Made by a program: the position numbers and the translations under genes
Notes under the pieces: generated by a model
Databases searched by the model: none
Told to the model about the DNA's origin: nothing
Seen by the model: the letters and a program-made list of their open reading frames with translations, nothing else
Shown here: positions 1 to 64,000 of the stretch, one piece after another
How the letters are laid out: each line of letters begins with the position of its first letter
Position numbering within the stretch: the first letter of the stretch is position 1
Virus record (IMG/VR): IMGVR_UViG_3300007770_001284
Location: 190,744-254,743 of that record
Strand: one strand, 5' to 3'
Length of the DNA stretch: 64,000 bases

Positions 1-26
1 TCGCGATTGGAGACGGGATATTGACG

Positions 27-33
27 ATACTTA
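27..33 (+). promoter_or_regulatory. Putative late-promoter motif ATACTTA
   Basis: ATA(C/T)TTA 9 nt upstream of ATG 43; the same motif recurs upstream of 10 other genes. Confidence 0.55.
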
Positions 34-42
34 TAGTACGCT

Positions 43-798
43 ATGTCGTCGACTTCCCGTCAAATTCAGAGAAGAGTCCGGATGCTGAAGGCAGAATTGC
101 GAATGTTGCAAAATTATTATGATGAGTCTTCTATTGTTTTAGTTGAGTATGAAGAGGAGTGGACTTCTGATCTCACTTATTTTCTTTTAAAGTACAATAA
201 TGAAAAAAAGTCTCTCGCCAGCTCAGATAACCAGTCTTTTGATATTGGACCCGTAAAGGGAGATGGTTGGGAAGAGAGGAATGCTCGTCGAAAACAACGC
301 GATGATCGTATCAAGGCTCGCCGCGGCAAAAAGTGGGGTAGAGAAGCAAAAGAAAAGAATGCTAATACCCCACTTGAAAAAGACACCACGCCAGAATGGG
401 CAAGAAAACTTTTTCGTGAAATTGCGAAATTAACGCATCCTGACAAAGCGCCAGAAGATTCAAAAGAGAAGTTTTCAAAAATATTTCGGCGGGCATCTGC
501 AGCAATTGATGGCGAAGACTATAAAGAGCTACTATCTCTTGCAATGGATTTAGATTTGTCTTTTGACATGTTAGATCAAGAGTTACGTCCCTTATTAGAA
601 CAACGAGTAGTTGATATGAGGGCTAAAATAAAGGCTCTTGAGGAAAAAGCCTCATGGATTTGGGGTGAGAATTTCGGTATGTCTGCCCTCCGTGCAGAAG
701 TCCTACAGCGGATATTGACACAGTCTGGAATAAGCAGATCGTTAGAAGAGCTAAAAGATGAAATTGAGAAAAGAGAAGAGCAAAGTACAAGAGGGTAA
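43..798 (+). CDS. Protein with an internal J-domain-like region
   Basis: LFREIAKLTHPDK (HPD motif) within a helical protein. Confidence 0.6.
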   Translation: MSSTSRQIQRRVRMLKAELRMLQNYYDESSIVLVEYEEEWTSDLTYFLLKYNNEKKSLASSDNQSFDIGPVKGDGWEERNARRKQRDDRIKARRGKKWGREAKEKNANTPLEKDTTPEWARKLFREIAKLTHPDKAPEDSKEKFSKIFRRASAAIDGEDYKELLSLAMDLDLSFDMLDQELRPLLEQRVVDMRAKIKALEEKASWIWGENFGMSALRAEVLQRILTQSGISRSLEELKDEIEKREEQSTRG

Positions 799-970
799 GA
801 TAGCGCATGTGGTCGATACCCACTGCGGTATCGGTGATGACGGTCTATCTTATATTCTTGAACCTGGAATGAGCGGTCTTGTGGTGTCTATCACACCAGA
901 AATTACGACGTTGCTTATTCATGATAGACTTGTAGACGTTAGAGGATATAGCCTGGAAGCTTTATCATGA
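758..970 (+). CDS. Small hypothetical protein
   Basis: 70 aa ORF; ATGA overlap with the next gene; start uncertain. Confidence 0.5.
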   Translation: MKLRKEKSKVQEGKIAHVVDTHCGIGDDGLSYILEPGMSGLVVSITPEITTLLIHDRLVDVRGYSLEALS

Positions 971-1803
971 AACGTATTTCAAGAAAGTATTTAAGCAAAA
1001 TAATAAAAGAAGAGCTACATCTGCATAATCTCTTGGAATCGAATGTGAAGTCTGCTCGTGGGATGTCCAATCGTGTTACAAGAGCGATTATGGACCTTGT
1101 AAAGGATGGTGCCACAAATAGAGAGCGCTATGTTGTATTAACAATAGATGACTTAATCGATGACGAAGGATATCGGTCGCAAGCCACGACTGCGTATAAT
1201 CTGGATATTGACTTTATTCCCGGAAAAATAAACAGGCAGGCCGCTGATGAGGACTTCGAAGAATCAGACGCTTATTTAAGCGTTTCTCTTTTCGTAAACG
1301 AGGGTTCAGAACTGCATGTTTCGGGAGATGATATTAACAGGACGGGTGACCCTGGAATTCATTTAACGATTATAAAGCCTGTAGAGTTAACAGGTGCAGA
1401 TTTATCGACACTTCGAACAGAAATTTCAAATTCTGTTCGTCATGAAATGGAACATATGACACAAAACCTTCCTCGCTATTATCAAGGGATGGAAAAACCT
1501 GACGGTGGTCGGTATGCATATGACGAATTTGATATTTCTGGAGAGCCAGAATCTGATCGCGCGAAAGACTATTATCTCGATCCGAAGGAAGTGTCCGCTC
1601 ATATTATGGGTTATGCACAGAATACATCATCAATAAGCGATTTAGAAGAAGAAATTCGAGAGATGCTTGATAATTGGGCTAGCCCAGACTGGGAGAAGCG
1701 TAAAAATGTTTTAATAGCTCCTGGTGACGTAGACATAATAGCGAATGCTTGGCTAGATTGGGCAAAGAAGCATCTTCGAGGGAAACGATTTCAAGGGAAA
1801 TAA
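967..1803 (+). CDS. Zincin-like metallopeptidase with MKRISRKYLSKIIKEEL...LLES leader
   Basis: RHEMEH (HExxH) plus downstream YYLDPKEV Glu. Confidence 0.6.
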   Translation: MKRISRKYLSKIIKEELHLHNLLESNVKSARGMSNRVTRAIMDLVKDGATNRERYVVLTIDDLIDDEGYRSQATTAYNLDIDFIPGKINRQAADEDFEESDAYLSVSLFVNEGSELHVSGDDINRTGDPGIHLTIIKPVELTGADLSTLRTEISNSVRHEMEHMTQNLPRYYQGMEKPDGGRYAYDEFDISGEPESDRAKDYYLDPKEVSAHIMGYAQNTSSISDLEEEIREMLDNWASPDWEKRKNVLIAPGDVDIIANAWLDWAKKHLRGKRFQGK

Positions 1804-1848
1804 AAGTGAGTGATCATTCTAAAGGACATATACTGAGGTTAGAATATA

Positions 1849-2772
1849 GTGTTTGAAATTTATATTCCATTTTATAACAGCCCGTTTTGTGCTGAGTATC
1901 AAGCGAAAACGCTGCGAGCATTTATGCGTGACGAAGATGTTACACTAATCTTTGTTGATAACAATATGGGGTATCACCCAGAGGCCTCTTTACGAATTAT
2001 TGAGATTTGCAAAGAGTATGATATAGAGCTTATTGTTAACAATGATCCGCTCTGTGCGAAATTTCAAGAGGGAATAGCGCAAGGTCATGTATCTACTTCC
2101 GATAAGCTGGGCCATACGCTTAATTTGATTTATGGCGTAGTCCAGCAAAGAAAACCTGATTATTTTGGGTTTCTCGATCAGGATTGTTTCGCGTTTAAGC
2201 CCGTTCAGCTTAAAGAATATCTAGATGAGCACGGCGCGTACGGAAAGGTGGTCCCAACACATCCGGACGAAAGTCATGTGACACGATCTGGCGAGCATGT
2301 GTGGAATTTACATGTGATGTGTAATTTTTTTAAGCGAGATTTTCTTTCTAACATGAACGTTAATTTTATGCCAGGGAGCTGGTGCGAGAGGCTTGGTTAT
2401 GGCTATGATGTCATACTAGACACGGGAGGAGTTAATTGGTGGACAATGTATAAAGACATGGATCGATCTCAGTATGTGCTACCAGAAGAACATTTTCTGT
2501 ATTATGATGATATTTCTCTCCTTGACCCCAATAATGATAGTCCTACTAAGACTCTTTATGAAGTGCTTGACAACAAGTGGGTGCATATGGTCCACGCCGC
2601 AAATTCTGGTGCAGCAGCAGACTATCTTAAGCCAAAAACTTCATATATGAAGGGATTCCTTGATTTTGCGTTATTGGATGCGGGTGCCGTTGGTGCCAGC
2701 CCTCGTCCAGAGTCTGACTTCATACCGTCGTACAGAGACCCGAACCGTCATTTTTCTTTTGAGGGTTCCTAA
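1849..2772 (+). CDS. GT-A fold glycosyltransferase-like protein
   Basis: N-terminal IYIPFYN, FVDNN and FLDQD (DxD) motifs. Confidence 0.55.
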   Translation: MFEIYIPFYNSPFCAEYQAKTLRAFMRDEDVTLIFVDNNMGYHPEASLRIIEICKEYDIELIVNNDPLCAKFQEGIAQGHVSTSDKLGHTLNLIYGVVQQRKPDYFGFLDQDCFAFKPVQLKEYLDEHGAYGKVVPTHPDESHVTRSGEHVWNLHVMCNFFKRDFLSNMNVNFMPGSWCERLGYGYDVILDTGGVNWWTMYKDMDRSQYVLPEEHFLYYDDISLLDPNNDSPTKTLYEVLDNKWVHMVHAANSGAAADYLKPKTSYMKGFLDFALLDAGAVGASPRPESDFIPSYRDPNRHFSFEGS

Positions 2773-2797
2773 ACCCACAAGATTAATTTACGTTAAG

Positions 2798-2826
2798 CTG
2801 AAAAAACCTCTCATACCCTCTATAAT
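2798..2826 (+). promoter_or_regulatory. Sigma70-like promoter CTGAAA-N17-TATAAT
   Basis: 17-nt spacing, followed by GGAGG and GTG 2846. Confidence 0.6.
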
Positions 2827-2845
2827 ACATCACATTGGAGGTTTT

Positions 2846-5800
2846 GTGCGTAAGACTAAACTGGTTCCCCCAAATAAGTTCATCTCCCTTCATTCTCATG
2901 ATGGGTTTTCTACTTTTGATGGGCTGGGCTATCCACAAGAGCACATCGACTTTGTCATTGAGAACGGCATGGACGGATGGTGTCTCACAAATCATGGTCA
3001 TATGAATTCATTTGGGCATGCTTTTCTTCATGCGGAAAAGGTCCAGAAGCGTGGGGGTACCTTTAGGTTTGTCCCTGGTTGTGAAATGTACGTTCATCCA
3101 GACCTTGACGCTTGGAAGCTGGATTACGAAATTCGCCAGGCTGCAAAGAAGGGTGATAAAGAAGCGTTGTTCTCATTACGAGAACAGCGGGAAGCAATTA
3201 CGACTCCGCTCACCGCCGTCACAGACCGCGACGATGAAATTATTGATATCGGTAAAGAAGAAGCTGGGCTTACCGTAGAAAATGAAGAGGAAACGAAGTC
3301 TGGAAAGTTTTACGATCCAGTGAAGCGTCGCCATCATTTGGTAGTTTTGCCCAAGACCAGCGAGGGTCTCCAACGTTTGTTCCACCTCGTTAGTAGGGGT
3401 TACAGAGAGGGCTTCTATAGGTTCCCGCGTGTTGACTATAGGATGCTAAGGGAAGCTGCTGAGGGAGGCCATCTAATGGTCTCAACAGCATGTATTGGTG
3501 GCCCAATCGCATACGAGGTCTTTAGGCACGCTCAACAGGTCGAGTTTGATGATTTAAAGCATACGCTGCTTGACGATCCGTCATTTCACCGTAACGTTAT
3601 GACGGGAGTTGGAAATGCGTATCAAGGGCTTGTTGATGCTGTCGGAATTGATGATGTACACCTCGAGCTTCAATTTAACAAACTTCCAGCTCAGCATCTA
3701 GTAAATCGGGCGATCATTGAATTTGCAAATAACCAGGGGCTTCAAGACAAGCTGGTTGTTACAACAGATTCTCATTATGCCCGACCAGAGCATTGGCGTG
3801 AACGTGAGCTTTATAAAAAGCTGGGATGGCTAAACTATCGTGAATTCGATCCATCGAAATTGCCCCAATCAAGAGATGATTTGAAGTGCGAGCTTTATCC
3901 TAAGAACGCTCCTCAGGTTTGGGATACGTATCTAGAGTCAACAGACGGAATGGATTTTTACAATGACCAAGTGGTAAAGGACGCAATCGAGCGTCCGCAT
4001 ACGCTTGTTCACGAGGCTATCCAAGACATCGTTCCCGATCGTACCATGAAGCTTCCTTCTTATGTTGTACCTGAAGGTATGACAGATGATAAGGCTTTGC
4101 TTGAGGCATGTAAGAAGGGTCTTGTTGAGCGAGGGTTGGCAAACGATCCAAAATATATCGAGCGAATAAAGCAAGAACTAAAAATCATCAAAGATAAGAA
4201 TTTTTCTCGATATTTCTTAACAATGGAAGCGATTATTAAGATTGCCAAGAAAGCCATGCTTGTCGGACCAGGACGCGGTTCGGCCGCGGGTAGTCTAGTT
4301 GCCTATGTTCTTAAGTTGACAGACGTTGACCCGTTCGAATACGATCTTATGTTTGGTCGTTTTCTAAACCCAAGTCGTGAGGGTGCCCCAGATATCGATA
4401 CCGATGTTGGTGACCGAGATTTGCTTCTCCAGCTAATGAAAGATGAGTGGGGAGATGAGAATATTATCCCCATCTCGAATTATAATACTTTCAAGCTTAA
4501 GTCCCTTGTGAAGGATATCTCTCGTTTTTATGGAATTCCATTTAACGAGGTAAATAAGGCTCTGTCAACTGTAGATGAAGATGTGAAGCGTGCAGTGTTT
4601 AAGCAGGGGACTGATAAAAACCTGTTCGTTCTACTTTACGAAGATGCTCTAGCTCATTCTAAGAAGTTTAGAGCGTTTATCGAGGCGCATCCAGAGGTCG
4701 CCGCCCCTATCCAGGTTTTGTTTAAACAGAACAAGGCTCTTGGTCGTCATGCAGGAGGTTGCATTGTCGCAGAAGATATAGCTGAAAGAATGCCGCTGAT
4801 CAAAGCTCGAGGTGAGCTCCAGACCCCCTGGGCTGAAGGCATGAACTATAAGCATCTTGAAACATTTGGCTGGATTAAGTTCGATCTTCTCGGTCTTGAA
4901 ACGCTACGGATCATTCAAAGAACGATTGAGCTGATTCTTCAAAGAAAAGAGGGTATTGAGGACCCAACATTCGAGCAGGTCTATGAGTGGTTCAATGCAA
5001 ATATGGATCCCAAGGTTCTTGATATGGATGACCAGCATGTCTATGAGCATGTTTATGCAGGTGGTCGTTGGGCCGGTATCTTTCAGCTAGCGGGAAGAGG
5101 TGCGCAAAACCTCTTTAAGAAAGCCAAGCCCAAGAGCATTATCGATATTGCTACGCTGACCTCTATCTATCGTCCAGGCCCACTCACTGCGAAGGTCGAT
5201 AGATTGTATATCAAGGCCAAGAATAATCCTGAGAAGATTGATTATGGGCATCCACTAATCAAAGAAGTACTAGAAGAAACATACGGCTTGATAGTCTTTC
5301 AAGAGCAGATCATGAAGCTTTGTTCTGTTGTAGCTGGTTTCCCAGAGGAAGAAACAGATACTGTTCGTCGCAGTATTATGAAGCGTAAAGCATCAGAGGC
5401 TGCAGAAAGTCTTGCTAAGGCTCGATCTATTAAGGAGCAGTTTGTTGCTGGCTCTGTTAAGAATGGAGTGGATAGTCAGCTTGCAGATGATTTGTACGAA
5501 AAGATTCTCTTCTTCGCAGGATACGGCTTCAATAAGTCTCATGCAGTTTGTTACGCTATTGACTCTTACTACTGCGCTTGGCTTTTAACATATTTCGAAG
5601 AGGAATGGTTATGCGCTTATCTTGAAGCGATGTCGGGTAATGATAAGAAGCGAGCCAAGGCTTTCGCTGAGGTTAAGACGCTAGGGTATCGAGTTGTGCC
5701 CCTTGATATTAATTACGCGACCAAGGATTGGACAATTCTTGAAGGTAAGAAATTTATGCCTTCTCTTTTGTCTTGTAAGGGTATTGGTGAATCTGCAATC

Positions 5801-6460
5801 GACGAACTTGTGACTAGTCGACCGTATAAGCATATTGACGACTTGTTGTGGGATGATATCGGAAAGTGGAGGCATTCCAAATTTAACAAGCGTGCTTTGG
5901 AGGCGTTAATCAATATTCAAGCATTCGAGTCTATGGATCTTATTGGTGACAACAAGACATTTGAAAGCTACAAACAAATGCATGAAGTGTTGATTGGTAA
6001 AAATTCTGAAATCAAGAAATGGACAAAGAAGGATCCAGAACGTGGTCGTAGAAACTTTAACGAGGCGTTGCTTGATACTCAGGGAGCTGGTGTCTGGACA
6101 CGACGAGAGCGAGTTGAGAATAACGTGCGACATTTCGGTTCATTTAATGCAGCTACACTAGTCCCAAGCGAGGTTCAAGAAAAGCTTGCTAAAATGGACA
6201 TTTTTCCCATTGATGAAATTAATGGTCATGACTTGTATTGGTTCCTCGTGTCAGATGTGAAGCCGAAGCTAACAAAGAACAAGCGGCCCTATCTACTGGT
6301 TACAGCAACTGCATTGTCTGGTCAGACCTATCGGATGTTTTGCTGGAGCTGGGATGGTGAAACCGAACTGCCGCTTTACAGTCTGTGCGTAGCTGAAGTG
6401 AAGAAAAATGATTTTGGATATCAAACTTCTATGAGAAAAATCAAAGTTCTTCAGTTATGA
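2846..6460 (+). CDS. dnaE: DNA polymerase III alpha subunit (C family)
   Basis: PHP motifs LHSHDGFS, TNHGH, TDSHY; GRGSAAGS; PDIDTD; KFDLLGL; YGFNKSHA. GTG start chosen from the GGAGG SD. Confidence 0.95.
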   Translation: MRKTKLVPPNKFISLHSHDGFSTFDGLGYPQEHIDFVIENGMDGWCLTNHGHMNSFGHAFLHAEKVQKRGGTFRFVPGCEMYVHPDLDAWKLDYEIRQAAKKGDKEALFSLREQREAITTPLTAVTDRDDEIIDIGKEEAGLTVENEEETKSGKFYDPVKRRHHLVVLPKTSEGLQRLFHLVSRGYREGFYRFPRVDYRMLREAAEGGHLMVSTACIGGPIAYEVFRHAQQVEFDDLKHTLLDDPSFHRNVMTGVGNAYQGLVDAVGIDDVHLELQFNKLPAQHLVNRAIIEFANNQGLQDKLVVTTDSHYARPEHWRERELYKKLGWLNYREFDPSKLPQSRDDLKCELYPKNAPQVWDTYLESTDGMDFYNDQVVKDAIERPHTLVHEAIQDIVPDRTMKLPSYVVPEGMTDDKALLEACKKGLVERGLANDPKYIERIKQELKIIKDKNFSRYFLTMEAIIKIAKKAMLVGPGRGSAAGSLVAYVLKLTDVDPFEYDLMFGRFLNPSREGAPDIDTDVGDRDLLLQLMKDEWGDENIIPISNYNTFKLKSLVKDISRFYGIPFNEVNKALSTVDEDVKRAVFKQGTDKNLFVLLYEDALAHSKKFRAFIEAHPEVAAPIQVLFKQNKALGRHAGGCIVAEDIAERMPLIKARGELQTPWAEGMNYKHLETFGWIKFDLLGLETLRIIQRTIELILQRKEGIEDPTFEQVYEWFNANMDPKVLDMDDQHVYEHVYAGGRWAGIFQLAGRGAQNLFKKAKPKSIIDIATLTSIYRPGPLTAKVDRLYIKAKNNPEKIDYGHPLIKEVLEETYGLIVFQEQIMKLCSVVAGFPEEETDTVRRSIMKRKASEAAESLAKARSIKEQFVAGSVKNGVDSQLADDLYEKILFFAGYGFNKSHAVCYAIDSYYCAWLLTYFEEEWLCAYLEAMSGNDKKRAKAFAEVKTLGYRVVPLDINYATKDWTILEGKKFMPSLLSCKGIGESAIDELVTSRPYKHIDDLLWDDIGKWRHSKFNKRALEALINIQAFESMDLIGDNKTFESYKQMHEVLIGKNSEIKKWTKKDPERGRRNFNEALLDTQGAGVWTRRERVENNVRHFGSFNAATLVPSEVQEKLAKMDIFPIDEINGHDLYWFLVSDVKPKLTKNKRPYLLVTATALSGQTYRMFCWSWDGETELPLYSLCVAEVKKNDFGYQTSMRKIKVLQL

Positions 6461-6505
6461 TTAAGGACTAAAGGGTATCGCGCTTAAAGATGAACGGGGT
6501 AAAAA

Positions 6506-7537
6506 TTGTTTGCTGGAAAATTTGAAAACTTCACTGAATGTTATCTATCATTGATTGATGATGTCTATAATAATTCGACGTATTTATCTGCACCGAGAGG
6601 TCAGAAAATTAGGGAAAAACTTGGAGTATCTTTTACGATTGAGAATCCTCGTCACCGCATCCCCTACGTTGCGGGAAGAAAGTTTAGTGTGACGTATATG
6701 GTTGCCGAATTGTTGTGGTATCTTTCTGCAAATAATAAAACTGAATGGATCTCGAAGTACTCAGCTTTCTGGAAAGATATTAGTGATGATGGTGTGACAG
6801 CAAACTCTGCTTACGGTGCTCGGCTTTTTGCCCCTAATGAGAAGATTGCCAATGGTAGATTTACGCAATGGCAATATGTCGTAAACGAACTAAGAAGAGA
6901 TCCAGACTCCCGCAGGGCAGTAATGCACTTGAGAATGCCGGCAGACGGAATTGATGCGAAGTTAGATGTACCATGCACACTTACGCTGCAATTTTTTATT
7001 CGAGATAATGAGCTGCATATGATTGTTAACATGCGAAGCTCTGATTTGATTTTTGGAATTGCTTATGACATCCCTGCTTTTACATTTTTTCAAGAAATTT
7101 TAGCTGGACAATTGGGTGTCGAGCTTGGATCTTATACTCACATGAGCAATTCTCTTCACATTTACGAACGTCATTTTGAGATGGTCGAGACGATTTTAAG
7201 CGAAAAATGTCTAGCTAAAACGCGCAAGCTAACTGATATTCATGGTCCAATGCCAGCGATTGACGCTGCTGGGTGCAACCAGCAGGCATTAACATACTGG
7301 ATTAAGAAGCTAATGACATTTGAGAAAGCACTTTCTGATGCTACAACTCCTCGAGATGCCGTTCGTCTGTGGACTGCTTATTTTGCTTATGCTAATAATT
7401 CTGATCAAATATGGGCTGACTGGGCTCGGGTCTTAGCTGCACAAAGAGCAAGAAGACTTGGCGAGCCAGCAGAAGCAAACGAAATTCAAGCTATCACAGA
7501 TTTTAGTGGATATTCATTTAATATCAGGAGTCGTTAA
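6506..7537 (+). CDS. Thymidylate-synthase-family enzyme, probable dCMP hydroxymethylase/hydroxylase (T4 gp42-like)
   Basis: AELLWY, RRAV, DVPCTLTLQFFIR, MRSSDLIFGIAYD (Asp where ThyA has Asn), SLHIYERH. Confidence 0.8.
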   Translation: MFAGKFENFTECYLSLIDDVYNNSTYLSAPRGQKIREKLGVSFTIENPRHRIPYVAGRKFSVTYMVAELLWYLSANNKTEWISKYSAFWKDISDDGVTANSAYGARLFAPNEKIANGRFTQWQYVVNELRRDPDSRRAVMHLRMPADGIDAKLDVPCTLTLQFFIRDNELHMIVNMRSSDLIFGIAYDIPAFTFFQEILAGQLGVELGSYTHMSNSLHIYERHFEMVETILSEKCLAKTRKLTDIHGPMPAIDAAGCNQQALTYWIKKLMTFEKALSDATTPRDAVRLWTAYFAYANNSDQIWADWARVLAAQRARRLGEPAEANEIQAITDFSGYSFNIRSR

Positions 7538-8649
7538 TGACGTATCAGTATGATTATCTTATTGTCGGTGCTGGAATATTCGGCGCGACGTTTGCTAGAG
7601 AAATGACTGACGCGGGCAAAAAGTGCCTTGTCATTGATAAGCGGAAGCACATCGGTGGTAACGTGTATTCTGAAAAGCGAAATGGCATTGACGTACACGT
7701 ATATGGTGCCCATATTTTTCATACAAACAATGATCGAATTTGGGAGTACGTAAATCGATTTACGACATTCAACAATTACATCAATAAACCGAAGGTACGC
7801 TTTGGCGATCGCATTTTTTCGTTTCCCATTAATCTAATGACGCTTCATCAACTATGGGGTGTTATGGACCCCGCTGAAGCGAAAGCAAAGCTTAATGAAG
7901 TGAGGATTCATTGTGAGAATCCTGAAAATTTAGAAGACTGGATCCTTTCCCAGGTTGGGCGAGAAGTATACGAAACGTTCATCCGTGGTTATACAATGAA
8001 GCAATGGCAACGCGACCCGCGGGAACTCCCTTCGTCTATTATCAAGAGACTTCCCATTCGTCTTACATTTGATGAAAATTATTTTTTCGACAAGTACCAA
8101 GGAATTCCTGTTGACGGCTACACTGCAATGGTTGATAATATGCTGGAAGGAATTGAGGTGAAGACAGGTATTGATTATTTTGAAAACAGAGCCGTCTTTA
8201 TTCCTGCTGCAAAGAAGACTGTGTTCACTGGTAAAATTGATGAATTTTTTGGGTTTGTTCATGGTGAGCTTGAGTATCGCACTTTGCGGTTCGAGCATGA
8301 AGAGCTGATGGGTGACTTTCAAGGAAACGCTGTAGTGAACTATACTTCACCAGATGTCCCCTTTACTCGGATTGTAGAACACAAGCATTTTTTGCCTGAA
8401 TCGGCTGGAAAACTGGATAACACGATTATCACAAGAGAGTATTCCGCAGAGTATGACAGGAGCAAAACGCCATATTATCCTATCGGCGATGCGAAGAATA
8501 TAGCAATGTATAAGAAGTATTGCGAGATGGCTGAATCGGCAAAGGATGTCATTTTCGGGGGCCGGCTAGCAGAGTACAAATACTACGATATGCACCAAGT
8601 TATCGGTTCAGCACTTGTAAAAGCGAAAAGAGAACTTGAAAATAAATGA
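7537..8649 (+). CDS. glf: UDP-galactopyranose mutase
   Basis: IVGAGIFG, HIGGN, YGAHIFHT, YQGIP, PYYP, GRLAEYKYYDMHQ. Confidence 0.93.
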   Translation: MTYQYDYLIVGAGIFGATFAREMTDAGKKCLVIDKRKHIGGNVYSEKRNGIDVHVYGAHIFHTNNDRIWEYVNRFTTFNNYINKPKVRFGDRIFSFPINLMTLHQLWGVMDPAEAKAKLNEVRIHCENPENLEDWILSQVGREVYETFIRGYTMKQWQRDPRELPSSIIKRLPIRLTFDENYFFDKYQGIPVDGYTAMVDNMLEGIEVKTGIDYFENRAVFIPAAKKTVFTGKIDEFFGFVHGELEYRTLRFEHEELMGDFQGNAVVNYTSPDVPFTRIVEHKHFLPESAGKLDNTIITREYSAEYDRSKTPYYPIGDAKNIAMYKKYCEMAESAKDVIFGGRLAEYKYYDMHQVIGSALVKAKRELENK

Positions 8650-8687
8650 AGATTTGGCTATAATAAAATAGCAAATTTGGAGAATAG

Positions 8688-9740
8688 ATGAGAGTTTTGT
8701 ATAGTTTTTGGGGGTTTATTACTCCGCTTGAAAAAAATAGTATTGTAAATACACCTGATGGTGAGCGTGGGAACAGGGTGGACTTTGTTACCGAGCTTAT
8801 GAAGCGTGGCCACGTACCGATTCAACTTCAAAAGATGCGGGATATCGAGCGATATCCGGGTGTTGAATATGATGACGTAGGGTTTCCCGATGGTGATATT
8901 CTTTATGTCGAATGGCGTTGGCCCACTTGGAAGAACAGCGGCGATGACATTTTCGAGTCTGATTATACACGCCAGTGTAAGGTTCTTGACTATTATCATG
9001 ATAAAGGAATACCCATCATTATTCATGACGGTGATTTGAAGATGACCCCTGAAGAAGAGCTCCGCTGGCCGAATGCAGTTCTAGCTGATGCGTGCGTGAA
9101 CTCGCGACAGCAAACGAGGGAGCGTATTACCATTCCGTGGTGCAATTATATGAAACGCTATCTTGACCCTGTCGAGTATTCCTACAATTACACGTACGTT
9201 GGGAACAATTATGAGAGAGACGATCAATTTCAGAAGTATTACATAAGTTCAAGTCGCTCGCTTCGAGATCGAGGAATTCAAACGTCTATTTACGGTAATT
9301 GGTTACAAAAGTCTCCAGAGCGAAAAGACCCAAAAGAATTGCTGCAGGGAACTCCCTATGTTGCCTTTGGCCCACGCTTGGCGTACAAAGATATTTTCGG
9401 AGTCTTGAATTCTTCTATCACTGTTACCCATATCACAAAAGACGCGTATACGCCGTATGGTAATATTACGGGGAGATTTTTTGAAGCGATCAAAAGCAAC
9501 GTACCAGCGTTAGTCCCAATAGAATTTAAGCACGCTCTTCCTGTTGGACTAAATGGTCAACTTGTGGTGGAATCAACTCGTGATGTAATAAGCAAAGTAA
9601 ACTGGCTTTCATCGTTGAATGCCGAGCAAAGAAAAGCACTAGTAGACGAGCAGGAAGAGGCTCTTCGAACAGTGATTGATCCCAGACCAGAATACAGGGT
9701 AGATCTTCTTGAGCATATTTTGGGAGATTACCACGGATGA
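8688..9740 (+). CDS. DNA glycosyltransferase, T4 beta-glucosyltransferase-like (GT-B)
   Basis: 350 aa; colinear resemblance to T4 BGT as recalled: DGDLKM, YVGNNYER, SIYGN, NITGRFFEAIKS. Confidence 0.7.
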   Translation: MRVLYSFWGFITPLEKNSIVNTPDGERGNRVDFVTELMKRGHVPIQLQKMRDIERYPGVEYDDVGFPDGDILYVEWRWPTWKNSGDDIFESDYTRQCKVLDYYHDKGIPIIIHDGDLKMTPEEELRWPNAVLADACVNSRQQTRERITIPWCNYMKRYLDPVEYSYNYTYVGNNYERDDQFQKYYISSSRSLRDRGIQTSIYGNWLQKSPERKDPKELLQGTPYVAFGPRLAYKDIFGVLNSSITVTHITKDAYTPYGNITGRFFEAIKSNVPALVPIEFKHALPVGLNGQLVVESTRDVISKVNWLSSLNAEQRKALVDEQEEALRTVIDPRPEYRVDLLEHILGDYHG

Positions 9741-10291
9741 AGGTAGCATTCATTGGACCCGACATGACAGGAAAGTCAAATATTGCTGAAGAACTGTCTC
9801 GTCAGACAGACGTTCCTGTGTTCAAAAATTCCAGTGAATGGAAAACGCAACTTGATAGTCCAGATTATTTTCTTAATCTACTCAAATATGGTGGCCCATT
9901 TTTAATGGACTTTATTCGCCAAACAGGCGTATCAGTTATTTTAGACCGTTTTTATCCGTGTGAGTATGTCTACGCAGAAGCATTCGAGCGAGAGACAGAT
10001 ATGAATGCAATTTTGTGGATGGACGAGAATTTTTCTGAAGTAGGTGGGAAGTTTATCATATGTTTGCGGAAAGACTACTCTGGTCTGGTCGATGATCAAT
10101 ATCCTGACCAATTACCACCTGAAATGTTGAAAAAGTTAGACATTTATTATCGTAAGTTTGCTGAGCGTACAAGTTGTGATTATCTGATTTTAGAGACAGA
10201 TGACATGGACTTGAACAAGCAGGTAAAAGAGATTAAAATATTTTTAGGAATTAGAGAAATGGAAGCGGAGGATTTTTGTGTATACTCGTAA
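9737..10291 (+). CDS. dNMP/thymidylate-kinase-like P-loop kinase
   Basis: GPDMTGKS Walker A; ILDRFY. Confidence 0.8.
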   Translation: MKVAFIGPDMTGKSNIAEELSRQTDVPVFKNSSEWKTQLDSPDYFLNLLKYGGPFLMDFIRQTGVSVILDRFYPCEYVYAEAFERETDMNAILWMDENFSEVGGKFIICLRKDYSGLVDDQYPDQLPPEMLKKLDIYYRKFAERTSCDYLILETDDMDLNKQVKEIKIFLGIREMEAEDFCVYS

Positions 10292-11282
10292 AGCGTTAGT
10301 TACAGGGTGCTGTGGATTTATCGGCGGTCATCTTACGAAGATGTTAGTTGAGCAAGGGTGGGATGTAACTGGTGTCGACGATTTGTCAAATGGCGACCCC
10401 TCTGTATTAGACGGTATAGATATTAGGTGTATCCCACCTGCTCTTTTAGTGGCTTACGAAACACAGGCCGTCGATGCTAGTAAGACGCTGGTTATTACTG
10501 GTGATTTTGCTCATGAATATGTTCTTATGAAAATTGCTGAAGGTGAATTTGATGTAATTTTCCATCTGGCTGCCAATCCGCGTGTGGAGTTTTCTGTTAA
10601 GAATCCCGCATCGACTACCCATACAAACGTTCAAAAAACAATTGAATTAATGACAGCAGCTACCGGAAAAATTGATCGCTTTGTTTTTGCATCATCTTCG
10701 TCCAGCTATGGCAATACCGACCAATTTCCAACAAGAGAATCTTCTCCCACAAATCCAGAGTCACCTTACGGACTACAGAAGCTTGTCGTGGAACAATTTG
10801 GTGAATTGTACAACCGATTGTACAGTATGGATTTTGTTGCACTTCGGTTTTTCAATGTGTACGGCCCTGGCCAGGTGGGAGACTCTCCTTATTCAACTGC
10901 AATCGCTGCGTGGTGTACACGTCTTAAGAAAAATGAGCCCCTTCGAAGTGATGGAGACGGAGAACAACGGCGTGATATGGTGTATGTAAATGATGTTGCA
11001 AGTGCTATGGTGACAGCCGCTGATCACCCCGATTCGTTAGGTTACGCAATGTATAATGTTGCAACAGGCGTAGCTGTTACTAACAATGAAATTCTTAAGA
11101 CACTTAAAGAGTATTTTCCTGAGATGGTTATCAATCATGCTCCCGCTCGCCCAGGCGACGTAAAATTTACCTTGGGTTCTATAGATAAAATTAATGAGGA
11201 GCTCGGATGGATTCCCCGAAAGGAGTTTTGGGCTGGGCTCAGAAGCACGTTAAAGTGGTGGGGCTTATTGGACGATGAATAG
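10278..11282 (+). CDS. NAD-dependent nucleotide-sugar epimerase (extended SDR, GalE-like)
   Basis: VTGCCGFIGG, ASSSSSYG, YGLQK, LRFFNVYGP, GDGEQRRD. Confidence 0.88.
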   Translation: MYTRKALVTGCCGFIGGHLTKMLVEQGWDVTGVDDLSNGDPSVLDGIDIRCIPPALLVAYETQAVDASKTLVITGDFAHEYVLMKIAEGEFDVIFHLAANPRVEFSVKNPASTTHTNVQKTIELMTAATGKIDRFVFASSSSSYGNTDQFPTRESSPTNPESPYGLQKLVVEQFGELYNRLYSMDFVALRFFNVYGPGQVGDSPYSTAIAAWCTRLKKNEPLRSDGDGEQRRDMVYVNDVASAMVTAADHPDSLGYAMYNVATGVAVTNNEILKTLKEYFPEMVINHAPARPGDVKFTLGSIDKINEELGWIPRKEFWAGLRSTLKWWGLLDDE

Positions 11283-11706
11283 AAACGCATGGACCAGCAA
11301 ATCGGTGACAGTAGAAATGCCATGGGGTATAGAGACTCGCTGGAGCGCTGTCCCCACAATTACTGGAAAAAAGCTTGAAATTTATTCTGGTTTATGTACA
11401 AGCTTAAAATTTCATAAACAAAAGAATGAAGTTTTGTTTGTTGCATCTGGGGAAGTGACTGTTATTTTTGCTTGCGAGCGACATTTTGAAGACCCAATTC
11501 AGTATCCATCGTCAAAAGAAGTTTTAGGTCCAGGTGGTATGCTGAATGTCCAAGCAGGGTGCCCTTATCGGGTGTGTGCAAATAAAGATTCTGTAGTATA
11601 TGAAATTTCGGATGGAAGTAGTGAGAACAGTGTCCGGCTTGAGGACGAATATGGAAGAGCAATCGACACAATTGACGAGTTTCAGTTTATTTATCCAAAG
11701 GACTAA
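11275..11706 (+). CDS. Cupin-fold protein (sugar isomerase-like)
   Basis: MPWG, TSLKFHKQKNE; second-motif His appears replaced. Confidence 0.65.
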   Translation: MNRNAWTSKSVTVEMPWGIETRWSAVPTITGKKLEIYSGLCTSLKFHKQKNEVLFVASGEVTVIFACERHFEDPIQYPSSKEVLGPGGMLNVQAGCPYRVCANKDSVVYEISDGSSENSVRLEDEYGRAIDTIDEFQFIYPKD

Positions 11707-11729
11707 GTCCTAATTCTAAGGAGAAGAAA

Positions 11730-12569
11730 ATGAGCTCGATCGACCCAAATTCAGTAGATGTAGTGATTTACCACGCTGATTGCACTGACGGTTACGGGGC
11801 TGCGTATTCAGCATGGAAGCTGTTGGGAAAACGTGCCGAGTTTTATCCGTGTAAGCACGGTAATCCCCCCCCAAAAGTAAAGGGAAAGAACGTTGTTATT
11901 TTAGACTTCTCGTTTACGAATGCAGTTACAAAAAAGATGATAAAGTCTGCAAAAAACCTCATCGTGATTGACCACCATAAATCTGCAATGGTAGAATTAC
12001 ATGATATAACAAATACACATTTTGACATGACTAAGTCGGGTGCAATGCTGGCTTGGGAATTTTTTCATCCTGGAAAAGATGCTCCCAAGTTTATTCAATA
12101 TATTCAAGATCGTGATCTTTGGAAGTGGGAGCTCCCATACTCAAGGGAGTTCGCAGCAGCGTTTGATATGGTCCCCTTTGAGTTTGAGGAATTTGAAAAG
12201 TTTGAAGATGATTCGGTGTTTGATGACGCTGTTAAACGCGGTTCGTATATACTTGCTTATTCTAAGACAGTTGTAAAGAAGGTTTGCGAGAAAGCTGAGC
12301 CAAGAAAGTTTGAAGGGAAGGATGTTCTTGTTGTGAACGCTTCTCACTGGATGTCAGAAATCGGAGCAAGACTTTCACCAGATTGTGATTTTGCATTGAT
12401 TTGGTACTGGGATCATGAAGATAAGGTTACGAAGGTCAGCTTACGTGCATTTCACGATTCTGTTGACGTATCTGAAATTTCGAAAAAGTTTGGTGGCGGT
12501 GGTCACAAAAAAGCAGCAGGATTTACGCTTCCTAAGGAGACTCACATTGAAGAACTCTTTGACACTTGA
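11730..12569 (+). CDS. DHH/DHHA1 phosphoesterase (NrnB-like)
   Basis: YHADCTDG, LDFS, IDHHKS, DRDLW, GGGGHKKAAGF. Confidence 0.88.
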   Translation: MSSIDPNSVDVVIYHADCTDGYGAAYSAWKLLGKRAEFYPCKHGNPPPKVKGKNVVILDFSFTNAVTKKMIKSAKNLIVIDHHKSAMVELHDITNTHFDMTKSGAMLAWEFFHPGKDAPKFIQYIQDRDLWKWELPYSREFAAAFDMVPFEFEEFEKFEDDSVFDDAVKRGSYILAYSKTVVKKVCEKAEPRKFEGKDVLVVNASHWMSEIGARLSPDCDFALIWYWDHEDKVTKVSLRAFHDSVDVSEISKKFGGGGHKKAAGFTLPKETHIEELFDT

Positions 12570-13143
12570 TAGAACGCCAAAGTTTGATATTGTTTATTTA
12601 GATCCGCCATGGGACTACAAAGGCCAGCTACAACATAGTAAACCTGGAATGGGTGATACAGGTGGGGCTCGCAAGCATTATGGTACGCTCAAACTAAAAC
12701 AGCTTAAGCAGTTTCCAATGCAGGAGCTTCTTAACGAAGACTCGCTTGTCTTTATGTGGGTAACAAACCCACACCTCGATCAGGGCATTGAGCTGCTTAA
12801 GAGCTGGGGGCTGAAATATTCTACAGTCGCCTTTGTGTGGAACAAGATGCGGGTTAATCCTGGGTTTTATACCATGTCGCAGTGCGAGCTTTGCCTTGTT
12901 GGAAAAAATGGCAAGATTCCTCGACCTCGAGGTGCCAGAAACGTGCGACAATATCTAGAGCACCTCCGTGAAGAGCATAGCAAAAAGCCGGATGAAGTTA
13001 GGGCTCGCATTGAGCAGATGTTTCCAGACCAGACGAAGGTTGAACTGTTTGCTCGCCACCAGTTACCTGGATGGTCAGTTTGGGGAGATGAAGTCGAAAG
13101 CTGTGACAGTCTTAAAGGGTACTTGAATGAGCTCGGATGGTAG
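12559..13143 (+). CDS. MT-A70 family methyltransferase
   Basis: DPPW, FMWVTN, HSKKP, ELFAR; TTG start approximate. Confidence 0.88.
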   Translation: MTLDRTPKFDIVYLDPPWDYKGQLQHSKPGMGDTGGARKHYGTLKLKQLKQFPMQELLNEDSLVFMWVTNPHLDQGIELLKSWGLKYSTVAFVWNKMRVNPGFYTMSQCELCLVGKNGKIPRPRGARNVRQYLEHLREEHSKKPDEVRARIEQMFPDQTKVELFARHQLPGWSVWGDEVESCDSLKGYLNELGW

Positions 13144-13555
13144 ACCGCCATGGGATGAAATCTGGATGGGGTTTGCTCATTCAATAGCTCGTCGTTCCTA
13201 TGATCCGCGACATCAGGTTGGTGCTGTTGTTGTTACGAAAGAAAATACACAAGTGTTAGCTGTTGGGTATAACGGGAATTATACAGGCGGACCCAATGAG
13301 GCAGAGTCAGAAGTTCCGGGTGAGTCTGGAATGATTCATGCTGAAATTAACGCGCTGCTTAAATGTGATTACAATATTCTTGCGGAAAAGATAATGTACG
13401 TTACACTAAGTCCGTGTCGAATGTGCGCAAAAGCGATGGTAAATGGTGGGATTAGCGAAGTCATTTATAACGAGCAGTATCGTGATATTTCTGGGCTGGA
13501 TCTATTGAGGGCCGCTGGAGTAAAAGTAAGGCGCTATTCCTATAAGAAATACTAG
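13127..13555 (+). CDS. dCMP deaminase (ComEB-like)
   Basis: HAEINAL, SPCRMC, GYNG. Confidence 0.88.
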   Translation: MSSDGRPPWDEIWMGFAHSIARRSYDPRHQVGAVVVTKENTQVLAVGYNGNYTGGPNEAESEVPGESGMIHAEINALLKCDYNILAEKIMYVTLSPCRMCAKAMVNGGISEVIYNEQYRDISGLDLLRAAGVKVRRYSYKKY

Positions 13556-13565
13556 CCGCGCGTAT

Positions 13566-13572
13566 ATATTTA
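13566..13572 (+). promoter_or_regulatory. Putative late-promoter motif ATATTTA
   Basis: Intergenic, at the start of the acidic-protein block. Confidence 0.55.
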
Positions 13573-13603
13573 GTCTAGTGCTTTGTTTGCCGGAGTTGTT
13601 CTT

Positions 13604-14950
13604 ATGCGTAGAGGTCTAGTAGAAAATCTTGCTGAAATTTCTGTTTGTGCAGTTTTTCGAGCATATTCTAGCGAGCTAACTTATCTTGCGTTGCAAGAGG
13701 GCCAAGTCCGTGGAATGCTTCTAGTTGAGGAATTCAGTAGTGAAGATGCCAACAAACTAGACGCAGCAGTAAAAGAAATAAAGGCTTTGGTCGCTGCAGC
13801 AACAGACAAATTTGCAGATGCGGCAGAGGTCTGGTCCAAGCCATTCGGTGAATTTGATACATTCATGACAGACATGCCTGATGCTGCGGAGATCGTTACT
13901 CTGATACAGGGTGGCGACGCAGACAAGCTTGGAAAGATGACAGCGGATTATACAAAAAAATTGCAAACAGTTGCTGGTGATATTGCCGCTTTGATCGCTG
14001 CGGTTGGCGCCGTGCAGAAAGATTTGGCAAATTTTAAAGACGCAGTGGGTGAAAATGGTGCTCAGACCATCGGCGAGTTGGCCGGCCAAGAAGGCGGAGA
14101 GTTCCCGGCGCTCGATAAATTAGATGCAGGGATTCAGCAAGCATATCAAATTCCTGGGTGGTTTGATAAGATTTGGGCCGCTGGCTCGAAAGCAGCAGAA
14201 CAAGAAAGTGAGGGTGGCTTCTTTAAGAAGGCGATGGCGTTCATCGGCGGCTTATTTAAGAGCGATAAAAGTGGACGAGTTGTAGACGCTAGCCTAATCG
14301 CTGACGCCATTAAGCAGACTCCCTATGATGTGTTCATGGGCGTCGATCTTTCTGATGTGCAAACAAGCCTCGAAAGTGCCACCGAAGTCGCCGGTGAAGA
14401 AACGACACAGGCTACATCGGCAGCGCAATCAGCGGCAGGGGGAGCCGATGGCGTAACTGATGCTGGTGAGGGGGACGCCGACCCATCTGATGAGATAGAA
14501 ACAGCAGCTAAGGAGCCAGAGGCTCCCGGGGTGGCTGTTTCTAATGCCCTCGACGCTTGGTATGATGGGTTAGCCGCTGAGTCTCAAAAAACAATAAAGG
14601 CAAACGGTCGATATGACGCACTAAAGACCGGAATTAATGACACGCTTGATGGGCTGTCCAAAGCTGTAGAGAAGGAAGTTGGGAATGCCGTCGGCGCTTG
14701 GCGCAAGGAGCATGAAGAAGCTATGGGAAGAAGATTCTCTAAGAAAAATATGGACGCCCTGCAGGCCATGATTCCTAAATTGGCATCGACAATGATGCAG
14801 AAGAAAGAAGAATCAGTTGGACGATTTACTGTTGGCACAGTCCACAGAGCGGTTTATCGTTATCTTGATGCTTCGCATCGCAGTGATAAAATTTTATTTG
14901 AGTCCACGAGGTGGGGCCAATTAGCGGGTGTTGGAGAAGACAATGAGTAG
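13604..14950 (+). CDS. Ala/acidic-rich hypothetical protein, probably virion-associated
   Basis: Long ORF with LLVEE and LFES motifs; no enzyme motif recognised. Confidence 0.6.
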   Translation: MRRGLVENLAEISVCAVFRAYSSELTYLALQEGQVRGMLLVEEFSSEDANKLDAAVKEIKALVAAATDKFADAAEVWSKPFGEFDTFMTDMPDAAEIVTLIQGGDADKLGKMTADYTKKLQTVAGDIAALIAAVGAVQKDLANFKDAVGENGAQTIGELAGQEGGEFPALDKLDAGIQQAYQIPGWFDKIWAAGSKAAEQESEGGFFKKAMAFIGGLFKSDKSGRVVDASLIADAIKQTPYDVFMGVDLSDVQTSLESATEVAGEETTQATSAAQSAAGGADGVTDAGEGDADPSDEIETAAKEPEAPGVAVSNALDAWYDGLAAESQKTIKANGRYDALKTGINDTLDGLSKAVEKEVGNAVGAWRKEHEEAMGRRFSKKNMDALQAMIPKLASTMMQKKEESVGRFTVGTVHRAVYRYLDASHRSDKILFESTRWGQLAGVGEDNE

Positions 14951-15383
14951 TGTTGATTCGAGATATATTTTAGAGGTGCTGAAATTTGAATATAATCAAA
15001 GATTATCAGAGACCTTACGAGAAGCAGAAATTTTTGATGCTCAAGGAAATATTATCATCAAACCTGATTTGAAAGTACGTCATAAGAAGTCTGGTTATGA
15101 ATATACAGTCGATCGAGTCGAGGGTGATGTACCCGGCAGCGTTAAGATTGTTTTACGAGAACCCGATGAGCCAAGGTTTGAACCCCCTCCAGAGGGTGAA
15201 GAAGTTTTAGGCGGACCCCAGGATGGAGTATTGGCTGAAGATGATTTAACGATTCAGGGTAATGGTGTTGAAGTTGTGGTTCCAGGTGTCGCACCGGTGG
15301 AAGTACCGGAGGAAGAAGCCGAAGATGAAGAATATTTCGTGGTCGATGAAAAAGACTTTGAAGAAGAATACGAGGTAAAGTAA
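14943..15383 (+). CDS. Acidic hypothetical protein
   Basis: RLSETLREAE motif; overlaps the previous stop. Confidence 0.6.
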   Translation: MSSVDSRYILEVLKFEYNQRLSETLREAEIFDAQGNIIIKPDLKVRHKKSGYEYTVDRVEGDVPGSVKIVLREPDEPRFEPPPEGEEVLGGPQDGVLAEDDLTIQGNGVEVVVPGVAPVEVPEEEAEDEEYFVVDEKDFEEEYEVK

Positions 15384-15384
15384 A

Positions 15385-16098
15385 ATGTCATTTGACGATA
15401 AAGAGATTAAGAAAGTTATTCGAGACACGCTTGGGTTAAATGAAGTAAAAGAGCGACTAGACGAAGCCTATGTGCTTCAAGCAAAGAAATACGATCTTAA
15501 GACAGATTTATTGAGCAGGAAAACAATCGATACACATCAGAAATTGTTACAAGGCTATGTTGAGACTGCAAATAATATTTCTGCTAAATTAGATTCTGTT
15601 GATAGAACAGAAGCGAATGCAAATGATTCTGCTTTTCGATCTTTGAAAATTGAGGAATCGTATAATTTAAATGCATCATTTCTTCATGCTTATTATTTCG
15701 ATAATATTGCTGACCCCAACTCAAAGATAACAATGGATTCGCTAGCTTATATGCGACTAGCCAGGGATTTTGGGACATTTGATGACTGGCAACGTGACTT
15801 TGTTGCATGTGCCTTGTCAGCGAGGAACGGTTGGGCAATGACTGTTTATAATTGCTTTTTAGATCGTTTCATGAACGTCGTTGTTGATCTACATAATATC
15901 AATATTCCACTAAATTGCTATCCAGTGATCGTTCTTGATATGTGGGAGCATGCATATTTCAGGGATTATCTCAGTGATAAGCAGAAGTACGTATTTGCTA
16001 TGATGAAGGAACTAAACTGGGATGTTATAGAAGACCGTGTTAGCCGTGCCGATAAGCTTGCAAGGTTGTTTAACAAACCTTCGGAGACGAAGCAATGA
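15385..16098 (+). CDS. Fe/Mn superoxide dismutase family protein with N-terminal leader
   Basis: THQK, FLHAYY, LDMWEHAY (all four metal-ligand positions), LNW. Confidence 0.8.
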   Translation: MSFDDKEIKKVIRDTLGLNEVKERLDEAYVLQAKKYDLKTDLLSRKTIDTHQKLLQGYVETANNISAKLDSVDRTEANANDSAFRSLKIEESYNLNASFLHAYYFDNIADPNSKITMDSLAYMRLARDFGTFDDWQRDFVACALSARNGWAMTVYNCFLDRFMNVVVDLHNINIPLNCYPVIVLDMWEHAYFRDYLSDKQKYVFAMMKELNWDVIEDRVSRADKLARLFNKPSETKQ

Positions 16099-16748
16099 AA
16101 GAAAAAGATATACGAGAATTTTTTAATCGAGCGTATGCTCATCTTTTACGAGAGCAAGACGAAGAAGACCCGTTTGCGACGGACGATGAGGGTGGAGATG
16201 AAGGCGGTGACGAAGAAGCTGGTGACGAAGAAGCCGGTGATGAGACTGCTGAAGGTGAAGAGGGTGAAGAAGCTGAAGGTGAAGAGGAAGAGCCAGAGGT
16301 TGAGGTAGAAGAAGAAGACGAAGTTAGGTTTGGGAAATCGCTGGATGACCAATTACAGGCAATCTTTATTGATATAGAATCTGATTCGCTTAAGAGCGCC
16401 GCGATACAGGAAGAAGGATATTCGCTGTCTAGAATTCTTCTACGAGAGCAAGAAGATGACCCCGAAGCTCCTCCTATTGATATAGATAAATTTGCGAGTG
16501 AGACAGCTCGGCTTGTTAAGAACTTCGACGCCTTTTTTGATATTGAAGAGCTGCTCCAGGCGAAAGCTAGAAGCTTTTTGTTAGACAAGTATGGCGAGGA
16601 AATTGCTGATGAGTTTACTGACTTGCTAAAAGTGCGTCATGGTATCGAAACAAACGAAGAGGAGCGCGCTAAAAGAGAAGACCTCTCAACAGAAATACCA
16701 ATTGCCGTTGGCGCTACTGCCGGTGGAGGTGGTGGTGGAGCTGTATGA
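16095..16748 (+). CDS. Very acidic hypothetical protein
   Basis: LLREQ twice; DEEAG/EEGE low-complexity tract. Confidence 0.65.
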   Translation: MKEKDIREFFNRAYAHLLREQDEEDPFATDDEGGDEGGDEEAGDEEAGDETAEGEEGEEAEGEEEEPEVEVEEEDEVRFGKSLDDQLQAIFIDIESDSLKSAAIQEEGYSLSRILLREQEDDPEAPPIDIDKFASETARLVKNFDAFFDIEELLQAKARSFLLDKYGEEIADEFTDLLKVRHGIETNEEERAKREDLSTEIPIAVGATAGGGGGGAV

Positions 16749-17023
16749 GTGATTTTATTCGCAAGAAATCGGTCCACTTTAACTTGCTTACCGAAACCCA
16801 CGCAGAGTTTCGTGTCTTGGCTTTTCGTAAAAAGCTCTCGATGCAAGAAATTGTTGAGGGTCTTATTTCACGTTTAGCAAATGGTAATCCAACGTTAGTG
16901 AGGATTGTTGATAAGATTGCTGAAGAAAAATATGACTCTGAATTGAGAAAGGTTGTGGGAACAGACGCAGACAGCTTATTCGATGCGATTGAGAAACATG
17001 ACCAATTACGGGGAGACGAATAA
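16745..17023 (+). CDS. Small DNA-binding-like protein (possible ribbon-helix-helix)
   Basis: KSVHFNLLTETHAEFRVLAFRKKLSMQEIVE pattern. Confidence 0.45.
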   Translation: MSDFIRKKSVHFNLLTETHAEFRVLAFRKKLSMQEIVEGLISRLANGNPTLVRIVDKIAEEKYDSELRKVVGTDADSLFDAIEKHDQLRGDE

Positions 17024-17304
17024 TGGGGTGGTTTTTTAGGTCACGGAAAAAAGAACGAGAGCGAGTAAGGGTTTTAGAGCAAAAAGTCTATGAGCTAGAA
17101 AAAACTCTTACTCTGGTGAAAATGACACTGCATAATTTACAAAGTGCGCTACTAGCCATGTCGCGGACACAAGACAGCATAGGAAGAGATATTTCGAATA
17201 TTGGCGAAGTTGTTGAAAATATTGTGGGGGTTTTTGAAGTTGATACTACATCCTCATTTCCTCTACAAACGACGCCCAGTAATGATGATGATTTACCAAA
17301 TTAG
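17023..17304 (+). CDS. Coiled-coil hypothetical protein
   Basis: TAATG overlap; heptad pattern. Confidence 0.55.
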   Translation: MGWFFRSRKKERERVRVLEQKVYELEKTLTLVKMTLHNLQSALLAMSRTQDSIGRDISNIGEVVENIVGVFEVDTTSSFPLQTTPSNDDDLPN

Positions 17305-17316
17305 GGGGAGTTTAAG

Positions 17317-17553
17317 ATGAGTAAAGAAGAGTTACCCGCTGAGGTTTCGGTGTTGGTAGAGCGAGTTGGAATTTTAGACAGGGTTACTTCTAAAATAATA
17401 TCACGTAAATTTTTGGTTTTCGTAACAGCGACAGCTTTGCTAGCGTGGTCTGATTTGGAGAGTGACACTTGGGGAATGATCGCAATGATCTATATCGGCA
17501 GCCAAGCAGTAATTGATGCGGCTCTAGCGTGGAAGCACGGTCCTAACAGATAG
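17317..17553 (+). CDS. Small two-TM protein, holin-like
   Basis: SRKFLVFVTATALL and WGMIAMIYIGSQAVID hydrophobic segments. Confidence 0.5.
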   Translation: MSKEELPAEVSVLVERVGILDRVTSKIISRKFLVFVTATALLAWSDLESDTWGMIAMIYIGSQAVIDAALAWKHGPNR

Positions 17554-17558
17554 GTGGC

Positions 17559-17939
17559 ATGATGGTTTGGGCAAAAATAAAAAATGCAGTTTGCGGTTGG
17601 TGCAAAAAGTATTGGCAGATTTTGGTGGGCTTTTTTGGAGCTTTATTTGCTGTTTTTGCTATATCTGGTGGTAATAAAGAAGCTAGAAAGATTTTAGATG
17701 CAAAAAATGATCTACTACGAAAAGAAGAAGAAGCGATCGCTGAGGCGCGAGATGCAGAAACCGAAGCAATTAAAAATAATATAGAAAAATATTTCGATGT
17801 TGAAGATGAAGCGAGGGAAGCTCTTCAAAAGTGGGTAGACGATTTAGATGAGCAAAAACGTAATCGAGTATTGGAGTTGCTTGAATCAGATACCCCAGAA
17901 GAAGAAATCGCCGCGGGTCTGCGTCGGTTTTTAGAATAG
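17559..17939 (+). CDS. N-terminal TM plus coiled-coil protein (spanin-like)
   Basis: WQILVGFFGALFAVFAI followed by a charged helix. Confidence 0.45.
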   Translation: MMVWAKIKNAVCGWCKKYWQILVGFFGALFAVFAISGGNKEARKILDAKNDLLRKEEEAIAEARDAETEAIKNNIEKYFDVEDEAREALQKWVDDLDEQKRNRVLELLESDTPEEEIAAGLRRFLE

Positions 17940-17959
17940 GAAGTTTGTTATAACACACC

Positions 17960-17966
17960 ATATTTA
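17960..17966 (+). promoter_or_regulatory. Putative late-promoter motif ATATTTA
   Basis: Intergenic, upstream of 17992. Confidence 0.55.
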
Positions 17967-17991
17967 AGTGTAGGTTTTTCGGAGAAACAAG

Positions 17992-19176
17992 ATGGCAAAG
18001 CGAACGTTAGCTGAATTATACGGGTATTCAACCCCCAAGCGTAGGGCGAAAAAGCTCTCTTCTCGTAAATTACGGTCAGTTATTTTGCAAGAAATTCGGG
18101 GCATTCTAAATGAAGCAGGGGAGTCTGACGGTCCGGTCAACGTTGAGGGTGTTCCTGAGGCCTATCAAAAACCTGCGGGTACTGCGATGAAGGGCGGAGA
18201 TAATATCAAGGGAGTCGATGCGACAGAAATAGTCGCACAGCTCGCTAGCGGTGATGTAAAAATGCCCATCTTTGCCGCCATTGGAGAGTATCATAATCCA
18301 CAATTTACCCCAGGGATTCCAAAGGCCGACACACCAGAAGGCGCTGCTGCGATTGCAAATTGGGTGAAGACGAAAGGCCCTGACTTTTTACAACAGAACA
18401 TTATCAATATTCAAGGCAAGCTTCCCTCTAGTGGCAAGCCAAAATCCGATATGCCTGCCCTCGAGCCTATGGATGTTGTCCACGTTAAGGATGCACTAAG
18501 CCCCGGCGGACAGATCAATATCGATATGGACGACCCTTCTGCTGATGATACAGCAGATGTTGAAAAATGGCATAAGGAACATGGCGATGAAGCAGAGTTA
18601 GGCGGAGCTAAAAAAGAATCAAAATATTCGTTAGCGGCGAGTTTGTTAGAAGACAAATTTCCCCAAGGTCATAAGGGCGGTATGCCAGGCGCGCCTGTGA
18701 AAGGTGAAAAAGATGCTGTCGACCTCAACGCGATCAAAGATTTGGCTCTTAGCTTTTTGACAAAAGGGCTTCAGTCATATGACGACGACGGTGGGGATGA
18801 TATGATCGCAGTGCAGGAGAATGAACCGATTAAGGTGGCCGCAATGATCCCGACACAATCAAACGTTCTTCTTGGAAAATCACTCGCATTTGCAATCGGT
18901 GGCGGGTTCGGTGGTCAGGAACTCGGAGCTTATATTACTGGCGGCAATGAGATTTTAGATGGTCACCACCGCTGGGCAGGAACAATGATTGTAGATCCGG
19001 GAGCTGAGATCAAGGGTCACAAGGTTATGGCTCCAGCTGCACAAATTCTCCCTGTTTTAACAACTTTGGGGAATGCATTAGGACGTCAACAGAAGGGGAT
19101 GGAGCACAATGAATCTTTGAGCCCATCTGATAATGTACTTCTAGAGCGCTGGCGCAAGTTAGCAGGTTTACTGTAG
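17992..19176 (+). CDS. Leader-bearing protein with a C-terminal ParB/Srx-like domain
   Basis: PTQS...ILDGHHRWA; N-terminal LRSVILQEIRGILNE; C-terminal VLLERWRKLAGLL. Confidence 0.6.
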   Translation: MAKRTLAELYGYSTPKRRAKKLSSRKLRSVILQEIRGILNEAGESDGPVNVEGVPEAYQKPAGTAMKGGDNIKGVDATEIVAQLASGDVKMPIFAAIGEYHNPQFTPGIPKADTPEGAAAIANWVKTKGPDFLQQNIINIQGKLPSSGKPKSDMPALEPMDVVHVKDALSPGGQINIDMDDPSADDTADVEKWHKEHGDEAELGGAKKESKYSLAASLLEDKFPQGHKGGMPGAPVKGEKDAVDLNAIKDLALSFLTKGLQSYDDDGGDDMIAVQENEPIKVAAMIPTQSNVLLGKSLAFAIGGGFGGQELGAYITGGNEILDGHHRWAGTMIVDPGAEIKGHKVMAPAAQILPVLTTLGNALGRQQKGMEHNESLSPSDNVLLERWRKLAGLL

Positions 19177-19200
19177 ACTTAATCACTCTACTATTTCGGT

Positions 19201-19653
19201 ATGAGAGTTTTTACAAATTTGCTTTGCGCATATATCTGCGCATGGCTTATCATATTCCCAACAATCGCATACGCTGACGATCCCCTTCCAATAAAAGCGG
19301 GCGATCCCGCTCCTCATGATGGAGTATTGTTTACCACCGAGGACGCCGCACGGCTTTTAGCGAATCTTGAGGTACAAGAAGCGACCTGTCAAGCGCAGAT
19401 AGAATATGAGGTGGCAACAGCAGTGAATCAAACGCAGCTATTATTAGATAATTGCCAGTCAGCGCTGGATATTAGAACACAATTATATGATGAAAGATTA
19501 GCTTTCCATACTGATTATAGTGAATATTTAGAGAATAGATTGACAAAGCCAAAAATATCACCAGAGGTTACTTTACTCATTGGAATATTAACTGGTGTGG
19601 GTTTGACAATCGGCGCTGGTGTTGCAATGAACCAAGCAGCAATATCTCCGTGA
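19201..19653 (+). CDS. Exported coiled-coil protein with C-terminal TM
   Basis: Signal peptide ending AYA; C-terminal LLIGILTGVGLTIGAG. Confidence 0.55.
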   Translation: MRVFTNLLCAYICAWLIIFPTIAYADDPLPIKAGDPAPHDGVLFTTEDAARLLANLEVQEATCQAQIEYEVATAVNQTQLLLDNCQSALDIRTQLYDERLAFHTDYSEYLENRLTKPKISPEVTLLIGILTGVGLTIGAGVAMNQAAISP

Positions 19654-19671
19654 AAACCGCTATTCTTGGTG

Positions 19672-19678
19672 ATACTTA
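19672..19678 (+). promoter_or_regulatory. Putative late-promoter motif ATACTTA
   Basis: Upstream of GGTGAGG SD and ATG 19694. Confidence 0.55.
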
Positions 19679-19693
19679 TTGGTGAGGTAGGCC

Positions 19694-20929
19694 ATGAAAC
19701 GAAATTTCGAAAATTTTAGAACACAAGCCAGAAAACTTTTGTTTGAAGACACATATAGCCTTTACAGCGATCAAGATAATCAGAGGGCAGGCACTCAGTT
19801 TGAAGAACCAGAGACCGCAGATCCCTATGAGCCTCCGATCACTGTTAACCCCCAGATGGCCACACAGCTATCAGTGGATGAACCCCCAGTTGACGACCCC
19901 GAATATAAGCCTGTAAGCAGTAAGGAGCTAGCAAAAGCAGTCGCAGTGTTGGCTCAGCGTTTACCTGACGAAGTAGCGGAGCTGACGTATGACAAATTTG
20001 AGAAATATGTTGTTGATAATGAAAGCGCTGGTGTTGAGGTCGTGGGTGAAGAAGAAGCCATGGCGGAAGAAGCTGAAGAGGATTCTGAGGTTAATGAGGT
20101 ACGTAAGCTTGTCCAAACCGCGCTTTGGCGCCATCTAATCGCAGAGGGGGACTGGTCTCAATTTCGACTGGGAAGGCATGATCATGATGATGATGATCTC
20201 GGAGAGGAAGGGTCGTATTCAGAGGTAGAACCCACCGAAGATGACTTAGACACAATTGAGTCTGGTGGTGGTATGTCATTCGAGGATCTTGCTCAAGAAA
20301 TTCCAGGCGTTTCCGGGGCTTCTGGAGCGAAACAAACCGTTAATAGAATCTTAAAAAAGATGGAGACATTGGCAAAACACTTTCCTGGAGATGTGGATGA
20401 AATTCGTCCTATAGCACGAAAAGCTTTTGTAGAAGGTAGCTTAGATCTTGGTCTTTTTGAACAAGAAGACGTTAGTGAAGTTGGTATTGATAATCCTATG
20501 TGGGATAAACTTGATGCGTTTCGGGCGTTTATGGATGCTGGGTTTATTTTACCAGCGCATCAATCGCTACTAAGAGATATGGGAAAAGAGATTCGAAAAG
20601 AGATTTCAGCTTCTGGGCTGGATCCGCTTGTCCATGAAATGGTCTTCAACCAGGCTGTCGGGAATTCCCCAGTGTCACCTCGTAAGATTGGATTGAAGCT
20701 GCAACGAAAAAATCCTGATATGTCCATGGAGGAGAGAGATGCAGAAGTGAAAAAAGCTTCAGGACTGGTGAGGAAGCTTACCACACAGCAGGAAAATTTG
20801 GGGGTTCTCTCTCCTGGACTGGCTGAAAGAGCGATAAGCGCATGGGATGGAAAATCAAATTCTCGTCAATTAAAGATTTTGTCTGATGCGTGGGCAGACG
20901 CAGCAGATTTTCGAGCTGAAGATTCATGA
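19694..20929 (+). CDS. Acidic hypothetical protein
   Basis: ARKLLFED and HLIAE motifs. Confidence 0.65.
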   Translation: MKRNFENFRTQARKLLFEDTYSLYSDQDNQRAGTQFEEPETADPYEPPITVNPQMATQLSVDEPPVDDPEYKPVSSKELAKAVAVLAQRLPDEVAELTYDKFEKYVVDNESAGVEVVGEEEAMAEEAEEDSEVNEVRKLVQTALWRHLIAEGDWSQFRLGRHDHDDDDLGEEGSYSEVEPTEDDLDTIESGGGMSFEDLAQEIPGVSGASGAKQTVNRILKKMETLAKHFPGDVDEIRPIARKAFVEGSLDLGLFEQEDVSEVGIDNPMWDKLDAFRAFMDAGFILPAHQSLLRDMGKEIRKEISASGLDPLVHEMVFNQAVGNSPVSPRKIGLKLQRKNPDMSMEERDAEVKKASGLVRKLTTQQENLGVLSPGLAERAISAWDGKSNSRQLKILSDAWADAADFRAEDS

Positions 20930-20935
20930 TCTTGG

Positions 20936-21340
20936 ATGGGCATTTTTATGAAATTGGATAAATTAATGAGAGAATATTTGGGTGAATCTGTTCCGCAAAG
21001 GAACCCGCTCAAAGATATTATGCCCCCCGATCTAGTGTGCGAAACAACAAGCCTTCCAGTGCAGGCAACTGAGGTTTCATGGGTTGTTGAAGAGGGGCCA
21101 GAAAGGCTTGTCCGGACATTTCATTTTCCAGATTTATCGACCAGAAATTGGTTCGTTTCAGAGATTATGGAAAAAGAAAAAGAAACAGACCATTATGGGA
21201 AGATATTGGTTGAGGGAAATGATGTTAAAATCGAGGTTCAAACTCACGATTTAAATCGAGTTACCGAGTTAGACCAGGAATACGCAGAGTATTGTGATGA
21301 TGTCTTTGGAGACGTTGGGTTTATGAAGGAGCTGTTTTAA
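20936..21340 (+). CDS. Pterin-4-alpha-carbinolamine dehydratase-like protein
   Basis: LVRTFHF, DHY, VQTHDL, VTELD; leader KLMREYLGES. Confidence 0.6.
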   Translation: MGIFMKLDKLMREYLGESVPQRNPLKDIMPPDLVCETTSLPVQATEVSWVVEEGPERLVRTFHFPDLSTRNWFVSEIMEKEKETDHYGKILVEGNDVKIEVQTHDLNRVTELDQEYAEYCDDVFGDVGFMKELF

Positions 21341-21768
21341 TGGCTGACATGAAAGTAACAATGGATTATGAAGAACTTGTAGATACTGACCATATTATCC
21401 TTTCGGAAGAGTTAAAAGATGCTCTTTTTACCGACAAAGACCTGGGTAATATAGAAGCTGCAGATCACAGTAGATTAACAATTACTGTCGGTGATGATGG
21501 AACAACGGCGGTAGTAAATGGTGCGTTGCAATCAATCGTGTCAGGTGCATATTTAACGATAGGATTTATTACGAGGAGTGATTGCAAAGAAATGTTAGGG
21601 GCTTTACAATCATGCGCGGTGAGCGATTCAAAGATCACGATCCGCGTAACGGGTGATTACAGCCTACAGGCATCTAGTGAGTGCTTTAAAAAATGGGATC
21701 TGACCATTCAAGAAGATAGATCGGCGTTATTAACTTTTACCATGGGAACTGAAAATGTCATATTTTGA
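21340..21768 (+). CDS. Hypothetical protein
   Basis: TAATG-coupled ORF. Confidence 0.55.
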   Translation: MADMKVTMDYEELVDTDHIILSEELKDALFTDKDLGNIEAADHSRLTITVGDDGTTAVVNGALQSIVSGAYLTIGFITRSDCKEMLGALQSCAVSDSKITIRVTGDYSLQASSECFKKWDLTIQEDRSALLTFTMGTENVIF

Positions 21769-21931
21769 TAAGTTTATTAAAGATCTAGAAGATCGTCGTC
21801 AACGAAAGAAAGACTCAAAGACGATACTTGAGCAAGAGCAGCAGTACCAAGAGAAAAGAAGGGAGCGAATTCGTCGTTTTCAAGAGCGTTGGCAGAATAC
21901 TGTTGTGTGGAAGCCGGTAAATAAAAAATGA
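21755..21931 (+). CDS. Small charged hypothetical protein (58 aa, not in the ORF track)
   Basis: MSYFDKFIKDLEDRRQ...; fills the gap and overlaps the next ATG as ATGA. Confidence 0.5.
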   Translation: MSYFDKFIKDLEDRRQRKKDSKTILEQEQQYQEKRRERIRRFQERWQNTVVWKPVNKK

Positions 21932-22923
21932 AGCGTTTTGATCCCGAGGCCGTTGGTGCAAAAATAGCAAAGCTATTGCTATTAGAGCAGGTCGCTGCGA
22001 GCGAAGAAGAAAAGCTGCAAGATAAATTATCAAAACAAATTGATAAATTAAAGTTACGCGCTCCTGAAGGCTCTGATGAAGAAAAAATAACAGATGAGCA
22101 GGAAGATGAAGAAGAAGAGGGGGAAGAAAAAGAAGCTAAGCCCGACGCTGAAGATGTAGATATGGACCCAAAGCCTGTTCCTGAAGAGGGCGAAGAAGGA
22201 GGCGAAGACTCAGAGGGTGGTCAGGGCGAAAAATTTAAAGTAACCGCTCCAGCGTATATCCCTACGCAGCTCAGCATTGGTGACATTGAGCGCCAGCTAA
22301 ACAACCTCAGGGCCGGCAAGAGCCTTAAAGATAAGGTAATCGCAAAAGAGCTTGAAACATATTTTGGAGAGCTTGGACAGGGTGAGCAACAAGCTCTCTT
22401 CACCTATCTCGCTTCATTGGCAGCGATAATGACGGGTGGTACATCTGGCGCAGCAGCCCCTCGTCCAGAGAATTTGGATGTTGATATTGATATTGAACCT
22501 AAGGCCGGCTCAGATGTTGCAAGAACAACGCAGTCTCGTCAACGTACATCATCGAGAAAGAAAGCTGCAACGCCTTCTGGAATTCCAGTTGACAGAGCAG
22601 CGCCGATAGTCGTTGGAGAGAGAGCGAATAAGCAGCTTGAACTAATGAGCGTTTTTGAGAATGCATCGTACGGCGATGATCACCGCTGTGTTGGGGGTCG
22701 TGTTGTTCCGTTCGGTTCCTCACGCTGCGTGCAAGATCTAGATATTAGAATTGAAGACCTCGTTCAACAGCGAGATGATTTGACAAGAGGGACTGCTGAT
22801 AGAGCAAGCTTAAACGGAACGCTAAAGTTTATGCGCCAAAAAAGAAGAAAGGCAAATAAGTTTGCTGAGCAACAAAAACAAGAAAAACTCCAAGGCAGGC
22901 TTGACACAGCAGACGAGCTATAG
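21928..22923 (+). CDS. Acidic hypothetical protein
   Basis: KIAKLLLLEQ motif; Glu-rich tract. Confidence 0.65.
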   Translation: MKRFDPEAVGAKIAKLLLLEQVAASEEEKLQDKLSKQIDKLKLRAPEGSDEEKITDEQEDEEEEGEEKEAKPDAEDVDMDPKPVPEEGEEGGEDSEGGQGEKFKVTAPAYIPTQLSIGDIERQLNNLRAGKSLKDKVIAKELETYFGELGQGEQQALFTYLASLAAIMTGGTSGAAAPRPENLDVDIDIEPKAGSDVARTTQSRQRTSSRKKAATPSGIPVDRAAPIVVGERANKQLELMSVFENASYGDDHRCVGGRVVPFGSSRCVQDLDIRIEDLVQQRDDLTRGTADRASLNGTLKFMRQKRRKANKFAEQQKQEKLQGRLDTADEL

Positions 22924-22925
22924 AG

Positions 22926-23810
22926 ATGTTGTTCCACGTCAATCCTTTCTTGTGGTCTGTTGACGACTTAAGCCTCGACGATATACTTGAGATAGCAGAT
23001 GTACTGACTCATCAGACGCCCGCAGTCCGACCAATTTTTGAGTGCGTGAAGGTGTATGCTAAGCTGGATGAGAATGCCAAAGTGAGGTATGCTCGACACA
23101 AGTCAGACTTTCGTGGAGTTTACAAGCAGGACATCATTGATCGAATGAAAGGCTCCGCCGTTTCAGACGCAGTGGCTGAAGCGCTTCAAGAAATTGAAGA
23201 TAACATTATAGATGTATGGCCCTTTCGTCCCGGGTCTGCGACGTGGTGCTTGTTTGAAATACTTGACCCTGCAATATGTATCGCTGGTTGGGAAAATTCC
23301 CAGAGGGTAATCGTAAGAGAAGCAGTTCGGATCGATATTAAGGGTAATAAGACTTCTAGTCCATTGATAGATCGCATGTTCGCAAGAATGAGAGAAGACA
23401 TCAAGCGAAGTGACAGTTCACAGTTTATTTTTGATCCTGTTTTGCATCTTCGAAACATTAGTGGTACTGGAGTATATACTGACTTAAGGGCTGATGTTGC
23501 TGCAATTTCAGCAGCTGAAGGCGGGACACGATTATCAGTGCGTGAATTAAGCGAGCAATCGCAGAATTTCCTTGTGGCTAGTTTAAGGAAGTTTGCTGAT
23601 CGTCTGTTTCTCGCGAATTCTACAAGTTTACTATATGAATCTTTAGAAGAATCAGAAGCTTTGCTTGACCATTTTCCCGGGATAAATGTGAAAATAGACG
23701 GCCTAGCATTTCGATTAAGCGGTTCTTTTCTGAGCAGAAAGGAAGAAATAGTCCTGGAGGGAGAGGCTCAAAAGAGTACACTCCCTCTTCCCCTTCCGTG
23801 GCGGTCGTAA
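22926..23810 (+). CDS. Degenerate paralog of the ligase-like domain of 61846..63756
   Basis: VRYARHKSD ~ VQTARNAGD; FEILDP ~ MEVMYP; PGINV..FRLSGSF ~ EGIVF..KLTGTF; no KxDG. Confidence 0.45.
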   Translation: MLFHVNPFLWSVDDLSLDDILEIADVLTHQTPAVRPIFECVKVYAKLDENAKVRYARHKSDFRGVYKQDIIDRMKGSAVSDAVAEALQEIEDNIIDVWPFRPGSATWCLFEILDPAICIAGWENSQRVIVREAVRIDIKGNKTSSPLIDRMFARMREDIKRSDSSQFIFDPVLHLRNISGTGVYTDLRADVAAISAAEGGTRLSVRELSEQSQNFLVASLRKFADRLFLANSTSLLYESLEESEALLDHFPGINVKIDGLAFRLSGSFLSRKEEIVLEGEAQKSTLPLPLPWRS

Positions 23811-24043
23811 TGACACATAGCGAGATCCTTGAAGAAGCCATTGGTCTCGGGAGCGTTTGCGAGATAAACGAGTGGATGGAATTGAAAAAACTTTTACTAG
23901 TCAGTCTTCCCTCTGATGCTAGGAGAAATTTCTCCACTAGAGACCCAAAAACAAAAAGACAGCACCTAAATGATTTTGAGCATTGGTTGATTGATAATTA
24001 CTTCCGTGCACTTGGCACAAAGCTTGGAGTTGAAGATGAATAG
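23810..24043 (+). CDS. Hypothetical protein
   Basis: Coupled small ORF. Confidence 0.5.
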   Translation: MTHSEILEEAIGLGSVCEINEWMELKKLLLVSLPSDARRNFSTRDPKTKRQHLNDFEHWLIDNYFRALGTKLGVEDE

Positions 24044-25283
24044 AGCGCAGCGAGCCAATGAGCAGTTTATCAGGCAACAAATTAGGAAAATTCTTGCAGA
24101 GTCTTCTCAAGAGCTATTGCTTGAGAATGAGTTCGGAGACTTTGCATCACCTGATGAAGTCTATAAAACTTTCATTGGTCCATTTGTTAACGTGATGAAG
24201 GTTGCCAAAACAGCTTTCAAGGATGTGTCATCCGCCACTCTTATTTCTCTGTCTCATGCATTTTCTTTCAGTGAAAAAAATCGTGAGAAGCTCCGGGCAA
24301 AGTATAAAATAGATCGTGACAAATACCGGCAAGAATATGCTGAAACGATGAAAGAGATTGATGAAACGTTGGCATCTAGCGATGCAAAGTTGATGGCTTT
24401 TATGTTCAACCCTGGTGCATTTTTGGGTGCTCAAATGCTATCTCAAGCCAATGACCTGAATGAGCCGGTTTATGACTATATAAAGATGAGGATGGATTGG
24501 ATCAGTCCAGAGCTAGACGCAGTTTTTCGAGATGTTGACACCAAGAGGGGCGCAGAGGCAGGACCCGCTCGTGGCCTGTTGGGAGACCTCAAGGTGCTAT
24601 TTTTTGGCGAGGGATATCAATCGGTCACGCCCTTGTTAGAAGCAGAAGAAGAAGGAAAGAAGGAAAAGAAGGAAGAAGAGGAAGAGCCTCCAGCTGAATT
24701 ATCTGAAGAAGAAGTGATAGAAAGAATTACTAAAGCTCTTAAGGCTTCGGCTTGGGGTAAGCAATTGCGGAAGGATGCTGAGAATATCGTAAAGATGAAG
24801 ATGGCTGAAATCGAGGAAGTAAAAGGGATGGTTCAGGATCAAATGGCTGCCCTTTCGGAATTAACATCTGCAAAAAGTCTGGAAGAAATAGCACCGGTCG
24901 CTCAAAAACTAAAAACAATGGATGTAGATCTCACCTCCCAACTTCAGGAAGTCGAGAAGGTTGTCACAAAGAAGAAAGAAGAGTTAGCTGGCCCTGACGG
25001 AAAGACAATGATGGATGATCTTCGAAAGTTACCTGATGGGAAGAGTCTTCCGAAAGATGCTGGACCGGAGGATTTTGCACCGCTTCTAGAGAAGGGTATA
25101 CTTGCAAGTATGTTTCAGGGAGCAACCGCGAAAGCTCGTCAAGAATTGCTTCAAGGTGTGATGGACTATGTCGCAGAAGACATGAAGCCAAGCGAAGTAC
25201 AGGAATTCAAAGAAGCTGGTCCATTAGGCGAAAAATATTCTGATGTAATAATGAATTTCTCTAAAGAGCTTGCAAGCCTTTAG
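24036..25283 (+). CDS. Helical hypothetical protein with leader FIRQQIRKILAES..LLLENE
   Basis: Long ORF; internal PLLEAEEE. Confidence 0.65.
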   Translation: MNRAQRANEQFIRQQIRKILAESSQELLLENEFGDFASPDEVYKTFIGPFVNVMKVAKTAFKDVSSATLISLSHAFSFSEKNREKLRAKYKIDRDKYRQEYAETMKEIDETLASSDAKLMAFMFNPGAFLGAQMLSQANDLNEPVYDYIKMRMDWISPELDAVFRDVDTKRGAEAGPARGLLGDLKVLFFGEGYQSVTPLLEAEEEGKKEKKEEEEEPPAELSEEEVIERITKALKASAWGKQLRKDAENIVKMKMAEIEEVKGMVQDQMAALSELTSAKSLEEIAPVAQKLKTMDVDLTSQLQEVEKVVTKKKEELAGPDGKTMMDDLRKLPDGKSLPKDAGPEDFAPLLEKGILASMFQGATAKARQELLQGVMDYVAEDMKPSEVQEFKEAGPLGEKYSDVIMNFSKELASL

Positions 25284-25353
25284 TTCTACTTTCCAGTTTT
25301 CATTTCGCGGTTTATGATTATAATGAAATCGTACATGTCTGGGAGATGATGTT

Positions 25354-25713
25354 ATGAATGATGAGAGATGGATACCAGAAATTTGTTATGAAGAAGTTGA
25401 AGATGGACTGACATCTCATATTCCTTTTGTAGAAGTTCCAATTGGAGCTGAAATGCCGAAGGTTCTTTTCATTTTTGAATCTAGAAACACTGGTGAGACA
25501 GAGCCTGGTCTTGATGGCGAAGAAATGCCGATCGTGGAATTAGATTTGCATCAATATGCTGATATGAATATTTTACGTGATCAATTGAGTACAGCCTTAT
25601 ATGATGAAGTAAGGCAAGCTCTAGGGCTAGAGTCTCTTTCGACGGCGATGCCAGCTGGCACGAAAATTACTGAAAATATTAGAAGTAAGCTGGGTAGTGA
25701 AACTAGTGATTGA
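25354..25713 (+). CDS. Hypothetical protein
   Basis: 119 aa ORF with an upstream TATAAT at 25319. Confidence 0.6.
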   Translation: MNDERWIPEICYEEVEDGLTSHIPFVEVPIGAEMPKVLFIFESRNTGETEPGLDGEEMPIVELDLHQYADMNILRDQLSTALYDEVRQALGLESLSTAMPAGTKITENIRSKLGSETSD

Positions 25714-25714
25714 T

Positions 25715-25743
25715 GTGTAAAATTTGCGGTTTTATGGTAAAAT
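25715..25743 (+). promoter_or_regulatory. Sigma70-like promoter GTGTAA-N17-TAAAAT (extended -10 TG)
   Basis: Followed by GGAGG and a TTG start at 25773. Confidence 0.6.
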
Positions 25744-25772
25744 ATAGCTATATCAAATAATACCGGAGGTTT

Positions 25773-26450
25773 TTGATGTCACACTCTTATCTTTCCCGTG
25801 AGGCAGCGATTGATGCTGTTAACAATATCATGGGATTTGCAGATGATATGACTCGAACATACGCAAAACATGGAATAGATCTCGGTGGTGATGTTGGTAG
25901 ACAAAATATCCTTCTGTCTCCCGCTCAAGAGCATTTTTTTGCTGATGCTATCCGGCAAGCCGTAGGCTCATGTCGTAACGATGGTAGGACTGGTGAACCT
26001 GATATCGTCATTACTGCATTGGGTGATAAAGAGCTTGAGTGTAAGGTTGTCTGCCAAGGAAAGTCCGGCGCATGGTCCCTCCAGGCAGATCGTACGTCAC
26101 TGTCTGACGGTAGAACGTTAGATTTTCTATATCTTATGTTCGATCGCTCATATGAGAATGTAGGCGTTTTCCTTTTTAGTGATTTAGGATATGATGATTT
26201 TAAGGTGGCTAGCCCTGGCTCAAGAGGGAAATCCCGAATGCATAAATCATCGGCATTTCAAAAGTGCATTCCGTTGATTGGCGGTTTTTCTGATAGGAGC
26301 AAAAAATTCATCGCGCAATATACTAAGGCGCTAGAGGAAGCCGTTACACCAGCGCAACGTTCTCATGCTAAGCAAAAATTAGAGCTGTGGAAAACAAAGG
26401 GTCCGCAAATAGCAATTTCACTGGAGCCTATTGATGACATTAGAAAATGA
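25773..26450 (+). CDS. PD-(D/E)xK nuclease-like protein
   Basis: GEPDIV...ELECK motif. Confidence 0.5.
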   Translation: MMSHSYLSREAAIDAVNNIMGFADDMTRTYAKHGIDLGGDVGRQNILLSPAQEHFFADAIRQAVGSCRNDGRTGEPDIVITALGDKELECKVVCQGKSGAWSLQADRTSLSDGRTLDFLYLMFDRSYENVGVFLFSDLGYDDFKVASPGSRGKSRMHKSSAFQKCIPLIGGFSDRSKKFIAQYTKALEEAVTPAQRSHAKQKLELWKTKGPQIAISLEPIDDIRK

Positions 26451-26835
26451 ATCAGATTTTTCGGTTGGTCAAGTTGTTTATTTTATAGCAAACAAAACAG
26501 AGACAGTTATTCCAGCTTTGATTGCTGAAAAGATTGTTCGAACACGCATCGATGGTGAACAGGTTGGGTATATTTTAAGCGTTAGAACCAAGCAGGGCAT
26601 TGAGCGTGCAGAGATTGACCCATCTAAAACTAAGCTTTTTTCCACAACTGTAGATGTTCGAGAGCACATGCTGACCTTGGCGACAGCAGCCATAGATCGA
26701 TTGATCCTGACAGCTGAGAAAGCTGCTGAGGAATTCGGTCCGGCGCAAGAGGCAATCCCAATGAGCGAGACAGCAGGAGAGGAAGCTCAAGTTGTTTTAG
26801 AAGATGGCAAGATCGCAAGAATTAGGATGCCTTGA
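26434..26835 (+). CDS. Hypothetical protein
   Basis: FSVGQVVYF SH3/KOW-like start. Confidence 0.55.
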   Translation: MTLENESDFSVGQVVYFIANKTETVIPALIAEKIVRTRIDGEQVGYILSVRTKQGIERAEIDPSKTKLFSTTVDVREHMLTLATAAIDRLILTAEKAAEEFGPAQEAIPMSETAGEEAQVVLEDGKIARIRMP

Positions 26836-26836
26836 T

Positions 26837-27667
26837 ATGAAACACTTGATTTTAGATGCGAACAACTTGATCTTTCGAGCGCGTCATTCTTGCTATCAGC
26901 GTAATTACGAGAATGTTATTGTCCATACATTCTTTCGGAGTCTGAAACCGATCGTTGAAAAGTTTTCACCTGATTACGTGTATTTTGTGCTTGATGGAAG
27001 ACCGAAAAAAAGGTTAGAGGTTCTTCCCGAGTATAAGGCAAACCGCACTTACCATGATAAAGATGGCTTTAGTCATCAAAGAAAAGAAATTATAAGAATT
27101 GTTAGGGAGAAATTTCCATTTGTGACTTTACGACATCCTGAAGCAGAGGCTGATGATGTAATAGCGCATTTGGCGCTTGAGTCTATTCCTGACGATCATG
27201 AAAAGATTATTGTTTCAAGCGATACAGATTTCATTCAATTGTGCCAAGATGCTCCGCTGACGCAGCTTTACAATCCCATCTCAAAAAGCTTTCGCCCGGC
27301 GCCCGCTTACCCCTACGCTATTTGGAAAGCGTTTCGAGGTGATGGGTCTGATAATATTCCCGGTATTAGGGGGATTGGGAACAAGCGCGCAGCTACTCTG
27401 GCTAGCGATCTTAATGCCAGATCGTTGTTTTTCGAAAGCAGTCCAGAGCATGAAGAGGTTTTTTTGCGAAACGTAGGGTTGATATCGCTGACTGCGCTTG
27501 AGGATATATCAACGCTACAAATTTCTTATAGCGAACAAGAATTTTCTAGTGTGCTGGAAACCTTTACTACACTTGGATTCAAGAGTATGATTAGTCAAAA
27601 TGCATGGCAAAAATATTCTAAGCCATTTGAGGACTTGAAAGATGGAACAAGGTACATTACCTCCTGA
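26837..27667 (+). CDS. 5'-3' exonuclease / flap endonuclease (T4 RNase H-like)
   Basis: LILDANNLIFR, LDG, YKANR, EADDVI, SSDTDF, GDGSDNIPGIRGIG. Confidence 0.9.
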   Translation: MKHLILDANNLIFRARHSCYQRNYENVIVHTFFRSLKPIVEKFSPDYVYFVLDGRPKKRLEVLPEYKANRTYHDKDGFSHQRKEIIRIVREKFPFVTLRHPEAEADDVIAHLALESIPDDHEKIIVSSDTDFIQLCQDAPLTQLYNPISKSFRPAPAYPYAIWKAFRGDGSDNIPGIRGIGNKRAATLASDLNARSLFFESSPEHEEVFLRNVGLISLTALEDISTLQISYSEQEFSSVLETFTTLGFKSMISQNAWQKYSKPFEDLKDGTRYITS

Positions 27668-27836
27668 GATTTTGGTAGAAATGCGCGCAAAAGGATTGAT
27701 ATCTGAGACTGAGATTGTCTATAAAGAGGGTGATCTTTATGTCGCAAAGGATGTTGTGACAAATTCAAAAAGAATTATTGAGTATGGAGGCCCAGTCCGT
27801 GAGGGCCGCGGCGGTAAGAGGCTGCTCAAAGGATGA
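27642..27836 (+). CDS. Small hypothetical protein
   Basis: Coupled ORF. Confidence 0.55.
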   Translation: MEQGTLPPEILVEMRAKGLISETEIVYKEGDLYVAKDVVTNSKRIIEYGGPVREGRGGKRLLKG

Positions 27837-29416
27837 TTGATGAGTCTCCAAAATTAATCAGCTTTTCCGATGACGCCCGCGAAAAAGTAAAAGTGGGAGT
27901 TGATACCCTCAACTCTGCTGTCGAGGTTACAATGGGCCCAAGCGGAAAAAACGTCCTAATTGAAAGAGACGGTATGTCTCCTATTTTAACAAAGGATGGG
28001 GTCACCGTAGCAAGAGCAGTTCATCTTCGCGATCGATTTGCCAATATGGGTGTACATCTTGTACGAGAAGCAGCTCAAAGAACTGCTGAAGAGGCAGGAG
28101 ATGGCACTACAACAGCCACTATTTTGGCATCTGCAATCTTCCACGAAGGGCTAAAGGCCCTTAATGCTGGTCATGAATTAAACGATATTAGAAGCGGTAT
28201 CAGGTCTGCGACGTTAACGCTTATCGAGAAGCTCCAAAGCAAGTCAAGTCCCGTAAAGTCTGATAAAGATCTGTTAAGAGTCGCAAATATATCTGTTAAT
28301 GGAGAAGAGGACCTTGCTGAATTGATCGTAGACGCGTTGAAAGCTGTCGGTGAAACAGGTAGCGTGACAGTCGATGAAGCAAAAGGCTTTGAGTCGTCTT
28401 TGGAGGTTGTTGATGGGTGTGAAATTGATCGTGGTTATGTGTCACCATACTTTATAAACCGACCAGCGAGAATGTGTTGTGAACTTGAGAATCCTGCAAT
28501 TTTAATTACAACACAAAAAGTCCACCTGTTGAGTCATATTATGCATTTTTTAGAAGAATCGGCTTCAACAGGTAGACCGCTTGTATTAATATCACCAGAA
28601 GTAACTGGCGAAGCGCTTCAAGCATTAATTCTAAATCATTCAAAAAACTTAATCAAGACATGCGTTCTTGCTGCTCCTGAATTTGGAGATGCAAGGATAG
28701 AGGCATTGAGAGATTTAGCGGTTTTATTTGGCTGCGAGATGTTAACAGACGAACCATCGACTTGGACGAACTATGGTTTAGGGGACATGGGTCGGTGTGA
28801 TAGGTTGTTGGCGTATAGGTTTCGAAGCATTTTTATCGGAGCAGCAGGTGATGAGACAACTCGCTCTGAAAGAATTGACGATATTGTGGCTGCAAAAGAA
28901 AGCCAGCAAGAAAGCAATGAAATATACGCAGTTCTCGATCGTCGAATTCGGAGGATGAGTAGCGGTATCGGAATTTTACGAGTTGGCGGCGCGACAGAAG
29001 CAGAAATTCGTGAACGTAAAGACAGGGTTGACGATGCCATTTACGCGACTAGAGCAGCGATAGAGGAAGGAATTATCCCAGGTGGTGGAGCAGTTTTAGC
29101 AAGGATTGCTTCAGATATTTTAGAGCCTGAATCGGGGATAGGCGAGAAAATTTTATACAAGTCTGCAACGGCGCCGCTTAAACAAATTGCGAAGAATTGT
29201 GGTGCTGTGCCTGAGGTAATTTTAGAGAAAATGCTTGAAAAACCCTCATCTTTTGGCTACAATGGTATATCTAATGAGGTGTGTAACCTTATGAAGGTAG
29301 GAATTGTGGATCCTGTGAAGGTTACTCGTTTGGCTCTTACAAATGCGTCCAGTGTTGCGATTAACCTGTTATCAATTGGTTGTGCAATGGTAAACGAAGA
29401 GGATAACAACGATTGA
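27833..29416 (+). CDS. groEL: Chaperonin GroEL homolog
   Basis: TMGPSGKNV, TKDGVTVA, AGDGTTT, RGYVSPYF, VGGATE, GIIPGGG; no GGM tail. Confidence 0.93.
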   Translation: MIDESPKLISFSDDAREKVKVGVDTLNSAVEVTMGPSGKNVLIERDGMSPILTKDGVTVARAVHLRDRFANMGVHLVREAAQRTAEEAGDGTTTATILASAIFHEGLKALNAGHELNDIRSGIRSATLTLIEKLQSKSSPVKSDKDLLRVANISVNGEEDLAELIVDALKAVGETGSVTVDEAKGFESSLEVVDGCEIDRGYVSPYFINRPARMCCELENPAILITTQKVHLLSHIMHFLEESASTGRPLVLISPEVTGEALQALILNHSKNLIKTCVLAAPEFGDARIEALRDLAVLFGCEMLTDEPSTWTNYGLGDMGRCDRLLAYRFRSIFIGAAGDETTRSERIDDIVAAKESQQESNEIYAVLDRRIRRMSSGIGILRVGGATEAEIRERKDRVDDAIYATRAAIEEGIIPGGGAVLARIASDILEPESGIGEKILYKSATAPLKQIAKNCGAVPEVILEKMLEKPSSFGYNGISNEVCNLMKVGIVDPVKVTRLALTNASSVAINLLSIGCAMVNEEDNND

Positions 29417-29667
29417 TGGCTCAAAGAAGACAAACACGTCAGCCCTTTAGGAAAGTAGATATGCAAAATATCCAATATATGTCCGACTCTAAAGTCGAAA
29501 TGTTACTGGAGCGATACAGACAAAAGAGGCGGTATAGTCCTCCTGAATTTTATAAGAGCTATGAAGAAGAAATATGTTATTTATTTCGAGAAGCGGAGTG
29601 TCGAAAAAATAGGAAAATTGCTCATCAAAATTATTTGAGAAAAAAGACAAGATATCGTGCAAAGTAA
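29413..29667 (+). CDS. Basic hypothetical protein
   Basis: Coupled ORF. Confidence 0.5.
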   Translation: MMAQRRQTRQPFRKVDMQNIQYMSDSKVEMLLERYRQKRRYSPPEFYKSYEEEICYLFREAECRKNRKIAHQNYLRKKTRYRAK

Positions 29668-29686
29668 CGTACATATGGTGTATAAT
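29657..29686 (+). promoter_or_regulatory. Sigma70-like promoter GTGCAA-N18-TATAAT
   Basis: Upstream of the sigma-factor gene. Confidence 0.5.
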
Positions 29687-29752
29687 ATTAATGATGGATG
29701 GGGAAATACCTCTATCTGTGACTAACCTAATTTACTCGGGGCTATAAAACAT

Positions 29753-30508
29753 ATGATGCTAGACCATTACTTTAAGGATGTGGGAAGCCATGATCTTCTC
29801 ACGAGAGAAGAAGAAGTAGAGCTTGCAAAAGCAATTGAACTGGGTGACCAGTCTGCTAGAGAAAAGATGATTCAGTCGAATCTTCGTCTTGCGATCTCTA
29901 TTGCAAAGAAATTCCGTGACCGCGGATGTTCGTTTGAAGACTTGATTCAAGAATCGAATATTGGCTTGATTAGAGCGGTCGATCGTTTTGACTGGCGTAG
30001 GGGTTTCAAGTTCAGTACATATGCTGTGTGGTGGATTCGTCAAGCCGTGCAATCTCACGTTGCTGGCCAGTCTGGCGCAATTAAGATGCCAACTTCTGCT
30101 CGAGCGCTAATGTACAGAGCGTACAAATTCACGGAAGAATATACCGAAGAGTTTAAATGCGAGCCCTCTCCTGAAGAAGTCGCCGCGGCAGTTGGTGTTC
30201 CGGTTCAGACTCTAAAGGCAATCAGAAAGTCAGGAGCACCTCAACTATCACTGGACGCCCCGGTAGGGAAAAACGATTCGGGGAGTCGAACATTCGCTGA
30301 GCTTGTTGGAGGCACGGACGATCGTGATCCGGGCGATAGTCTGGATCGTATTGTTCTTCGGGGTGCTCTAGTTGGCGCTCTTAAGAAGCTATCTTCTCGA
30401 GAAGAAAAGATTATTCGTCTTCGATTTGGGTTGTCTGAAGATGACCATGATTCTGAGAATTTTCCAATTTCAAAAGCTGATTTTTTGAAGCTACAAGGGA
30501 GTAAGTAA
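29753..30508 (+). CDS. RpoD/RpoS-like sigma70 factor lacking region 4.2
   Basis: [56 protein letters not shown], then stop 24 aa later. Confidence 0.9.
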
Positions 30509-30786
30509 TGAGTATGCCAAAGGGATTCAAAGCCACACACGGCTACGCAACAGTAACTGAGCGGGGTGGCAAGGGCTATCGTGAAATTGCTGAAATTATG
30601 ACAGAGCATGGCGATTCCATGAAGCACTCTGCTGCTAGAAACTATTTCTTAAGCGGAATGCGAAAGGTTGCGTCTGTCGTATGCGAGCTTTACGAAATGC
30701 CAAATGACGAGATTGAGCGGATCGCTCTTGATCCAAGGTTCCAGGAAAGCGTAGCAGACATTATGTCAGAGGGAATTGATTTGTGA
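30508..30786 (+). CDS. Small HTH-like protein, possible detached sigma region 4.2
   Basis: GYREIAEIM...SAARNYFLSGMRKV; TAATG coupling with its own AGGGAG SD. Confidence 0.5.
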   Translation: MSMPKGFKATHGYATVTERGGKGYREIAEIMTEHGDSMKHSAARNYFLSGMRKVASVVCELYEMPNDEIERIALDPRFQESVADIMSEGIDL

Positions 30787-31109
30787 GCCTGCGTTTATTC
30801 ATAGAGCAATTTCAGTCCTTGAGAGAAAGGACTGAATTGCTTGAAGCGCTTGAGTGGGATGAAGAGCTATTAAACGAATTTTTAAATGAGCTAAGAGCAA
30901 TGTTGTCCGCAGCCCCACCAGATCTAGGGAAAGCTTTGTTTTGGCTTAAGAACACTGGGTGGGAATGCTTCGATGGGAATCTAATGCCCGAAAACGTTTT
31001 TCGTACTGTTGAAATACTTATTTGTAATGCAAGAGATAGAATGCTAGCTGAAGAAGCTGCCAGAAAACGATATTATAGTTCAGGTAATGATGATGACAAA
31101 TGGAATTAG
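30783..31109 (+). CDS. Hypothetical protein
   Basis: Coupled ORF. Confidence 0.55.
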   Translation: MSLRLFIEQFQSLRERTELLEALEWDEELLNEFLNELRAMLSAAPPDLGKALFWLKNTGWECFDGNLMPENVFRTVEILICNARDRMLAEEAARKRYYSSGNDDDKWN

Positions 31110-31455
31110 AAAACGCTCATTTGAAAGCTGGATCCACCGCCGACAGATAAATTTAGGCGAATGGTTAAAAAACAAACAGATTACTAGCTTGAGCCATCTC
31201 AAAAAGTGGTGCAATGAGAATAATCTGGTTCCCCCCAAGACCTCAGACGTATCTTCATTGTTTATAGACACCTCTATAGCAGAAAAAGAACACACCGCTC
31301 CCGACAAGCCTGTACCCTCGTTGTCTTCTGAAGAAGTAAAGTCAAAACAAGCAGAGAAGACTTCTTCTAAGAAAGAAGCGTGGCATACTCCTGCCGCCGA
31401 GCGCCCACGTCGAGCGAAGAAAAAGAGAGTAACCAATGATTCCAAAAAGCGTTAG
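31087..31455 (+). CDS. Hypothetical protein with basic C-terminus
   Basis: Coupled ORF. Confidence 0.55.
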   Translation: MMMTNGIRKRSFESWIHRRQINLGEWLKNKQITSLSHLKKWCNENNLVPPKTSDVSSLFIDTSIAEKEHTAPDKPVPSLSSEEVKSKQAEKTSSKKEAWHTPAAERPRRAKKKRVTNDSKKR

Positions 31456-31612
31456 AGGACGTATATTTGTTGTATTGACGTTTTTAAATTTTGGAATTGC
31501 TGCATTTTTTGCTGCGCTAGGAGAAGCGCAACAAACGCTGTTCAGCGGTGTTACTGCAACTTTGTGCTTTTTTGTTTGGTGGGCTGAAATTATTAGGCAA
31601 GATAGGGACTAA
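31436..31612 (+). CDS. Small two-TM protein (58 aa, not in the ORF track)
   Basis: MIPKSVRGRIFVVLTFLNFGIAAFF...; fills the gap before def. Confidence 0.5.
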   Translation: MIPKSVRGRIFVVLTFLNFGIAAFFAALGEAQQTLFSGVTATLCFFVWWAEIIRQDRD

Positions 31613-31614
31613 CG

Positions 31615-32262
31615 ATGTATAAAAGTATTGTTACATGGCCGAATAAGACGTTGTCTAAAGTGTGTTCACCAATTACAACGGGAGAAGATTCATATCAATT
31701 CCTTGATGATCTAAAAGACACATTTCGAGTGCTCCAGGGATACGGTCTTGCAGCGCCCCAAATTGGATATTCGGTAAGCGCATTTGTTATAAACCCACAA
31801 TTGCTTGAAATAGAGGACCATGAAGAAGAAGTTTTGGAAGTGATTAATCCCTCCATATCATGTAGCGGTGAGATTGTTCGCGTTGAAGAATCGTGTTTCT
31901 CTATTCCAGAAATTTCTGCTTACGTTCCTCGTTATGAAAAATGTGTATTAACTTTTTGTGATCGTGAGGGAAACCCTAGAGAATTAAATTTGTTTGGGTT
32001 CCCAGCAGCATGTGTTCAGCATGAATTTGATCACCTGACAGGCCAGGTTTTTTTAAATCGACTTTCTAGATTAAAGCGATCAATGCTCATTAAGAAGGTA
32101 AAGAAGACTAGAAAGCGTGATAGGGAGCTCGCGGCGCTGGTGAAAGCGCAGTTTGAGCAAGACAGCGAGCTTTATAACGGCAAATCAAGCAAGTCCTCAC
32201 CGCAAAAAACAGGACGTAGTCGTAAGAAAAAAATACGCAAGAAGCGAAATAAACGAAAGTAA
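31615..32262 (+). CDS. def: Peptide deformylase with K/R-rich tail
   Basis: GLAAPQIG, EESCFS, QHEFDHL. Confidence 0.9.
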   Translation: MYKSIVTWPNKTLSKVCSPITTGEDSYQFLDDLKDTFRVLQGYGLAAPQIGYSVSAFVINPQLLEIEDHEEEVLEVINPSISCSGEIVRVEESCFSIPEISAYVPRYEKCVLTFCDREGNPRELNLFGFPAACVQHEFDHLTGQVFLNRLSRLKRSMLIKKVKKTRKRDRELAALVKAQFEQDSELYNGKSSKSSPQKTGRSRKKKIRKKRNKRK

Positions 32263-32338
32263 TTCCGAGTGTGTGAGTACACCAGCGGGCTTGTTTTTAT
32301 ATTTACTTGATGTAACAAAAAAGGTGTTGGGAGAAAAA

Positions 32339-32578
32339 ATGCCAAGCATTAAACTACGAAAAGGTCAATCAGTTATTCGTTCTGTTAAGGGAGCCCGCGG
32401 TTTCTGTTATCCCGCTAGTTCTGTCGATGGTAAGCTTATTGTCGAAAAAAATTGCACTGCCGAAAAAATGATGTGGAAGGATCACCTTGGTCTGAATGCA
32501 TATGCTGTCACCACATCAGCTTTCAGGATGGAAGATCGCTATCCAGGTCACGCTTCGAAGATGGTTGTCTGGAAGTGA
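32339..32578 (+). CDS. Hypothetical protein
   Basis: GGGAG SD then MPSIKLRKG. Confidence 0.55.
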   Translation: MPSIKLRKGQSVIRSVKGARGFCYPASSVDGKLIVEKNCTAEKMMWKDHLGLNAYAVTTSAFRMEDRYPGHASKMVVWK

Positions 32579-32603
32579 AAAGCTGCTGAGTTTTTGGTAT
32601 AAT
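32575..32603 (+). promoter_or_regulatory. Sigma70-like promoter GTGAAA-N17-TATAAT (extended -10 TG)
   Basis: Upstream of 32622. Confidence 0.6.
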
Positions 32604-32621
32604 ATATCAAAAGGATTTTAA

Positions 32622-32966
32622 GTGGCAAAGAAAGTAAAAAGGCGCTCTAGAACCAGAAAAGGTGTTTCGAAAAGCTGGGGTCGTACAGCTGATGCACAGA
32701 TAAATTACACACCAATGAAGTTAGCGATTCCTTCTGGAAAGTGTCCGATTGTTTTAGCTGATACAAGCTACGAAGCAGTTCGGGAGTGGGTCATTGCGAT
32801 AACGTCAAGTAAGCCTGAACCTCACACATACCAGCTTAGCGTTTACAGGTACTGGGTCAGGGATTTCTATGATATTTTCTCTGAAGAGTATAAGACAGTT
32901 GTCTCTGAATTAGAGAAAATAGTAACTCGTGATATAAAGACTGTCGATGATTTGGGAGGGCAATAA
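32622..32966 (+). CDS. Hypothetical protein
   Basis: Basic N-terminus. Confidence 0.6.
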   Translation: MAKKVKRRSRTRKGVSKSWGRTADAQINYTPMKLAIPSGKCPIVLADTSYEAVREWVIAITSSKPEPHTYQLSVYRYWVRDFYDIFSEEYKTVVSELEKIVTRDIKTVDDLGGQ

Positions 32967-32974
32967 AATGCCGA

Positions 32975-33331
32975 GTGTATTATCGAGCTAAGGAATTGGC
33001 TGTGGCGAATGGACGATCTTATCATTTGGCTGCAATTCTTCGCCGGAACGGTAGGGTCGTTCGCATTGGGGAGAACACCGACAAGACACATCCTCGTTTT
33101 AAGAGGCAATACGCTGACGGAACTTGGGCTTCTCACATGCATGCGGAAATGAACGTTCTTCGTTTTGCCGAGCCTGGTGACGAGCTGGAAGTGATGCGCT
33201 TTAAGAAGTGTGACCACGGTCGGACAATGGCAAAGCCTTGTCAGCTCTGTGTTTCTGAGATTCAAAAAGCTGGTATTAAAAAGGTGAAGTTTACCAATTG
33301 GGACGGTGAGTGGGAGGAACTTGAGTTGTGA
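32975..33331 (+). CDS. Zn-dependent deaminase-fold protein
   Basis: HAEMNVL and KPCQLC. Confidence 0.8.
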   Translation: MYYRAKELAVANGRSYHLAAILRRNGRVVRIGENTDKTHPRFKRQYADGTWASHMHAEMNVLRFAEPGDELEVMRFKKCDHGRTMAKPCQLCVSEIQKAGIKKVKFTNWDGEWEELEL

Positions 33332-33615
33332 TAAAAAAAGGTTCATTAGTTTCTCGAAAGCCCGATGGTTATTGCGCACATCTTCGTGGAGATATTTTTA
33401 AAAATGATTATCCGCCCGCTGGAGAAGTGTGTATTGTGGTTTCGACGCCCAAAGAGAAAGACCTTTCATATCAGTTGCGACGAGTCAGCGAAGATTATAT
33501 TGCTCTGAAAAAAGCTATTGATGTTATTTATTGTGGAGCACTTTTTGAATTGTGTGACATGGCACTCTTTGAAGAAGTTAAGCCTCCCCGTAGCGATGGA
33601 GCGGCTATAGAGTGA
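33328..33615 (+). CDS. Small hypothetical protein
   Basis: Coupled ORF; IKKGSLV start. Confidence 0.55.
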   Translation: MIKKGSLVSRKPDGYCAHLRGDIFKNDYPPAGEVCIVVSTPKEKDLSYQLRRVSEDYIALKKAIDVIYCGALFELCDMALFEEVKPPRSDGAAIE

Positions 33616-33815
33616 AGGGTCGTGTTTTGGAAATTCTAGACGTATTAAGTCAGCTACCGCTACCCAGCCTTTATCCCCCTCCAGGAGCTCGTGTTTTATG
33701 TATAAAAGAAGACCCTGGTTTAGATGTTGGAGAACCGTGGTACGAAGTGCTGTATGAAAACAAAGTTTATAAAGTTGACAAATATATGGTCGCAGAATGC
33801 AAGCACCGAAAATAG
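33612..33815 (+). CDS. Small hypothetical protein
   Basis: Coupled ORF. Confidence 0.5.
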   Translation: MKGRVLEILDVLSQLPLPSLYPPPGARVLCIKEDPGLDVGEPWYEVLYENKVYKVDKYMVAECKHRK

Positions 33816-33985
33816 AAGTAGGGGACTTAGTTCTTCTTAAAAATGGACTAACTGCGATGATTTTAGAAGAGCACCTGGGCCCGCCTGCTCTTGGGGTATT
33901 TTATACTATTCTTGTAGATTCGCAAAAGAAAGAGATACCAGGCTTTGAAATAAAGCGGGTTGTTGTTCAAAATGAGGAAAAATGA
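33797..33985 (+). CDS. Small hypothetical protein
   Basis: IEVGDLVLL start. Confidence 0.55.
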   Translation: MQAPKIEVGDLVLLKNGLTAMILEEHLGPPALGVFYTILVDSQKKEIPGFEIKRVVVQNEEK

Positions 33986-34323
33986 AGATTATCTACGCTG
34001 CAGCCATGTTCACTCTTCTCCACACGCTTGTATGGTTTGCGGCAAATACACAGTTTATTTCACCTGAGTGGAAAGAAAAATCTCTTCAGATAGCGATTTT
34101 AACAGCGGTTCCCGCATCGCTATGTGCTTATTACGGGGCGCGGTTTGCGTATACTGCGCTAAATGATAGCGTTTGGGCATCCAGGTTCTTGGCTTTTGGG
34201 ATTTCATATCTTGTGTTCCCCATCTTGACATACGCCCTTTTGGGGGAATCGATGCTTACTATGAAAACGATGCTTTGTGTTGGACTTTCTTTTACTATAA
34301 TCTTTATTCAAGTTTTTTTGTAA
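33982..34323 (+). CDS. Four-TM membrane protein
   Basis: Four hydrophobic segments. Confidence 0.6.
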   Translation: MKIIYAAAMFTLLHTLVWFAANTQFISPEWKEKSLQIAILTAVPASLCAYYGARFAYTALNDSVWASRFLAFGISYLVFPILTYALLGESMLTMKTMLCVGLSFTIIFIQVFL

Positions 34324-34347
34324 TAAGCTAATTTGCTATGTTGCACG

Positions 34348-34354
34348 ATATTTA
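34348..34354 (+). promoter_or_regulatory. Putative late-promoter motif ATATTTA
   Basis: 5 nt upstream of ATG 34360. Confidence 0.5.
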
Positions 34355-34359
34355 GTAAT

Positions 34360-34959
34360 ATGGAACAAGCGTTTTCGAGAGAAGATTACGAAGATGTTTA
34401 TGCGACTGCGAGGATGGCCCACATGGGTCAGAAGCGTCGCTCTGGAGCCCCGGGATTTTCTCACCCGAGCGCTGTACGTAATTTAGCAAGAAAATATTAC
34501 CCTAATGATAAGCAAGCACAGTTTGTTGCCTTGTTACACGATACGCTGGAAGACGCTCCGAAGGAAGGCACTGTCGGCTCTGAGGAAGAAATGAAGTCCT
34601 GGATTAGGGGAGCGTTCGGTGATCCAAGCGCTGCCGAAAAAATTCTTGCGACTGTGGAGGCTCTGACGCACTCGGCGGGAGTACGCTACGACGTTTATAT
34701 TTCCTCACTTTTGGGTGATGAACTGGCGCTTCGAGTTAAGCTTGTGGATATGCTTCATAATCTACGCACAAGCCCATCACCAAAGCAAGCACAGAAATAC
34801 AAGAATGCGCTAGAGGTTTTAACTGATCTTGCTGGTGGAAAACCTACCGGAATAAGCCGTGAACACTGGGGCGCTCTGCAAACTGCCCTGACCGCGGTGA
34901 CAGAAAGCAGAAAGAGGCAGATCGAAATTTCGTGCAAAATTCGATATGGTGTGGTATAA
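34360..34959 (+). CDS. HD-domain hydrolase, SpoT/Mesh1 (small alarmone hydrolase)-like
   Basis: AHMGQKRRSG, HP, ALLHDTLED, VEALTH, VKLVDMLHNL. Confidence 0.8.
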   Translation: MEQAFSREDYEDVYATARMAHMGQKRRSGAPGFSHPSAVRNLARKYYPNDKQAQFVALLHDTLEDAPKEGTVGSEEEMKSWIRGAFGDPSAAEKILATVEALTHSAGVRYDVYISSLLGDELALRVKLVDMLHNLRTSPSPKQAQKYKNALEVLTDLAGGKPTGISREHWGALQTALTAVTESRKRQIEISCKIRYGVV

Positions 34960-34960
34960 T
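34932..34960 (+). promoter_or_regulatory. Sigma70-like promoter GTGCAA-N17-TATAAT (extended -10 TG)
   Basis: Upstream of AAGGAG SD and ATG 34982. Confidence 0.6.
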
Positions 34961-34981
34961 AATAATGTAAAAGGAGCTGGG

Positions 34982-35167
34982 ATGCTTTGGAAGTTTACGA
35001 AGGGTCCACATAAGGGATCGACTGCTTTGGCGGTCGAAACATCGAAGCTAAAGACTGCTTCTCACTCTGAAGATAAAGACTTCGTTACTTTGTATGTTGA
35101 TGGAAAGATGATCTCATTCCTGAGAGAAGCACTGGAACAAATTGCTGTTTATGTCGATGAGCAATAG
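34982..35167 (+). CDS. Small hypothetical protein
   Basis: SD and promoter present. Confidence 0.55.
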   Translation: MLWKFTKGPHKGSTALAVETSKLKTASHSEDKDFVTLYVDGKMISFLREALEQIAVYVDEQ

Positions 35168-35168
35168 A

Positions 35169-36050
35169 TTATTTTTTGCTTCTTCCAAATAAGCGGCCTC
35201 TTTCTTTTTTCGTTCCACCACCACGTTGTTCCAGTTCCGTTTCGATCCATTTTTTACCAATCGGATTTTTAATAGGTCGATTGACAAATCCACCCACCGC
35301 TTTCTGTACTGCTTCGTCGACAGGGCCGTACACTGTGTTGTCAACAATCGAAATGTTTCCCTGTCCAAATAATCCTTGGAATGCGCCAAGGTTTGCTTGA
35401 ACGTCTGTCCAGATTTCTTCAACTTTTTTCGGCGGCAGCTTTCTTGGTCGGTTCATATTTCTTTCTTGCGCAACCTCAAGCGTTGTGTTGACAAAAATCA
35501 TGTAGGTATCATAGCCAAGTTTTTCCATGGCCTCTTTTTTCTTTTCAATTTTGGCTAGATCATCACCGGTTCCATCGATAATAACACCGAGCCGTGCCGT
35601 TGACTTTGTGTATTGCTGCGTAGCTGCTGTCTTGTATTGTTTTGCTTTCCCTCGAGGTGAGCTGGCAGGTACACCACGTTCATCGTCAAGTCCTAGCTCA
35701 TAAGCTTTTTCGGGATCTTCTCTTGCAATTCTTGCAAGATCGCCTGGGTCGACACCTGCTTCTTCAAGATATTTTTCAAAAGCTGGATCAGAGTTAATAA
35801 TTTTAAGTCCCATGGCCGTCGAAGCCGACAATTCATTTGCGAGGCTTCCGCCAAAGAGCACTTTTGCCGTAAAGCTTTTTCCGCTTCCTGGACCGCCAGC
35901 CATAAAGACAGCTTTAAGAATTCCAGGATCGTAGATACCTTCGCTTAATAATTCTCTGATCGCTTCTCGGAGCGTGATCAGTTCATGCTTTGAAAGCTCT
36001 TCTCTAATAATATACTGTAATTGCTGTTTAGAGACATTTAGCTTTTTCAT
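35169..36050 (-). CDS. Zeta-toxin/AAA_33-like P-loop kinase with leader
   Basis: MAGGPGSGKS, INSD, IIDGTG, EVAQERN; leader KQQLQYIIREEL..LREAIRELLSE. Confidence 0.8.
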   Translation of the reverse strand: MKKLNVSKQQLQYIIREELSKHELITLREAIRELLSEGIYDPGILKAVFMAGGPGSGKSFTAKVLFGGSLANELSASTAMGLKIINSDPAFEKYLEEAGVDPGDLARIAREDPEKAYELGLDDERGVPASSPRGKAKQYKTAATQQYTKSTARLGVIIDGTGDDLAKIEKKKEAMEKLGYDTYMIFVNTTLEVAQERNMNRPRKLPPKKVEEIWTDVQANLGAFQGLFGQGNISIVDNTVYGPVDEAVQKAVGGFVNRPIKNPIGKKWIETELEQRGGGTKKERGRLFGRSKK

Positions 36051-36080
36051 TGCTATTCCATCGCACACATACGCTTTTCA

Positions 36081-36087
36081 TAAATAT
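36081..36087 (-). promoter_or_regulatory. Putative late-promoter motif ATATTTA
   Basis: TAAATAT on the + strand, upstream of the kinase gene. Confidence 0.55.
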
Positions 36088-36116
36088 GCGGTCCGGCCAG
36101 ATAAAAATGCTTAAGC

Positions 36117-37349
36117 TTATAGTCCACCAAGTAATGTAATAGCAATCAACCCTGGAATTCCTTCTTTTACATAGATGCCAGAGAAAACAGTATTTGCTCG
36201 ACCACCGACGTATGAGAATGCTGACTCAAGTCGTCTTCCGACTTCGGGGTCCGAAGCCATGTTATTGTCCACCACCAGCAGCAGTGCACCTGTTTCTGTG
36301 TTTCCGCTTGGTGTAGGACAAGGAGATGAACGCAAGCACCCCTGATAGACAAGAGAACCAAGGTCGTTCCTATTAACATCTCTAACAACTGTGCTTCCGA
36401 TAACCATACGACCTGCTGTGCTCAAGCAGCGCTCCAAGTCCTTTGTATCAAATGTCTGGATTTCTGTATGCTCTGACGCAAGCTTAAAGACTTGCCACAA
36501 AAGCTTAGCAAAGTTTTTATTGGCTACTGGCATCATGTTGAGAAGACCAGTCCTACCACGGAGCAACTGTAATTGTCTCTCGTTGTCTATTACAATATGG
36601 GGGCTAGTGCCTACATCACTCATAAGTGATTGATAATTCGACTTGATAGTGGGGTTGAGAAGCTCTTGAGCTGTTGGTTTCGTTACGATATAGACAACAC
36701 GACCTGCTGCTTCAATTGACTGTAGGTAGCGGCTTAATGAAGAATCTAATTCGTGGCACGCGCTACCGGTTCCTCCACCACCACCGGCGATAACGAATAA
36801 CCAATCGACCTGTCCGATTCGTGTTCGAGCAGCATCTTCAACAAATGCGCTGTTTTCTGCTAACACTTTTTTTCCAAGTGTGATATCTTTTCCAACACCA
36901 TCCGCTCCGGGAACAAGAACAAAATGTTGCGGATCAACTCCGCCCGGCTGGTCCTTTTCAGTTGTGTTAACAAGTATTGTCTTACTGAATCCGAGATCGA
37001 GAAATGCTTTTGCAATTTTCCCTCCCCCTCCGCCAACGCCTATGAATCCACAATTAATAGCTGAAACAGCTGTGTTGTCGGGGAGTAGTCTTTCGTCTGT
37101 GGCCGCGGGATCATCATCGTAGGCCATTACGAAATCAAAATCATCTCCCGCATCTGGGATGTTGATATGTGCATCGTCCGTAGGATTATCGCTTGTTTGC
37201 GCTTGCTCTTCGATAGCTTTGTCATTGTCGGGCATAATTTTTTTTAACCTCTCAGAAATAATAGTGTCTGGGTGTGGCTTTATTTTCTTGTTCTCTTCTA
37301 TGTTGGTGGGTTGTTCTAGTCCAACGCGGTTCCAAGATGTAGAAGCCAT
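36117..37349 (-). CDS. Tubulin/FtsZ-family GTPase (PhuZ/TubZ-like)
   Basis: IGVGGGGGKI, VNT, GVGKD, IAGGGGGTGS; about 95-aa N-terminal extension. Confidence 0.88.
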   Translation of the reverse strand: MASTSWNRVGLEQPTNIEENKKIKPHPDTIISERLKKIMPDNDKAIEEQAQTSDNPTDDAHINIPDAGDDFDFVMAYDDDPAATDERLLPDNTAVSAINCGFIGVGGGGGKIAKAFLDLGFSKTILVNTTEKDQPGGVDPQHFVLVPGADGVGKDITLGKKVLAENSAFVEDAARTRIGQVDWLFVIAGGGGGTGSACHELDSSLSRYLQSIEAAGRVVYIVTKPTAQELLNPTIKSNYQSLMSDVGTSPHIVIDNERQLQLLRGRTGLLNMMPVANKNFAKLLWQVFKLASEHTEIQTFDTKDLERCLSTAGRMVIGSTVVRDVNRNDLGSLVYQGCLRSSPCPTPSGNTETGALLLVVDNNMASDPEVGRRLESAFSYVGGRANTVFSGIYVKEGIPGLIAITLLGGL

Positions 37350-37387
37350 ACCTCGTTCCTAAAATTATAATCGTATCCATGATGATA

Positions 37388-37394
37388 TAAATAT
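37388..37394 (-). promoter_or_regulatory. Putative late-promoter motif ATATTTA
   Basis: Upstream of the tubulin gene. Confidence 0.5.
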
Positions 37395-37421
37395 GTTGTT
37401 TTAGTACAATTGTACAAAGAA

Positions 37422-37766
37422 TGGTGGAGGCGGCGGGAGTCGAACCCGCGTCCAAAGCAGTTTAGGGATCAAGTCATTCACAGGTTTAGACAGTTTTTCT
37501 AAACTGACAAATCTTCCGCTGGTGAAACCCCCCTGCTCGCGGATACAAGGTTCGAGCATTATTTTATTTCAGTGATGCTACTTCACTTAGCCTAAATTGG
37601 ATAGATGGTTTTAGGCAACCACCCGATTACGCAGCTAGGGCGTATTCGAAGTGATTGTTGTTATTGGCAACTATCTTTTTTGAAACCGCGATTTAGGTCT
37701 GCTGTTTCCTGAGACCACCTGCACTCTTATACTCCTTTGCTACCCTGTCGAAGCCATATCGCCCCC
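37422..37766 (-). ncRNA. ssrA: tmRNA; tag (A)ANNNNHFEYALAA encoded at 37627..37668
   Basis: 5' GGGGGCG...TTCGACAGG; 3' GGGTTCGACTCCCGCCGCCTCCACCA; G3-U70 pair; tag ends ALAA-stop. Confidence 0.95.
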
Positions 37767-37796
37767 AGGATGAAAATTTTAACTATGTCTTTTATT

Positions 37797-37803
37797 ATAT
37801 TTA
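37797..37803 (+). promoter_or_regulatory. Putative late-promoter motif ATATTTA at the head of the effector array
   Basis: Upstream of GAGGG SD and ATG 37820. Confidence 0.55.
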
Positions 37804-37819
37804 AGATTGAGGGAATTTC

Positions 37820-38575
37820 ATGCCTATACGAAAAATAGTTGCATTTGATTTTGATGACACGCTGGCGGTTACTGAATCGCGAATCGGTGTTCAGCGCCCA
37901 GAGGCAGCTGGAACGTCCTCTCCCACGTTAGAAGACTGGTTGCTAGACCACAATATTCAATATATGGATGTAACGGGTACGGGTGGTAATGAGTTTTATT
38001 GGTTAGATTCTGCAAATTTTGCATTGTATGAAGAGCATGCTGAAGGATTTGAGGATGTGATTGATTACGTTGGGACATCTTCATTTGATGTGAGCAAAGC
38101 TCAAGTGATTACCCCAATGTTAAAAAAGCTGGTTGAAGCAGAATCAGATCCTGATACGCTAGCATTAATCATAACGGCGAGAGCAGGGAAGAAGCAGATG
38201 TACAGTCCGTCTCAGGGAACGTCAGTAAAGCCCTTAAACCGCTCCCAGATCCTTCAGTTCTTAAAAGATAATGGAATCAGCTTTGATGACAGCAGATTAC
38301 ATACAGTGGGTGACCAGGGCTCTAATAGCGCTGCACACAAGGTCAACGTATTGACTGGATATCTAAACAAGTATAAACCAGATGAGTTAATTTTTTATGA
38401 TGATAACGAAAATAATGTAAGGGCAGTTGCTGCATTGTGTAAGCAATTTGCTCCGTCAGTGAAGATATCAGCTTTCCGCGTGGCAGCGGGGTGGATTTCT
38501 TCGGAATCTGGGTGCAATGAAACGGTTAATTTACGCTTGAAAAAGATACTTAGTCGTACAGGCCGCGCTCGTTAG
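37820..38575 (+). CDS. HAD-superfamily phosphatase
   Basis: FDFDDTL, ITAR, K, FYDDNENN. Confidence 0.8.
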   Translation: MPIRKIVAFDFDDTLAVTESRIGVQRPEAAGTSSPTLEDWLLDHNIQYMDVTGTGGNEFYWLDSANFALYEEHAEGFEDVIDYVGTSSFDVSKAQVITPMLKKLVEAESDPDTLALIITARAGKKQMYSPSQGTSVKPLNRSQILQFLKDNGISFDDSRLHTVGDQGSNSAAHKVNVLTGYLNKYKPDELIFYDDNENNVRAVAALCKQFAPSVKISAFRVAAGWISSESGCNETVNLRLKKILSRTGRAR

Positions 38576-38605
38576 ACGTTGGCCGCCCTAATAGGACGTG
38601 CCGGA

Positions 38606-39145
38606 ATGTCATTATTGCGAGAATATATCAAAGAAATTCTTAATGAAAGCATTGAGTTTCGGACGCTTGATTCTCCCCTTAAGTACAGTCGCGCTTCAGA
38701 TATAAAAAGAATAGCACTTTGCGATACATCGGTAGAAGAACCCCACATGGGCCCTACTGGCAAGCCCAAAATAGATGCATACTTCAACCAAAGACAAGAG
38801 ATGGAATATTATGGCGCTTCGGGTCGACGATTAAAGAAACCGAGAAAGGGCCAGCTGGTTCCCGGGGTTTCTGATGCTTGCGTTATTGGATTTTTAGACT
38901 ACCACAAAGAAGGTGTTTCGTCAGGCGGAAATGATATGTGGTACATTGACTATATGAAGACTCGTGGTGATAAAGGTGGCCAAGGGACTGCCAGCATGCT
39001 GATTGATGAATTTTATAACACTGTTGCCAAACCTGGTGACAACGTTAGTTTTGGTAAGATGATGCGGAAAGAGATCGGTCACCTCAAAGATAAGATGGTA
39101 GACAAGTATCCAGAAGTTAGCACTAGAGGAGCAGTGAATTTCTAA
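38606..39145 (+). CDS. Leader-bearing GNAT-like protein
   Basis: MSLLREYIKEILNES; YIDYMKT...GGQGTASML. Confidence 0.6.
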   Translation: MSLLREYIKEILNESIEFRTLDSPLKYSRASDIKRIALCDTSVEEPHMGPTGKPKIDAYFNQRQEMEYYGASGRRLKKPRKGQLVPGVSDACVIGFLDYHKEGVSSGGNDMWYIDYMKTRGDKGGQGTASMLIDEFYNTVAKPGDNVSFGKMMRKEIGHLKDKMVDKYPEVSTRGAVNF

Positions 39146-39405
39146 TGAAAATCACAAGACGACAGATTAGACAGATCATTGCTGAAGAGCTTGCGCTCGA
39201 TCTTGAGGTTGGAGACATCATACTAACCGGTCGCTTCAAGAACAAGCGAACGGTGGTCAAGAAACTTGGTACCGATGACCTGGGCCAACCGACTGTGAAT
39301 GGCATGAAAGTGTTAGCGTTCAGGATTGAAAAATTGATGCCGAAAGAGAAGTGGAGCAAGAAGACAATCGCCGAACTTGAGAAGGAAGAGGAAGATAAGA
39401 AATGA
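39145..39405 (+). CDS. Leader-bearing small protein
   Basis: MKITRRQIRQIIAEE; LEVGDIILTGRFKNK. Confidence 0.65.
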   Translation: MKITRRQIRQIIAEELALDLEVGDIILTGRFKNKRTVVKKLGTDDLGQPTVNGMKVLAFRIEKLMPKEKWSKKTIAELEKEEEDKK

Positions 39406-40082
39406 GGTTAACTGAATCTGCTTTACGACATTTGATACGCAGAACGTTGTTGGAAAAGAGCTGGGCTGATTTCCAGGCACCCAAGGGAAAGACCATCCCT
39501 ATCGATCCTGCAGATTTTGCAACCAATACTCCGAACGTGCGTGACTTGGATGAAGAAATATTTGACCTGATACAAGTTGCATATCAAGATGTCGAGCTAA
39601 CGCCGGCGTCGGAAGAGGGCCCAGCGACATTTGGCAACATCAAAATTCAAAGTCCAGGGGATCTACCCTATAAATACACTATCATGAAGGGAGCCGACAT
39701 AGACGAAGATCCTGACCCCGATTATTTTCGCGGCGGAAAGATGGTCAAGGGCCGATTCAAGCTGGGCATCGTCGGCCATGATGGAACTCGTGCTGCAATC
39801 GATCGCTATCTCGAAGAGACAGCAGCAGATCTAAGAGCTGGTGCAATTGCAGAGATGTCAGGGAAGATTGCACATATCATGATCACTCGACATGGAGTCC
39901 CTGCAGTTCAGACAGAGGAGGCTGTGGAAGCGATGCTAGGTAAAGAGGTGGACTGGACAGGCCGACATCCTAACGAGAAATATGCGAATAGGTACGGGCC
40001 TGATTATGAGGCTTGGTATTGTCGTGGTATCTCGGGGGCATGCGCCGGAGACCACATGAAGATTCTACTGGGCGGCGGATGA
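39402..40082 (+). CDS. Leader-bearing hypothetical protein
   Basis: MRLTESALRHLIRRTLLEK; DIDEDPDPD, GHDGT. Confidence 0.65.
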   Translation: MRLTESALRHLIRRTLLEKSWADFQAPKGKTIPIDPADFATNTPNVRDLDEEIFDLIQVAYQDVELTPASEEGPATFGNIKIQSPGDLPYKYTIMKGADIDEDPDPDYFRGGKMVKGRFKLGIVGHDGTRAAIDRYLEETAADLRAGAIAEMSGKIAHIMITRHGVPAVQTEEAVEAMLGKEVDWTGRHPNEKYANRYGPDYEAWYCRGISGACAGDHMKILLGGG

Positions 40083-40549
40083 TGCAATTATTGAACGAAT
40101 ATGCAAGAGAGATTATGACATCGCAGGTTGACTCCGGATGTATTGATCTACGTGTACGTGGCTTTAAAGTTAACGCTGAGCTGGCAACAACGACAGAAGC
40201 AAGAAATCGAGGCTTGATGCATAGACAATCGATGAATGAGGATGATGGTATGTTGTTCGTTTTCCCTGACACCGACTATCGTTCATTTTGGATGGAGAAT
40301 ACCTTCATCCCGTTGTCGATTGCTTATCTAACAGAAGCTGGAAAAATTATTAATATAGAGCGGATGCATCCTTTTAACCGAACTTCTGTAAGGTCAACAG
40401 AGCCAGCAAAGTATGCGCTAGAAATGAATGCTGGCTGGTTTAAGAAGCGAGGCGTTCAAGTTGGTGATGTTGTAAGTGGTATTTCTTCCATGAACGAGTC
40501 TATGCTCCGCGAGTACGTAAGAACTTTGCTAATAGAACAGAGCGGGTAA
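40079..40549 (+). CDS. DUF192-family protein with leader-like motifs at both ends
   Basis: RNRGLMHR, GMLFVF, FWMENTFIPLSIAY, YALEMNAGWF. Confidence 0.85.
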   Translation: MMQLLNEYAREIMTSQVDSGCIDLRVRGFKVNAELATTTEARNRGLMHRQSMNEDDGMLFVFPDTDYRSFWMENTFIPLSIAYLTEAGKIINIERMHPFNRTSVRSTEPAKYALEMNAGWFKKRGVQVGDVVSGISSMNESMLREYVRTLLIEQSG

Positions 40550-40552
40550 TTC

Positions 40553-42190
40553 ATGACTCTCCTCCGCGAATGCGTAAAAGAAATGCTTGTAGAAAGTAAT
40601 GTACTTGCTACAGGAATGTGTTTTCCTTTCGCATACCAGAAAGCTGAAGAGTGGTTTAACGATCACTTTACGAAGGCTAAGCCGGGCCGCGGCCCAAAGA
40701 GGCACCCGAACTTAAATGACAAGAGTAAGTTCAAAGTTGTTCATGGTACAGTAACAGATAAGTGGAAGAAGCCGCCGAAGCCAGTTGTTCATGGGTGGGT
40801 TGAAATGGGAGATCTAGTCTTTGATGATCAGACCAGAATAACAAAACCAAATGGTATTGAAAAAGAATTCTATTACGATATGTATCAGCCTGAGGTGTAC
40901 AAGGAGTTCACTGCTGAAGAGGCTATACTCAATTGTGCGATGAAGGGTGGTGAAGGGCCTTGGGATGATGATCTCTATGTGATGATGCAGGACCGTGATG
41001 CATGGATGAATGAAGCGCTACTTCGAGAAGCTACCGCGATTCGTGAGCCGTTAAATCTCTCTGTACCAGAAGACTTGAAAGATATCCACCGTCGTATGCA
41101 GCAAGCGGGAAAAGAATTATATGTCGTTGGAGGTGCTGTTCGTGATGCGTTGATGGGGAAGACTCCCAAAGATTACGATGTCGCTACGAATGCAACTCCA
41201 GACCAGGTGATTCGAATTTTACAGAGCCATGGCAGACTCAGGCTTGACTTAACAGGAAAAGCTTTTGGTGTGGTGAGAGTGAAGACCCCCGACAAAAATG
41301 AATACGAGATTGCAACATTTAGAGAAGATATAGGCCCCGGTCGTCGACCTGAGGGCGTGGCATTCACCAGTATAGAGGGTGATGTAAAAAGACGCGATCT
41401 GACAGTGAACGCGTTGTTCTATGATATGAATACAGGCGAGGTCGTTGATTACGTTGGTGGAATAAAAGACATTGAAGACGGCGTAATTCGAGCCGTTGGA
41501 GATCCAGCCCAACGTTTTGATGAAGACAGGCTACGTATTTTACGTACTATTCGATTCGCAGGCCGAATGGGCGCAGAGCTGGATCCTGCTACAAAGGCTG
41601 CAATTCTTAAAGACAATAGTTTGACTGATGTTAGCCCAGAGCGTATAAGGGAAGAATTTTTGAACGGTGTTAGTTCTGCTGCTAACCTTGATCACTTTAT
41701 AAACCTGATAACAGAACTGGGATTGTTTGAGCAGATATTCCCGGGTCTTCAAATTACACCGCTTTCTGGTACAGCCAGCAATCCGTATGTACAGGTTGCA
41801 GCATTGCTGGGTGATAATGCATCACAAGATACGCAGCAGGTGCTGGAAGAAATGCGTTATTCTCGTAAGCAGATTATTCTTATTAATTTTTTGATTCGAT
41901 TGAAAAGCATCACAAAAGAAACTGCGCCCCAATTAAAGAAGGACTTCATTCGACACAAGATTTCTATTAATGATATTGAGGATTTCGCAGCTGTCACCCC
42001 TCAGCTTTCTGATCGTGTTGTTCAGGGCTTTTTGAAATTTGTTTCAAATCCGCCAGCCAGCAATCCACAAGAGCTAATGGCTCAAGGCCTTGCAGGTGAA
42101 GCAATAGGACAAGCTATGAAGGCAGCTGAGGTTGATGCATATTCGAGTTTGGTTGGCGAGTTAAGGTCGTACATACGGGAGCTATTATGA
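40553..42190 (+). CDS. Fusion: Cys-His-Asp domain plus CCA-adding/poly(A) polymerase family nucleotidyltransferase
   Basis: VGGAVRD, KDYDVAT, RRDLTVNA, EDRLRILRTIRF; N-domain GMCF/HGWVE/FDD. Confidence 0.88.
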   Translation: MTLLRECVKEMLVESNVLATGMCFPFAYQKAEEWFNDHFTKAKPGRGPKRHPNLNDKSKFKVVHGTVTDKWKKPPKPVVHGWVEMGDLVFDDQTRITKPNGIEKEFYYDMYQPEVYKEFTAEEAILNCAMKGGEGPWDDDLYVMMQDRDAWMNEALLREATAIREPLNLSVPEDLKDIHRRMQQAGKELYVVGGAVRDALMGKTPKDYDVATNATPDQVIRILQSHGRLRLDLTGKAFGVVRVKTPDKNEYEIATFREDIGPGRRPEGVAFTSIEGDVKRRDLTVNALFYDMNTGEVVDYVGGIKDIEDGVIRAVGDPAQRFDEDRLRILRTIRFAGRMGAELDPATKAAILKDNSLTDVSPERIREEFLNGVSSAANLDHFINLITELGLFEQIFPGLQITPLSGTASNPYVQVAALLGDNASQDTQQVLEEMRYSRKQIILINFLIRLKSITKETAPQLKKDFIRHKISINDIEDFAAVTPQLSDRVVQGFLKFVSNPPASNPQELMAQGLAGEAIGQAMKAAEVDAYSSLVGELRSYIRELL

Positions 42191-43806
42191 AGATGTATCA
42201 TGCAACCACTCCAGCAAATGCTCGTGATATATTAGCGAACGGTCTTGAGGTTGATGCTACCGGCGAAGCGGGCTATACCCAGGTGCACGCTCAATGGGCA
42301 GACCAGCTTTATGGTATGCGGCCTGTTTTTCTATCTGTTAAAAAGGGAAAATTCGCCGGGATTCCCTTGTTGGTCGACACAGAGGGATTATCCCTTGTAG
42401 CGGATTTAGCAGCTGTCGCAGACCTGGGAGACGAGCCCCCCAGCTTGGATGGAGATGAACTTATTTGGTGGGATGGAATCGGTCCAGAAGAATTATCCCC
42501 TATAGCAAGTGACGGCGCGGTCAATATAGAAAATTTGCTTGTTCCCGGAAGTAGGGAAGCCAAGTTAGCAATTGCAGTTACGGGAACAGCGGCAGTGTTG
42601 GAAGATATTCCGCCTGATAGAATCAAGATTGCTTCATATAATGAAGCTTTCCTACGCGAGTATGTAAGAGAGGTGTTGAGCGAAGAAGTGGAACGCCAAA
42701 CGGTGGGAAGCGTTTTAGACGCTTTAGGAGCGATAAAGGGCGTCGATGATGAAGCCCAGCGCAAAGAGCGTATGAAAAAGCTTGCTAAGAAAATTGGTTG
42801 GGAAATGGTCAAATTCATTCCTGTGGTTGGAAAAGGAATCAAGATGGCCAAGACAATCGGTGATATTTACAAATTAGCAAAAGACACTCCCGATGATCTG
42901 GCCACGAAAGACAACGTCGTTCTAGACATGCTGGATGTTGATGATAAGTATCAGCAAATGTTGGATGATCGGCTTGAAGCTGCATTCGATGAGGTCGTGA
43001 TTCCTTGGCTCGAAAGCCTTCCACCAGATGCTCCACTCCCTGACATGAATAATAAATTGGAGGCTTGGGTTAATCAAAATTTCGATGAGCGAGGAATCCA
43101 CGGCGCAGCCGGGGGTGTACCAGCTAGTTCATCTCCTGTAATGAAGCAAGAAAATGTCGAGTTATCGTTGCGTCAGTACGTAAGGACAATGTTGGAGGCC
43201 GGTGAACTTGGTCGGCAAATATTTTCTGATAGGGCTCCGCTGGGACGTCATATGGGATCCGAAAGAGACACAGAGCTAGAGGGAGAAATTTGGACGGCAT
43301 TATGGGGTCACCTGCAAGGCCTTAGTTCAAAAGTGCCTACAAACTTGCTAGATGCGATGGTAAGTTTTTCCAAAGATCCAGCTTATAACGACGTTTTCAT
43401 ACTACATACGAGTGGCGACGCCTACCGCGGCATGGAAGTTTCACAAGAATACTTGGATGAACACGCGCCTGGCTGGAAAGAAGCAACATGGCCAACATCG
43501 AAACTTCACTGGCAGTGGTCTGATGTTATCCCGGTTGATTTCGAATATCAAAACCGGAATGAATCAAGAACAGTGTCTTCATGGACTCCATCAAGAGACG
43601 TGGCCGAGCAATTCGGTCGAGCCGGACACGGTATGGTGGGAGTAGTTTTAATCGCAGATTCGGCAACGAATACGTTTCTTGACTTGAAGGAATTGTACAG
43701 ATTCGATCGTCTAGACGACTTTCATTGGGAAGAGGAGATCGTCGGATTTGGTTCCGTTCGAGTTAAGGGAATTAAAATCTTGAAGAAACTCGGGGGGCTC
43801 GGATGA
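42187..43806 (+). CDS. Multidomain protein: H-type ART-like, helical module and R-S-E ADP-ribosyltransferase
   Basis: MYHAT/VFLS; AYRG, SSWT, EEE; two internal LREYVRE-type linkers. Confidence 0.7.
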   Translation: MKMYHATTPANARDILANGLEVDATGEAGYTQVHAQWADQLYGMRPVFLSVKKGKFAGIPLLVDTEGLSLVADLAAVADLGDEPPSLDGDELIWWDGIGPEELSPIASDGAVNIENLLVPGSREAKLAIAVTGTAAVLEDIPPDRIKIASYNEAFLREYVREVLSEEVERQTVGSVLDALGAIKGVDDEAQRKERMKKLAKKIGWEMVKFIPVVGKGIKMAKTIGDIYKLAKDTPDDLATKDNVVLDMLDVDDKYQQMLDDRLEAAFDEVVIPWLESLPPDAPLPDMNNKLEAWVNQNFDERGIHGAAGGVPASSSPVMKQENVELSLRQYVRTMLEAGELGRQIFSDRAPLGRHMGSERDTELEGEIWTALWGHLQGLSSKVPTNLLDAMVSFSKDPAYNDVFILHTSGDAYRGMEVSQEYLDEHAPGWKEATWPTSKLHWQWSDVIPVDFEYQNRNESRTVSSWTPSRDVAEQFGRAGHGMVGVVLIADSATNTFLDLKELYRFDRLDDFHWEEEIVGFGSVRVKGIKILKKLGGLG

Positions 43807-45611
43807 GCTTGCTTCGAGAATATGTTAACGTCCCTCCAGAGGAAGAACTCCACCCAAGTCAGATGAAGACTGTCGGTGAGATCTTGGATCTTATCGAACG
43901 TATCCAAGAAGAAACAGACGAAGCCGGCCGTCGGGTGCGTAGTGCAAATGTCGGGATTGAATTCATAAAGATCGCCATGGGGGAGATACCACTCGTTGGT
44001 GGTGCGCTTGGTGCCGCAGATGGATTATTTGCCATGTACCAAGCGGGGAAGAATGAGGAACACACCTGGGCCGAGCTGGAAGAGTATCCCATTCTGGCTC
44101 GGATGAAGATGCACCCTTCTTTGGCCAAACACCTCGATCCTGTAACACTGAAAGAAATTGATAAAGCATATCAGGGCTATCTTCAGGGTCTTGGTCGCGA
44201 GACGCTAGTCAGCGAAATCACAGATATCGATAATTTTACGCATGATTGGATTATGGGTGATACAGACAGCAAGCTTAGCGTGGAGCTCCTACGTGAGTAC
44301 GTAAGAGAACAATTTCTACTTGAAAGAGAGGAAGCAGAAGCGTCCCTGCTTTCAGGGGTGAGTGACTTTATAGAGACTCGTCATTATGATGACGTGTTAG
44401 ATGCTGCGTTTAAACGCATAGCCCCTGGTTTAGTTCGTCATGTCATGGAGCAAGAAATCAACGAGGATGTTGCTGAATTTCTTGATGGCGCAATAGAGGG
44501 TCGGTGGGAGAAACAAAAAGGGTGGTCTTTTGAAGATCCAAGTCCAAAACAGTTGGGTCACTCTGAGGATTCTGCCGATTACATATTGGGGTACTCATGG
44601 GGCTGGAATAATGCAGACTCGTGGGAAGGTAATCGATTGCCGACCCAAGCCAGGAAAGAAGCAGTTGAGGCGCAGATCGCAGAATTTGAAGATCAAATAT
44701 CTGAGCAGATGGTCATTGCGGCGCTGGAAACTGCCAATGAAAAGGTTAACCCCGTTAAGCTCATCAAAAAGGCAATTGGTGCAATTCGTAGTGCAGTTCG
44801 GGAAGAGGGTCTTTCTGGTGGCCTCAAAAAGGGCTTGCCTATCGCGATAGGAATTATTGTAGGGGAGGCACTCGATAATTTTATTATACCCATGGCATTC
44901 TTTTCGATGACCGGCATTCCCATCCCTCCGCTTCCGATTGGAGTGGGGGAAATCATTAATCCCGTAGTGATCAGTATGGTCGGTGCCGATATAGAGTCAG
45001 ACGAACTAGTTGATGAGCTAGGGTGGTACGAGGAAGAGTACGGAGAGGCATCTTCGCTGGGTCCTCGAGAGACGAACGAGTTACGTGCGTATATACGAGA
45101 AGCGTTACTTACAGAGTATTGGCCTGCCCGTACAGAGGGCAAGAAAAATGTCTGGCGTGGCATGAAGATCAAGATGTCACCAGCTATTTTGGCTTCAAAG
45201 GTCCGTCAGTACATTAAGACTGGCGAAGAGAAAGGAATTACGCAGCAAGAATTGATAAGATTTTTGCTTGGCCGTCTTGAGGGCGAAAGTACGGGTGCAT
45301 CATGGTCGCTCAGCTTTGATGTTGCTGTTAGTTTTGCAGATGCCTGGGGAGCAACAAACCGTGGCGCCGAACTCCACGTCATATTTCAAGCCACGGTCGA
45401 TGAAGAAGCTGGATACGATCCTCAGGCTGCAGGCGAAGAGCCCGGCTTGTTTTACGATGAGGCAGAAGTAAGGTTTAAGCCTGGCGCTGAGATACCTCTC
45501 ACTGGAATTTACGTCTTTATCAAGTCTAAGGATCAGTGGGCCAAGCAAAGGACTCAGTTCCGGCCTCTAATGATAAAGGCAGAAGACAATCCGATGATGG
45601 TAAAGGCATGA
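43803..45611 (+). CDS. Multidomain protein: helical module, unknown module and R-S-E ADP-ribosyltransferase
   Basis: VWRG, ASWSLSFDVAVSF, EAE; three leader motifs. Confidence 0.7.
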   Translation: MSLLREYVNVPPEEELHPSQMKTVGEILDLIERIQEETDEAGRRVRSANVGIEFIKIAMGEIPLVGGALGAADGLFAMYQAGKNEEHTWAELEEYPILARMKMHPSLAKHLDPVTLKEIDKAYQGYLQGLGRETLVSEITDIDNFTHDWIMGDTDSKLSVELLREYVREQFLLEREEAEASLLSGVSDFIETRHYDDVLDAAFKRIAPGLVRHVMEQEINEDVAEFLDGAIEGRWEKQKGWSFEDPSPKQLGHSEDSADYILGYSWGWNNADSWEGNRLPTQARKEAVEAQIAEFEDQISEQMVIAALETANEKVNPVKLIKKAIGAIRSAVREEGLSGGLKKGLPIAIGIIVGEALDNFIIPMAFFSMTGIPIPPLPIGVGEIINPVVISMVGADIESDELVDELGWYEEEYGEASSLGPRETNELRAYIREALLTEYWPARTEGKKNVWRGMKIKMSPAILASKVRQYIKTGEEKGITQQELIRFLLGRLEGESTGASWSLSFDVAVSFADAWGATNRGAELHVIFQATVDEEAGYDPQAAGEEPGLFYDEAEVRFKPGAEIPLTGIYVFIKSKDQWAKQRTQFRPLMIKAEDNPMMVKA

Positions 45612-46159
45612 ACCTCCTCCGTGAATGCATAGAAGAGCTGCTCCGTGAGTCTCATTTTCCATTGACAGGTGGAGAGAAGGTGCGCATCCACCACAGCCGA
45701 CAAGACACTAGAGACGGTAAAGAACCACAGATCAGTGGTTTTTCACAGAGGGTTGGCTACAAGCCCAGTGGTCTGTGGTATGAATGCAAAGACGGTAGCT
45801 CGATAGACTGGCTGGAATTTTGTAGGACGGGCCTAACGGACGGTGCAAGTAGATATGATAGCGCATATAACGTTGTCTTGAATGATTATGAAATCTTGTT
45901 CATAACAGATAATCATGATTTTAAGAAATTTGAGAAGATGTACGGCGTTCCCAATAGCTACGGGGACATCAAGATTGACTGGCCAAAGGTCGCAAGTCAT
46001 TATGACGGTATTGAGATCTGTCCCTATCTATGGAAAATGCGACCGGACTCGGACTGGTATTACGGGTGGGACGTAGCGTCAGGGTGCGTGTGGAACGCGT
46101 CTGGAATAAAAGAACTTATAAGTGCAGAGGAGGGTTGTGAAGATGAATCCGCTGCGTGA
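45608..46159 (+). CDS. Leader-bearing protein, possible ART-like fold
   Basis: MNLLRECIEELLRES; IHHS, KPSGLWY, WDVASGCVW. Confidence 0.55.
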   Translation: MNLLRECIEELLRESHFPLTGGEKVRIHHSRQDTRDGKEPQISGFSQRVGYKPSGLWYECKDGSSIDWLEFCRTGLTDGASRYDSAYNVVLNDYEILFITDNHDFKKFEKMYGVPNSYGDIKIDWPKVASHYDGIEICPYLWKMRPDSDWYYGWDVASGCVWNASGIKELISAEEGCEDESAA

Positions 46160-46625
46160 GTATATAAGAGAGATCTTGACCGAAGACGCTGACTCTTCTG
46201 GAGTCACTATCAGAGTACAAAATTATGGAAATGGAGTCGCAGCTGCTATAATGATGAGCGGAATGAGAATAGGCTCAGCTACAGCTCGCGAAGTTCTTAA
46301 GTACGAGCACTGTACAGAAGATGTAGAGAAACTCAAAGCTCAGGGTTATGATTACGATAATCCGAAATTTCCGACCCTGGGGCCGACGCTATATGCGATA
46401 GGAGAATCTCATGTGGATGAAGCTTTTAGGGGATTTGGATACGGTAAGAAGTTATACAAGGCAATAATTGAAGAGATTGGTAAGCATGTTGGTAATCGTG
46501 GTGCCTTTGTCGGCGCTGATGAGTGTGCAGCGGGTTCTACTTCCGGCACCGCGCAGCGAGTCTGGAAGTCGGTGGGTCGTGATTACCCATCATCTGGTAA
46601 TGTAGTTTATGTGGGACCAAAATGA
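46143..46625 (+). CDS. Leader-bearing GNAT acetyltransferase
   Basis: MNPLREYIREILTED; VDEAFRGFGYGKKLY. Confidence 0.75.
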   Translation: MNPLREYIREILTEDADSSGVTIRVQNYGNGVAAAIMMSGMRIGSATAREVLKYEHCTEDVEKLKAQGYDYDNPKFPTLGPTLYAIGESHVDEAFRGFGYGKKLYKAIIEEIGKHVGNRGAFVGADECAAGSTSGTAQRVWKSVGRDYPSSGNVVYVGPK

Positions 46626-47266
46626 ACCTGCTTCGCGAATATATCCGAGCTCTGCTCACCGAAGCTGCCAAGACCGTGGAAGATCTTCCTGAGGGTGCTT
46701 TCGTGACAATACTAAAAAGGTACGGCGGTTCATCAGTGTTCGTATACATCGGCGATGAGAAGGGAAATCGGTGGAGGACTAGAGAGGAGCACGGGGAGAG
46801 GTATGATAATTCCATACACGCAGGAATAGAAATTGCCAAGCCAAGACCGTCAGAGACCGGACCTTGTGGCGATGCATTCGTGGTGGAAGGTTCTGGAGCA
46901 ACTCACGGTTGGGGTCCGTTAGTATATGATGTTGCAATTGAGTACGCATCGCTTGACGGATCTGGCGGCTTAATTTCAGATAGAAGTTCGGTTTCTCCTT
47001 ATGCTCGACGTGTATGGGAATACTATATGAACAACCGACCGGACGTCACAGCGCATCAATTAGATGACATGAAAGATACGCTAACTCCAGAATGGGAAGA
47101 TAACTGCCAGCAGTGGATAGCCATGAAGACAACGGTACCAGCATTCACCGCAGAAAAATCTGATGATACTCGCTGGGTTGATTCACCGCTCAGTAAGAGA
47201 TACACGGCACCTCCCAAAACCATCGATGCGCTTCGTGCAGCTGGAAAACTGGTGGAGATTGAATAA
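46622..47266 (+). CDS. Leader-bearing GNAT-like protein
   Basis: MNLLREYIRALLTEA; GWGPLVY, SPYARRVW. Confidence 0.6.
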   Translation: MNLLREYIRALLTEAAKTVEDLPEGAFVTILKRYGGSSVFVYIGDEKGNRWRTREEHGERYDNSIHAGIEIAKPRPSETGPCGDAFVVEGSGATHGWGPLVYDVAIEYASLDGSGGLISDRSSVSPYARRVWEYYMNNRPDVTAHQLDDMKDTLTPEWEDNCQQWIAMKTTVPAFTAEKSDDTRWVDSPLSKRYTAPPKTIDALRAAGKLVEIE

Positions 47267-47730
47267 TGAACCTTCTCCGTGAATACATAAGCGAGCTTTT
47301 GACAGAGATAAATCTTGGTCAGGGCTATGGGATAGAATATACAGCATTTGTTCTGGACGACGCGTCACATCAGAAGCTAGCCGCTTTTGCTCCCGAAGGC
47401 TGGAAAGTCTTTGCTCATCACATGACGATTATTAATCCACCCAACCAGAAATTACGGTTACCGTCGCAATGGCTTGACCAAGACCTTTGCGTGAGAGTCG
47501 TGGGAATTGCACAATCGGCTCAGGTCATGACTGCGCTAGTTGATCTGGAAGGATTACCTCTTCCGATGAAGGGACCAGAATATCCTCACATCACTATTGC
47601 TACGAATCCAGCAGAGGGTGGCAAGCCTGCGATGTCTAATTGGAAGTTTAAGCCAGTTATCGATAAGCATAATTTTGAGGCTATTACCTCAATCGTTGTG
47701 TGCGGCAGAATAGAGGAAATATTAAGGTGA
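47266..47730 (+). CDS. Leader-bearing 2H phosphoesterase
   Basis: MNLLREYISELLTE; HHMTI and PHITI (two HxT motifs). Confidence 0.75.
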   Translation: MNLLREYISELLTEINLGQGYGIEYTAFVLDDASHQKLAAFAPEGWKVFAHHMTIINPPNQKLRLPSQWLDQDLCVRVVGIAQSAQVMTALVDLEGLPLPMKGPEYPHITIATNPAEGGKPAMSNWKFKPVIDKHNFEAITSIVVCGRIEEILR

Positions 47731-48401
47731 GCTTACTTCGCGAATACATCAGTGAGGTGCTGCAAGTGACTGCTCGAGTGCAACCCGAGTCCCAGATATT
47801 CTGTGACATGGACGGCGTTTTGGTAAATTTTGAAGATATGATTGTGAGATTTATCAACGGTCTTTTGGGCGGTGGCATCTCTCCAGGGATTGAAATTACG
47901 AAGGGTTACGAGAAGAGGCTAGCAAAAGTACGCGGAGAGCTCGGTCCAGATTGGCGCGCAAAGGGTCGTCCTGATTTAGATATTAAGTCGGTTCGAAATT
48001 TTATGATGGGTGCTGTTGGAGCAAATCCTGGTCCTATATTTGCTGAGATGAAGCCACATGCTGACGCTCTGGAAAAACTTTGGCCATTTCTGACGGGGAC
48101 TGGTCGGACTGTGAATATACTGACTGCTGAAATTAGGGCGAGAGAGGGAGCTGTTATGACAACGGCCGAAGGGAAGGAATTGTGGATACACAGGTGGCTT
48201 AAGCCTCAACCTTCTCAAATTATTATGTCACCAGCCAAACAGAAAGCCAGGTATGCAACGACCAACGGCATTCCCAACATACTTATTGATGATAAACTTA
48301 CGACCGTCGACAGCTGGAATGCCGCCGGCGGAATTGGTATCTGGCATCTGCCGGGCGGAAGCGTAGACACTGTGGAACAGCTAAAGGAATTGGGCGTATG
48401 A
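47727..48401 (+). CDS. Leader-bearing HAD 5'(3')-nucleotidase-like protein
   Basis: GTG-SLLREYISEVL; FCDMDGVL, ILT, K, LIDDK. Confidence 0.8.
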   Translation: MSLLREYISEVLQVTARVQPESQIFCDMDGVLVNFEDMIVRFINGLLGGGISPGIEITKGYEKRLAKVRGELGPDWRAKGRPDLDIKSVRNFMMGAVGANPGPIFAEMKPHADALEKLWPFLTGTGRTVNILTAEIRAREGAVMTTAEGKELWIHRWLKPQPSQIIMSPAKQKARYATTNGIPNILIDDKLTTVDSWNAAGGIGIWHLPGGSVDTVEQLKELGV

Positions 48402-50521
48402 AAACTCAGTTGCACATATACGATTTTGATGCAACTCTTTTCATGAGCCCGATGCATCCCGACGATTGGGAAGGTCACATCGGTCATTGGTACGATACGC
48501 TACAATCGTTGTCACCGCCCTGTGTAATCGATCCTCCCAATGATTTGTGGATAGGCAGCACAGTGTCTAGTGCACATAGCAGTATAGCCGACCCCAATGT
48601 ATATGCGATTTTAATGACAGGTCGCACAAGAAAACCTGAATTAGTTGGTCGGATAGCAGAGCTTCTTGCTATGGGAGGGCTAACGTTTGAAGAGATCTTG
48701 CTTAAGCCCACTGGAGATGTTAGGACTCTGCCGTGGAAATCTTCAATGATTGAAAAGCTAGCTGAAAAATTGCCTGACTTACAAGAAGTACATATCTGGG
48801 AAGATAGAGCAGACCATCTACAGGCTTTTGTTAAGCTTGTAGAATCTATGGGACTCACAGCGGTACCGCACTTTGTTAATGTTGTGCTCAATGCGCCCTG
48901 CGATTTAGGGAGTGTACAGCCCGACGTCGACCCTGGCGCTGTGATGGATCTCCCAGTGTTGAGTAAGCAGAATGAAAATTTAGTAAGACGATACATCAAG
49001 CTTTGTTTGGAAAAAACCGTCCGAAGCCAGAAAGACAAACGTGTCCTGTATCACATTAATCGCTTTCGTCCCGCTCGTCCCCAGCCGAAAATGTCGTATT
49101 TTCAAGAGTGGGACCCGGATGCAATTGACCCGGACACGCATGAAAGAACAGGCGACTATGTAGACGTTCCAGGAACCGACAACTGGCAACGACACTGGCT
49201 TGATAGTCCAGTTAAGTCCGGCGTTTTCTTAACCCCCAACCCAATTGATATAGCGATCAATCACGGTAGATCTGGTCACGTATACGCCTATAAAGTACCA
49301 CAGTGGGTTATAGCTAAATCAGGTGGTTTACATCGATATGATCATGGTTCCGAAGTACTAGTTCCTGAAGATGTCTGGAACGAGGCGGGTAAAGAGATCG
49401 AGTTCATGGGTAAGAGTATGGACAAGGAAGAGTTGTGGGATGAGATGATGCCTTCCCTGTATGGACGTGGCCACCACCGGCCAGCAACAAAACCATCCTG
49501 GATGTCCGGTGAAGAATTAAAGCAATGGAAAAAGGGTCAAAGTAAATTTAATCTCTCTGGCTTAAGAGCAACACGACATCCCGAAGATGTAATCAAAATG
49601 CTTACGTCAGATGAACAGCGAAAGGCGATTGAAGCGATTGAAGCGAAGAAAGAGGATATTCCTGGCTTTATTGAAAAAGGCCCAAGAGACAAAAAGGGAA
49701 TTGTGGTTCCGCCATTTGGACAACTATTAGACAAGAAAGACGAAGAGCTCTTGGCTTTGCTGAACAAACACCTGAACGAAGATATATTACGTGGGTACGT
49801 GAGGGCTCTATTGATCGAAAAATCATTAACTGGCCGGAAGCTTGAGAAGGTCGCAACATTGATAGCTGATGAAGTTATCGAATATCTTTTAGATGAAGAC
49901 CTCAGGGGTGCGTTTGCGGCACAGGGTCCGCTTGGGTTTCAAGTAGAAGTTGAGTTACCAGAAGCAGTGTTGTGGCTGCGAAATGTGTATGTGAAAATGG
50001 AGCCAGCAGATATTTTTAACAGCGATGCAAGCTATGAATTTGATCTAGATGCGACTGATGAGCAGCGAGAAGAATCAGATATTCGAATTAATCTTCAAAT
50101 GCCAACAGACTACTCAGACGAAGAAGTAGAAAAGCTTAAAGTAGAAATTGAAGCTGATATTCGCCACGAGCTAGAACATTCAGGACAGTCCACAGATGTC
50201 CTAATGGATGTACAGAGGAACGTCCCGGATTCTGAGATATGGAAATCCTTAGATCGTGCTGATTATTACTACACAAGTGAGGCTGAGGTGCCCTCATACG
50301 TGTCCAGCCTTGTTCTTAAATCTAAGAGGCATGAGTCGCATGCAGCGGATGAAATTGATGAAGACCTCAATAAGATCTACGCTACAGGACTAAGCAAGGG
50401 CTACTCTGAAGAAGAGTTGTCCCCCCTGATGACAAAGATTAGAGACACTTGGCAGTATTATTTAATGTCTCGGTGGCCTGAGCAAGAATGGCCGATTGAA
50501 TTTAGGCCAGAAAATGGGTAA
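48398..50521 (+). CDS. Multidomain protein: HAD phosphatase, ART-like domain and zincin metallopeptidase
   Basis: YDFDATL/WEDR; LYH/VFLT; RHELEH; linkers NENLVRRYIKLCLE and NEDILRGYVRALLIE. Confidence 0.72.
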   Translation: MKTQLHIYDFDATLFMSPMHPDDWEGHIGHWYDTLQSLSPPCVIDPPNDLWIGSTVSSAHSSIADPNVYAILMTGRTRKPELVGRIAELLAMGGLTFEEILLKPTGDVRTLPWKSSMIEKLAEKLPDLQEVHIWEDRADHLQAFVKLVESMGLTAVPHFVNVVLNAPCDLGSVQPDVDPGAVMDLPVLSKQNENLVRRYIKLCLEKTVRSQKDKRVLYHINRFRPARPQPKMSYFQEWDPDAIDPDTHERTGDYVDVPGTDNWQRHWLDSPVKSGVFLTPNPIDIAINHGRSGHVYAYKVPQWVIAKSGGLHRYDHGSEVLVPEDVWNEAGKEIEFMGKSMDKEELWDEMMPSLYGRGHHRPATKPSWMSGEELKQWKKGQSKFNLSGLRATRHPEDVIKMLTSDEQRKAIEAIEAKKEDIPGFIEKGPRDKKGIVVPPFGQLLDKKDEELLALLNKHLNEDILRGYVRALLIEKSLTGRKLEKVATLIADEVIEYLLDEDLRGAFAAQGPLGFQVEVELPEAVLWLRNVYVKMEPADIFNSDASYEFDLDATDEQREESDIRINLQMPTDYSDEEVEKLKVEIEADIRHELEHSGQSTDVLMDVQRNVPDSEIWKSLDRADYYYTSEAEVPSYVSSLVLKSKRHESHAADEIDEDLNKIYATGLSKGYSEEELSPLMTKIRDTWQYYLMSRWPEQEWPIEFRPENG

Positions 50522-51332
50522 CTTCGAAAAATTTAAGGTGCTTGGGTATATCCGTCCAGCTGAGGTATTTTTTACGTTAGGCGAATGGCGTACCGTTGTG
50601 GAAGAATTAATAGAGCTTCAGTCCCGTGGATTCGACACGAGGTCAGGTAAAATCAGCTGTAAACATATGTCTTTTTGCACACAAGAAGATATGGATCGAT
50701 TCGTACAACTTATTGCAAAATTCTGGGGCTATCAGCTCACAGTAGAGGTGGATAGATATGACCTCCTGACAAGCAAAAATGTTCTTGATTTCATAGAGGA
50801 CTTCGTGAACCATCGCTTTTGGGGGTTCGAGAATGAATTTAGCCATTACTTCCCAGACGTCTCTAAATTGAAGTTTGCATACTTTTATTCTCGTGGGGAT
50901 ATCGAACCATATGTGATGTTGGACGATGAATACACGACGCAGCTTTATGGTACCCTGGAAAATCCAGCAGATCTATGGCACTTTACAAGCCCGGATGGGT
51001 TAGATCGTTTGTCCCGCGCGATAGAAGCTGGAGAGCAATTTGATATTTCAACTTTCACTGTAGCTGAGCGGATGTTTTTCAGAAAGACTTCCACTCTTAC
51101 TGTTAGGTTAGTAGGAAATGTAAGGGCTGCGTTCCGTAGCGATATAAAGTCTTTGGCTCTGGATAACGGCAGACGAGCGTGCAACATGTATCGCCTTGAG
51201 TATCCCGGTAGGGCAGCGAATAATATTTGCTATGATTTAGACAAGTGCTTAGATCCAGAGGGCGTACAGACTGGATTATGGAATGAGTATATTGCAACGC
51301 CGCTCGAGATTATAAGCGTCGAATCATCTTAA
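50514..51332 (+). CDS. Hypothetical protein
   Basis: 272 aa ORF; LWHFT motif of unclear meaning. Confidence 0.6.
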   Translation: MGNFEKFKVLGYIRPAEVFFTLGEWRTVVEELIELQSRGFDTRSGKISCKHMSFCTQEDMDRFVQLIAKFWGYQLTVEVDRYDLLTSKNVLDFIEDFVNHRFWGFENEFSHYFPDVSKLKFAYFYSRGDIEPYVMLDDEYTTQLYGTLENPADLWHFTSPDGLDRLSRAIEAGEQFDISTFTVAERMFFRKTSTLTVRLVGNVRAAFRSDIKSLALDNGRRACNMYRLEYPGRAANNICYDLDKCLDPEGVQTGLWNEYIATPLEIISVESS

Positions 51333-52052
51333 GGCATGTCGGATTCTGGCAACGTGATCAGCGCTCAGTTCATGCATATAAACAAGGTCTTCTAGTACCT
51401 GCCTCGTTTCATCGTATTCCTGTACACCGACCGCAACGACTATACCCACGATGTCTCCTTGAGCATTGAACACGCCGCTACCAGAGTAGCCGAACCAAAT
51501 AAACCCATGCAGCAGAACAGCCCTATATCCGTCTTCATAACCTGTAACATATGCTCTTGTTGTTAACATGTCGTAGCTAGCCGGATAACCGCTGTATACC
51601 ACTTCGTCTCCGACGCTTAATTGACGATTATGCCTGGAAACATTAACTGCTTTTCTAGAGTTCAATCTCGGTATTTTCAACAATGCGATGTCATGAGTTT
51701 CTGATTTCCATATTACTTGACCAACGACTTTCTCTGCTCCGGTTGAAACATAAAAAATATTAGAATCATCGACAACATGTCGAGCAGTTAGAACAGCGTA
51801 GTGGTCGTTGTGCTTGATATACGTTCCCGATCCATGTCCGCCGCTTAAGCCTTGAACAGCTACAGAGCTGTGACGGCTTGTTCTTTCGTTCATTCGAGTT
51901 GAGGACACCGTCTGGATAATTGCGGGACGGGGAGATGTTGTGTTTGCGATTACTTTTGGTGCTTCTGCGTGCACTTTCGGTGTGTTGAAAAATGTAATGC
52001 AAAAAACTGCAGATACAGACAGAAAAATTGCTATGAAAAATGTTCTTGTCAT
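51324..52052 (-). CDS. Trypsin-like serine protease with signal peptide
   Basis: LTARHVV, DIALL, GYSGSGVF. Confidence 0.85.
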   Translation of the reverse strand: MTRTFFIAIFLSVSAVFCITFFNTPKVHAEAPKVIANTTSPRPAIIQTVSSTRMNERTSRHSSVAVQGLSGGHGSGTYIKHNDHYAVLTARHVVDDSNIFYVSTGAEKVVGQVIWKSETHDIALLKIPRLNSRKAVNVSRHNRQLSVGDEVVYSGYPASYDMLTTRAYVTGYEDGYRAVLLHGFIWFGYSGSGVFNAQGDIVGIVVAVGVQEYDETRQVLEDLVYMHELSADHVARIRHALR

Positions 52053-52116
52053 AATTGCCCTGTTAATAACTATAGATTTGGGGGGTATATTTACAGTTGG
52101 TTGAAAGGGTAGTATT

Positions 52117-52527
52117 ATGACAACTTCTGGTAAGAGCTGTGGCCCAATTTTTATTGAAAATTCTAGGGTGCCAGTGTGTCTTTCTGCTTTTTCTCCAATC
52201 GATATTCACGCTATCAACTTAGTTTTTTTTGTATTTTGTAGAACCGAGATGAGCGACCAAACAAAGCAACACGAAACGATCCATTTCAAGCAGTGGCTAG
52301 AATTATTGATCGTTGGATTCGGTGTTCTTTACGTCGCTTTCTATCTTTGGTTTCGTCTGGTTAAACGATTAGATGGACCCGCTGCATATCGCGCTATTCC
52401 GTTCGAACGCGAAGCGTATGCACATCAAGGGACTGTCTCGTATCTTTCTGAAAGAAAAATGTACGCATGGACGAAATATATTCGTTCGAATTTACCAGGA
52501 GATACCGGAGATGCTCAAGAAACATGA
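52117..52527 (+). CDS. Hypothetical protein with HExxH-like motif and TM
   Basis: QHETIH, PFEREAY; start uncertain. Confidence 0.55.
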   Translation: MTTSGKSCGPIFIENSRVPVCLSAFSPIDIHAINLVFFVFCRTEMSDQTKQHETIHFKQWLELLIVGFGVLYVAFYLWFRLVKRLDGPAAYRAIPFEREAYAHQGTVSYLSERKMYAWTKYIRSNLPGDTGDAQET

Positions 52528-52696
52528 TCTTGTGATATGTCTAGAGACGGGTGAGATGGGGGAAATATTAGCTGTTTTTTCGATTTCACGAATTCGTGTG
52601 AGGTTCCCCTCGGGCGAGTGTATTCTATGTACAGAAGATGTAATGACAGTTGAAGGAGAAAATGATGATACCGTGCCACCACCTTACGAAAAGTAA
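52511..52696 (+). CDS. Small hypothetical protein
   Basis: GGAG SD. Confidence 0.5.
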   Translation: MLKKHDLVICLETGEMGEILAVFSISRIRVRFPSGECILCTEDVMTVEGENDDTVPPPYEK

Positions 52697-52697
52697 C

Positions 52698-52892
52698 ATG
52701 ACGTATTCTCAGCATTTTAAGAGAGCTGGCTCCTTTGCTGTGTCGTGTATGTTGATGTCAGTTGTCTGCGGCATCCATGCAGTTTTGCCGTGGTTTTTTA
52801 CCGAAACTTTCTCTGATTTTGTTATAAAATTAGCACGTAAGTTTAACGAAGAGAGAGTTCAACATAATGAAAAATTTGAAGGTTGGTTCTAA
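52698..52892 (+). CDS. Small membrane protein
   Basis: MTYSQHF...IHAVLPWFF. Confidence 0.55.
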   Translation: MTYSQHFKRAGSFAVSCMLMSVVCGIHAVLPWFFTETFSDFVIKLARKFNEERVQHNEKFEGWF

Positions 52893-53070
52893 AGTATACC
52901 ACTTTATGCAGATGAGCAGGGTCGGCACTGTTATTCGTATTGAGAAAGTACCGATGCCGTTTATGACAACAGAGGGATCGATGTCTGGTCTTACAAAGAT
53001 TATCGTGAAATTTGATGATAATACTGAAGAGTCATTTTCTCCCGAAGATTTGATGCGAGCAGATATCTGA
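52867..53070 (+). CDS. Small hypothetical protein
   Basis: LKVGSKV start. Confidence 0.55.
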   Translation: MKNLKVGSKVYHFMQMSRVGTVIRIEKVPMPFMTTEGSMSGLTKIIVKFDDNTEESFSPEDLMRADI

Positions 53071-53073
53071 TTA

Positions 53074-53102
53074 GTGTAAATTCACTCCCTACCTGGTATA
53101 AT
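53074..53102 (+). promoter_or_regulatory. Sigma70-like promoter GTGTAA-N17-TATAAT (extended -10 TG)
   Basis: Upstream of AGGAGG SD and ATG 53123. Confidence 0.65.
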
Positions 53103-53122
53103 AAAATTAATAGGAGGGTGAA

Positions 53123-53284
53123 ATGCTGCTTTTTCTGATCTTTCTCATTGGTCTGTTTACCGGTGATTTTGCTTGGGCTTTTAAGGTTGCAGGAGCGTAT
53201 ATTCTTGCCCTTCTGATTGTAGAACTATTCTTTTGGATGATGGTTTTTGGTATATTTGGAATGCTGTACGTGGTGTTTTTATAG
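53123..53284 (+). CDS. Small hydrophobic protein (53 aa, not in the ORF track)
   Basis: Strong promoter and SD; MLLFLIFLIGLFTG... Confidence 0.6.
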   Translation: MLLFLIFLIGLFTGDFAWAFKVAGAYILALLIVELFFWMMVFGIFGMLYVVFL

Positions 53285-53292
53285 GGTGCTGG

Positions 53293-53607
53293 ATGTATGT
53301 AAGAGATGCAAACGTTGGTGATGTGATTCGTGTTGTCGGTGATAATAAGGGTGTTCGACAAAGCATTTTTCGTATATCACAAGAAGAAAGAGACGAAGCG
53401 CGTAAGCATGGTTTTATGATTGGATTTGTTCGTCATTTCTGGAAAGGTAATCCTGACAAGCCATATGACATGGTATATCTTGGTCCAGTAAGCACAAGGA
53501 TTCCCGTGGCTGGCCTTTTTAAACATCATTTATTTTTGACTCCAGATGGTACGTACGGGATAGAGGGATATGACTTTCGATATTTGGAGAAAATTACAGG
53601 GCGATAG
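53293..53607 (+). CDS. Hypothetical protein
   Basis: MYVRDANVGD...; its stop codon lies inside the tRNA. Confidence 0.55.
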   Translation: MYVRDANVGDVIRVVGDNKGVRQSIFRISQEERDEARKHGFMIGFVRHFWKGNPDKPYDMVYLGPVSTRIPVAGLFKHHLFLTPDGTYGIEGYDFRYLEKITGR

Positions 53608-53675
53608 CTCAATTTGGTCAGAGCAACGGTCTCATAAACCGTGGGTTCCGGGTTCAAGTCCCGGTCGCCCTACCA
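53598..53675 (+). tRNA. tRNA with CAT anticodon (probable Ile2, alternatively Met)
   Basis: Full cloverleaf, ACGGT-CTCATAA-ACCGT, encoded CCA; adjacent to tilS. Confidence 0.9.
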
Positions 53676-53682
53676 CTTAAAA

Positions 53683-54306
53683 ATGATTAGACTATCAACG
53701 AAATTACCACGCAGGCTAGCGATTGCTGTCTCGGGTGGACCTGATTCAATGGCAGCTCTAGATTTTCTTTCACGAAGCAACAAAGAAATTCTGGTGTTGC
53801 ACTTTAATCACAACACCCACCATGCGCAAAGTGCTGAAAATGTAGTATCTGATTATTGCGGCTCTAAAAGCATTCCCCATATAATTGGTGGCCTCAAAGA
53901 GGCCGTTCCTCCCGGCATGTCTAAAGAAGACTTTTGGCGGAAGGCTCGCTACGATTTTTTTGAGCGTGAGGCGGGTGATTTGCCTGTTGTTACGTGTCAC
54001 CACCTTGATGATGTTGTAGAAACCTGGCTGTTTACGGCTTTCCATGGAGAGGCTAGATTAATCCCATCGAAGCGCGGAAGGTATCTGAGGCCGTTTCTAG
54101 AGACGAGAAAGGCAGTGTTTGAGGACTGGTGTGACCGAAAGGATGTGCCATACGTAATAGATTCAAGTAATTTCGATATTTCTTTTATGAGAAATTATAT
54201 TAGACATGAAGTCGTACCGAAAGCCCTTATGGTTAATCCAGGGTTGCCAAAGGTCCTACGAAAAAAGATTGTGAATAATCCTGTAATATTTACAGAAGCT
54301 GTTTAG
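53683..54306 (+). CDS. tilS: tRNA(Ile)-lysidine synthase, PP-loop domain only
   Basis: AVSGGPDS, HFNH, ARY, HHLDDVVET, RPFL, DSSN, RNYIRH. Confidence 0.88.
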   Translation: MIRLSTKLPRRLAIAVSGGPDSMAALDFLSRSNKEILVLHFNHNTHHAQSAENVVSDYCGSKSIPHIIGGLKEAVPPGMSKEDFWRKARYDFFEREAGDLPVVTCHHLDDVVETWLFTAFHGEARLIPSKRGRYLRPFLETRKAVFEDWCDRKDVPYVIDSSNFDISFMRNYIRHEVVPKALMVNPGLPKVLRKKIVNNPVIFTEAV

Positions 54307-54328
54307 ATTTATCTTCAAGGGAGAAACA

Positions 54329-54520
54329 GTGGGTTCAAAAACGGAGCGTCAAAATCAGCACATTAAGCGGATTGAAAAGAAGATTAGAAAGTTTACAAAA
54401 AGGGGTAAGTCCACAGAGAGGCTCACAAAAGAACTTGGTTATATGATGGGTGAAGACAGGCCTGAGTTTAAGACAGGCCGCGATGTCGATCCCAGACTAA
54501 AGAAGACATGGCAAAATTAG
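54329..54520 (+). CDS. Small basic protein
   Basis: GGGAG SD, GTG start. Confidence 0.55.
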   Translation: MGSKTERQNQHIKRIEKKIRKFTKRGKSTERLTKELGYMMGEDRPEFKTGRDVDPRLKKTWQN

Positions 54521-54532
54521 GAGTGAAGAAAA

Positions 54533-54679
54533 ATGGCAACAAATAGAATTACAAATGTAGCACAATCGTTATCTAGCGTGCGTGATGACGCTAGTAAACT
54601 TAAACGGCTTGTTTATGTGGTGTGCTTAATTGAATTACTGCATGTCGGCTGGTCTGTTTTTACTTACTTTTCCAGCTGA
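54533..54679 (+). CDS. Small TM protein (48 aa, not in the ORF track)
   Basis: AGGAG SD; C-terminal hydrophobic segment. Confidence 0.45.
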   Translation: MATNRITNVAQSLSSVRDDASKLKRLVYVVCLIELLHVGWSVFTYFSS

Positions 54680-54691
54680 TTGCCTAATTTG

Positions 54692-54767
54692 GGGCCGTTA
54701 GCTCAACAGGTAGAGCAAAAGACTTTTAATCTTTAGGTTCAGGGTTCGAGTCCCTGGCGGCTCACCA
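54692..54767 (+). tRNA. tRNA-Lys(TTT)
   Basis: Cloverleaf, anticodon loop CTTTTAA, encoded CCA. Confidence 0.92.
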
Positions 54768-54809
54768 CTACTAATTTTTTGTAGCATAATTATGACTAGA
54801 ACACAAAGA

Positions 54810-54882
54810 TGGGGTGTAGCATAATTGGCAGTGCACCGGGTTGTTACCCCGGAGGTTGGTGGTTCGAATCCACCCGCCCCAG
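54810..54882 (+). tRNA. tRNA-Asn(GTT), no encoded CCA
   Basis: CCGGG-TTGTTAC-CCCGG; U1-A72; discriminator G followed by CCT. Confidence 0.88.
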
Positions 54883-54891
54883 CCTTGGTAC

Positions 54892-55080
54892 ATGGAATAT
54901 AAGATGAGTGGATTTTTACTATTTTTGACAGGCTGTTATCTTGGTTTGGATGCTTTAAATAATGAGTGTCCGGGTGGCTCTAATTGCTGGTGCCCGTGGG
55001 ACACTGCTCATGAATATTTTCCACCCCTTGATGAACATAATAACATCATTTGTGATGATTCTGGTGAAGGGAACCAATAA
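54892..55080 (+). CDS. Small Cys-containing exported peptide
   Basis: Hydrophobic N-terminus; ECPGGSNCWCPW. Confidence 0.45.
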   Translation: MEYKMSGFLLFLTGCYLGLDALNNECPGGSNCWCPWDTAHEYFPPLDEHNNIICDDSGEGNQ

Positions 55081-55082
55081 GA

Positions 55083-55487
55083 ATGCAGACGTCTAATTCG
55101 ATTACAGGGTACTATTGTCGAACGTGTAATAATACAATTTTTTCTAGGACTCGTCACGATTTTCGAACGTGTATGTGTTGGCGAGACAAGTCTAAGCGCA
55201 CAGGCGTCGCCGTTGACGGCGGTCGGGACTATTTTAGAGTTTCGCTTGAGAAGCACTTCAAGGGTGAAAAGGTTGAGATTGAAGTACGTCTTTTGGCTCA
55301 TGAATTATACGATGATTGGAACCATCGTCATGACCGCTGGGGCATGCATAGCGGAAAAATAGAAATGATTCCTATTCCAATAAGCACTAGTCGTAAGTCT
55401 TGTAGGCCGCTAGACAAAGCGATTAAGGGTCAAGAAGAAGAATATGAAGATGAGATTGAGCTTTATAAGACCTACGGTGGAGATTGA
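55083..55487 (+). CDS. Zn-finger-like hypothetical protein
   Basis: CRTC...HDFRTCMC...VDGG. Confidence 0.65.
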   Translation: MQTSNSITGYYCRTCNNTIFSRTRHDFRTCMCWRDKSKRTGVAVDGGRDYFRVSLEKHFKGEKVEIEVRLLAHELYDDWNHRHDRWGMHSGKIEMIPIPISTSRKSCRPLDKAIKGQEEEYEDEIELYKTYGGD

Positions 55488-55491
55488 CTGT

Positions 55492-55698
55492 TCACCAGCT
55501 TTTTTCGATACATGAGCTATTGATGAATATCATTTCGTCTAATTCGGTCAGCACCCAAAAATCGAAAGTAGTCCATCCGTTTTCTCGTAAAACTTCTGTT
55601 TTGTGAATTTTTACGATGATTGCTAACTTGCCATGTCCACGATATCTCTGCTTTAGGCGTATCAAGTCCCCTACGCTGTATTTTGAGTCAGCTGTCAT
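55492..55698 (-). CDS. Small hypothetical protein
   Basis: YSVGDLIRL start. Confidence 0.55.
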   Translation of the reverse strand: MTADSKYSVGDLIRLKQRYRGHGKLAIIVKIHKTEVLRENGWTTFDFWVLTELDEMIFINSSCIEKSW

Positions 55699-55749
55699 TA
55701 TAAAGTAAGCATTGCCCCCTGGAATATAAGTAGTATTAGGGGTCGAGAA

Positions 55750-56250
55750 TTGCGCATACGCTTGCCAAAGATATCAAACGCTATGCTACTGTGGTGGCTC
55801 TGCTTCTGCACGATGCTTGTGGGAGCTGAGCTGGCGTATGTTTACGGGCTTCTCCAGGAAATTATGATGAATGATGTAACAAGGATTACATTCATCGTCG
55901 CTGCGATTCTTGTGTGGCAATCGATCGCTTGTGGGATTGAAATCGGGAAGACAAGGTTTTCATGGGACCTCGGAAAACCAAATCCCACTTTAGAGCGCGG
56001 GTGGTTTTTTAGTGACATCGTACTTTCTCTTGGAATGATAGGCACCGTTGTTGGGTTCATGATGATGCTGGCTGGTTTTGCGACATTAGACTTTTCTGAT
56101 ATTGAAGCTGCACAAGAGATGGTCGCTCGTTTGGGCGCCGGGATGGCAACTGCGCTGTCTACAACTCTCACTGGGCTAATAGCAAGTGTTCTTTTAAAGC
56201 TTCAATTTTTTATGCTTGAGCGAACACTGGAGCGTGAGGAGCACGGGTGA
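55750..56250 (+). CDS. MotA/TolQ/ExbB proton-channel family protein
   Basis: SLGMIGTVVGFM, GMATALSTTLTGL. Confidence 0.85.
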   Translation: MRIRLPKISNAMLLWWLCFCTMLVGAELAYVYGLLQEIMMNDVTRITFIVAAILVWQSIACGIEIGKTRFSWDLGKPNPTLERGWFFSDIVLSLGMIGTVVGFMMMLAGFATLDFSDIEAAQEMVARLGAGMATALSTTLTGLIASVLLKLQFFMLERTLEREEHG

Positions 56251-56858
56251 GACGCTCGTATCATTCTAACCTGGCATTTTTAGACGTACTTTTTAACACG
56301 CTTCTATGCTTTGTTGTATTTTTTGTTATTGCGTTGATCTTCATGCAAAGGGAAGATACCTCAGAGGCCGATGTTGAGCTGTCTGCTTATGTCATTATTG
56401 TTGCCAGTTGGCCAGGTGAATATGATGATGATGTAGATTTGTACGTTCGTGATCCTCGGGGCGAAGTTGTTTTCTTCCGTCAGATGAATAATTCTGTGAT
56501 GCATTTAGATCGTGATGATCTGGGCACTCACTATGATAATCCAAATTACGACACAGTCGATACAGCTGCTGAACCAGAAAATCGAGAGATTGTAATGATT
56601 AGAAGAAAGATTCCTGGCGAGTTTATTGTTAATGCGCACATGTACAATAAAGTGACAGATGACCCAATCCCTGTCCGCGTAACTGTTTATCGTATCTCTC
56701 CACGTAAGGAGATTGCTGATACTATTTTAATGTTTACGTATCGTGGACAAGAAGAAACGGTCTGCAGGTTTACCATAGATTCTGGCGGAAAGATTTTAGA
56801 CATCAATGACCTGCCCCATGTGATTGCAGGAGAAATCCTTCATGGCGGATATTATTAA
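56247..56858 (+). CDS. Single-TM partner (MotB/ExbD-like anchor) with extracytoplasmic domain
   Basis: LAFLDVLFNTL (TM Asp); DVDLYVRDP, LDRDDLG. Confidence 0.65.
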   Translation: MRRSYHSNLAFLDVLFNTLLCFVVFFVIALIFMQREDTSEADVELSAYVIIVASWPGEYDDDVDLYVRDPRGEVVFFRQMNNSVMHLDRDDLGTHYDNPNYDTVDTAAEPENREIVMIRRKIPGEFIVNAHMYNKVTDDPIPVRVTVYRISPRKEIADTILMFTYRGQEETVCRFTIDSGGKILDINDLPHVIAGEILHGGYY

Positions 56859-57376
56859 TGAGTTTCTTAGTTTATCTAACCATCGTATCTATTTGCGTCG
56901 CGGTTTGTTTGGTACAGTCAAATTTGCACCAAGCGTTGAAGGTAATGCTTGTTGTTGTATTAATGCACGGTTACCTGACAGCTTTTTCTACGTTTAGGGA
57001 CGTGAGCGGCTATCCAACACAGGCTGATTTACCTGAAGAATTTGAAGTGGTGTGGGCTCGAGCAGTTGAAATACCTCAGAACGATGTTAAGTTTATAGAG
57101 CTGTGGGTGGCTTATGATTTTTCTTTTACTGAGGTGTGGATAAGTCGATTTTCTCTGGCACACAGAAAAGATTCACTATCAAGAGTTTATAGACTTCCTT
57201 ATTCACAAGAGAATCATGAGTTTGTTCTTGAGATGCAGCAAGCAATTCAATTGGGCAAGCAGATGAAGCTATCTTTTCAAAATATTTCAATGGATGAGAA
57301 AATCGATTTACGAGAAGCAGCACAGAATTACGCGATTAACCACGAAGAGTGGGTCATTAGTAAACAATCCAAATAA
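56858..57376 (+). CDS. Membrane protein, third gene of the cassette
   Basis: Two N-terminal TMs; TAATG coupling. Confidence 0.6.
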   Translation: MSFLVYLTIVSICVAVCLVQSNLHQALKVMLVVVLMHGYLTAFSTFRDVSGYPTQADLPEEFEVVWARAVEIPQNDVKFIELWVAYDFSFTEVWISRFSLAHRKDSLSRVYRLPYSQENHEFVLEMQQAIQLGKQMKLSFQNISMDEKIDLREAAQNYAINHEEWVISKQSK

Positions 57377-57437
57377 TATGTACAAGCATAGTAAACCTAT
57401 TATTTATTAATTGGTTGATAAAACCAAGGAGCGAAAC

Positions 57438-57746
57438 ATGTTTACTATATTGGCTGCATTTTGTCTGGGGTGTGCAACACACGCACATACACACCACAGG
57501 ACCCCCCCTCCACCGACTCCGAAACCGTCAGTTTCGGTATCTGTGAATTGGGCATGGGTCGATGCACACTGGTCTCACGGCGTTCGAGTTAAGTCTCACT
57601 GGGCTCATCCCCACTATGGGAAGTCCTATCGTTCACGGACTGTAGGTCCACCCCCACCTCGTCCCCACATGGGGGCCCATTGGGAACCTGGACATTGGGA
57701 AAGACGCGGCCACCGTAGAGTATGGGTGGCAGGCCACTGGTCGTAA
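57438..57746 (+). CDS. Putative lipoprotein with WxxGHW repeats
   Basis: LAAFCLGC lipobox-like; WVDAHW, WEPGHW, WVAGHW. Confidence 0.65.
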   Translation: MFTILAAFCLGCATHAHTHHRTPPPPTPKPSVSVSVNWAWVDAHWSHGVRVKSHWAHPHYGKSYRSRTVGPPPPRPHMGAHWEPGHWERRGHRRVWVAGHWS

Positions 57747-57852
57747 AATGAGTGATGGCGCGGTGTTGCTCGTGCAGCGATGCACAAATTTATAAAGTAA
57801 AAGGTGAACGACGTCCGCGCGCGTCAAGTAACCACCATTTTTTTAGCAAAAA

Positions 57853-57881
57853 TTGTACATTTGTGAAAAAAGGCTTATACT
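57853..57881 (+). promoter_or_regulatory. Sigma70-like promoter TTGTAC-N17-TATACT
   Basis: Upstream of AAGGAG SD and ATG 57935. Confidence 0.5.
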
Positions 57882-57934
57882 TTCTGGAGTTTAGAGTATA
57901 AATAAAGGTCTCACCCACAAAGGAGAGAATACAA

Positions 57935-58066
57935 ATGTGGAAGTACGGAGCAGTTGCCTTCATGGCAGCTATTTTTTTTGGGTCGTTAATTGCATGTAGC
58001 GATGACGGCGATGATACAGCAGTTGAAGATACAGCAGTTGAAGATACGGCGCAGGAGTCAGAGTAA
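57935..58066 (+). CDS. Small acidic lipoprotein (43 aa, not in the ORF track)
   Basis: MWKYGAVAFMAAIFFGSLIA-C-SDDGDDTAVEDTAVEDTAQESE. Confidence 0.7.
   Translation: MWKYGAVAFMAAIFFGSLIACSDDGDDTAVEDTAVEDTAQESE
58013..58050 (+). repeat. 15-bp tandem repeat GATACAGCAGTTGAA, about 2.5 copies
   Basis: Direct reading; encodes DTAVE repeats. Confidence 0.9.
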
Positions 58067-58351
58067 ATGATCAATCATCTTAAGAATCTATGGGCAAAGT
58101 GGAAGGTACAGATTTCCGTTGTTGGTGGTGCTATAATCATAGCAACAGCATGGGGAACTTGTACAGTCCAACCAGCCCAAGTTGAGGAAGCTGAGGAGTC
58201 ATCCGAAGGTAGTGAAGAAGCAGTTGAAGAGGTGTCAAATTCTAGTGTAGCCCCCACTGAAAATGAGACAATATCAGCAGCCGATGAAAATGGTGAGGCT
58301 AGCACTACCAACGTAACGAACACAACCGTTACGAATAAGGGTGATAACTAG
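58067..58351 (+). CDS. Membrane-anchored acidic protein (possible lipoprotein)
   Basis: TM then AWGTC, then E/S/T-rich tail. Confidence 0.6.
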   Translation: MINHLKNLWAKWKVQISVVGGAIIIATAWGTCTVQPAQVEEAEESSEGSEEAVEEVSNSSVAPTENETISAADENGEASTTNVTNTTVTNKGDN

Positions 58352-58401
58352 AGATTTTCTCTCCGCAGGGAGGCACGGGATTATAGGTGTCTCATATCCG
58401 T

Positions 58402-58439
58402 AAAGAGGACCATTAATTTGGTCCTCTTTTTTATTTTTT
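58402..58439 (+). terminator. Rho-independent terminator
   Basis: AAAGAGGACCA-loop-TGGTCCTCTTT plus T tract. Confidence 0.85.
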
Positions 58440-58552
58440 ATTTCGTGTATAAGGAGATAACATGTCTGTTTATTTTGCTGTCGGTATAATGAGCGCCCTA
58501 TGGGGTGTTGCCGGTGTTGGAATGGCTTTCGAAACATTTCGAGATTAATACA

Positions 58553-58581
58553 TTGAACTTTTCGAGGTAAGGAGCTATAAT
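58553..58581 (+). promoter_or_regulatory. Sigma70-like promoter TTGAAC-N17-TATAAT
   Basis: 8 nt upstream of tRNA-Arg. Confidence 0.6.
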
Positions 58582-58589
58582 GAATTTGA

Positions 58590-58665
58590 GCCTCCTTAGC
58601 TCAGTGGATAGAGCACCGGCCTTCTAAGCCGTAGGTCGCAGGTTCGAATCCTGCAGGGGGTGCCA
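58590..58665 (+). tRNA. tRNA-Arg(TCT)
   Basis: Cloverleaf, loop CTTCTAA, encoded CCA. Confidence 0.92.
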
Positions 58666-58684
58666 TTACAGGAGAAGTGTTATT

Positions 58685-58843
58685 ATGGCAAGGAATTTTT
58701 TAAGCTCAAGTAGGTTTAGCTTGTTTTGTGCGGTCTTGAATGTCGCATTTGCCCTACAGGCGTTTTCACACGGTAGCTGGATATTTGGAGCGATTTGCAC
58801 AGTTTTTGCATGCCTTTGCTTTAGCAATTACAAGCGTGCATAA
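58685..58843 (+). CDS. Small two-TM protein (52 aa, not in the ORF track)
   Basis: TAATG overlap with tdk. Confidence 0.5.
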   Translation: MARNFLSSSRFSLFCAVLNVAFALQAFSHGSWIFGAICTVFACLCFSNYKRA

Positions 58844-59397
58844 TGAAAAATAGGTTCGTCATTTTCTGTGGTCCGATGTTCGGCGGAAAGACGTCGAAGT
58901 TGCTCAGCGCGATCGATCGATACAGTTATCAAAAAAGAACAATCCTCGCGTTTAAGCCCTGCGTTGATGATCGGTATGACAATAATTCCATTGTTACTCA
59001 CACTGGCGGAAATGTCGCAGCAGCTGTCGTTGACAATGGTGAAGACATCCTTGCTAGCGTAGAGATCTTTACTTCCCCCATCGTGATTGCGGTTGATGAA
59101 GCTTTCATGATACCCGGCTCGGGAAAAGCTTTGGTTGAGCTCTACAACCGCGGTCACACTATACTAATTTCGAGCCTCCAGCTTTCTTCTAGCGGTGAGG
59201 CCTATGGTGAAATTGCGCAGATGATGCCATACGCAACAAAGATCGAAATATGTCCCGCTGTGTGTACCATTTGCGCTGCTGATGCCTATTACACACAGAA
59301 GGTTGGGGGACGACAAGACCATGAAATAGAAGTGGGCGGCGCTGATTTGTATCAGCCCCGTTGTTTTAATCATTTCAACATTAACGAATTTAAGTAG
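58843..59397 (+). CDS. tdk: Thymidine kinase
   Basis: GPMFGGKT, KP..DDRY, VDEAF, CTIC, VGGADLYQPRCFNHF. Confidence 0.92.
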   Translation: MKNRFVIFCGPMFGGKTSKLLSAIDRYSYQKRTILAFKPCVDDRYDNNSIVTHTGGNVAAAVVDNGEDILASVEIFTSPIVIAVDEAFMIPGSGKALVELYNRGHTILISSLQLSSSGEAYGEIAQMMPYATKIEICPAVCTICAADAYYTQKVGGRQDHEIEVGGADLYQPRCFNHFNINEFK

Positions 59398-59406
59398 GGA
59401 GTAATT

Positions 59407-59844
59407 GTGATTGGGCGAAATAAGACGATTGGAATAATAGCTGGAAATTTTGATGTAATTCATCCAGGATATATTCGATATTTTCGTGATGCAAAAGAAA
59501 ATGCCTGTGAACACTTGATTATTGCACTTCACGTTGACCCCACTGTTGAAAACACTGATAAGTTTCCACCTGTTTTAACTGTTGAGGAAAGAACAGAGAT
59601 CTTGATGGCGATCAAGTATGTTGACGAAGTTGTGTGTTACGATACAGAAGCAGACTTACTTAACACTCTAAAGATAGTCAAACCCAGCGTCCGTGTTCTT
59701 GGGTCAGATTATCAGGGCAAGCGATATACGGGTGACGATCTTGGAATTCCCGTTTATTATCACGTTCGTGACCACGATTGGTCAACGACAAAATTTAAGA
59801 ATGAGATAGCAGATCAGGTCATAAAACAAAAAAAGTTATGGTGA
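59407..59844 (+). CDS. Cytidylyltransferase (TagD/RfaE-like)
   Basis: GNFDVIHPGY, ERTEIL..IKYVDEV, GSDY, STT. Confidence 0.85.
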   Translation: MIGRNKTIGIIAGNFDVIHPGYIRYFRDAKENACEHLIIALHVDPTVENTDKFPPVLTVEERTEILMAIKYVDEVVCYDTEADLLNTLKIVKPSVRVLGSDYQGKRYTGDDLGIPVYYHVRDHDWSTTKFKNEIADQVIKQKKLW

Positions 59845-60152
59845 GATTATCACCCAGGTCAATGGTTCCAGAGCACTTCAGCCTATTTTTGCTTTTGAAC
59901 CTTGTGGATTATTGTACCACTGCGTGTATTATTCTTGAGGGCGGAGTGGAGGTTATGCCAGTTGCTCGAGGCCTTATTGAGCTCTATGGTATCGCTGGAT
60001 TGTTTTTTCATAAATTGTTTGTTGCAATCGGTGTCAGTTATCTGTGTCGTAATATGTCAGATAAAGCGTGGAACATCTTAAATTGGTTGTTCACAATAAT
60101 TGTGGCGTGGAATTCCCTGCAGCTTACTATGGTATTATTCGGTAAGGTGTAA
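59838..60152 (+). CDS. Membrane protein
   Basis: LNLVDYCTT...GGVEVMP; three TMs. Confidence 0.6.
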   Translation: MVRLSPRSMVPEHFSLFLLLNLVDYCTTACIILEGGVEVMPVARGLIELYGIAGLFFHKLFVAIGVSYLCRNMSDKAWNILNWLFTIIVAWNSLQLTMVLFGKV

Positions 60153-60506
60153 TGGACGATGAGCAAGTGGAATTAGGTGACATCGAAAAGCTTGGCAAAC
60201 TTTATCGTTAATTAGAATTTCGTAGACATCATAAATCGCACCTTCTGGCCCGCTACAGATTTGTAAGGGCCGGCCCATCTTCTCTACTATAATTGCGATA
60301 TCACCTTCTTGGACTTGGACGGTGCTACCAAAAAAATCATTCCATCCAGGCCATGAGCTCAGCCTAATCTTTTCGTAAAAGATATCGTAATTTTCTCGTT
60401 TACCCGCTGTTGCAAACCCTACGTTAGAAAGCAATTCTTTGTTGAACGTAATGGAAACAAGCTGACCGCTCACTAGTGGTGTGTACGTTGTGGGCCCCTG
60501 TTCCAT
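60135..60506 (-). CDS. Hypothetical protein
   Basis: 123 aa ORF with upstream late motif. Confidence 0.55.
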   Translation of the reverse strand: MEQGPTTYTPLVSGQLVSITFNKELLSNVGFATAGKRENYDIFYEKIRLSSWPGWNDFFGSTVQVQEGDIAIIVEKMGRPLQICSGPEGAIYDVYEILINDKVCQAFRCHLIPLAHRPLHLTE

Positions 60507-60513
60507 CTACGTA

Positions 60514-60520
60514 TAAATAT
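60514..60520 (-). promoter_or_regulatory. Putative late-promoter motif ATATTTA
   Basis: 7 nt upstream of ATG 60506. Confidence 0.5.
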
Positions 60521-60591
60521 GATATTTTGCTAAACTATCTCATCCCTGAATTGACTGCACCCCAACTATGTCTGTTCGCTGCTGGCTTATT

Positions 60592-61755
60592 TTAGGGATT
60601 GCGAATCTCGCCGACGATCCACCATACTGAACCATCACACTGAACAGATAACACATCATATTTTTTGACAAGTTCGAGTTCAGCATCCACCTGCCCATCA
60701 ATCTCTTCACCGGATGCTGCATGTACGAAACAGTCACATGAATCTCTACCAATTTTCTTGAATGTATATATTCTTCCCTGGATACCAGATGATACAGAGG
60801 GAAGCGTGCAGGTAGTGTCAACATCACCATTACCCATTAAGACAGTGTGATGAGTATGATCAATCGTTACGTTCCCAGTCACCGAATCAATACGAGTACT
60901 TCTTGAGCCGTTAACGTCAAGCGTAGAATTGGGGGTCGTGGTTCCGACGCCCACTGCTCCATTACTGTCTATTGTAAGCCTCGAGTTTGTATCAGGAGTC
61001 GCTGTACCGAACTTAAGTTTGTCGGCATCGCTGTCATCTACTCCTATCGACCACGGTATGGAAGAACCGCCATCAACGCTAAACGAGAGAATCGCGTCTG
61101 AATCCCCGACATCAGCTGATTGAATCACTATCGAAGAATTTGAGTCTGATATAAATTTAGTATGTCCGTTGGCATTTGATGGCTTGATCCAGAGGTCACC
61201 CGCCGGTGTCGCTTTGAAGTCCACGTACTTTGAACCATCAGTATGCGTAAGCCTAAGTTGTGGGTTTGACGCGTCTAGCACATCTAACTTTCTATCAGGA
61301 CCAGTGGTTCCCACGCCAAAGTTTCCCTCACTTTCATCAAAATAGAAGCCTGTGGTGGTGTTAGTTCCATAGATGTGAAAATCTCGTGTCACGGTGTCGA
61401 GTTTATTTAGTCCAGCATGGGCCATTAAGGTCATATAGGCATCACTGTTCGTGGTAGTACCCATCATTAATTTAAGACCTCCTGCCACTTCTAGATCTAT
61501 CCGATAGTTACTAGTTGTATCATCAAGGCGTATGACAGAGTCTGCGCCCTCTATGTGTAGAACCGTATCAGGCGTAGAAATCCCGATACCTACTCTCCCA
61601 GCTTCTGTGATGATTGCTCGCTCTACACCAGCAGTATCAAAACGAATCTTGTCTTCATCTGCAGATTCTTCTACCTGAACTAGAGTATCGCCATCCGCAT
61701 CTTCTAGTCTGTCTTCATTTACCTGCCCGGCACTCATCACAGATTTTCTAGCCAT
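60592..61755 (-). CDS. Tail-fibre-like structural protein
   Basis: Three GxxG(I/V)G(T/I)xxP...L(H/D)(I/V) repeats. Confidence 0.65.
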   Translation of the reverse strand: MARKSVMSAGQVNEDRLEDADGDTLVQVEESADEDKIRFDTAGVERAIITEAGRVGIGISTPDTVLHIEGADSVIRLDDTTSNYRIDLEVAGGLKLMMGTTTNSDAYMTLMAHAGLNKLDTVTRDFHIYGTNTTTGFYFDESEGNFGVGTTGPDRKLDVLDASNPQLRLTHTDGSKYVDFKATPAGDLWIKPSNANGHTKFISDSNSSIVIQSADVGDSDAILSFSVDGGSSIPWSIGVDDSDADKLKFGTATPDTNSRLTIDSNGAVGVGTTTPNSTLDVNGSRSTRIDSVTGNVTIDHTHHTVLMGNGDVDTTCTLPSVSSGIQGRIYTFKKIGRDSCDCFVHAASGEEIDGQVDAELELVKKYDVLSVQCDGSVWWIVGEIRNP

Positions 61756-61799
61756 TTCTTTCTCCCGTACGTGTGTATATGCGCTCTTTGGAGCATATA

Positions 61800-61821
61800 A
61801 TACTTATCAAACCATAAATAT
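61800..61821. promoter_or_regulatory. Pair of late motifs: ATACTTA (+, 61800-61806) and ATATTTA (-, 61815-61821)
   Basis: In the 90-bp gap between divergent genes. Confidence 0.55.
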
Positions 61822-61845
61822 CCTATAGGGACGGAGTTTAGAAAT

Positions 61846-63756
61846 ATGGGTGCTCTCGGTGGACATATGGCTCATCTTCATGAGTCGCTAGAATTAACAT
61901 TTAGTGAGCTTTCAGATATCCTTGCTCGCGTCGCTGATGCTGATATAGAGGCAACTGAAAAGGTAGACGGTCAGAACCTCTTCTTGACAGTCAATCAAGC
62001 TGGTGACGTTCAAACAGCTCGTAACGCTGGAGACCTTAAAAAGGGTGGTATGACGCCAGAAGAATTTGCAAGCAAGTGGGCAGGCCATCCTGCAGAGGGT
62101 GCTTTCACAAAGGGGTTCGAAGCGATTAAGCAGGCTATTTCTACCCTGGGTCCTACTGCACAAGTACTTTTTGCGGACGGCGCAAGATATGTCAATATGG
62201 AAGTGATGTATCCAGGTAACCCTAATTTAATTGTATACGATGCGGGAAGTGTGGTACTGCACAACTTCAACACCTTCGACCCGGCTGGTGAGCCTGTGGA
62301 CGACCCTGATGCCAGGGCAGCATTTCAAGAATTCTCCACAGCGTTAGATGCGGCAGAAATAGACGTTGACGGTGAAACATGGACTGTGTGGGGGCCAGTT
62401 GCAGTTCAATTAGAACAACTTGCTTCAGGTGAGCCGCTGGCAGAAGTGCAGGAAGCTATAGCTCGAATTGCTTCTCCTGTAGGGATGGATGCTACCCTGG
62501 AGGATTTAGCGGAGCTCCGCTTGAGGGCAACTGCAGAACGTGGAGGTATTCCCGAAGACAGAATTCAAGATGTTCTCGATGCTGCTTTTCAACGTCCGGG
62601 TGCTAAAAAAATAATTGCGATTAAGAAGGGCTTGCCCAAAGACCAGCAAAAGCTTGTTTCAAAGCTCGGCGCAAAGGCAAATGCATACTCTGCTATTTCT
62701 GCTACATTACGTCCTCTTGAGCTGGCGATTAACGATTTTGCCATTGAAGTTCTCAGGGGAATGGAAAGCTTTTTTGTTTCGGACACTGATACAGAGCTAC
62801 AGCGACAGAGGGCTGAACTCCAGGGTGCGATTGATTTTCTTGAAGGGCTAGCTGGATCCGGTGACGAAAAAATTGGTGCGCTGGTAGATAAGCAGCTTGA
62901 GAAACTTAAGAACATTGAAGATGTTGCTTCGACTATGGAGGGGATTGTTTTCGAGCACCCCCCGGGTAGTGGTAATTTAAAAAAGCTGACAGGCACATTC
63001 GCTATGGCAAACCAGCTTGTTGGGGGAGCTAGAAGAAAAGGGTGGACCCCAGAAGAACCACAGGAAGAATCTTTGTTACGTGGTTACGTAAGAGACCTGA
63101 TTTATGAAGCTATTTCGAGCGAGCAGCCTCACGGCTCTGATCATCGGGTAGGCTTGATTCCAGTTTCTGGCAAGCCGTACCACGCGGGGCACCACTATCT
63201 TGTGGAAAGAGCAGCTAGAGAGAACGATGAAGTAGTTCTTTTTGTGTCTACATCAAACAGACTAAGGAAGGGTCAATTTCCAATTTATGGCGCTGACATG
63301 AAGCGAGTGTGGCAGGAAGAGCTCGAACGAATTATGCCATCGAATGTTACTGTTGAATATGGCGGAAGCCCAGTGAGGAAGGTATACGACTTGATTGGAG
63401 ATGCATGTCAGGTCGGAGAGGGTCTAGAAACGTATGTTGTTTATTCAGACCCTACTGATACAAGCTTAAATTACCCTCCCGAAAGTCGAGACAAGTATAT
63501 GCAACCGCTGTGTGATGAAGGGCGAGTTATTTTCGCGGCAGAAGAAAACCCTGAGGCCTTCAGTCGTGGACAGGGTTCTCCCGATGTAAGTGGAACAGCG
63601 ATGAGGCAAGCCCTTCAGGACGGTAACTTTAAGGAGTTTGCGGTATCAATGCCAGCTGGGGTGAATGCTCAGAATATATGGAATATTCTTACAAAGGTTA
63701 ACGAGAGCCACAAGAGGGTTTCTTTGAGCGAAGCTATCTTTGGTGGAACGTTCTGA
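61846..63756 (+). CDS. ATP-dependent (RNA) ligase-like domain fused to a HIGH-family nucleotidyltransferase
   Basis: TEKVDGQN, MEV, EGIVF, KLTG; linker EESLLRGYVRDLIYE; KPYHAGH, SGTAMR. Confidence 0.65.
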   Translation: MGALGGHMAHLHESLELTFSELSDILARVADADIEATEKVDGQNLFLTVNQAGDVQTARNAGDLKKGGMTPEEFASKWAGHPAEGAFTKGFEAIKQAISTLGPTAQVLFADGARYVNMEVMYPGNPNLIVYDAGSVVLHNFNTFDPAGEPVDDPDARAAFQEFSTALDAAEIDVDGETWTVWGPVAVQLEQLASGEPLAEVQEAIARIASPVGMDATLEDLAELRLRATAERGGIPEDRIQDVLDAAFQRPGAKKIIAIKKGLPKDQQKLVSKLGAKANAYSAISATLRPLELAINDFAIEVLRGMESFFVSDTDTELQRQRAELQGAIDFLEGLAGSGDEKIGALVDKQLEKLKNIEDVASTMEGIVFEHPPGSGNLKKLTGTFAMANQLVGGARRKGWTPEEPQEESLLRGYVRDLIYEAISSEQPHGSDHRVGLIPVSGKPYHAGHHYLVERAARENDEVVLFVSTSNRLRKGQFPIYGADMKRVWQEELERIMPSNVTVEYGGSPVRKVYDLIGDACQVGEGLETYVVYSDPTDTSLNYPPESRDKYMQPLCDEGRVIFAAEENPEAFSRGQGSPDVSGTAMRQALQDGNFKEFAVSMPAGVNAQNIWNILTKVNESHKRVSLSEAIFGGTF

Positions 63757-63761
63757 AATCT

Positions 63762-63790
63762 ATGTAAAAACGCCATTTTACCACTACAAT
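63762..63790 (+). promoter_or_regulatory. Sigma70-like promoter ATGTAA-N17-TACAAT
   Basis: Upstream of the tRNA remnant and tRNA-Leu. Confidence 0.5.
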
Positions 63791-63799
63791 CTCATAGAT

Positions 63800-63835
63800 G
63801 GCTGAGTGGTGGAGCTGGTAGACACAAGAGATTTT
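63800..63835 (+). pseudogene. 5' fragment of a Leu-type tRNA
   Basis: GGCTGAGTGGTGGAGCTGGTAGACACAAGAG D-arm pattern; no T-arm or 3' stem. Confidence 0.55.
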
Positions 63836-63889
63836 ATTTATAAGGCGTTATACAAAGTCTAACATTGAAATATAGCATAAGTGATTTAT

Positions 63890-63977
63890 GCGGGTATGGT
63901 GAAATTTGGTAAACACAAGGGGCTTAAAACCCCTCGACCATTAGGTCTTGCCGGTTCAAGTCCGGCTACCCGTACCA
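63890..63977 (+). tRNA. tRNA-Leu(TAA)
   Basis: Long variable arm, loop CTTAAAA, encoded CCA. Confidence 0.92.
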
Positions 63978-64000
63978 TATATTAAGGTGAGTTGTGACAT

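What the first reader, a model, noticed from the sequence alone, without database searches (positions are those of the whole stretch)
27..61821. A second promoter class, ATA(C/T)TTA, marks the virion/leader-motif genes
Seen: an exact ATA(C/T)TTA lies 5-45 nt upstream of 11 genes on both strands (27, 13566, 17960, 19672, 34348, 36081-, 37388-, 37797, 60514-, 61800, 61815-). These head the acidic block, the effector array, the tail fibre and the ligase fusion, and none has a -35/-10 pair. Known: T4 late promoters are a single short -10 box (TATAAATA) read by gp55. Inference: this is a distinct late promoter, close to the reverse complement of the T4 one, and a possible target of the truncated sigma.
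Basis: partly seen in the sequence, partly recalled or inferred. Interest (0 to 1): 0.6.

Follow-up and report, generated by a model that had tools for sequence, protein, structure and literature searches.

The report
Phage late promoter box ATANTTA
A seven-base signal, ATANTTA, sits just upstream of about 40 genes of this uncultured marine jumbo phage and its relatives; it behaves like a T4-style late promoter with no -35 element, so it is a new sequence variant of a known kind of phage switch.

Summary
All 11 sites exist at the stated coordinates. The word is not enriched by raw count (21 in the window against 19 expected), but it is strongly non-random by position.

- **Motif:** the true motif is ATANTTA, with position 4 free. 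ATATTTA is the top-ranked 7-mer in upstream noncoding DNA.
- **Position and orientation:** 36 of 39 intergenic copies point at the adjacent gene. Inside genes the motif is the most avoided word of its composition on both strands.
- **Replication:** the signal recurs in four diverged relatives and is absent from two outgroup jumbo phages. It is kept at orthologous genes while the flanks diverge.
- **Genes headed:** terminase-portal, capsid, adaptor, sheath, tube and baseplate genes, plus a tmRNA, a tRNA and metabolic genes.
- **Start site:** a recurrent ATANTTA-N5-ATG spacing without a Shine-Dalgarno implies leaderless mRNAs and a start 6 nt downstream. That puts the box at -12..-6, the register of T4's TATAAATA.

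The promoter reading is well supported. The "virion-only" reading and the link to the truncated sigma are only partly supported. That sigma lacks only the region 4.2 recognition helix and is predicted to dock with the next ORF. The phage also encodes a gp55-like sigma, which I judge the likelier reader. No transcript 5' ends were available.

The parts
27..33 (+). ATACTTA, class II box upstream of gene 82-798 (or ATG 43)
   Evidence: orthologs in G001 and G003 keep an ATANTTA upstream
13566..13572 (+). ATATTTA upstream of the 448-aa gene 13604-14950
   Evidence: kept in G001 and G003 while the flanks diverge
17960..17966 (+). ATATTTA upstream of the 394-aa gene 17992-19176
   Evidence: kept in G001
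19672..19678 (+). ATACTTA upstream of the 411-aa gene 19694-20929
   Evidence: G001 ATACTTA, G003 ATATTTA
34348..34354 (+). ATATTTA followed after 5 nt by the in-frame ATG at 34360 of the HD-hydrolase gene; probably a leaderless start
36081..36087 (-). ATATTTA upstream of the ATPase/PNK-like gene 35169-36050
37388..37394 (-). ATATTTA upstream of the tubulin/TubZ-like gene 36117-37349
   Evidence: (kept in G001 and G003)
37780..37786 (-).
37797..37803 (+). ATATTTA upstream of the PNK-like gene 37820-38575; forms a back-to-back divergent pair with 37780(-)
52067..52073 (-).
52087..52093 (+). ATATTTA upstream of gene 52117-52527; divergent pair with 52067(-)
54786..54792 (+). ATAATTA 17 nt upstream of tRNA-Asn (54810-54884)
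60514..60520 (-). ATATTTA 7 nt upstream of the start of gene 60135-60506
61800..61806 (+). ATACTTA (within TATAATACTTA) upstream of the 636-aa NMNAT-like fusion gene 61846-63756
   Evidence: TATAATACTTA kept in G003
61815..61821 (-). ATATTTA upstream of the tail-fibre-like gene 60592-61755; divergent pair with 61800(+)
23994..24000 (+). ATAATTA inside the 3' end of the upstream gene, 35 nt before start 24036 (candidate embedded promoter; others at 31014, 38546, 54286)
   Evidence: sense-strand CDS copies cluster within 80 nt of the next start (G000 8 of 34 against 2.2 expected; G003 13 of 32 against 2.5)
29753..30508 (+). RpoD-like sigma with regions 1.2, 2, 3 and 4.1 but no region 4.2 recognition helix (candidate reader A)
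30508..30786 (+). 92-aa ORF, start overlapping the sigma stop codon; found next to the truncated sigma in all 17 family loci (abutting or overlapping in 16, about 700 nt downstream in L033) and predicted to dock on sigma region 4.1
   Evidence: score 0.64 against best control 0.00
29655..29686 (+). Class I promoter (TCGTGCAA-N18-TATAAT) heading the sigma gene; a second copy at 34930-34961
37422..37766 (-). Phage tmRNA gene, a non-coding target of the motif

Best explanation
ATANTTA is the core element of the phage-specific promoter class of this T4-superfamily marine jumbo-phage family. It has no -35 element and lies at about -12 to -6, with transcription starting about 6 nt after its last A. 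Some of the resulting mRNAs are leaderless; the rest have leaders of 9 nt or more carrying a Shine-Dalgarno. The phage has no RNA polymerase of its own, so host core RNAP must be redirected by a phage sigma. The likeliest reader is the gp55-like 241-aa sigma (genome 89581-90306, outside the window), which combines a sigma-2 domain, a sigma-4/gp33-like C-terminal domain and a hydrophobic-acidic C-terminal tail. Earlier genes, including the RpoD-like sigma gene in the window, use a separate sigma70-like class (TCGTGCAA-N18-TATAAT).

Shown: the enrichment, orientation, avoidance inside genes, conservation and gene content. Inferred: the start site, from spacing.

That the motif is a promoter core of this kind I put at about 0.85.
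For: - **Motif definition and rank:**
- **Orientation:** 129 of 139 intergenic copies point at a gene in five family genomes, 2.3-3.3 times the shuffle expectation.
- **Avoidance inside genes:** obs/exp 0.52 on the sense strand and 0.22 on the antisense strand, the two most depleted of 20 composition-matched words. Antisense avoidance argues for a DNA-level directional signal, not an mRNA signal.
- **Replication:** seen in G003, G001, G004 and G008 (GC 43-54%) and absent from outgroups G009 and G006.
- **Ortholog conservation:** 20/20 against 0/24 in G001; 16/21 against 5/38 in G003 (p 2e-6); position 4 varies between orthologous sites.
- **RNA genes:** it heads a tmRNA and a tRNA.
- **Divergent gene pairs:** each carries one box per strand.
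- **Virion operons:**
- **Start site:** ATG at offset 5 in 14 of 105 sites against 1 of 130 coding copies. The MAGIL gene keeps ATACTTA-N5-ATG in three genomes with different spacers and no SD. T is favoured at position 12 and purine at position 13.
- **Register:** it matches the T4 TATAAATA box (-13..-6) and Aeh1 CTAAATA (from -12).
- **gp55-like sigma:** phrog_234 E 1.6e-7 and 2.5e-6 for the G003 ortholog and 1e-4 for G000. Nearly all of the top 50 structural hits are sigma factors. The C-terminal tail resembles the T4 gp33 and gp55 clamp epitopes in 22 of 22 homologs.
- **Capsid type:** gp23-type major capsid protein.
- **No phage RNAP:** no beta-like subunit found, with a working control; the T7-type RNAP search was uninformative because its control was silent.
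Against: - No transcript 5' ends are available. The only runs holding the locus are contigs of related strains.
- The gp55 assignment is borderline by sequence: 18 bits for G000, not significant by hhalign against T4 gp55, and no PDB sequence hit.
- No gp33 homolog and no phage clamp was found (uninformative).
- The box differs from T4's at -8 and is free at -9.
- It also heads apparently non-late genes: the DnaE operon, tRNA, tmRNA and a tubulin-like gene.
Confidence: 0.5

Rival explanations
1. It is the same promoter class, but read by the RpoD-like sigma in the window (29753-30508), working as a two-piece sigma with the 92-aa ORF at 30508-30786. nATAnT would serve as a sigma70-type -10 hexamer (A-11, T-7), followed by a 7-nt discriminator beginning TA. 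The missing 4.2 recognition helix would explain the lack of a -35 element.
For: - Region 2.3/2.4 is close to SigA ([11 protein letters not shown]) and regions 1.2 to 4.1 are intact.
- The truncation and the adjacent ORF are conserved in all 17 family loci. More distant phage sigmas have a complete region 4.2 and no such ORF.
- Complex model: 0.64 against best control 0.00 (the mark is reached by 58 of 80 solved complexes and 2 of 110 mismatched pairs). The runs agree in at least 55% of contacts, partner pLDDT is at least 67, and the interface lies on region 4.1.
- The sigma gene has its own class I promoter in both G000 and G003.
- The motif is present in all five genomes carrying this sigma, including the partial G004 and G008, and absent from two outgroups with complete sigmas.
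- It would account for the box heading non-late genes.
Against: - A sigma-2 domain this close to SigA would be expected to prefer TATAAT, which is the -10 of class I.
- The start site would lie 8 nt from the hexamer rather than 7.
- The ORF has no detectable sigma-4 similarity by hhalign or by fold.
- The T4-type register and the gp55-like sigma offer a closer precedent.
Confidence: 0.3
2. ATANTTA is simply a weak -10-like element used by the host's own primary sigma, with no phage factor needed.
For: nATAnT keeps the two key -10 bases, A-11 and T-7 (from the sequence plus established sigma70 knowledge). Two window sites also have TATAAT-like hexamers nearby.
Against: - There is no -35 element and no TG extension in 105 sites. 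Such promoters are very weak for sigma70 holoenzyme, yet they head the most abundant virion genes.
- The T and A after the hexamer are invariant, which sigma70 does not require.
- The phage's own sigma70-like class looks quite different.
- The motif is family-specific across GC contents of 43-54%.
Confidence: 0.07
3. It is not a promoter but another cis signal, such as an RNA-processing or translation signal in the 5' UTR, or the binding site of a DNA-binding regulator.
For: Only its position upstream of genes. No transcript data exclude it.
Against: - The strongest avoidance is on the antisense strand of genes, which is barely transcribed in a genome that is about 95% one strand.
- The distance to the start codon varies from 5 to about 70 nt, but there is a sharp class at exactly 5 nt with no SD.
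- It precedes a tmRNA and a tRNA.
- It is non-palindromic, 7 bp long and strictly oriented.
Confidence: 0.05
4. It is a chance product of AT-rich intergenic composition.
For: The total count equals the shuffle expectation.
Against: It is the top-ranked 7-mer under a Markov model of the intergenic DNA itself. Within-segment shuffles, 93% orientation bias, single-base specificity, ortholog conservation and five-genome replication with two negative outgroups all argue against chance.
Confidence: 0.01

Closest known systems
T4-type late promoters (TATAAATA at -13..-6, read by gp55 with gp33 and the gp45 clamp); the lineage variant CTAAATA of phage Aeh1
   Same: A short A/T box with no -35 element, in the same inferred register (a 7-mer from -12 to -6). 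Five of the six fixed bases are shared with ATAAATA. It sits directly upstream of head, tail and baseplate genes. The phage is of the gp23-capsid superfamily and encodes a gp55-like sigma with a hydrophobic-acidic C-terminal tail.
   Different: T instead of A at -8 and a free base at -9. No gp33 or gp45 homolog was detected. The candidate sigma is 241 aa and carries a sigma-4-like domain, so it resembles gp55 and gp33 in one chain. The box also heads tRNA, tmRNA and metabolic genes, and some of the mRNAs appear to be leaderless.
sigma70-type -10 / extended -10 promoters
   Same: nATAnT preserves A-11 and T-7. The start-site context has a pyrimidine at -1 and a purine at +1.
   Different: No -35 element and no TG extension. 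-12 is not conserved. There are two extra invariant bases (TA) after the hexamer. The genome's real sigma70-like class is TCGTGCAA-N18-TATAAT.
Phage sigma cascades (SPO1 gp28 then gp33/34; phiEco32 gp36) and the RpoD-like plus minimal-HTH sigmas of RNAP-less jumbo phages (Iyer et al. 2021, PMC7824862)
   Same: The phage has no RNAP but has phage sigmas. A sigma70-like early class precedes a phage-specific class, and the early class drives a sigma gene.
   Different: Those phage sigmas read bipartite -35/-10 promoters. Here the class has a single box, and one sigma is naturally split after region 4.1.

Membership tests
T4-type late promoter | Short A/T-rich box at about -13/-12 to -6 relative to the start site | tested here: inconclusive
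   The register was inferred, not mapped. ATANTTA-N5-ATG occurs in 14 of 105 sites against 1 of 130 controls and is conserved in an ortholog trio; T at position 12 and purine at position 13. This matches -12..-6. No 5'-end data.
T4-type late promoter | No -35 element or other upstream sequence requirement | tested here: met
   No information content from -45 to -1 in 105 pooled sites.
T4-type late promoter | Lies upstream of virion (late) genes | tested here: met
   Terminase-portal, major head, adaptor, sheath x2, tube, TMP-like and baseplate wedge genes. It also heads non-virion genes.
T4-type late promoter | Consensus TATAAATA | tested here: not met
   The consensus is ATANTTA; the T4 word ATAAATA is not the enriched form. 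Lineage variants are known, for example Aeh1 CTAAATA.
T4-type late promoter | Phage encodes a gp55 late sigma | tested here: inconclusive
   phrog_234 E 1e-4 for G000, and 1.6e-7 and 2.5e-6 for the G003 ortholog. Structural hits are dominated by sigma factors. hhalign against T4 gp55 is not significant.
T4-type late promoter | gp33 co-activator and gp45 sliding clamp | tested here: not met
   No phrog_254 match in G000, G001 or G003. No beta-clamp with a working control. The gp45 family search was uninformative because its control was silent. The candidate sigma's C-terminal domain and tail might substitute.
sigma70-type promoter | -10 hexamer with A-11 and T-7, plus a -35 hexamer or a TG extension | tested here: not met
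   The hexamer nATAnT is compatible, but there is no -35 element and no TG.
Group 1/2 sigma70 factor (for the window's sigma gene) | Regions 1.2, 2, 3, 4.1 and 4.2 | tested here: not met
   Regions 1.2, 2, 3 and 4.1 are present. The 4.2 recognition helix is absent in all 17 family members.

The most novel reading that the evidence does not exclude
The ATANTTA class is read by a naturally split primary-like sigma. ORF 29753-30508 supplies regions 1.2 to 4.1. The translationally coupled 92-aa ORF, which has no recognisable fold relatives, docks on region 4.1 in place of the -35-reading helix. The result would be a -35-independent holoenzyme that takes over most phage transcription, with leaderless mRNAs as part of the programme. 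This would be a new architecture for a sigma70-family factor, widespread in abundant marine jumbo phages.
Probability: 0.3. Interest if true: 0.7.

Novelty: new variant of a known kind. Interest (0 to 1): 0.55.

Why it matters
It gives a tested, portable rule for finding transcription units in a large, abundant and uncultured family of marine jumbo phages: ATANTTA, gene-directed, with the start about 6 nt downstream. The candidate sigma alone has about 2,700 homologs in ocean metagenomes. The finding extends the T4 late-promoter paradigm to a far branch with a different box. It also predicts leaderless phage mRNAs and exposes two unusual sigma architectures that can be tested in vitro without culturing the host: a split RpoD-like sigma and a gp55-plus-sigma-4-like sigma.

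Tried and rejected
- **Raw-count enrichment:** none. Position, not number, carries the signal.
- **RNA evidence:** the only runs holding the locus are seawater runs labelled metatranscriptomic and stored as contigs of 90-99% similar strains. They give no 5' ends, strand or level. The matches at 37422-37456 are the conserved 3' ends of other organisms' tmRNAs.
- **The 92-aa ORF as a detached region 4.2:** hhalign against complete sigma tails gives probability 0.8%. Pfam finds nothing. Foldseek finds nothing below E 2.8. VIA-align gives a best Z of 5.0. tblastn against annotated phages finds nothing. Only the complex model supports a link to sigma.
- **Profiles of the gp55-like family against PDB sequences:** no sigma hit.
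- **gp33, beta-clamp and gp45 searches:** negative or uninformative.
- **T7-type RNAP search:** uninformative, because its control was silent.
- **Separating the two sigmas by presence or absence:** they co-occur in all fairly complete genomes, and the other contigs are only 36-42% complete.
- **A third promoter motif among the remaining intergenic regions:** only SD words and TATAAT(A) stand out.
- **Close relatives among annotated phages:** none at the DNA level.
- **Literature:** no paper describing an ATATTTA or ATANTTA phage promoter was found.

Full report
**Context.** The window is the last 64 kb of a single 254,743-bp virus contig. The contig has 44% GC, about 95% of its genes lie on one strand, and about 5% of it is noncoding. 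It is an uncultured marine jumbo phage. Identical or related contigs occur in IMG/VR and in ocean assemblies. No close relative exists among annotated phages. Its major head protein is of the gp23 (T4-superfamily) type.

**The observation.** The word is not over-represented by count: 21 against 19.3 +/- 4.4 in dinucleotide shuffles. Its placement is far from random.
- Genome-wide, 24 of 65 copies fall in noncoding DNA.
- In an unbiased scan of upstream noncoding DNA against an order-2 Markov model of that same DNA, ATATTTA is the top 7-mer (16-17 regions against 3.2 expected, p 3e-7 to 6e-8), ahead of the Shine-Dalgarno words. ATAGTTA also ranks high.
- A single-base scan shows that position 4 is free. 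The noncoding shares are ATATTTA 18/45, ATAGTTA 8/14, ATAATTA 5/12 and ATACTTA 5/20. Changing any other position drops the share to 1-17%, against 7% for AT-rich 7-mers in general.
- The real motif is therefore ATANTTA: 91 copies in the genome, 36-38 of them noncoding.

**Evidence that it is functional and directional.**
- *Orientation.* 36 of 39 intergenic copies in this genome point at the adjacent gene start. Across five family genomes the figure is 129 of 139, with 2.3-3.3 times more copies than within-segment shuffles give.
- *Avoidance.* Under synonymous-codon shuffling, ATANTTA inside genes is at 0.52 of expectation on the sense strand (z about -4). Its complement is at 0.22 (z about -8). 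These are the two most depleted of all 20 composition-matched words. Because the antisense strand is hardly transcribed, this points to a DNA-level directional signal whose stray copies are harmful, as expected for a promoter.
- *Embedded copies.* The sense copies that do occur inside genes cluster in the last 80 nt before the next start codon: 8 of 34 against 2.2 expected, and 13 of 32 against 2.5 in G003.
- *Divergent genes.* Each divergent gene pair in the window carries two boxes, one per strand (37780-/37797+, 52067-/52087+, 61800+/61815-).
- *RNA genes.* The motif also precedes RNA genes: the tmRNA by 13 nt and tRNA-Asn by 17 nt.

**Replication and footprinting.** I fetched whole related contigs.

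| Genome | Sigma identity to G000 | Result |
|---|---|---|
| G003 (281 kb) | 72% | ATATTTA in 22 upstream regions against 3.2 expected (p 4e-12) |
| G001 | 86% | ATATTTA and ATAGTTA are the top two 7-mers |
| G004 | 52% | ATACTTA is the top 7-mer |
| G008 (GC 54%) | 55% | ATAGTTA is the top 7-mer; 8 of only 13 copies are intergenic |
| G009, G006 (outgroups, complete sigmas) | 39%, 32% | no enrichment and random orientation |

At the ortholog level, genes with the box in G000 have it in G001 in 20 of 20 cases, against 0 of 24 for genes without it. In G003 (median protein identity 55%) the figures are 16 of 21 against 5 of 38 (p 2e-6). The aligned upstream regions show diverged flanks around six invariant bases, with position 4 changing between orthologs. 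The tail tube, for example, has ATATTTA, ATAGTTA and ATACTTA.

**Anatomy and start site.** Pooling 105 gene-directed sites from four diverged genomes shows no -35 element, no TG extension and no other upstream information. C is disfavoured right after the box. T is favoured at position 12 and purines at 13-16. The spacing to the start codon is bimodal: exactly 5 nt in ten sites, none from 8 to 13, then 14 or more. An ATG lies at offset 5 in 14 of 105 sites, against 1 of 130 coding copies. One gene (MAGIL...) keeps ATACTTA-N5-ATG in three genomes with unrelated spacers and no Shine-Dalgarno. The simplest reading is that transcription starts at position 13, which is 6 nt after the box. That gives leaderless mRNAs for this subset and leaders of 9 nt or more for the rest. 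In the window, site 34348 is probably of the leaderless type, using the in-frame ATG at 34360. This start site is an inference; no transcript 5' ends could be obtained.

**What the box heads.** Outside the window it heads:
- the gene in front of the terminase-portal pair;
- the gene in front of the major head protein;
- an adaptor-like gene;
- both tail-sheath paralogues;
- the tail tube;
- a TMP-like giant gene;
- a gp25-like baseplate wedge gene.

It also heads Nudix, NifU, HD-hydrolase and PNK-like genes, a tubulin/TubZ-like gene (an Atlas lead), an NMNAT-like fusion, and the block that contains DnaE. So it drives the virion modules but is not restricted to them. Only one window target (60592-61755) has tail-fibre-like neighbours.

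**The other promoter class.** A separate, elaborate class reads TCGTGCAA-N18-TATAAT, usually as TGGTATAAT, followed by a conserved leader (ATAAATGAAGGTGGGG...). It clusters near the genome ends and sits in front of the sigma gene in both G000 (window 29655) and G003. It looks like the host-sigma70 early class.

**Who reads ATANTTA.** The genome has no beta-like RNAP subunit (control working). A search for a T7-type RNAP found nothing, but its control was silent. Host core polymerase is therefore most likely used. There are two phage candidates.

*(A) The window's RpoD-like sigma.*
- It has regions 1.2, 2, 3 and 4.1 but stops where the 4.2 recognition helix should begin.
- This truncation, and an 88-99-aa ORF just downstream (abutting or overlapping in 16 loci, about 700 nt away in L033), are conserved in all 17 family loci. 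More distant phage sigmas have a complete 4.2 and no such ORF.
- The ORF has no detectable sigma-4 similarity or known fold.
- A complex model supports binding to sigma region 4.1. The score is 0.64 against a best control of 0.00. That mark is reached by 58 of 80 solved complexes and 2 of 110 mismatched pairs. The runs agree in at least 55% of contacts and the partner pLDDT is at least 67.

*(B) A 241-aa protein at genome 89581-90306.*
- It matches the PHROG family of T4 gp55 late sigmas weakly but repeatedly.
- It folds with pLDDT 78 into a model whose nearest structures are almost all sigma factors.
- It ends in a hydrophobic-acidic tail like the clamp-binding tails of T4 gp33 and gp55 in 22 of 22 homologs.
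- No gp33 or clamp homolog was found.

With the inferred start site, ATANTTA occupies -12..-6. The T4 late box TATAAATA occupies -13..-6, its -13 base is poorly conserved, and Aeh1, which has a diverged gp55, uses CTAAATA from -12. In the same orientation the boxes differ at one fixed base (ATAAATA in T4, ATANTTA here). For this reason I rank candidate (B) first (about 0.5) and candidate (A) second (about 0.3). The two co-occur in every fairly complete genome, so comparative presence or absence could not separate them.

**Verdict.** The motif needs widening to ATANTTA. It is a promoter-like, -35-less box of the T4-late kind in a new sequence variant. The virion-only reading and the link to the truncated sigma are only partly supported.

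Noticed in passing
window 29655-29710 and 34930-34985; genome 8604, 10066, 13321; about 20 copies in G003: Class I promoters, TCGTGCAA-N18-TATAAT (mostly TGGTATAAT), are followed by a conserved transcribed leader (ATAAATGAAGGTGGGG...) that can pair with a downstream C-run. The role of the leader (structure, small RNA or regulator site) is unknown. One copy heads the sigma gene in both G000 and G003.
   Followed up: partly
window 29753-30786: The sigma70-family gene is split or remodelled after region 4.1. The translationally coupled 92-aa ORF (a beta-hairpin plus four helices, no known fold match) is predicted to dock on region 4.1 (0.64 against best control 0.00).
   Followed up: yes
genome 89581-90306 (L006:14581-15303): A 241-aa gp55-like sigma with a sigma-4-like C-terminal domain and a clamp-epitope-like C-terminal tail. 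It has about 2,700 unnamed homologs in marine metagenomes and no Pfam assignment.
   Followed up: yes
genome 43513-43839, minus strand (L003:13513-13839): A free-standing 108-aa protein that is a bona fide Sigma70 region 4 HTH (34.6 bits) with changed recognition residues (TRMRICQIE). It is conserved in G003 (57% identity). It could be a decoy, an appropriator or a trans sigma-4.
   Followed up: partly
window 37422-37766 (-), 53598, 54692, 54810, 58590, 63890: A phage-encoded tmRNA (tag ANNNNHFEYALAA) and five tRNAs (Met, Lys, Asn, Arg, Leu).
   Followed up: partly
window 36117-37349 (-): The 410-aa protein's nearest Atlas clusters are phage tubulin/TubZ/PhuZ-like (score 0.96). This is a lead only, but it would be notable for a phage of the gp23-capsid type.
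   Followed up: no
genome 121863, 177640, 185020; window 34348 and 60514; G003 10282, 15125, 83684, 157083, 188247, 272419: A set of genes has the start codon 5-7 nt after the box and no Shine-Dalgarno, which implies leaderless mRNAs. Most begin Met-Ala.
   Followed up: yes
window 2846-6460, 27833-29416, 40553-42190, 48398-50521, 34423-38575: The window also encodes a DnaE-type Pol III alpha, a GroEL-like chaperonin, a CCA-adding/poly(A) polymerase-like enzyme, and a cluster of RNA-repair-like genes (HAD 'Swiss army knife' domain, PNK-like, HD hydrolase) around the tmRNA.
   Followed up: no
genome 155117-161377: Two tandem tail-sheath paralogues of more than 1,000 aa each. Each has its own ATAGTTA box, and the arrangement is conserved in G001 and G003.
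   Followed up: partly
window 61790-61806 and the G003 ortholog (222802): The NMNAT-like fusion gene has overlapping TATAAT and ATACTTA boxes (TATAATACTTA) in both genomes. In G003 a class I TCGTGCAA element lies upstream, which suggests a promoter used in two modes.
   Followed up: no

What the first reader, a model, noticed from the sequence alone, without database searches (positions are those of the whole stretch)
6506..7537. The ThyA-like enzyme carries dCMP-type signatures
Seen: PCT (ThyA has PCH) and GIAYD (ThyA has GLPFN). Known: Asn177 of ThyA versus Asp179 of T4 gp42 sets dUMP versus dCMP specificity. Inference: the product is hm-dCMP, hydroxy-dCMP or methyl-dCMP. With the co-operonic dCMP deaminase, a route to hm-dUMP cannot be excluded. 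An automated thyA label would hide this.
Basis: partly seen in the sequence, partly recalled or inferred. Interest (0 to 1): 0.6.

Follow-up and report, generated by a model that had tools for sequence, protein, structure and literature searches.

The report
Marine jumbo phage hydroxymethyl-dCMP synthase
The gene labelled "thymidylate synthase" in this uncultured marine jumbo phage most likely makes 5-hydroxymethyl-dCMP, the first step of a gene cluster that seems to put a sugar, probably galactofuranose, on the cytosines of the phage DNA.

Summary
ORF 6506-7537 (+, 343 aa) is a thymidylate-synthase-fold protein with D154-V-P-C157-T158 and G184-I-A-Y-D188. At E. coli ThyA positions L143/H147/D169/N177 it reads D/T/D/D. 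T4 gp42 and MilA read the same. ThyA reads L/H/D/N, dUMP hydroxymethylases D/N/D/N, 5-hydroxy-dCMP synthases E/T/N/D and the Xp12 dCMP methylase N/P/D/D. All 120 closest homologues share the signature.

Its nearest solved structure is MilA (CMP hydroxymethylase), matched over the full length including MilA's C-terminal helical domain. MilA's two ribose-selecting residues (Lys133', Ala176) are Arg136/Ser178 here, the deoxy-type residues. It scores far below NCBIfam's ThyA cut-offs.

The gene sits in a tightly packed same-strand array:
- UDP-galactopyranose mutase
- a GT-B glycosyltransferase whose best structural match is T4 beta-glucosyltransferase
- a P-loop nucleotide kinase
- a GalE-like 4-epimerase
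- a cupin
- a dCMP deaminase

An NTP pyrophosphohydrolase lies upstream. Much of this array recurs in 68 related viral contigs.

Best reading: a dCMP 5-hydroxymethylase feeding glycosylated hmC DNA. The enzyme is a new member of a known kind. The predicted galactofuranosyl-hmC would be a new variant. No activity was measured, so methyl-dCMP, hydroxy-dCMP and a deaminase branch to hm-dU are unlikely but not excluded.

The parts
6506..7537 (+). Thymidylate-synthase-fold enzyme, predicted dCMP 5-hydroxymethylase (5hmdCMP synthase). Catalytic Cys157. D154 = ThyA L143, T158 = H147, D180 = D169, D188 = N177, R136/S178 = deoxyribose selectors. Residues ~233-343 form a MilA-like helical C-terminal domain.
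6965..6979 (+). DVPCT motif: Asp154 at the L143 position, nucleophile Cys157, Thr158 at the H147 position
7055..7069 (+). GIAYD motif: Asp188 at the N177 position, which sets cytosine versus uracil specificity
7537..8649 (+). UDP-galactopyranose mutase (Glf). Its start overlaps the stop of the TS-like gene.
   Evidence: PF03275 1.3e-76. NCBIfam TIGR00031 scores 367 bits against a 304-bit equivalog cut-off. 45% identical to the Glf of Rhizobium phage RL38J1 and of Lactobacillus phage ATCCB.
8688..9740 (+). GT-B glycosyltransferase, candidate DNA (hmC) glycosyltransferase
   Evidence: No Pfam or PHROG hit for the window protein itself; PF13524 in many homologues. AF2 model pLDDT 92. Foldseek top hit is T4 beta-glucosyltransferase 1c3j, E 1e-9. 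VIA-align ranks T4 BGT first at Z 23.4 with 305 residues aligned; GT4 enzymes score Z 20-22. Weak similarity to the VPE25 BGT-like protein, E 4e-5. Atlas features point to PF09198/PF13524 clusters.
9737..10291 (+). P-loop nucleotide kinase (thymidylate-kinase/dNK-like), candidate 5hmdCMP kinase
   Evidence: phrog_761 thymidylate kinase 5e-6. AAA_28 weak hit. Atlas neighbours carry PF02223/PF01712. Found beside the TS-like gene in 57 of 68 relatives.
10278..11282 (+). NAD-dependent UDP-hexose 4-epimerase (GalE/WbpP-like)
   Evidence: PF01370 1e-52. Best NCBIfam hit is GalE at 4.5e-44, below the equivalog cut-off. Best solved relatives are UDP-Glc and UDP-GlcNAc 4-epimerases. Present in 64 of 68 relatives.
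11275..11706 (+). Small cupin of unknown role, possibly in sugar-nucleotide tailoring
   Evidence: Cupin_1 weak hit. phrog_7851 1.5e-11. No PDB sequence hit. Present in 29 of 68 relatives.
11730..12569 (+). DHH/DHHA1 phosphoesterase; its role in the pathway is unknown
   Evidence: Present in 35 of 68 relatives.
13127..13555 (+). dCMP/dCTP-type zinc deaminase
   Evidence: PF00383 1.6e-21. phrog_174 2e-49. Present in 61 of 68 relatives.
1..24 (+). Last codons of a 167-aa all-alpha NTP pyrophosphohydrolase (G000:C1:190264-190767), candidate dCTPase. Most of the gene lies just upstream of the window.
   Evidence: phrog_12184 2.3e-18. PF08761 and PF01503 weak hits. Found upstream of the TS-like gene in 31 of 68 relatives.
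2660..6460 (+). DnaE-type DNA polymerase III alpha (PHP + pol3 alpha), the replicase that would have to accept the modified dCTP. The true start is probably downstream of 2660.
   Evidence: Adjacent to the TS-like gene in 64 of 68 relatives.

Best explanation
The product of 6506-7537 is a deoxycytidylate 5-hydroxymethylase. Cys157 attacks C6 of dCMP. C5 takes the methylene of 5,10-methylene-tetrahydrofolate. The exocyclic methylene is then hydrated rather than reduced, giving 5-hydroxymethyl-dCMP and tetrahydrofolate.

The neighbouring P-loop kinase, with host NDP kinase, would raise this to 5hmdCTP for the phage DnaE-type polymerase. The upstream NTP pyrophosphohydrolase and the dCMP deaminase would drain the dCTP/dCMP pool; the deaminase would also supply dUMP for dTMP synthesis.

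After replication, the GT-B transferase would glycosylate hmC in DNA. Its donor would be made by the GalE-like epimerase (UDP-Glc to UDP-Galp) and Glf (UDP-Galp to UDP-Galf).

Shown here: the active-site signature, the fold, family-wide conservation, and the gene neighbourhood with its conservation. Inferred: every enzymatic activity, the identity of the sugar, and that the DNA is actually modified.
For: - Four-site signature: D/T/D/D at ThyA 143/147/169/177, identical to T4-like gp42. The same alignment recovers the published signatures of the controls: RB69 gp48 and RL38J1 TS2 E/T/N/D, dUMP hydroxymethylases D/N/D/N, ThyA L/H/D/N, Xp12 N/P/D/D. The diagnostic rules come from PMC13326640.
- Positions 147 and 177 best separate cytosine-modified from unmodified metavirome contigs.
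- Conservation: the signature is invariant in 120 of 120 homologues.
- Structure: the closest solved protein is MilA, phmmer 6e-43 against 3e-23 for the best ThyA. Foldseek gives TMq 0.75 over about 345 columns including the C-terminal helical domain, whereas ThyA hits cover about 245 columns.
- Sugar specificity: MilA's ribose selectors Lys133'/Ala176 are Arg136/Ser178 here, as in deoxy-specific enzymes.
- Not a ThyA: far below the NCBIfam ThyA equivalog cut-offs, and outside the ThyA clade at 100/99 support.
- Neighbours: Glf, a BGT-like GT-B transferase, a kinase, an epimerase, a deaminase and an upstream NTP-PPase. These recur in 68 related viral loci.
- ThyX: close relatives (60-71% identity) and the Tara relative also encode ThyX, so in them the TS-like enzyme is not needed for dTMP.
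- DHFR: none found in the genome. That fits a reaction that returns THF rather than DHF (MilA paper).
- Cultured analogues: the nearest cultured phages with the same signature have BGT-like genes adjacent (VPE25), or BGT plus Glf adjacent (Lactobacillus phage ATCCB).
Against: - No activity or DNA chemistry was measured; every step is inferred.
- The phylogeny does not join the family to gp42. The non-ThyA clades form a polytomy, and phage G gp319 (D-type) groups with dUMP hydroxymethylases, so specificity has switched within this radiation.
- The L143 rule is a correlation, and Xp12's methylase has Asn there rather than a bulky hydrophobic residue.
- The held genome (75% complete) has no ThyA or ThyX of its own. 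That leaves room for a scheme in which the deaminase acts on the modified nucleotide.
- The glycosyltransferase's best match to T4 BGT is only about 1.5 Z units above ordinary GT4 enzymes, so its DNA substrate is inferred from context.
- The NTP-PPase assignment rests on modest scores.
Confidence: 0.65

Rival explanations
1. It is a dCMP 5-methyltransferase of the Xp12 type. 5mC would replace C, and the linked deaminase would convert part of the 5mdCTP pool to dTTP, so no separate thymidylate synthase is needed.
For: Asp at the N177 position. The deaminase is linked to the TS-like gene in 61 of 68 loci, the pattern reported for 5mC phages. No ThyA or ThyX in the held genome.
Against: The L143/H147 positions read D/T as in hydroxymethylases, not N/P as in Xp12. 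The architecture is MilA-like with an open C-terminus rather than a ThyA-like closing tail. No DHFR was found, whereas Xp12 has one adjacent. The glycosyltransferase and UDP-sugar genes need a hydroxyl acceptor. Close relatives carry ThyX.
Confidence: 0.1
2. It is a flavin-dependent 5-hydroxy-dCMP synthase of the RB69 gp48 / RL38J1 type, and the sugar is attached through an ether to 5-hydroxycytosine.
For: N177D, an acidic residue at the L143 position and Thr at the H147 position are shared with 5hodCMP synthases. RL38J1, which makes glycosylated 5hoC, also encodes Glf and a thymidylate-kinase-like kinase.
Against: The diagnostic D169N change is absent: D180 is invariant in the family, while RB69 gp48 and RL38J1 TS2 show Asn in the same alignment. 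The family does not group with the 5hodCMP clade. The paper tested only D169N enzymes, so whether Asn is strictly necessary remains unproven.
Confidence: 0.07
3. 5hmdCMP or 5hmdCTP is made as proposed, but the linked deaminase converts some or all of it to the 5-hydroxymethyl-dU nucleotide. The DNA would then carry (glycosylated) hmU instead of, or alongside, hmC.
For: The deaminase is tightly linked. Some phage deaminases next to N177D homologues deaminate 5hmdCTP in vitro and yield 5hmdU in vivo. The held genome has no thymidylate synthase of its own.
Against: Only 7 of 90 tested deaminases did this, and their partner enzymes made 5mdCMP. Known hmU phages use Asn-type dUMP hydroxymethylases. 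ThyX and TK in relatives fit the ordinary role of the deaminase in supplying dUMP.
Confidence: 0.08
4. It is an ordinary, divergent thymidylate synthase making dTMP from dUMP.
For: Pfam and PHROG label it thymidylate synthase. It is the only PF00303 gene in the held genome. The dCMP deaminase would supply dUMP.
Against: N177, H147 and L143 are all replaced. It scores 102 bits against a 327-bit NCBIfam cut-off. It lies outside the ThyA clade at 100/99 support. It lacks the ThyA C-terminal segment. Relatives also encode ThyX. No DHFR was found.
Confidence: 0.03
5. It is a CMP (ribonucleotide) hydroxymethylase like MilA or BcmA, serving a nucleoside-type metabolite or an RNA modification.
For: MilA is the closest solved structure, with the same domain architecture.
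Against: Both ribose-selecting residues are the deoxy type, Arg136 and Ser178. No MilB-like partner was noticed among the neighbouring genes scanned. The gene sits between the replicative polymerase and a BGT-like transferase.
Confidence: 0.02

Closest known systems
T4 gp42 deoxycytidylate 5-hydroxymethyltransferase (with gp1 kinase, gp56 dCTPase, cd deaminase, alpha/beta-glucosyltransferases)
   Same: Identical four-site active-site signature D/T/D/D, with the catalytic Cys, Glu, Arg-Ser and His-x-Tyr residues conserved. The same logic of companion genes: kinase, NTP-PPase, deaminase and a GT-B transferase.
   Different: Only about 27% identity. 343 aa against 246 aa, with an extra helical C-terminal domain. 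The two do not form a clade in the tree. The replicase is DnaE-type rather than family B. The sugar genes point to galactose or galactofuranose rather than glucose.
MilA, CMP 5-hydroxymethylase of mildiomycin biosynthesis (PDB 5jnh, 5b6d)
   Same: Best sequence and structure match, about 30% identity, the same length, and the same TS core plus C-terminal helical domain. Asp at both the L143 and N177 positions.
   Different: MilA's ribose selectors Lys133' and Ala176 are Arg and Ser here. The context is a phage replication and DNA-modification cluster, not an antibiotic gene cluster.
5-hydroxy-dCMP synthases (RB69 gp48, DLP3 gp80, RL38J1) and their glycosylation clusters (Lee et al. 2026, PMC13326640)
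   Same: A TS homologue with N177D and an acidic residue at the L143 position. In RL38J1 the companions include UDP-galactopyranose mutase, a thymidylate-kinase-like kinase and DNA glycosyltransferases.
   Different: Asp169 is kept here, whereas those enzymes have D169N. It forms a different clade.
TS homologues of Enterococcus phage VPE25, Lactobacillus phage ATCCB and Bacillus phage G (gp319)
   Same: The closest cultured-phage homologues at 36-38% identity. Same D/T/D/D signature. BGT-like genes adjacent; in ATCCB the triad TS-like, BGT, Glf is adjacent.
   Different: Different clades. VPE25 and ATCCB have shorter proteins (281 and 269 aa). They come from unrelated phage lineages infecting Firmicutes. 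As far as I found, the DNA chemistry of ATCCB and phage G has not been reported.
Xp12 dCMP methyltransferase with its linked deaminase
   Same: Asp at the N177 position, and linkage to a dCMP-deaminase-family gene.
   Different: Xp12 reads N/P at positions 143/147, has ThyA-like length, has DHFR adjacent, and has no glycosyltransferase.

Membership tests
Canonical thymidylate synthase ThyA (EC 2.1.1.45) | Score above the curated equivalog cut-off | tested here: not met
   Best NCBIfam ThyA model scores 102 bits against a 327-bit cut-off; TIGR03284 scores 78 against 108.
Canonical thymidylate synthase ThyA (EC 2.1.1.45) | Asn177, His147 and Leu143 in the active site | tested here: not met
   Asp188, Thr158 and Asp154.
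Canonical thymidylate synthase ThyA (EC 2.1.1.45) | TS fold with the Cys nucleophile and phosphate-binding arginines | tested here: met
   PF00303 1.6e-35. C157, R136/R137, R177 and S178 are invariant. Fold matches.
dCMP 5-hydroxymethylase (T4 gp42 type, EC 2.1.2.8) | Asp at the N177 position (cytosine specificity) | tested here: met
   D188, invariant in the family.
dCMP 5-hydroxymethylase (T4 gp42 type, EC 2.1.2.8) | Acidic residue at the L143 position, with Asp169 retained | tested here: met
   D154 and D180. The rule is from PMC13326640.
dCMP 5-hydroxymethylase (T4 gp42 type, EC 2.1.2.8) | Deoxyribose-type selectors (Arg and Ser where MilA has Lys133' and Ala176) | tested here: met
   R136 and S178.
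dCMP 5-hydroxymethylase (T4 gp42 type, EC 2.1.2.8) | Forms a clade with characterised dCMP hydroxymethylases | tested here: inconclusive
   The family is its own clade (98/98) in an unresolved polytomy with the gp42, VPE25/ATCCB, 5hodCMP and phage G/dUMP-hydroxymethylase clades.
dCMP 5-hydroxymethylase (T4 gp42 type, EC 2.1.2.8) | Converts dCMP plus CH2-THF to 5hmdCMP plus THF | not testable with these tools
   Needs an enzyme assay or in vivo LC-MS.
5-hydroxy-dCMP synthase (RB69 gp48 type) | Asn at the D169 position | tested here: not met
   D180 here. RB69 gp48 and RL38J1 TS2 show Asn in the same alignment.
CMP hydroxymethylase (MilA/BcmA) | TS core plus C-terminal five-helix domain | tested here: met
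   Foldseek TMq 0.75 / TMt 0.81 over about 345 columns. Helices 221-337 in the model.
CMP hydroxymethylase (MilA/BcmA) | Lys133' and Ala176 ribose selectors | tested here: not met
   Arg136 and Ser178.
dUMP hydroxymethylase (SPO1 gp29, ViI/Kuttervirus, M6-like) | Asn at the N177 position (and Asn at the H147 position in the references used) | tested here: not met
   Asp188 and Thr158.
dCMP methyltransferase (Xp12 type) | Xp12-like residues at positions 143/147, and a linked DHFR | tested here: not met
   D/T here against N/P in Xp12. No PF00186 hit in the held genome. Only one reference methylase was available.
T4 beta-glucosyltransferase family (for ORF 8688-9740) | GT-B fold most similar to BGT | tested here: met
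   Z 23.4, rmsd 3.6 Å, 305 of 351 residues aligned, rank 1; GT4 enzymes are within about 1.5 Z. Foldseek rank 1 is 1c3j.
T4 beta-glucosyltransferase family (for ORF 8688-9740) | Match to Pfam PF09198 | tested here: not met
   No Pfam hit at E <= 0.01. Relatives carry PF13524 instead.
T4 beta-glucosyltransferase family (for ORF 8688-9740) | Transfers a sugar to hmC in duplex DNA | not testable with these tools
   Inferred from gene context only.

The most novel reading that the evidence does not exclude
A widespread lineage of uncultured marine jumbo phages replaces cytosine with 5-hydroxymethylcytosine carrying galactofuranose, a furanose sugar not so far reported on hmC. It would be made by a MilA-architecture, deoxy-specific hydroxymethylase together with phage-encoded GalE, Glf and a BGT-like transferase. 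Sister clades that lack Glf or swap the transferase would make other glycoforms. In the strain studied here, which has no ThyA or ThyX, the linked deaminase might also supply the thymidine-position nucleotide from the modified cytosine pool.
Probability: 0.3. Interest if true: 0.7.

Novelty: new member of a known kind. Interest (0 to 1): 0.5.

Why it matters
If correct, this large, environment-wide group of marine jumbo phages has hypermodified DNA that standard annotation hides under "thymidylate synthase". The family has more than 1000 proteins in the word search. The window phage itself appears in seawater metagenomes from 11 studies.

That would affect several things:
- how these phages evade restriction and CRISPR defences
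- how well their DNA is recovered by enzymatic library methods
- which type IV restriction systems their unknown hosts may carry

It would also offer a new deoxy-specific relative of MilA, and possibly a DNA galactofuranosyltransferase, as tools for hmC labelling.

Tried and rejected
- Megablast of the cluster against cultured phages found nothing. The DnaE polymerase is at most 30% identical to any cultured phage, so no cultured relative or host could be named.
- A scan of one genome per prokaryote species found no relative. It used only two narrow peptide patterns, so this is weak evidence that the family is virus-only.
- Phylogeny was expected to settle the substrate but gave a polytomy with many long branches. 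I rely on the site signatures instead. MilA itself could not be put in the tree because no referenced sequence was available.
- Own-genome searches for ThyX, MazG, trimeric dUTPase, DHFR and PF13524 were negative. The record is only about 75% complete, so absence is provisional.
- PDB sequence searches for the cupin, the kinase and the NTP-PPase gave nothing usable.
- BLASTP of the transferase against the ATCCB BGT-like protein was not significant.
- A 2025 paper on a new lineage of large aquatic phages does not mention these genes.
- The sequencing runs found hold contigs only, with no raw long reads, so basecalling signs of modified C could not be examined.
- I did not run the large representative protein search or complex prediction. 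The word search and family scans already answered the question.
Full report
**Where the window lies.** The window is the last 64 kb (190,744-254,743) of a 254,743-bp IMG/VR virus record estimated to be 75% complete. Nearly all genes are on the + strand. The region holds a DnaE-type polymerase, GroEL, a superoxide-dismutase-like protein and a tRNA nucleotidyltransferase. Megablast finds no cultured phage, and the polymerase is at most 30% identical to any. The same DNA occurs in marine and seawater metagenomes from 11 studies. This is an uncultured marine jumbo phage.

**Observation.** ORF 6506-7537 (+, TTG start, 343 aa) matches Pfam Thymidylat_synt at 1.6e-35 and four PHROG "thymidylate synthase" families. 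Window 6965-6979 encodes DVPCT and 7055-7069 encodes GIAYD. Alignment with reference enzymes places Cys157 on the ThyA nucleophile Cys146, Thr158 on His147 and Asp188 on Asn177. It is not noise: all 120 closest homologues (54-100% identity) carry the same residues, and they are invariant in a 24-sequence alignment.

**Published diagnostics.**
- Lee et al. 2026 (PMC13326640) summarise and extend the rules. N177D gives dCMP preference. A bulky L143 goes with methylation, and Asp or Glu there goes with non-methyl products. D169N marks the newly found flavin-dependent 5-hydroxy-dCMP synthases; all nine D169N enzymes tested made 5hoC.
- Yang et al. 2021 (PMC8670742) found that positions 147 and 177 are the two top positions separating TS homologues on cytosine-modified metavirome contigs from those on unmodified ones.
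- Zhao et al. 2016 (PMC5175136) showed that MilA prefers CMP because of Lys133' and Ala176. The A176S/K133R double mutant reverses the preference to dCMP.

**Applying the diagnostics.** One MAFFT alignment gave the residues at ThyA positions 143/147/169/177:

| Enzyme | 143/147/169/177 |
|---|---|
| Window protein and 15 family members | D/T/D/D |
| T4-like gp42 | D/T/D/D |
| Phage G gp319, VPE25, Agathobaculum phage | D/T/D/D |
| RB69 gp48 and RL38J1 TS2 (5hodCMP synthases) | E/T/N/D |
| SPO1 gp29 and Kuttervirus (dUMP hydroxymethylases) | D/N/D/N |
| T4-like td and RL38J1 ThyA | L/H/D/N |
| Xp12 (dCMP methylase) | N/P/D/D |

The controls come out as published, so the alignment can be trusted at these columns. 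MilA also reads Asp, Thr, Asp, Asp in the phmmer alignment. The window enzyme therefore has the hydroxymethyl-dCMP signature. It lacks the hydroxy-dCMP marker and differs from the one available methylase. At MilA's ribose-selecting positions it has Arg136 and Ser178, the deoxy type.

**Fold.** The closest solved protein by sequence is MilA (5.6e-43). The best ThyA scores 2.6e-23 and T4 gp42 6.9e-17. An AlphaFold2 model (pLDDT 89, pTM 0.90) matches MilA at TMq 0.75 / TMt 0.81 over about 345 columns. ThyA structures cover only about 245 columns at TMq about 0.55. The protein therefore shares MilA's extra C-terminal helical domain. According to the MilA paper, that domain sits away from the active site and replaces the ThyA C-terminal segment that closes over folate. 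This fits hydration rather than hydride transfer, but that is an inference. NCBIfam's ThyA equivalog models score far below their cut-offs (102 against 327 bits).

**Phylogeny.** An IQ-TREE analysis of 32 sequences separates canonical ThyA at 100/99 support and recovers the window's family as its own clade at 98/98. The non-ThyA clades form a polytomy: gp42 with RsoM2USA, VPE25 with ATCCB and the Agathobaculum phage, the 5hodCMP synthases, phage G gp319 with the dUMP hydroxymethylases, and this family. Many branches are long. Phage G gp319 is an Asp-type enzyme yet groups with Asn-type dUMP hydroxymethylases, so specificity has switched inside this radiation. The tree excludes ThyA membership but does not decide the substrate. 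The site signature carries that weight.

**Neighbourhood.** From 6506 to 13555 the genes lie on one strand with overlapping or nearly abutting ends.
- **Glf (7537-8649).** It scores above the NCBIfam equivalog cut-off, 367 against 304 bits.
- **350-aa protein (8688-9740).** It has no family hit, but homologues carry PF13524. Its model (pLDDT 92) is a GT-B glycosyltransferase. The top match is T4 beta-glucosyltransferase (Foldseek E 1e-9; VIA-align Z 23.4 with 305 residues aligned). Ordinary GT4 enzymes follow at Z 20-22.
- **184-aa P-loop protein.** It resembles thymidylate or deoxynucleoside kinases.
- **GalE/WbpP-like 4-epimerase**.
- **Small cupin, DHH phosphoesterase and MT-A70 methyltransferase**.
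- **dCMP-deaminase-family enzyme**.
- **NTP pyrophosphohydrolase.** This 167-aa all-alpha enzyme lies just upstream of the window and ends at window base 24 (phrog_12184 2.3e-18). It is the kind of enzyme that serves as dCTPase in hmC phages; that comparison rests on my own knowledge of T4 gp56.

**Conservation of the neighbourhood.** In 68 IMG/VR loci that encode a family member (42-100% identity), tblastn within ±10 kb found the following:

| Neighbour | Loci out of 68 |
|---|---|
| Polymerase | 64 |
| Epimerase | 64 |
| Deaminase | 61 |
| Kinase | 57 |
| GT-B transferase | 43 |
| DHH phosphoesterase | 35 |
| NTP-PPase | 31 |
| Cupin | 29 |
| Glf | 21 (mostly the closest clade) |
| Alternative 440-aa protein | 12 |

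- ThyX lies 7-9 kb upstream in 10 of the closer relatives (58-71% identity) and in the Tara relative. In those phages dTMP synthesis has its own enzyme.
- The window's own genome has no ThyX, no second PF00303 gene, no DHFR, no MazG and no trimeric dUTPase in the 255 kb held.

**Cultured analogues.**
- The closest cultured homologues are the Enterococcus VPE25 group, Bacillus phage G and Lactobacillus phage ATCCB, at 36-38% identity.
- VPE25 has a dUTPase-family gene and a beta-glucosyltransferase next to its TS homologue.
- Phage G has a canonical ThyA elsewhere, and an alpha-glucosyltransferase and a deaminase nearby.
- ATCCB has TS-like, beta-glucosyltransferase and Glf in a row, and its Glf is 45% identical to the window's.
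- Glf also occurs in the Pootjesviridae. Lee et al. propose that it supplies UDP-galactofuranose for glycosylated 5-hydroxycytosine there.

**Mechanism proposed.**
1. dCMP is hydroxymethylated at C5 by the TS-like enzyme.
2. The phage kinase and host NDP kinase phosphorylate the product to 5hmdCTP, and the DnaE-type polymerase incorporates it.
3. The NTP-PPase and the deaminase lower competing dCTP and dCMP, and the deaminase supplies dUMP.
4. The GT-B enzyme transfers a hexose to hmC in DNA from a UDP-sugar made by the epimerase and, in this clade, Glf.

The anatomy and its conservation are shown. Every activity, and the furanose identity of the sugar, are inferred.

**Rivals.**
- **Xp12-like 5-methyl-dCMP scheme.** A deaminase would make dTTP from 5mdCTP. 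This would explain the missing thymidylate synthase. It conflicts with the D/T signature, the absence of DHFR, the glycosyltransferase and sugar genes, and ThyX in relatives.
- **5-hydroxy-dCMP synthase.** It lacks the D169N marker.
- **Deaminase branch from 5hm-dC nucleotides to 5hm-dU.** This cannot be excluded, because 7 of 90 such deaminases produced 5hmdU in vivo. Nothing here specifically supports it.
- **Plain ThyA, or a CMP hydroxymethylase.** Both are contradicted by tested features (see Membership tests).

**Novelty.** Asp177-type TS homologues linked to deaminases and transferases are already known to mark cytosine-modified viral contigs. The enzyme is therefore a new, uncharacterised clade of a known kind. 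Its notable features are the MilA architecture combined with deoxy-type selectors, and its wide spread in marine jumbo phages. In the paper library, only Lee et al. 2026 links Glf to phage DNA modification, and that is on 5-hydroxycytosine. Galactofuranosyl-hmC would be a new variant, but it is only predicted.

Noticed in passing
window 12415-13143 (+); the true start is probably near 12560: An MT-A70-family (N6-adenine-type) DNA methyltransferase lies between the DHH gene and the deaminase (PF05063 4.6e-26, phrog_359 1.6e-63). It recurs in 17 of 68 relatives. The phage may therefore carry a second, adenine modification.
   Followed up: partly
G000:C1:190264-190767 (ends at window base 24): A 167-aa all-alpha NTP pyrophosphohydrolase (phrog_12184 2.3e-18) lies just upstream of the window. 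It is conserved 5-10 kb upstream of the TS-like gene in 31 of 68 relatives and is a candidate dCTPase.
   Followed up: partly
L023-L029, L034, L037 and L038 (ThyX 7-9 kb upstream of the TS-like gene); L011/L012 548-1282: Close relatives encode ThyX upstream of the polymerase. The window's own genome and the L030-L032 clade do not, and no other thymidylate synthase was found in the 255 kb held. How this strain obtains dTMP is open: from the host, from the missing 25% of the genome, or through the deaminase.
   Followed up: partly
window 1849-2772 (+) and 967-1803 (+): Two ORFs upstream of the polymerase occur only in this phage and its nearest relative (3-4 of 68 loci). The 307-aa one has a sub-threshold Glycos_transf_2 hit (E 0.003) and might be a second, strain-specific glycosyltransferase.
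   Followed up: partly
L011/L012 8678-10000 (440 aa) and 8151-8681 (176 aa): In relatives that lack the GT-B gene, an unannotated 440-aa protein sits beside the kinase homologue just upstream of the TS-like gene (12 of 68 loci). It may be an alternative transferase giving a different glycoform.
   Followed up: no
L091 3995-7050 (Lactobacillus phage ATCCB, MK504445.1): This cultured phage has TS-like (D/T/D/D type clade), beta-glucosyltransferase and UDP-galactopyranose mutase genes in a row. It is a tractable model for testing galactofuranosylated hmC.
   Followed up: partly
L007 3989-5035 (Bacillus phage G gp319): gp319 has the cytosine-type signature (Asp at the 177 position) yet groups with Asn-type dUMP hydroxymethylases at 98/97 support. 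This suggests a recent switch of specificity within that clade.
   Followed up: no
window 15385-16098 (+), 27833-29416 (+), 40553-42190 (+): Auxiliary genes: an Fe/Mn superoxide-dismutase-like protein conserved next to the cluster in 61 of 68 relatives, a GroEL chaperonin (phrog_5725 1e-132), and a tRNA nucleotidyltransferase.
   Followed up: no
window 13583-14950, 14928-15383, 16095-16748, 17992-19176 and many larger ORFs (e.g. 42187-45611, 48398-50521): Most large ORFs have no Pfam or PHROG match at all. This lineage is very poorly covered by current family libraries.
   Followed up: no

What the first reader, a model, noticed from the sequence alone, without database searches (positions are those of the whole stretch)
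6506..11706. Predicted furanose-sugar DNA hypermodification: gp42-like synthase, Glf, BGT-like transferase, kinase and epimerase
Seen: a tightly coupled run of a TS-family enzyme with Asp at the nucleotide-specificity site, an intact UDP-galactopyranose mutase, a 350-aa GT-B colinear with T4 beta-glucosyltransferase (as recalled: DGDLKM ~ FTDIRL, ITGRFFEAIKS ~ ITLRVWETMAS), a dNMP kinase, an SDR epimerase and a cupin. Known: T4 makes glucosyl-hmC with gp42, gp1 and BGT. GalE converts UDP-Glc to UDP-Galp, and Glf converts UDP-Galp to UDP-Galf and also acts on UDP-arabinose. Arabinosylated cytosine is reported in RB69-type phages. Inference: this phage makes a UDP-furanose donor and attaches galactofuranose (or arabinofuranose) to 5-hydroxy(methyl)cytosine. 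I know of no described galactofuranosyl base. The SDR lacks the TSEVYG Glu of UDP-xylose synthase, which favours the hexose route.
Basis: partly seen in the sequence, partly recalled or inferred. Interest (0 to 1): 0.92.

Follow-up and report, generated by a model that had tools for sequence, protein, structure and literature searches.

The report
Phage sugar-on-cytosine DNA modification genes
An uncultivated marine jumbo phage carries a compact gene set that most likely replaces cytosine with 5-hydroxymethylcytosine and then attaches a sugar to it. The sugar is probably a five-membered-ring (furanose) form, which would be a new variation on the T4-type DNA disguise against bacterial defences. 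No chemistry has been done.

Summary
Window 6506-11706 (+) holds six co-directional genes that abut or overlap. They encode a thymidylate-synthase homologue, an intact UDP-galactopyranose mutase (Glf), a 350-aa GT-B glycosyltransferase, a Tmk-like nucleotide kinase, a 4-epimerase-like SDR and a small cupin.

- **TS homologue:** it has the dCMP-hydroxymethylase signature of T4 gp42 and MilA. It lacks the D169N signature of the newly described 5-hydroxy-dCMP synthases.
- **GT:** it hits no Pfam model, but its donor-binding half is homologous to T4 beta-glucosyltransferase (BGT), and BGT is its top PDB fold match.
- **Synteny:** among 51 distinct relatives in viral metagenome contigs, the GT lies within 7.5 kb of such a TS in 48. 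It usually also sits with the kinase and the SDR.
- **Glf:** it is an accessory gene, recruited into this module in three separate lineages. One of these also carries a UDP-xylose synthase.

Best reading: glycosyl-5hmC DNA with a furanose donor, D-galactofuranose favoured and L-arabinofuranose possible. The sugar is inferred only, and no GT residue pattern tracks Glf.

Two published findings lower the novelty. Arabinofuranosyl-5-hydroxycytosine is known in RB69 and DLP3, and a phage Glf route to UDP-Galf was proposed for Rhizobium phage RL38J1 in 2026. Verdict: a new variant of a known kind.

The parts
6506..7537 (+). Thymidylate-synthase-family enzyme (343 aa), predicted dCMP 5-hydroxymethylase of the MilA / T4 gp42 type, with a ~100-aa C-terminal extension
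   Evidence: PF00303, 1.6e-35. Best PDB sequence hits are MilA CMP hydroxymethylase 5jnh/5b6d (E ~6e-43); T4 gp42 scores 7e-17. Signature in E. coli numbering: W80, D143, C146, S167, D169, G173, D177, the same as T4 gp42. RB69 gp48 and RL38J1 gp216 instead have A80, E143, N169, V173. The MilA ribose determinants A176/K133 are Ser/Arg here, which indicates a deoxy substrate. It scores far below all NCBIfam thymidylate-synthase cut-offs.
7537..8649 (+). UDP-galactopyranose mutase (Glf, 370 aa), FAD-dependent pyranose-to-furanose mutase
   Evidence: PF03275, 1.3e-76. TIGR00031 at 367 bits, above the 303.75 cut-off. 51% identity to E. coli Glf, with conservation throughout the length including the N-terminal GxGxxG dinucleotide-binding motif. 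Present in all 13 distinct members of the window's clade. Glf genes also sit in the module in L049 and in L056/L059, and the three lineages' sequences are no closer to each other than to E. coli Glf.
8688..9740 (+). GT-B glycosyltransferase (350 aa), a distant relative of T4 beta-glucosyltransferase; predicted to glycosylate 5hmC in DNA
   Evidence: Model pLDDT 91.3. Foldseek top PDB hit is T4 BGT 1c3j. A family profile of 244 sequences against T4 BGT gives hhalign 96.3%, E 1.9e-9 over residues 161-328. R177, R263 and E266 lie opposite BGT R195, R269 and E272. 15 of 25 relatives hit PF13524 and none hits PF09198. A TS homologue lies within 7.5 kb in 48 of 51 distinct relatives.
9737..10291 (+). 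Tmk-like P-loop nucleotide kinase (184 aa); predicted to phosphorylate 5hm-dCMP
   Evidence: Conserved GPDxxGK(T/S) P-loop and DRxYP motif. PF02223 hits in 5 of 13 relatives. Homologous to RB69 gp45, the kinase encoded beside RB69's TS homologue and first arabinosyltransferase (hhalign 96%, E 3e-9). Start overlaps the GT stop by 4 nt.
10278..11282 (+). Extended-SDR nucleotide-sugar 4-epimerase-like enzyme (334 aa)
   Evidence: PF01370, 1.1e-52. Nearest solved structures are 6wjb, 4zrm, 6dnt, WbgU and WbpP, all 4-epimerases. The Ser/Tyr/Lys triad is kept, and Thr sits at the E. coli GalE Y299 gatekeeper position. Best NCBIfam hits are GalE and TviC, both below cut-off. Conserved in nearly all relatives with GT identity of 40% or more.
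11275..11706 (+). Small cupin (143 aa), function unresolved (possibly a sugar or nucleotide-sugar isomerase/epimerase)
   Evidence: Cupin_1 hit at 0.0017. Model pLDDT 90.9 with a cupin fold. PDB matches are generic cupins, including the CapF cupin domain and sugar isomerases. Atlas neighbours carry PF01050/PF07883. Canonical metal ligands are not conserved. Present in the Glf+ clade and in the Glf- sister clade, so it is not tied to Glf.
11730..12569 (+). DHH/DHHA1 phosphoesterase (279 aa), a conserved neighbour of the module (possibly nucleotide salvage)
   Evidence: PF01368/PF02272. phrog_4771, 1e-78. 62-90% identical in relatives.
12415..13143 (+). MT-A70 family methyltransferase (PHROG relatives annotated as DNA methyltransferase); the true start is probably downstream of 12569
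   Evidence: PF05063, 4.6e-26. phrog_359, 1.6e-63. The L001 orthologue is called as 200 aa.
13127..13555 (+). dCMP deaminase (142 aa)
   Evidence: PF00383, 1.6e-21. phrog_174, 2e-49. Conserved next to the module in most relatives.
2660..6460 (+). DnaE-type DNA polymerase III alpha, immediately upstream; marks the replication-gene context of the module
   Evidence: phrog_405, 2e-221. PHP/DNA_pol3_alpha domains in orthologues. At most ~29% identity to any GenBank phage.

Best explanation
This is a pre- and post-replicative cytosine hypermodification module of an uncultivated marine jumbo phage (contig of at least 254 kb).

Inferred from sequence signatures:
1. The TS homologue converts dCMP to 5-hydroxymethyl-dCMP with methylene-tetrahydrofolate.
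2. The adjacent Tmk-like kinase takes it to the diphosphate. Host enzymes make the triphosphate, and the phage DnaE-type polymerase incorporates it.

Inferred from synteny and distant homology to T4 BGT:
3. The GT-B enzyme transfers a sugar from a UDP-sugar onto the 5-CH2OH of hmC in DNA.

Inferred from gene content only:
4. The donor is made on site. The SDR 4-epimerase converts a host UDP-sugar to its C4 epimer, and Glf contracts the ring.
5. The most economical route is UDP-Glc -> UDP-Galp -> UDP-Galf, giving galactofuranosyl-5hmC. The alternative is UDP-Xyl -> UDP-L-Arap -> UDP-L-Araf.

The presumed benefit is resistance to restriction enzymes, CRISPR and defences that recognise glucosyl-hmC.
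For: - Gene identities.
- Hydroxymethylase rather than hydroxylase signature, and deoxy-substrate determinants (criteria from PMC13326640 and PMC5175136).
- GT fold and homology to T4 BGT, including the UDP-binding Arg/Arg/Glu.
- GT-TS linkage in 48 of 51 distinct relatives. Kinase and SDR are present in nearly all relatives with GT identity of 40% or more.
- The kinase is homologous to RB69 gp45, which occupies the same position in the experimentally characterised RB69 cluster (PMC13326640).
- Glf sits inside the module in three lineages whose Glf sequences are no closer to each other than to E. coli Glf.
- In L049 the order UXS-Glf-kinase-GT-SDR-TS reproduces three of the four steps of the proven C. 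jejuni UDP-L-Araf pathway (PMC10615251). This makes sense only if Glf feeds this GT.
- No other recognisable GT or Galf-transferase is found in the 64-kb window.
- Precedent: furanosides on cytosine exist in RB69 and DLP3, and Glf is proposed to supply UDP-Galf in RL38J1.
Against: - There is no chemical or expression evidence.
- Relatives at 40-62% GT identity lack Glf, and no conserved GT position distinguishes Glf+ from Glf- lineages. A furanose-specific donor pocket is therefore not visible.
- The SDR is not an equivalog-level GalE. Its closest structures include HexNAc epimerases. Some relatives carry a second GalE-like SDR, which would be redundant if the core SDR were a plain GalE.
- No dCTPase (gp56-like) is found in the window, so complete replacement of C is unproven.
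- Only 64 kb of a genome of at least 254 kb was visible.
- The GT's N-terminal (acceptor) domain has no significant sequence match to BGT.
Confidence: 0.55

Rival explanations
1. Same module, but the sugar is L-arabinofuranose. The SDR acts as a UDP-xylose 4-epimerase on UDP-Xyl from the host, or from a UXS encoded elsewhere in the genome. Glf acts as a UDP-arabinopyranose mutase.
For: UXS-type SDRs (E ~1e-95 to human UXS1) sit in the module of five related lineages. One of them (L049) has it directly fused in order with Glf. The bacterial pathway UGD-UXS-epimerase-Glf homologue is experimentally proven (PMC10615251). D-Araf on cytosine already exists in RB69 and DLP3.
Against: No UXS or UGD is found in the 64-kb window, nor in the 20-kb loci of the 13 distinct members of the window's clade. 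UDP-Glc is universal in hosts whereas UDP-Xyl is not. The IMG/VR scan for UXS was saturated and could not test the rest of the genome.
Confidence: 0.2
2. Glycosyl-5hmC with a pyranose sugar (for example galactose). The GT uses the epimerase product directly, as it presumably does in Glf-less relatives. Glf serves something else: a second unrecognised transferase, a further sugar on the chain, or host glycan remodelling.
For: The core GT+TS+kinase+SDR exists without Glf in most lineages. No Glf-correlated substitutions appear in the GT. This GT itself is invisible to Pfam, so another cryptic transferase among the many unannotated ORFs cannot be excluded.
Against: Three independent Glf recruitments lie directly inside the module. 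In the window's clade Glf is wedged between the TS and the GT, with a shared junction. No second GT or WbbI-like Galf-transferase was detected.
Confidence: 0.17
3. The TS homologue is a 5-hydroxy-dCMP synthase. The sugar would then be ether-linked directly to C5, as in RB69, DLP3 and RL38J1.
For: The gene order TS-GT-kinase matches RL38J1 gp216-215-214 and RB69 gp48-47/46-45. The kinase is homologous to RB69 gp45.
Against: The diagnostic D169N is absent. All 48 GT-linked TS homologues keep Asp169, plus W80 and G173, like T4 gp42. The closest solved relative is a hydroxymethylase.
Confidence: 0.04
4. The GT does not act on DNA but on a protein, lipid or small molecule. The phage would then carry plain 5hmC, or the TS homologue is a dCMP methylase or an ordinary dTMP synthase.
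For: The acceptor domain has no significant sequence match to BGT. Retaining GT4 enzymes with non-DNA acceptors match the fold nearly as well.
Against: The near-obligate GT-TS-kinase linkage holds across divergent phages. BGT is the top fold hit and the only named relative detectable by sequence. Asp177 and Asp143 argue against a dUMP methylase or a methyl product (criteria in PMC13326640).
Confidence: 0.04

Closest known systems
T4 glucosyl-5hmC system (gp42 dCMP hydroxymethylase, gp1 kinase, alpha/beta-glucosyltransferases)
   Same: A TS-family hydroxymethylase with the same active-site signature. A GT-B transferase whose donor domain is homologous to BGT, including the UDP-binding Arg/Arg/Glu. 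In T4 the b-gt and 42 genes are also adjacent.
   Different: The TS is closer to MilA than to gp42 and is 100 aa longer. The GT is not a PF09198 member. The kinase is Tmk-like rather than gp1-like. The phage encodes its own donor-tailoring enzymes (epimerase and mutase) instead of using host UDP-Glc. No gp56-type dCTPase is seen. The replicase is DnaE-type.
Arabinofuranosyl-5-hydroxycytosine clusters of RB69 and DLP3 (PMC13326640)
   Same: A compact TS-GT-Tmk-like-kinase core, with a homologous kinase. The nucleotide-sugar donor is phage-encoded. A furanose sugar is attached to cytosine C5.
   Different: Those TS homologues are flavin-dependent hydroxylases (D169N) that give an ether at C5. 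The donor there is UDP-D-Araf, built from ribulose-5-P by an isomerase, a kinase/uridylyltransferase and a phosphatase, not by an epimerase plus mutase. Their GTs show no sequence similarity to this one.
Rhizobium phage RL38J1 / Pootjesviridae (Gal-Glc(n)-5hoC; Glf gp84)
   Same: A phage-encoded Glf (45% identical), proposed to make UDP-Galf for a base-proximal galactose. The gene order is TS-GT-kinase.
   Different: The acceptor is 5hoC (N169). Glf is encoded about 60 kb from the core. GT gp215 is unrelated in sequence. There is no SDR epimerase in the core. The furanose form there is also a gene-based proposal.
C. jejuni HS:15 UDP-beta-L-arabinofuranose pathway (PMC10615251)
   Same: An SDR 4-epimerase plus an FADH2-dependent Glf homologue. 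Relative L049 adds a UXS.
   Different: That is a capsule pathway and includes a UDP-Glc dehydrogenase. Here the product is presumed to go to DNA.
MilA, CMP 5-hydroxymethylase of mildiomycin biosynthesis (PDB 5jnh/5b6d)
   Same: The closest solved sequence relative of the TS homologue, of similar length (325-342 aa). Asp at both the 143 and 177 positions.
   Different: MilA prefers CMP through Ala176/Lys133. This protein has Ser/Arg, as in the dCMP enzymes.

Membership tests
[quoted passage not shown] | TS fold with the catalytic Cys (E. coli C146) | tested here: met
   PF00303, 1.6e-35. Cys is aligned at position 146.
[quoted passage not shown] | Asp in place of N177 (cytosine specificity) and an acidic residue in place of L143 (admits water, giving a hydroxymethyl product) | tested here: met
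   D177 and D143 are present in the window protein. D177 is in all 48 GT-linked homologues and D143 in 46 of them; L062 and L063 have Asn at 143. Criteria are from PMC13326640.
[quoted passage not shown] | Deoxyribose preference (Ser167 and Arg126 equivalents, not MilA's Ala176/Lys133) | tested here: met
   RSSD and DSRR motifs against MilA RAND and DSKR. Mutational basis in PMC5175136.
[quoted passage not shown] | Produces 5hm-dCMP from dCMP and CH2-THF | not testable with these tools
   Needs an enzyme assay or an in vivo nucleoside LC-MS assay.
5-hydroxy-dCMP synthases (RB69 gp48, DLP3 gp80, RL38J1 gp216) | Asn at the E. coli ThyA D169 position (D169N) | tested here: not met
   Asp169 is retained. 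RB69 gp48 and RL38J1 gp216 show N169, A80 and V173 in the same alignment.
UDP-galactopyranose mutase (Glf/UGM) | Scores above the curated equivalog cut-off; full-length conservation including the N-terminal dinucleotide-binding motif | tested here: met
   TIGR00031 at 367.2 bits against 303.75. 51% identity to E. coli Glf with conservation along the full length, including GxGxxG.
UDP-galactopyranose mutase (Glf/UGM) | UGM-type rather than UNGM-type residues (His59/Lys169 in E. coli against Arg/Arg in C. jejuni UNGM). The criterion is recalled from memory. | tested here: inconclusive
   His and Lys are present as in E. coli. The criterion could not be verified in the paper library. Discrimination of UDP-Galp from UDP-Arap is not possible from sequence.
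T4 beta-glucosyltransferase family (Pfam PF09198, CAZy GT63) | Match to the family HMM | tested here: not met
   No PF09198 hit for the window protein or for any of 25 relatives. 15 of 25 hit PF13524 instead.
T4 beta-glucosyltransferase family (Pfam PF09198, CAZy GT63) | GT-B fold with a BGT-like UDP-binding C-domain (R195, R269, E272) | tested here: met
   Foldseek top hit is 1c3j. hhalign 96.3%, E 1.9e-9, with R177/R263/E266 aligned. No EX7E motif of the retaining GT4 enzymes is present, by inspection of the sequence.
T4 beta-glucosyltransferase family (Pfam PF09198, CAZy GT63) | Catalytic base equivalent to Asp100 in the N-domain | tested here: inconclusive
   A forced global alignment puts D100 opposite the near-invariant E75 of the EWRWP motif, at low confidence. 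D114 and D116 are also conserved.
T4 beta-glucosyltransferase family (Pfam PF09198, CAZy GT63) | Acceptor is 5hmC in duplex DNA | not testable with these tools
   Only inferred, from TS linkage in 48 of 51 relatives.
UDP-glucose 4-epimerase (GalE) | Equivalog-level HMM score | tested here: not met
   TIGR01179 at 150.6 bits against a 262.3 cut-off. TviC is the next-best hit.
UDP-glucose 4-epimerase (GalE) | Extended-SDR NAD-binding motif and Ser/Tyr/Lys catalytic triad, without the dehydratase Asp/Glu pair | tested here: met
   The GxxGxxG-type motif, S140, Y164 and K168 align with E. coli GalE. The gatekeeper Y299 is Thr here. The nearest structures are all 4-epimerases. Absence of the dehydratase acid pair was judged by eye only.
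Tmk-like 'nucleotide kinase' of phage cytosine-glycosylation clusters (RB69 gp45 type) | P-loop NMP-kinase homologous to RB69 gp45 and encoded beside the TS homologue and the GT | tested here: met
   hhalign 96%, E 3e-9. Motifs. PF02223 hits in 5 of 13 relatives. Synteny. The substrate is untested.

The most novel reading that the evidence does not exclude
A widespread marine jumbo-phage lineage uses a BGT-related DNA glycosyltransferase with a conserved hydroxymethylase-kinase-epimerase core. Beside the core is a plug-in 'sugar-tailoring slot' that holds Glf, UDP-xylose synthase, a second GalE-like SDR, an FAD oxidoreductase or a nucleotidyltransferase/HAD pair. The result would be a natural series of different glycosyl-5hmC bases. 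In the window phage this would be the first furanoside (D-Galf or L-Araf) attached through the hydroxymethyl group of 5hmC.
Probability: 0.4. Interest if true: 0.72.

Novelty: new variant of a known kind. Interest (0 to 1): 0.6.

Why it matters
If the prediction holds, it adds a chemically distinct member, a furanosyl-oxymethyl cytosine, to the short list of natural glycosylated DNA bases.

It would also show that phages diversify the sugar by swapping nucleotide-sugar tailoring genes around a fixed transferase core. That is the pattern expected from an arms race with type IV restriction enzymes, DNA glycosylases and other defences that read specific sugars on hmC.

The GT family has 469 representative clusters and no Pfam or PHROG annotation for the window protein. 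Together with its Tmk-like kinase, it is a useful marker for finding hypermodified genomes in metagenomes. The enzymes could also serve for selective labelling of 5hmC.

The phage recurs in marine metagenomes from many studies, so the modification could be ecologically common. It could also bias sequencing-based surveys.

Tried and rejected
- **DNA and GT searches in GenBank phages.** Megablast of the cluster and tblastn of the GT found nothing. The lineage has no cultured relative.
- **Direct sequence searches of the GT.** phmmer against the PDB gave only noise. The BGT link needed profiles and structure.
- **Homology to other candidate GTs.** I tested RL38J1 gp215, the two pieces of RB69 gp46/47, and the two ~350-aa proteins downstream of Glf in Aeromonas phage Aes012. 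None is similar.
- **A Glf-correlated specificity signature in the GT.** One conservative site passed the strict criteria. Under loose criteria, L049 shared none of the 21 clade-specific sites. The donor could not be read from the GT.
- **UXS elsewhere in this phage's genome.** A single-protein scan did not return the window's contig. A profile scan was saturated, with 578 UXS-like hits and only 80 shown. Both are inconclusive.
- **UDP-Glc dehydrogenase near the L049 UXS.** None found.
- **Function of the cupin.** The fold is confirmed, but Foldseek gives only generic cupins.
- **UNGM specificity residues.** I could not confirm them in the paper library, so that criterion is from memory.
- **5hoC-synthase reading.** Considered and rejected because the D169N signature is absent.
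- **Plain thymidylate synthase.** Considered and rejected (D177 and D143; scores far below the TS equivalog cut-offs).
- **Minus-strand ORFs inside the cluster** (7930-8322, 8658-9026). These were treated as spurious because the + strand genes are all supported by homology.
- **Promoter and terminator scan.** It showed nothing beyond shuffle expectation for terminators. One strong promoter-like site lies at 8636-8664, just before the GT. I did not interpret it.

Full report
**What is there.** Window 6506-11706 carries six + strand ORFs with shared or overlapping junctions.

- **TS homologue, 6506-7537.** It is a thymidylate-synthase homologue (PF00303, 1.6e-35).
- **Glf, 7537-8649.** It is a bona fide UDP-galactopyranose mutase. 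It hits PF03275 at 1e-76, passes NCBIfam equivalog TIGR00031 at 367 bits against a 303.75 cut-off, and is 51% identical to E. coli Glf over its full length.
- **GT, 8688-9740.** This 350-aa protein has no Pfam, PHROG, NCBIfam or PDB sequence hit.
- **Kinase, 9737-10291.** It is a P-loop kinase.
- **SDR, 10278-11282.** It is an extended SDR (PF01370, 1e-52).
- **Cupin, 11275-11706.** It is a small cupin.

A DnaE-type polymerase lies directly upstream. A DHH phosphoesterase, an MT-A70 methyltransferase and a dCMP deaminase follow downstream.

The window is the last 64 kb of a 254,743-bp metagenomic contig. The phage has no close GenBank relative. It also encodes GroEL, a sigma-70 factor and peptide deformylase. 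It recurs in marine and seawater metagenomes from about ten studies.

**The TS homologue.**

- Its best solved relatives are MilA CMP hydroxymethylases (E ~6e-43). Thymidylate synthases score about 1e-23 and T4 gp42 scores 7e-17.
- I aligned it with E. coli ThyA, T4 gp42, RB69 gp48 and RL38J1 gp216. It has W80, D143, C146, S167, D169, G173 and D177, exactly the gp42 pattern.
- The two experimentally proven 5-hydroxy-dCMP synthases instead have A80, E143, N169 and V173 (pairwise alignment).
- Lee et al. (PMC13326640) give the criteria. N177D sets cytosine specificity. An acidic residue at 143 correlates with non-methyl products. D169N is diagnostic for hydroxylation. The window protein therefore reads as a hydroxymethylase, not a hydroxylase.
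- MilA's CMP preference rests on Ala176 and Lys133 (PMC5175136). The window protein has Ser and Arg at those positions, as in the dCMP enzymes.
- D169, D177 and the rest of the signature hold in all 48 distinct TS homologues found next to relatives of the GT. The one exception is position 143, where L062 and L063 have Asn.

**The glycosyltransferase.**

- A 25-sequence alignment gave a confident model (pLDDT 91.3, pTM 0.88) with two Rossmann-like halves.
- The top Foldseek PDB hit is T4 beta-glucosyltransferase (1c3j, E 7.9e-10; 1qkj at TM 0.65). GT4-type retaining enzymes (7fga, 7qsg, MshA, BshA, WaaG) follow closely.
- By sequence, the narrow family profile aligned to BGT with 75% probability.
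- An exhaustive profile search found 469 representative clusters. BGT then detected several members directly (best 3e-7 in a 268-sequence set).
- A 244-sequence profile aligned to BGT at 96.3%, E 1.9e-9, over the whole donor domain (GT 161-328 against BGT 177-333). The invariant R177, R263 and E266 fall opposite BGT R195, R269 and E272. I recall these as UDP-contacting residues; their numbering was checked.
A forced global alignment places BGT LFTD100IRLP opposite the invariant YVE75WRWP, at low confidence.
- The family is not a PF09198 member. 15 of 25 relatives hit PF13524 instead.

**Comparative genomics.** This is the strongest evidence.

- I fetched 60 IMG/VR loci and five other contigs that encode relatives of the GT. 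I then searched their ORFs with the window's proteins.
- Among 51 distinct GT proteins, a TS homologue lies within 7.5 kb in 48. Two of the three exceptions are truncated loci; the third is L058.
- The kinase and the SDR accompany the GT in nearly all relatives with GT identity of 40% or more.
- The kinase family is homologous to RB69 gp45 (96%, E 3e-9). That Tmk-like kinase is encoded beside RB69's TS homologue and first arabinosyltransferase. The order TS-GT-kinase also matches RL38J1 gp216-215-214, although the GTs themselves are unrelated in sequence.

**Glf is accessory.**

- It is present in all 13 distinct members of the window's own clade (GT identity of 69% or more).
- It is absent from the sister clade (59-62%) and from most others.
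- It reappears inside the module in L049 (GT 42%) and in L056/L059 (GT 31%).
- The three Glf lineages are no closer to one another than to E. coli Glf: window-L049 52.6%, window-E. coli 51.0%, L049-E. coli 52.8%, and L056 28-34% to all. This fits three separate recruitments, though I did not build a rooted tree.
- In L049 the gene before Glf is a UDP-glucuronate decarboxylase (E ~1e-95 to human UXS1). The order there is UXS-Glf-kinase-GT-SDR-TS.
- UXS, an SDR 4-epimerase and a Glf homologue are three of the four enzymes of the proven C. jejuni UDP-L-arabinofuranose pathway (PMC10615251). That arrangement is hard to explain unless Glf feeds the GT.

**A variable tailoring slot.** The slot next to the core holds other genes in other relatives.

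- UXS without Glf occurs in L032, L034, L035 and L036.
- A second GalE/TM0509-like SDR plus a 260-aa unknown protein occurs in L038-L046, L050 and L053. L048 and L054 carry a related second SDR, without a detected 260-aa homologue.
- L034 has an FAD oxidoreductase plus a short SDR.
- L001 has a HAD phosphatase plus a nucleotidyltransferase upstream of the polymerase.

**Which sugar.**

- The SDR keeps the epimerase Ser/Tyr/Lys triad and has Thr at the GalE Y299 gatekeeper position.
- Its nearest structures are UDP-hexose and UDP-HexNAc 4-epimerases. It is below the GalE and TviC equivalog cut-offs.
- Glf has His and Lys at the positions that, as I recall, are Arg/Arg in the C. jejuni UDP-GalNAc mutase. 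I could not verify this criterion.
- No UXS, UGD, HAD/nucleotidyltransferase or WbbI-like gene is in the window.
- The route needing the fewest assumptions is therefore host UDP-Glc -> UDP-Galp -> UDP-Galf. UDP-L-Araf remains possible if UDP-Xyl comes from the host or from the unseen 190 kb of the genome.
- Against a furanose-specific GT, no conserved GT position separates Glf+ from Glf- lineages.

**The cupin.** It has a confident cupin fold (pLDDT 90.9) but lacks conserved metal ligands. It matches only generic cupins, among them the CapF cupin domain and sugar isomerases. It also occurs in the Glf-less sister clade. Its role is open.

**Comparison with the known.**

- Furanosides on cytosine are already established. 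RB69 and DLP3 carry D-arabinofuranosyl chains on 5-hydroxycytosine.
- For RL38J1, which carries galactose-glucose chains on 5hoC, the same paper proposes that the phage Glf makes UDP-Galf.
- Several things differ here. The acceptor is predicted to be 5-hydroxymethylcytosine. The transferase is a BGT relative. The donor is made by epimerase plus mutase within one operon-like unit. The host lineage is an uncultivated marine jumbo phage.

I rate it a new variant of a known kind, with interest 0.6. My approximate confidences are as follows.

| Claim | Confidence |
|---|---|
| The module makes a glycosylated hmC in DNA | about 0.8 |
| The sugar is a furanose | about 0.55 |
| The sugar is specifically D-galactofuranose | about 0.35-0.4 |

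Nothing here has been shown chemically.

Noticed in passing
L049:7379-12966; L032:9018-15249; L034:3106-13024; L035:4330-12350; L036:7906-18088: Five related phage lineages carry a UDP-glucuronate decarboxylase (UXS) next to the GT-TS-kinase-SDR core. This suggests pentosyl (xylosyl or arabinosyl) hmC variants. L049 combines UXS with Glf.
   Followed up: partly
L038:11034-12809 (also L039-L046, L050, L053; related second SDR only in L048 and L054): A second GalE/TM0509-like SDR plus a conserved 260-aa protein with no family hit sits between the GT and the core SDR. This implies yet another sugar variant. It also argues that the core SDR is not simply a GalE.
   Followed up: partly
L034:7724-9474: A DAO-family FAD oxidoreductase and a short-chain dehydrogenase are inserted between the polymerase and the kinase-GT genes. 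They may be further sugar-tailoring enzymes.
   Followed up: no
L001:1836-3159: The closest relative outside the window's own contig set (GT 81% identical) has a HAD hydrolase and an NTP_transferase upstream of the polymerase. Both are absent from the window. This resembles the sugar-1-P activation genes of RB69 and DLP3.
   Followed up: no
L002:1-5291 and L003: In one relative the DnaE-type polymerase gene is broken into pieces with Intein_splicing domains, so the replicase is intein-invaded.
   Followed up: no
window 11730-12569: A DHH/DHHA1 phosphoesterase (NrnA/RecJ-like) is conserved at 62-90% identity directly after the module. It may supply dNMPs from degraded host nucleic acid.
   Followed up: no
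window 12415-13143: The mechanical MT-A70 ORF overlaps the DHH gene by about 150 nt. The orthologue in L001 is called as 200 aa, so the true start is probably later.
   Followed up: no
window 13583-14950: A 455-aa protein with no family hit follows the dCMP deaminase. It is conserved (30-43% identity) in many relatives at the same position.
   Followed up: no
window 6506-7537 (residues ~240-343): The TS homologues of this phage group are 320-350 aa, about 100 aa longer than T4 gp42. MilA has a similar overall length, but the extension shows no significant alignment to it.
   Followed up: no
window 15385-16098, 20936-21340, 27833-29416, 29753-30508, 31615-32262, 40553-42190: By way of the Pfam tags of identical or orthologous proteins, the window also encodes a protein with a Sod_Fe_C domain, a pterin-4a-carbinolamine dehydratase, GroEL, a sigma-70 factor, peptide deformylase and a PolyA_pol/CCA-type nucleotidyltransferase. 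The match of locus genes to these window coordinates is inferred.
   Followed up: no
L099:6992-10266 (Aeromonas phage Aes012, JN377895.1): In cultured T4-like Aeromonas phages (Tulanevirus), Glf is followed by two unannotated ~350-aa proteins. They have no detectable similarity to this GT family. This could be another Glf-linked DNA or glycan modification and is testable in culture.
   Followed up: partly
L004:223-1026; L034:1731-2516: Some relatives encode an Fpg/Nei-type DNA glycosylase a few kb upstream of the module.
   Followed up: no
window 8636-8664: The best sigma-70-like promoter match in the region (11 of 12) lies at the end of glf, just upstream of the GT start, in the only intergenic gap of the cluster.
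   Followed up: no
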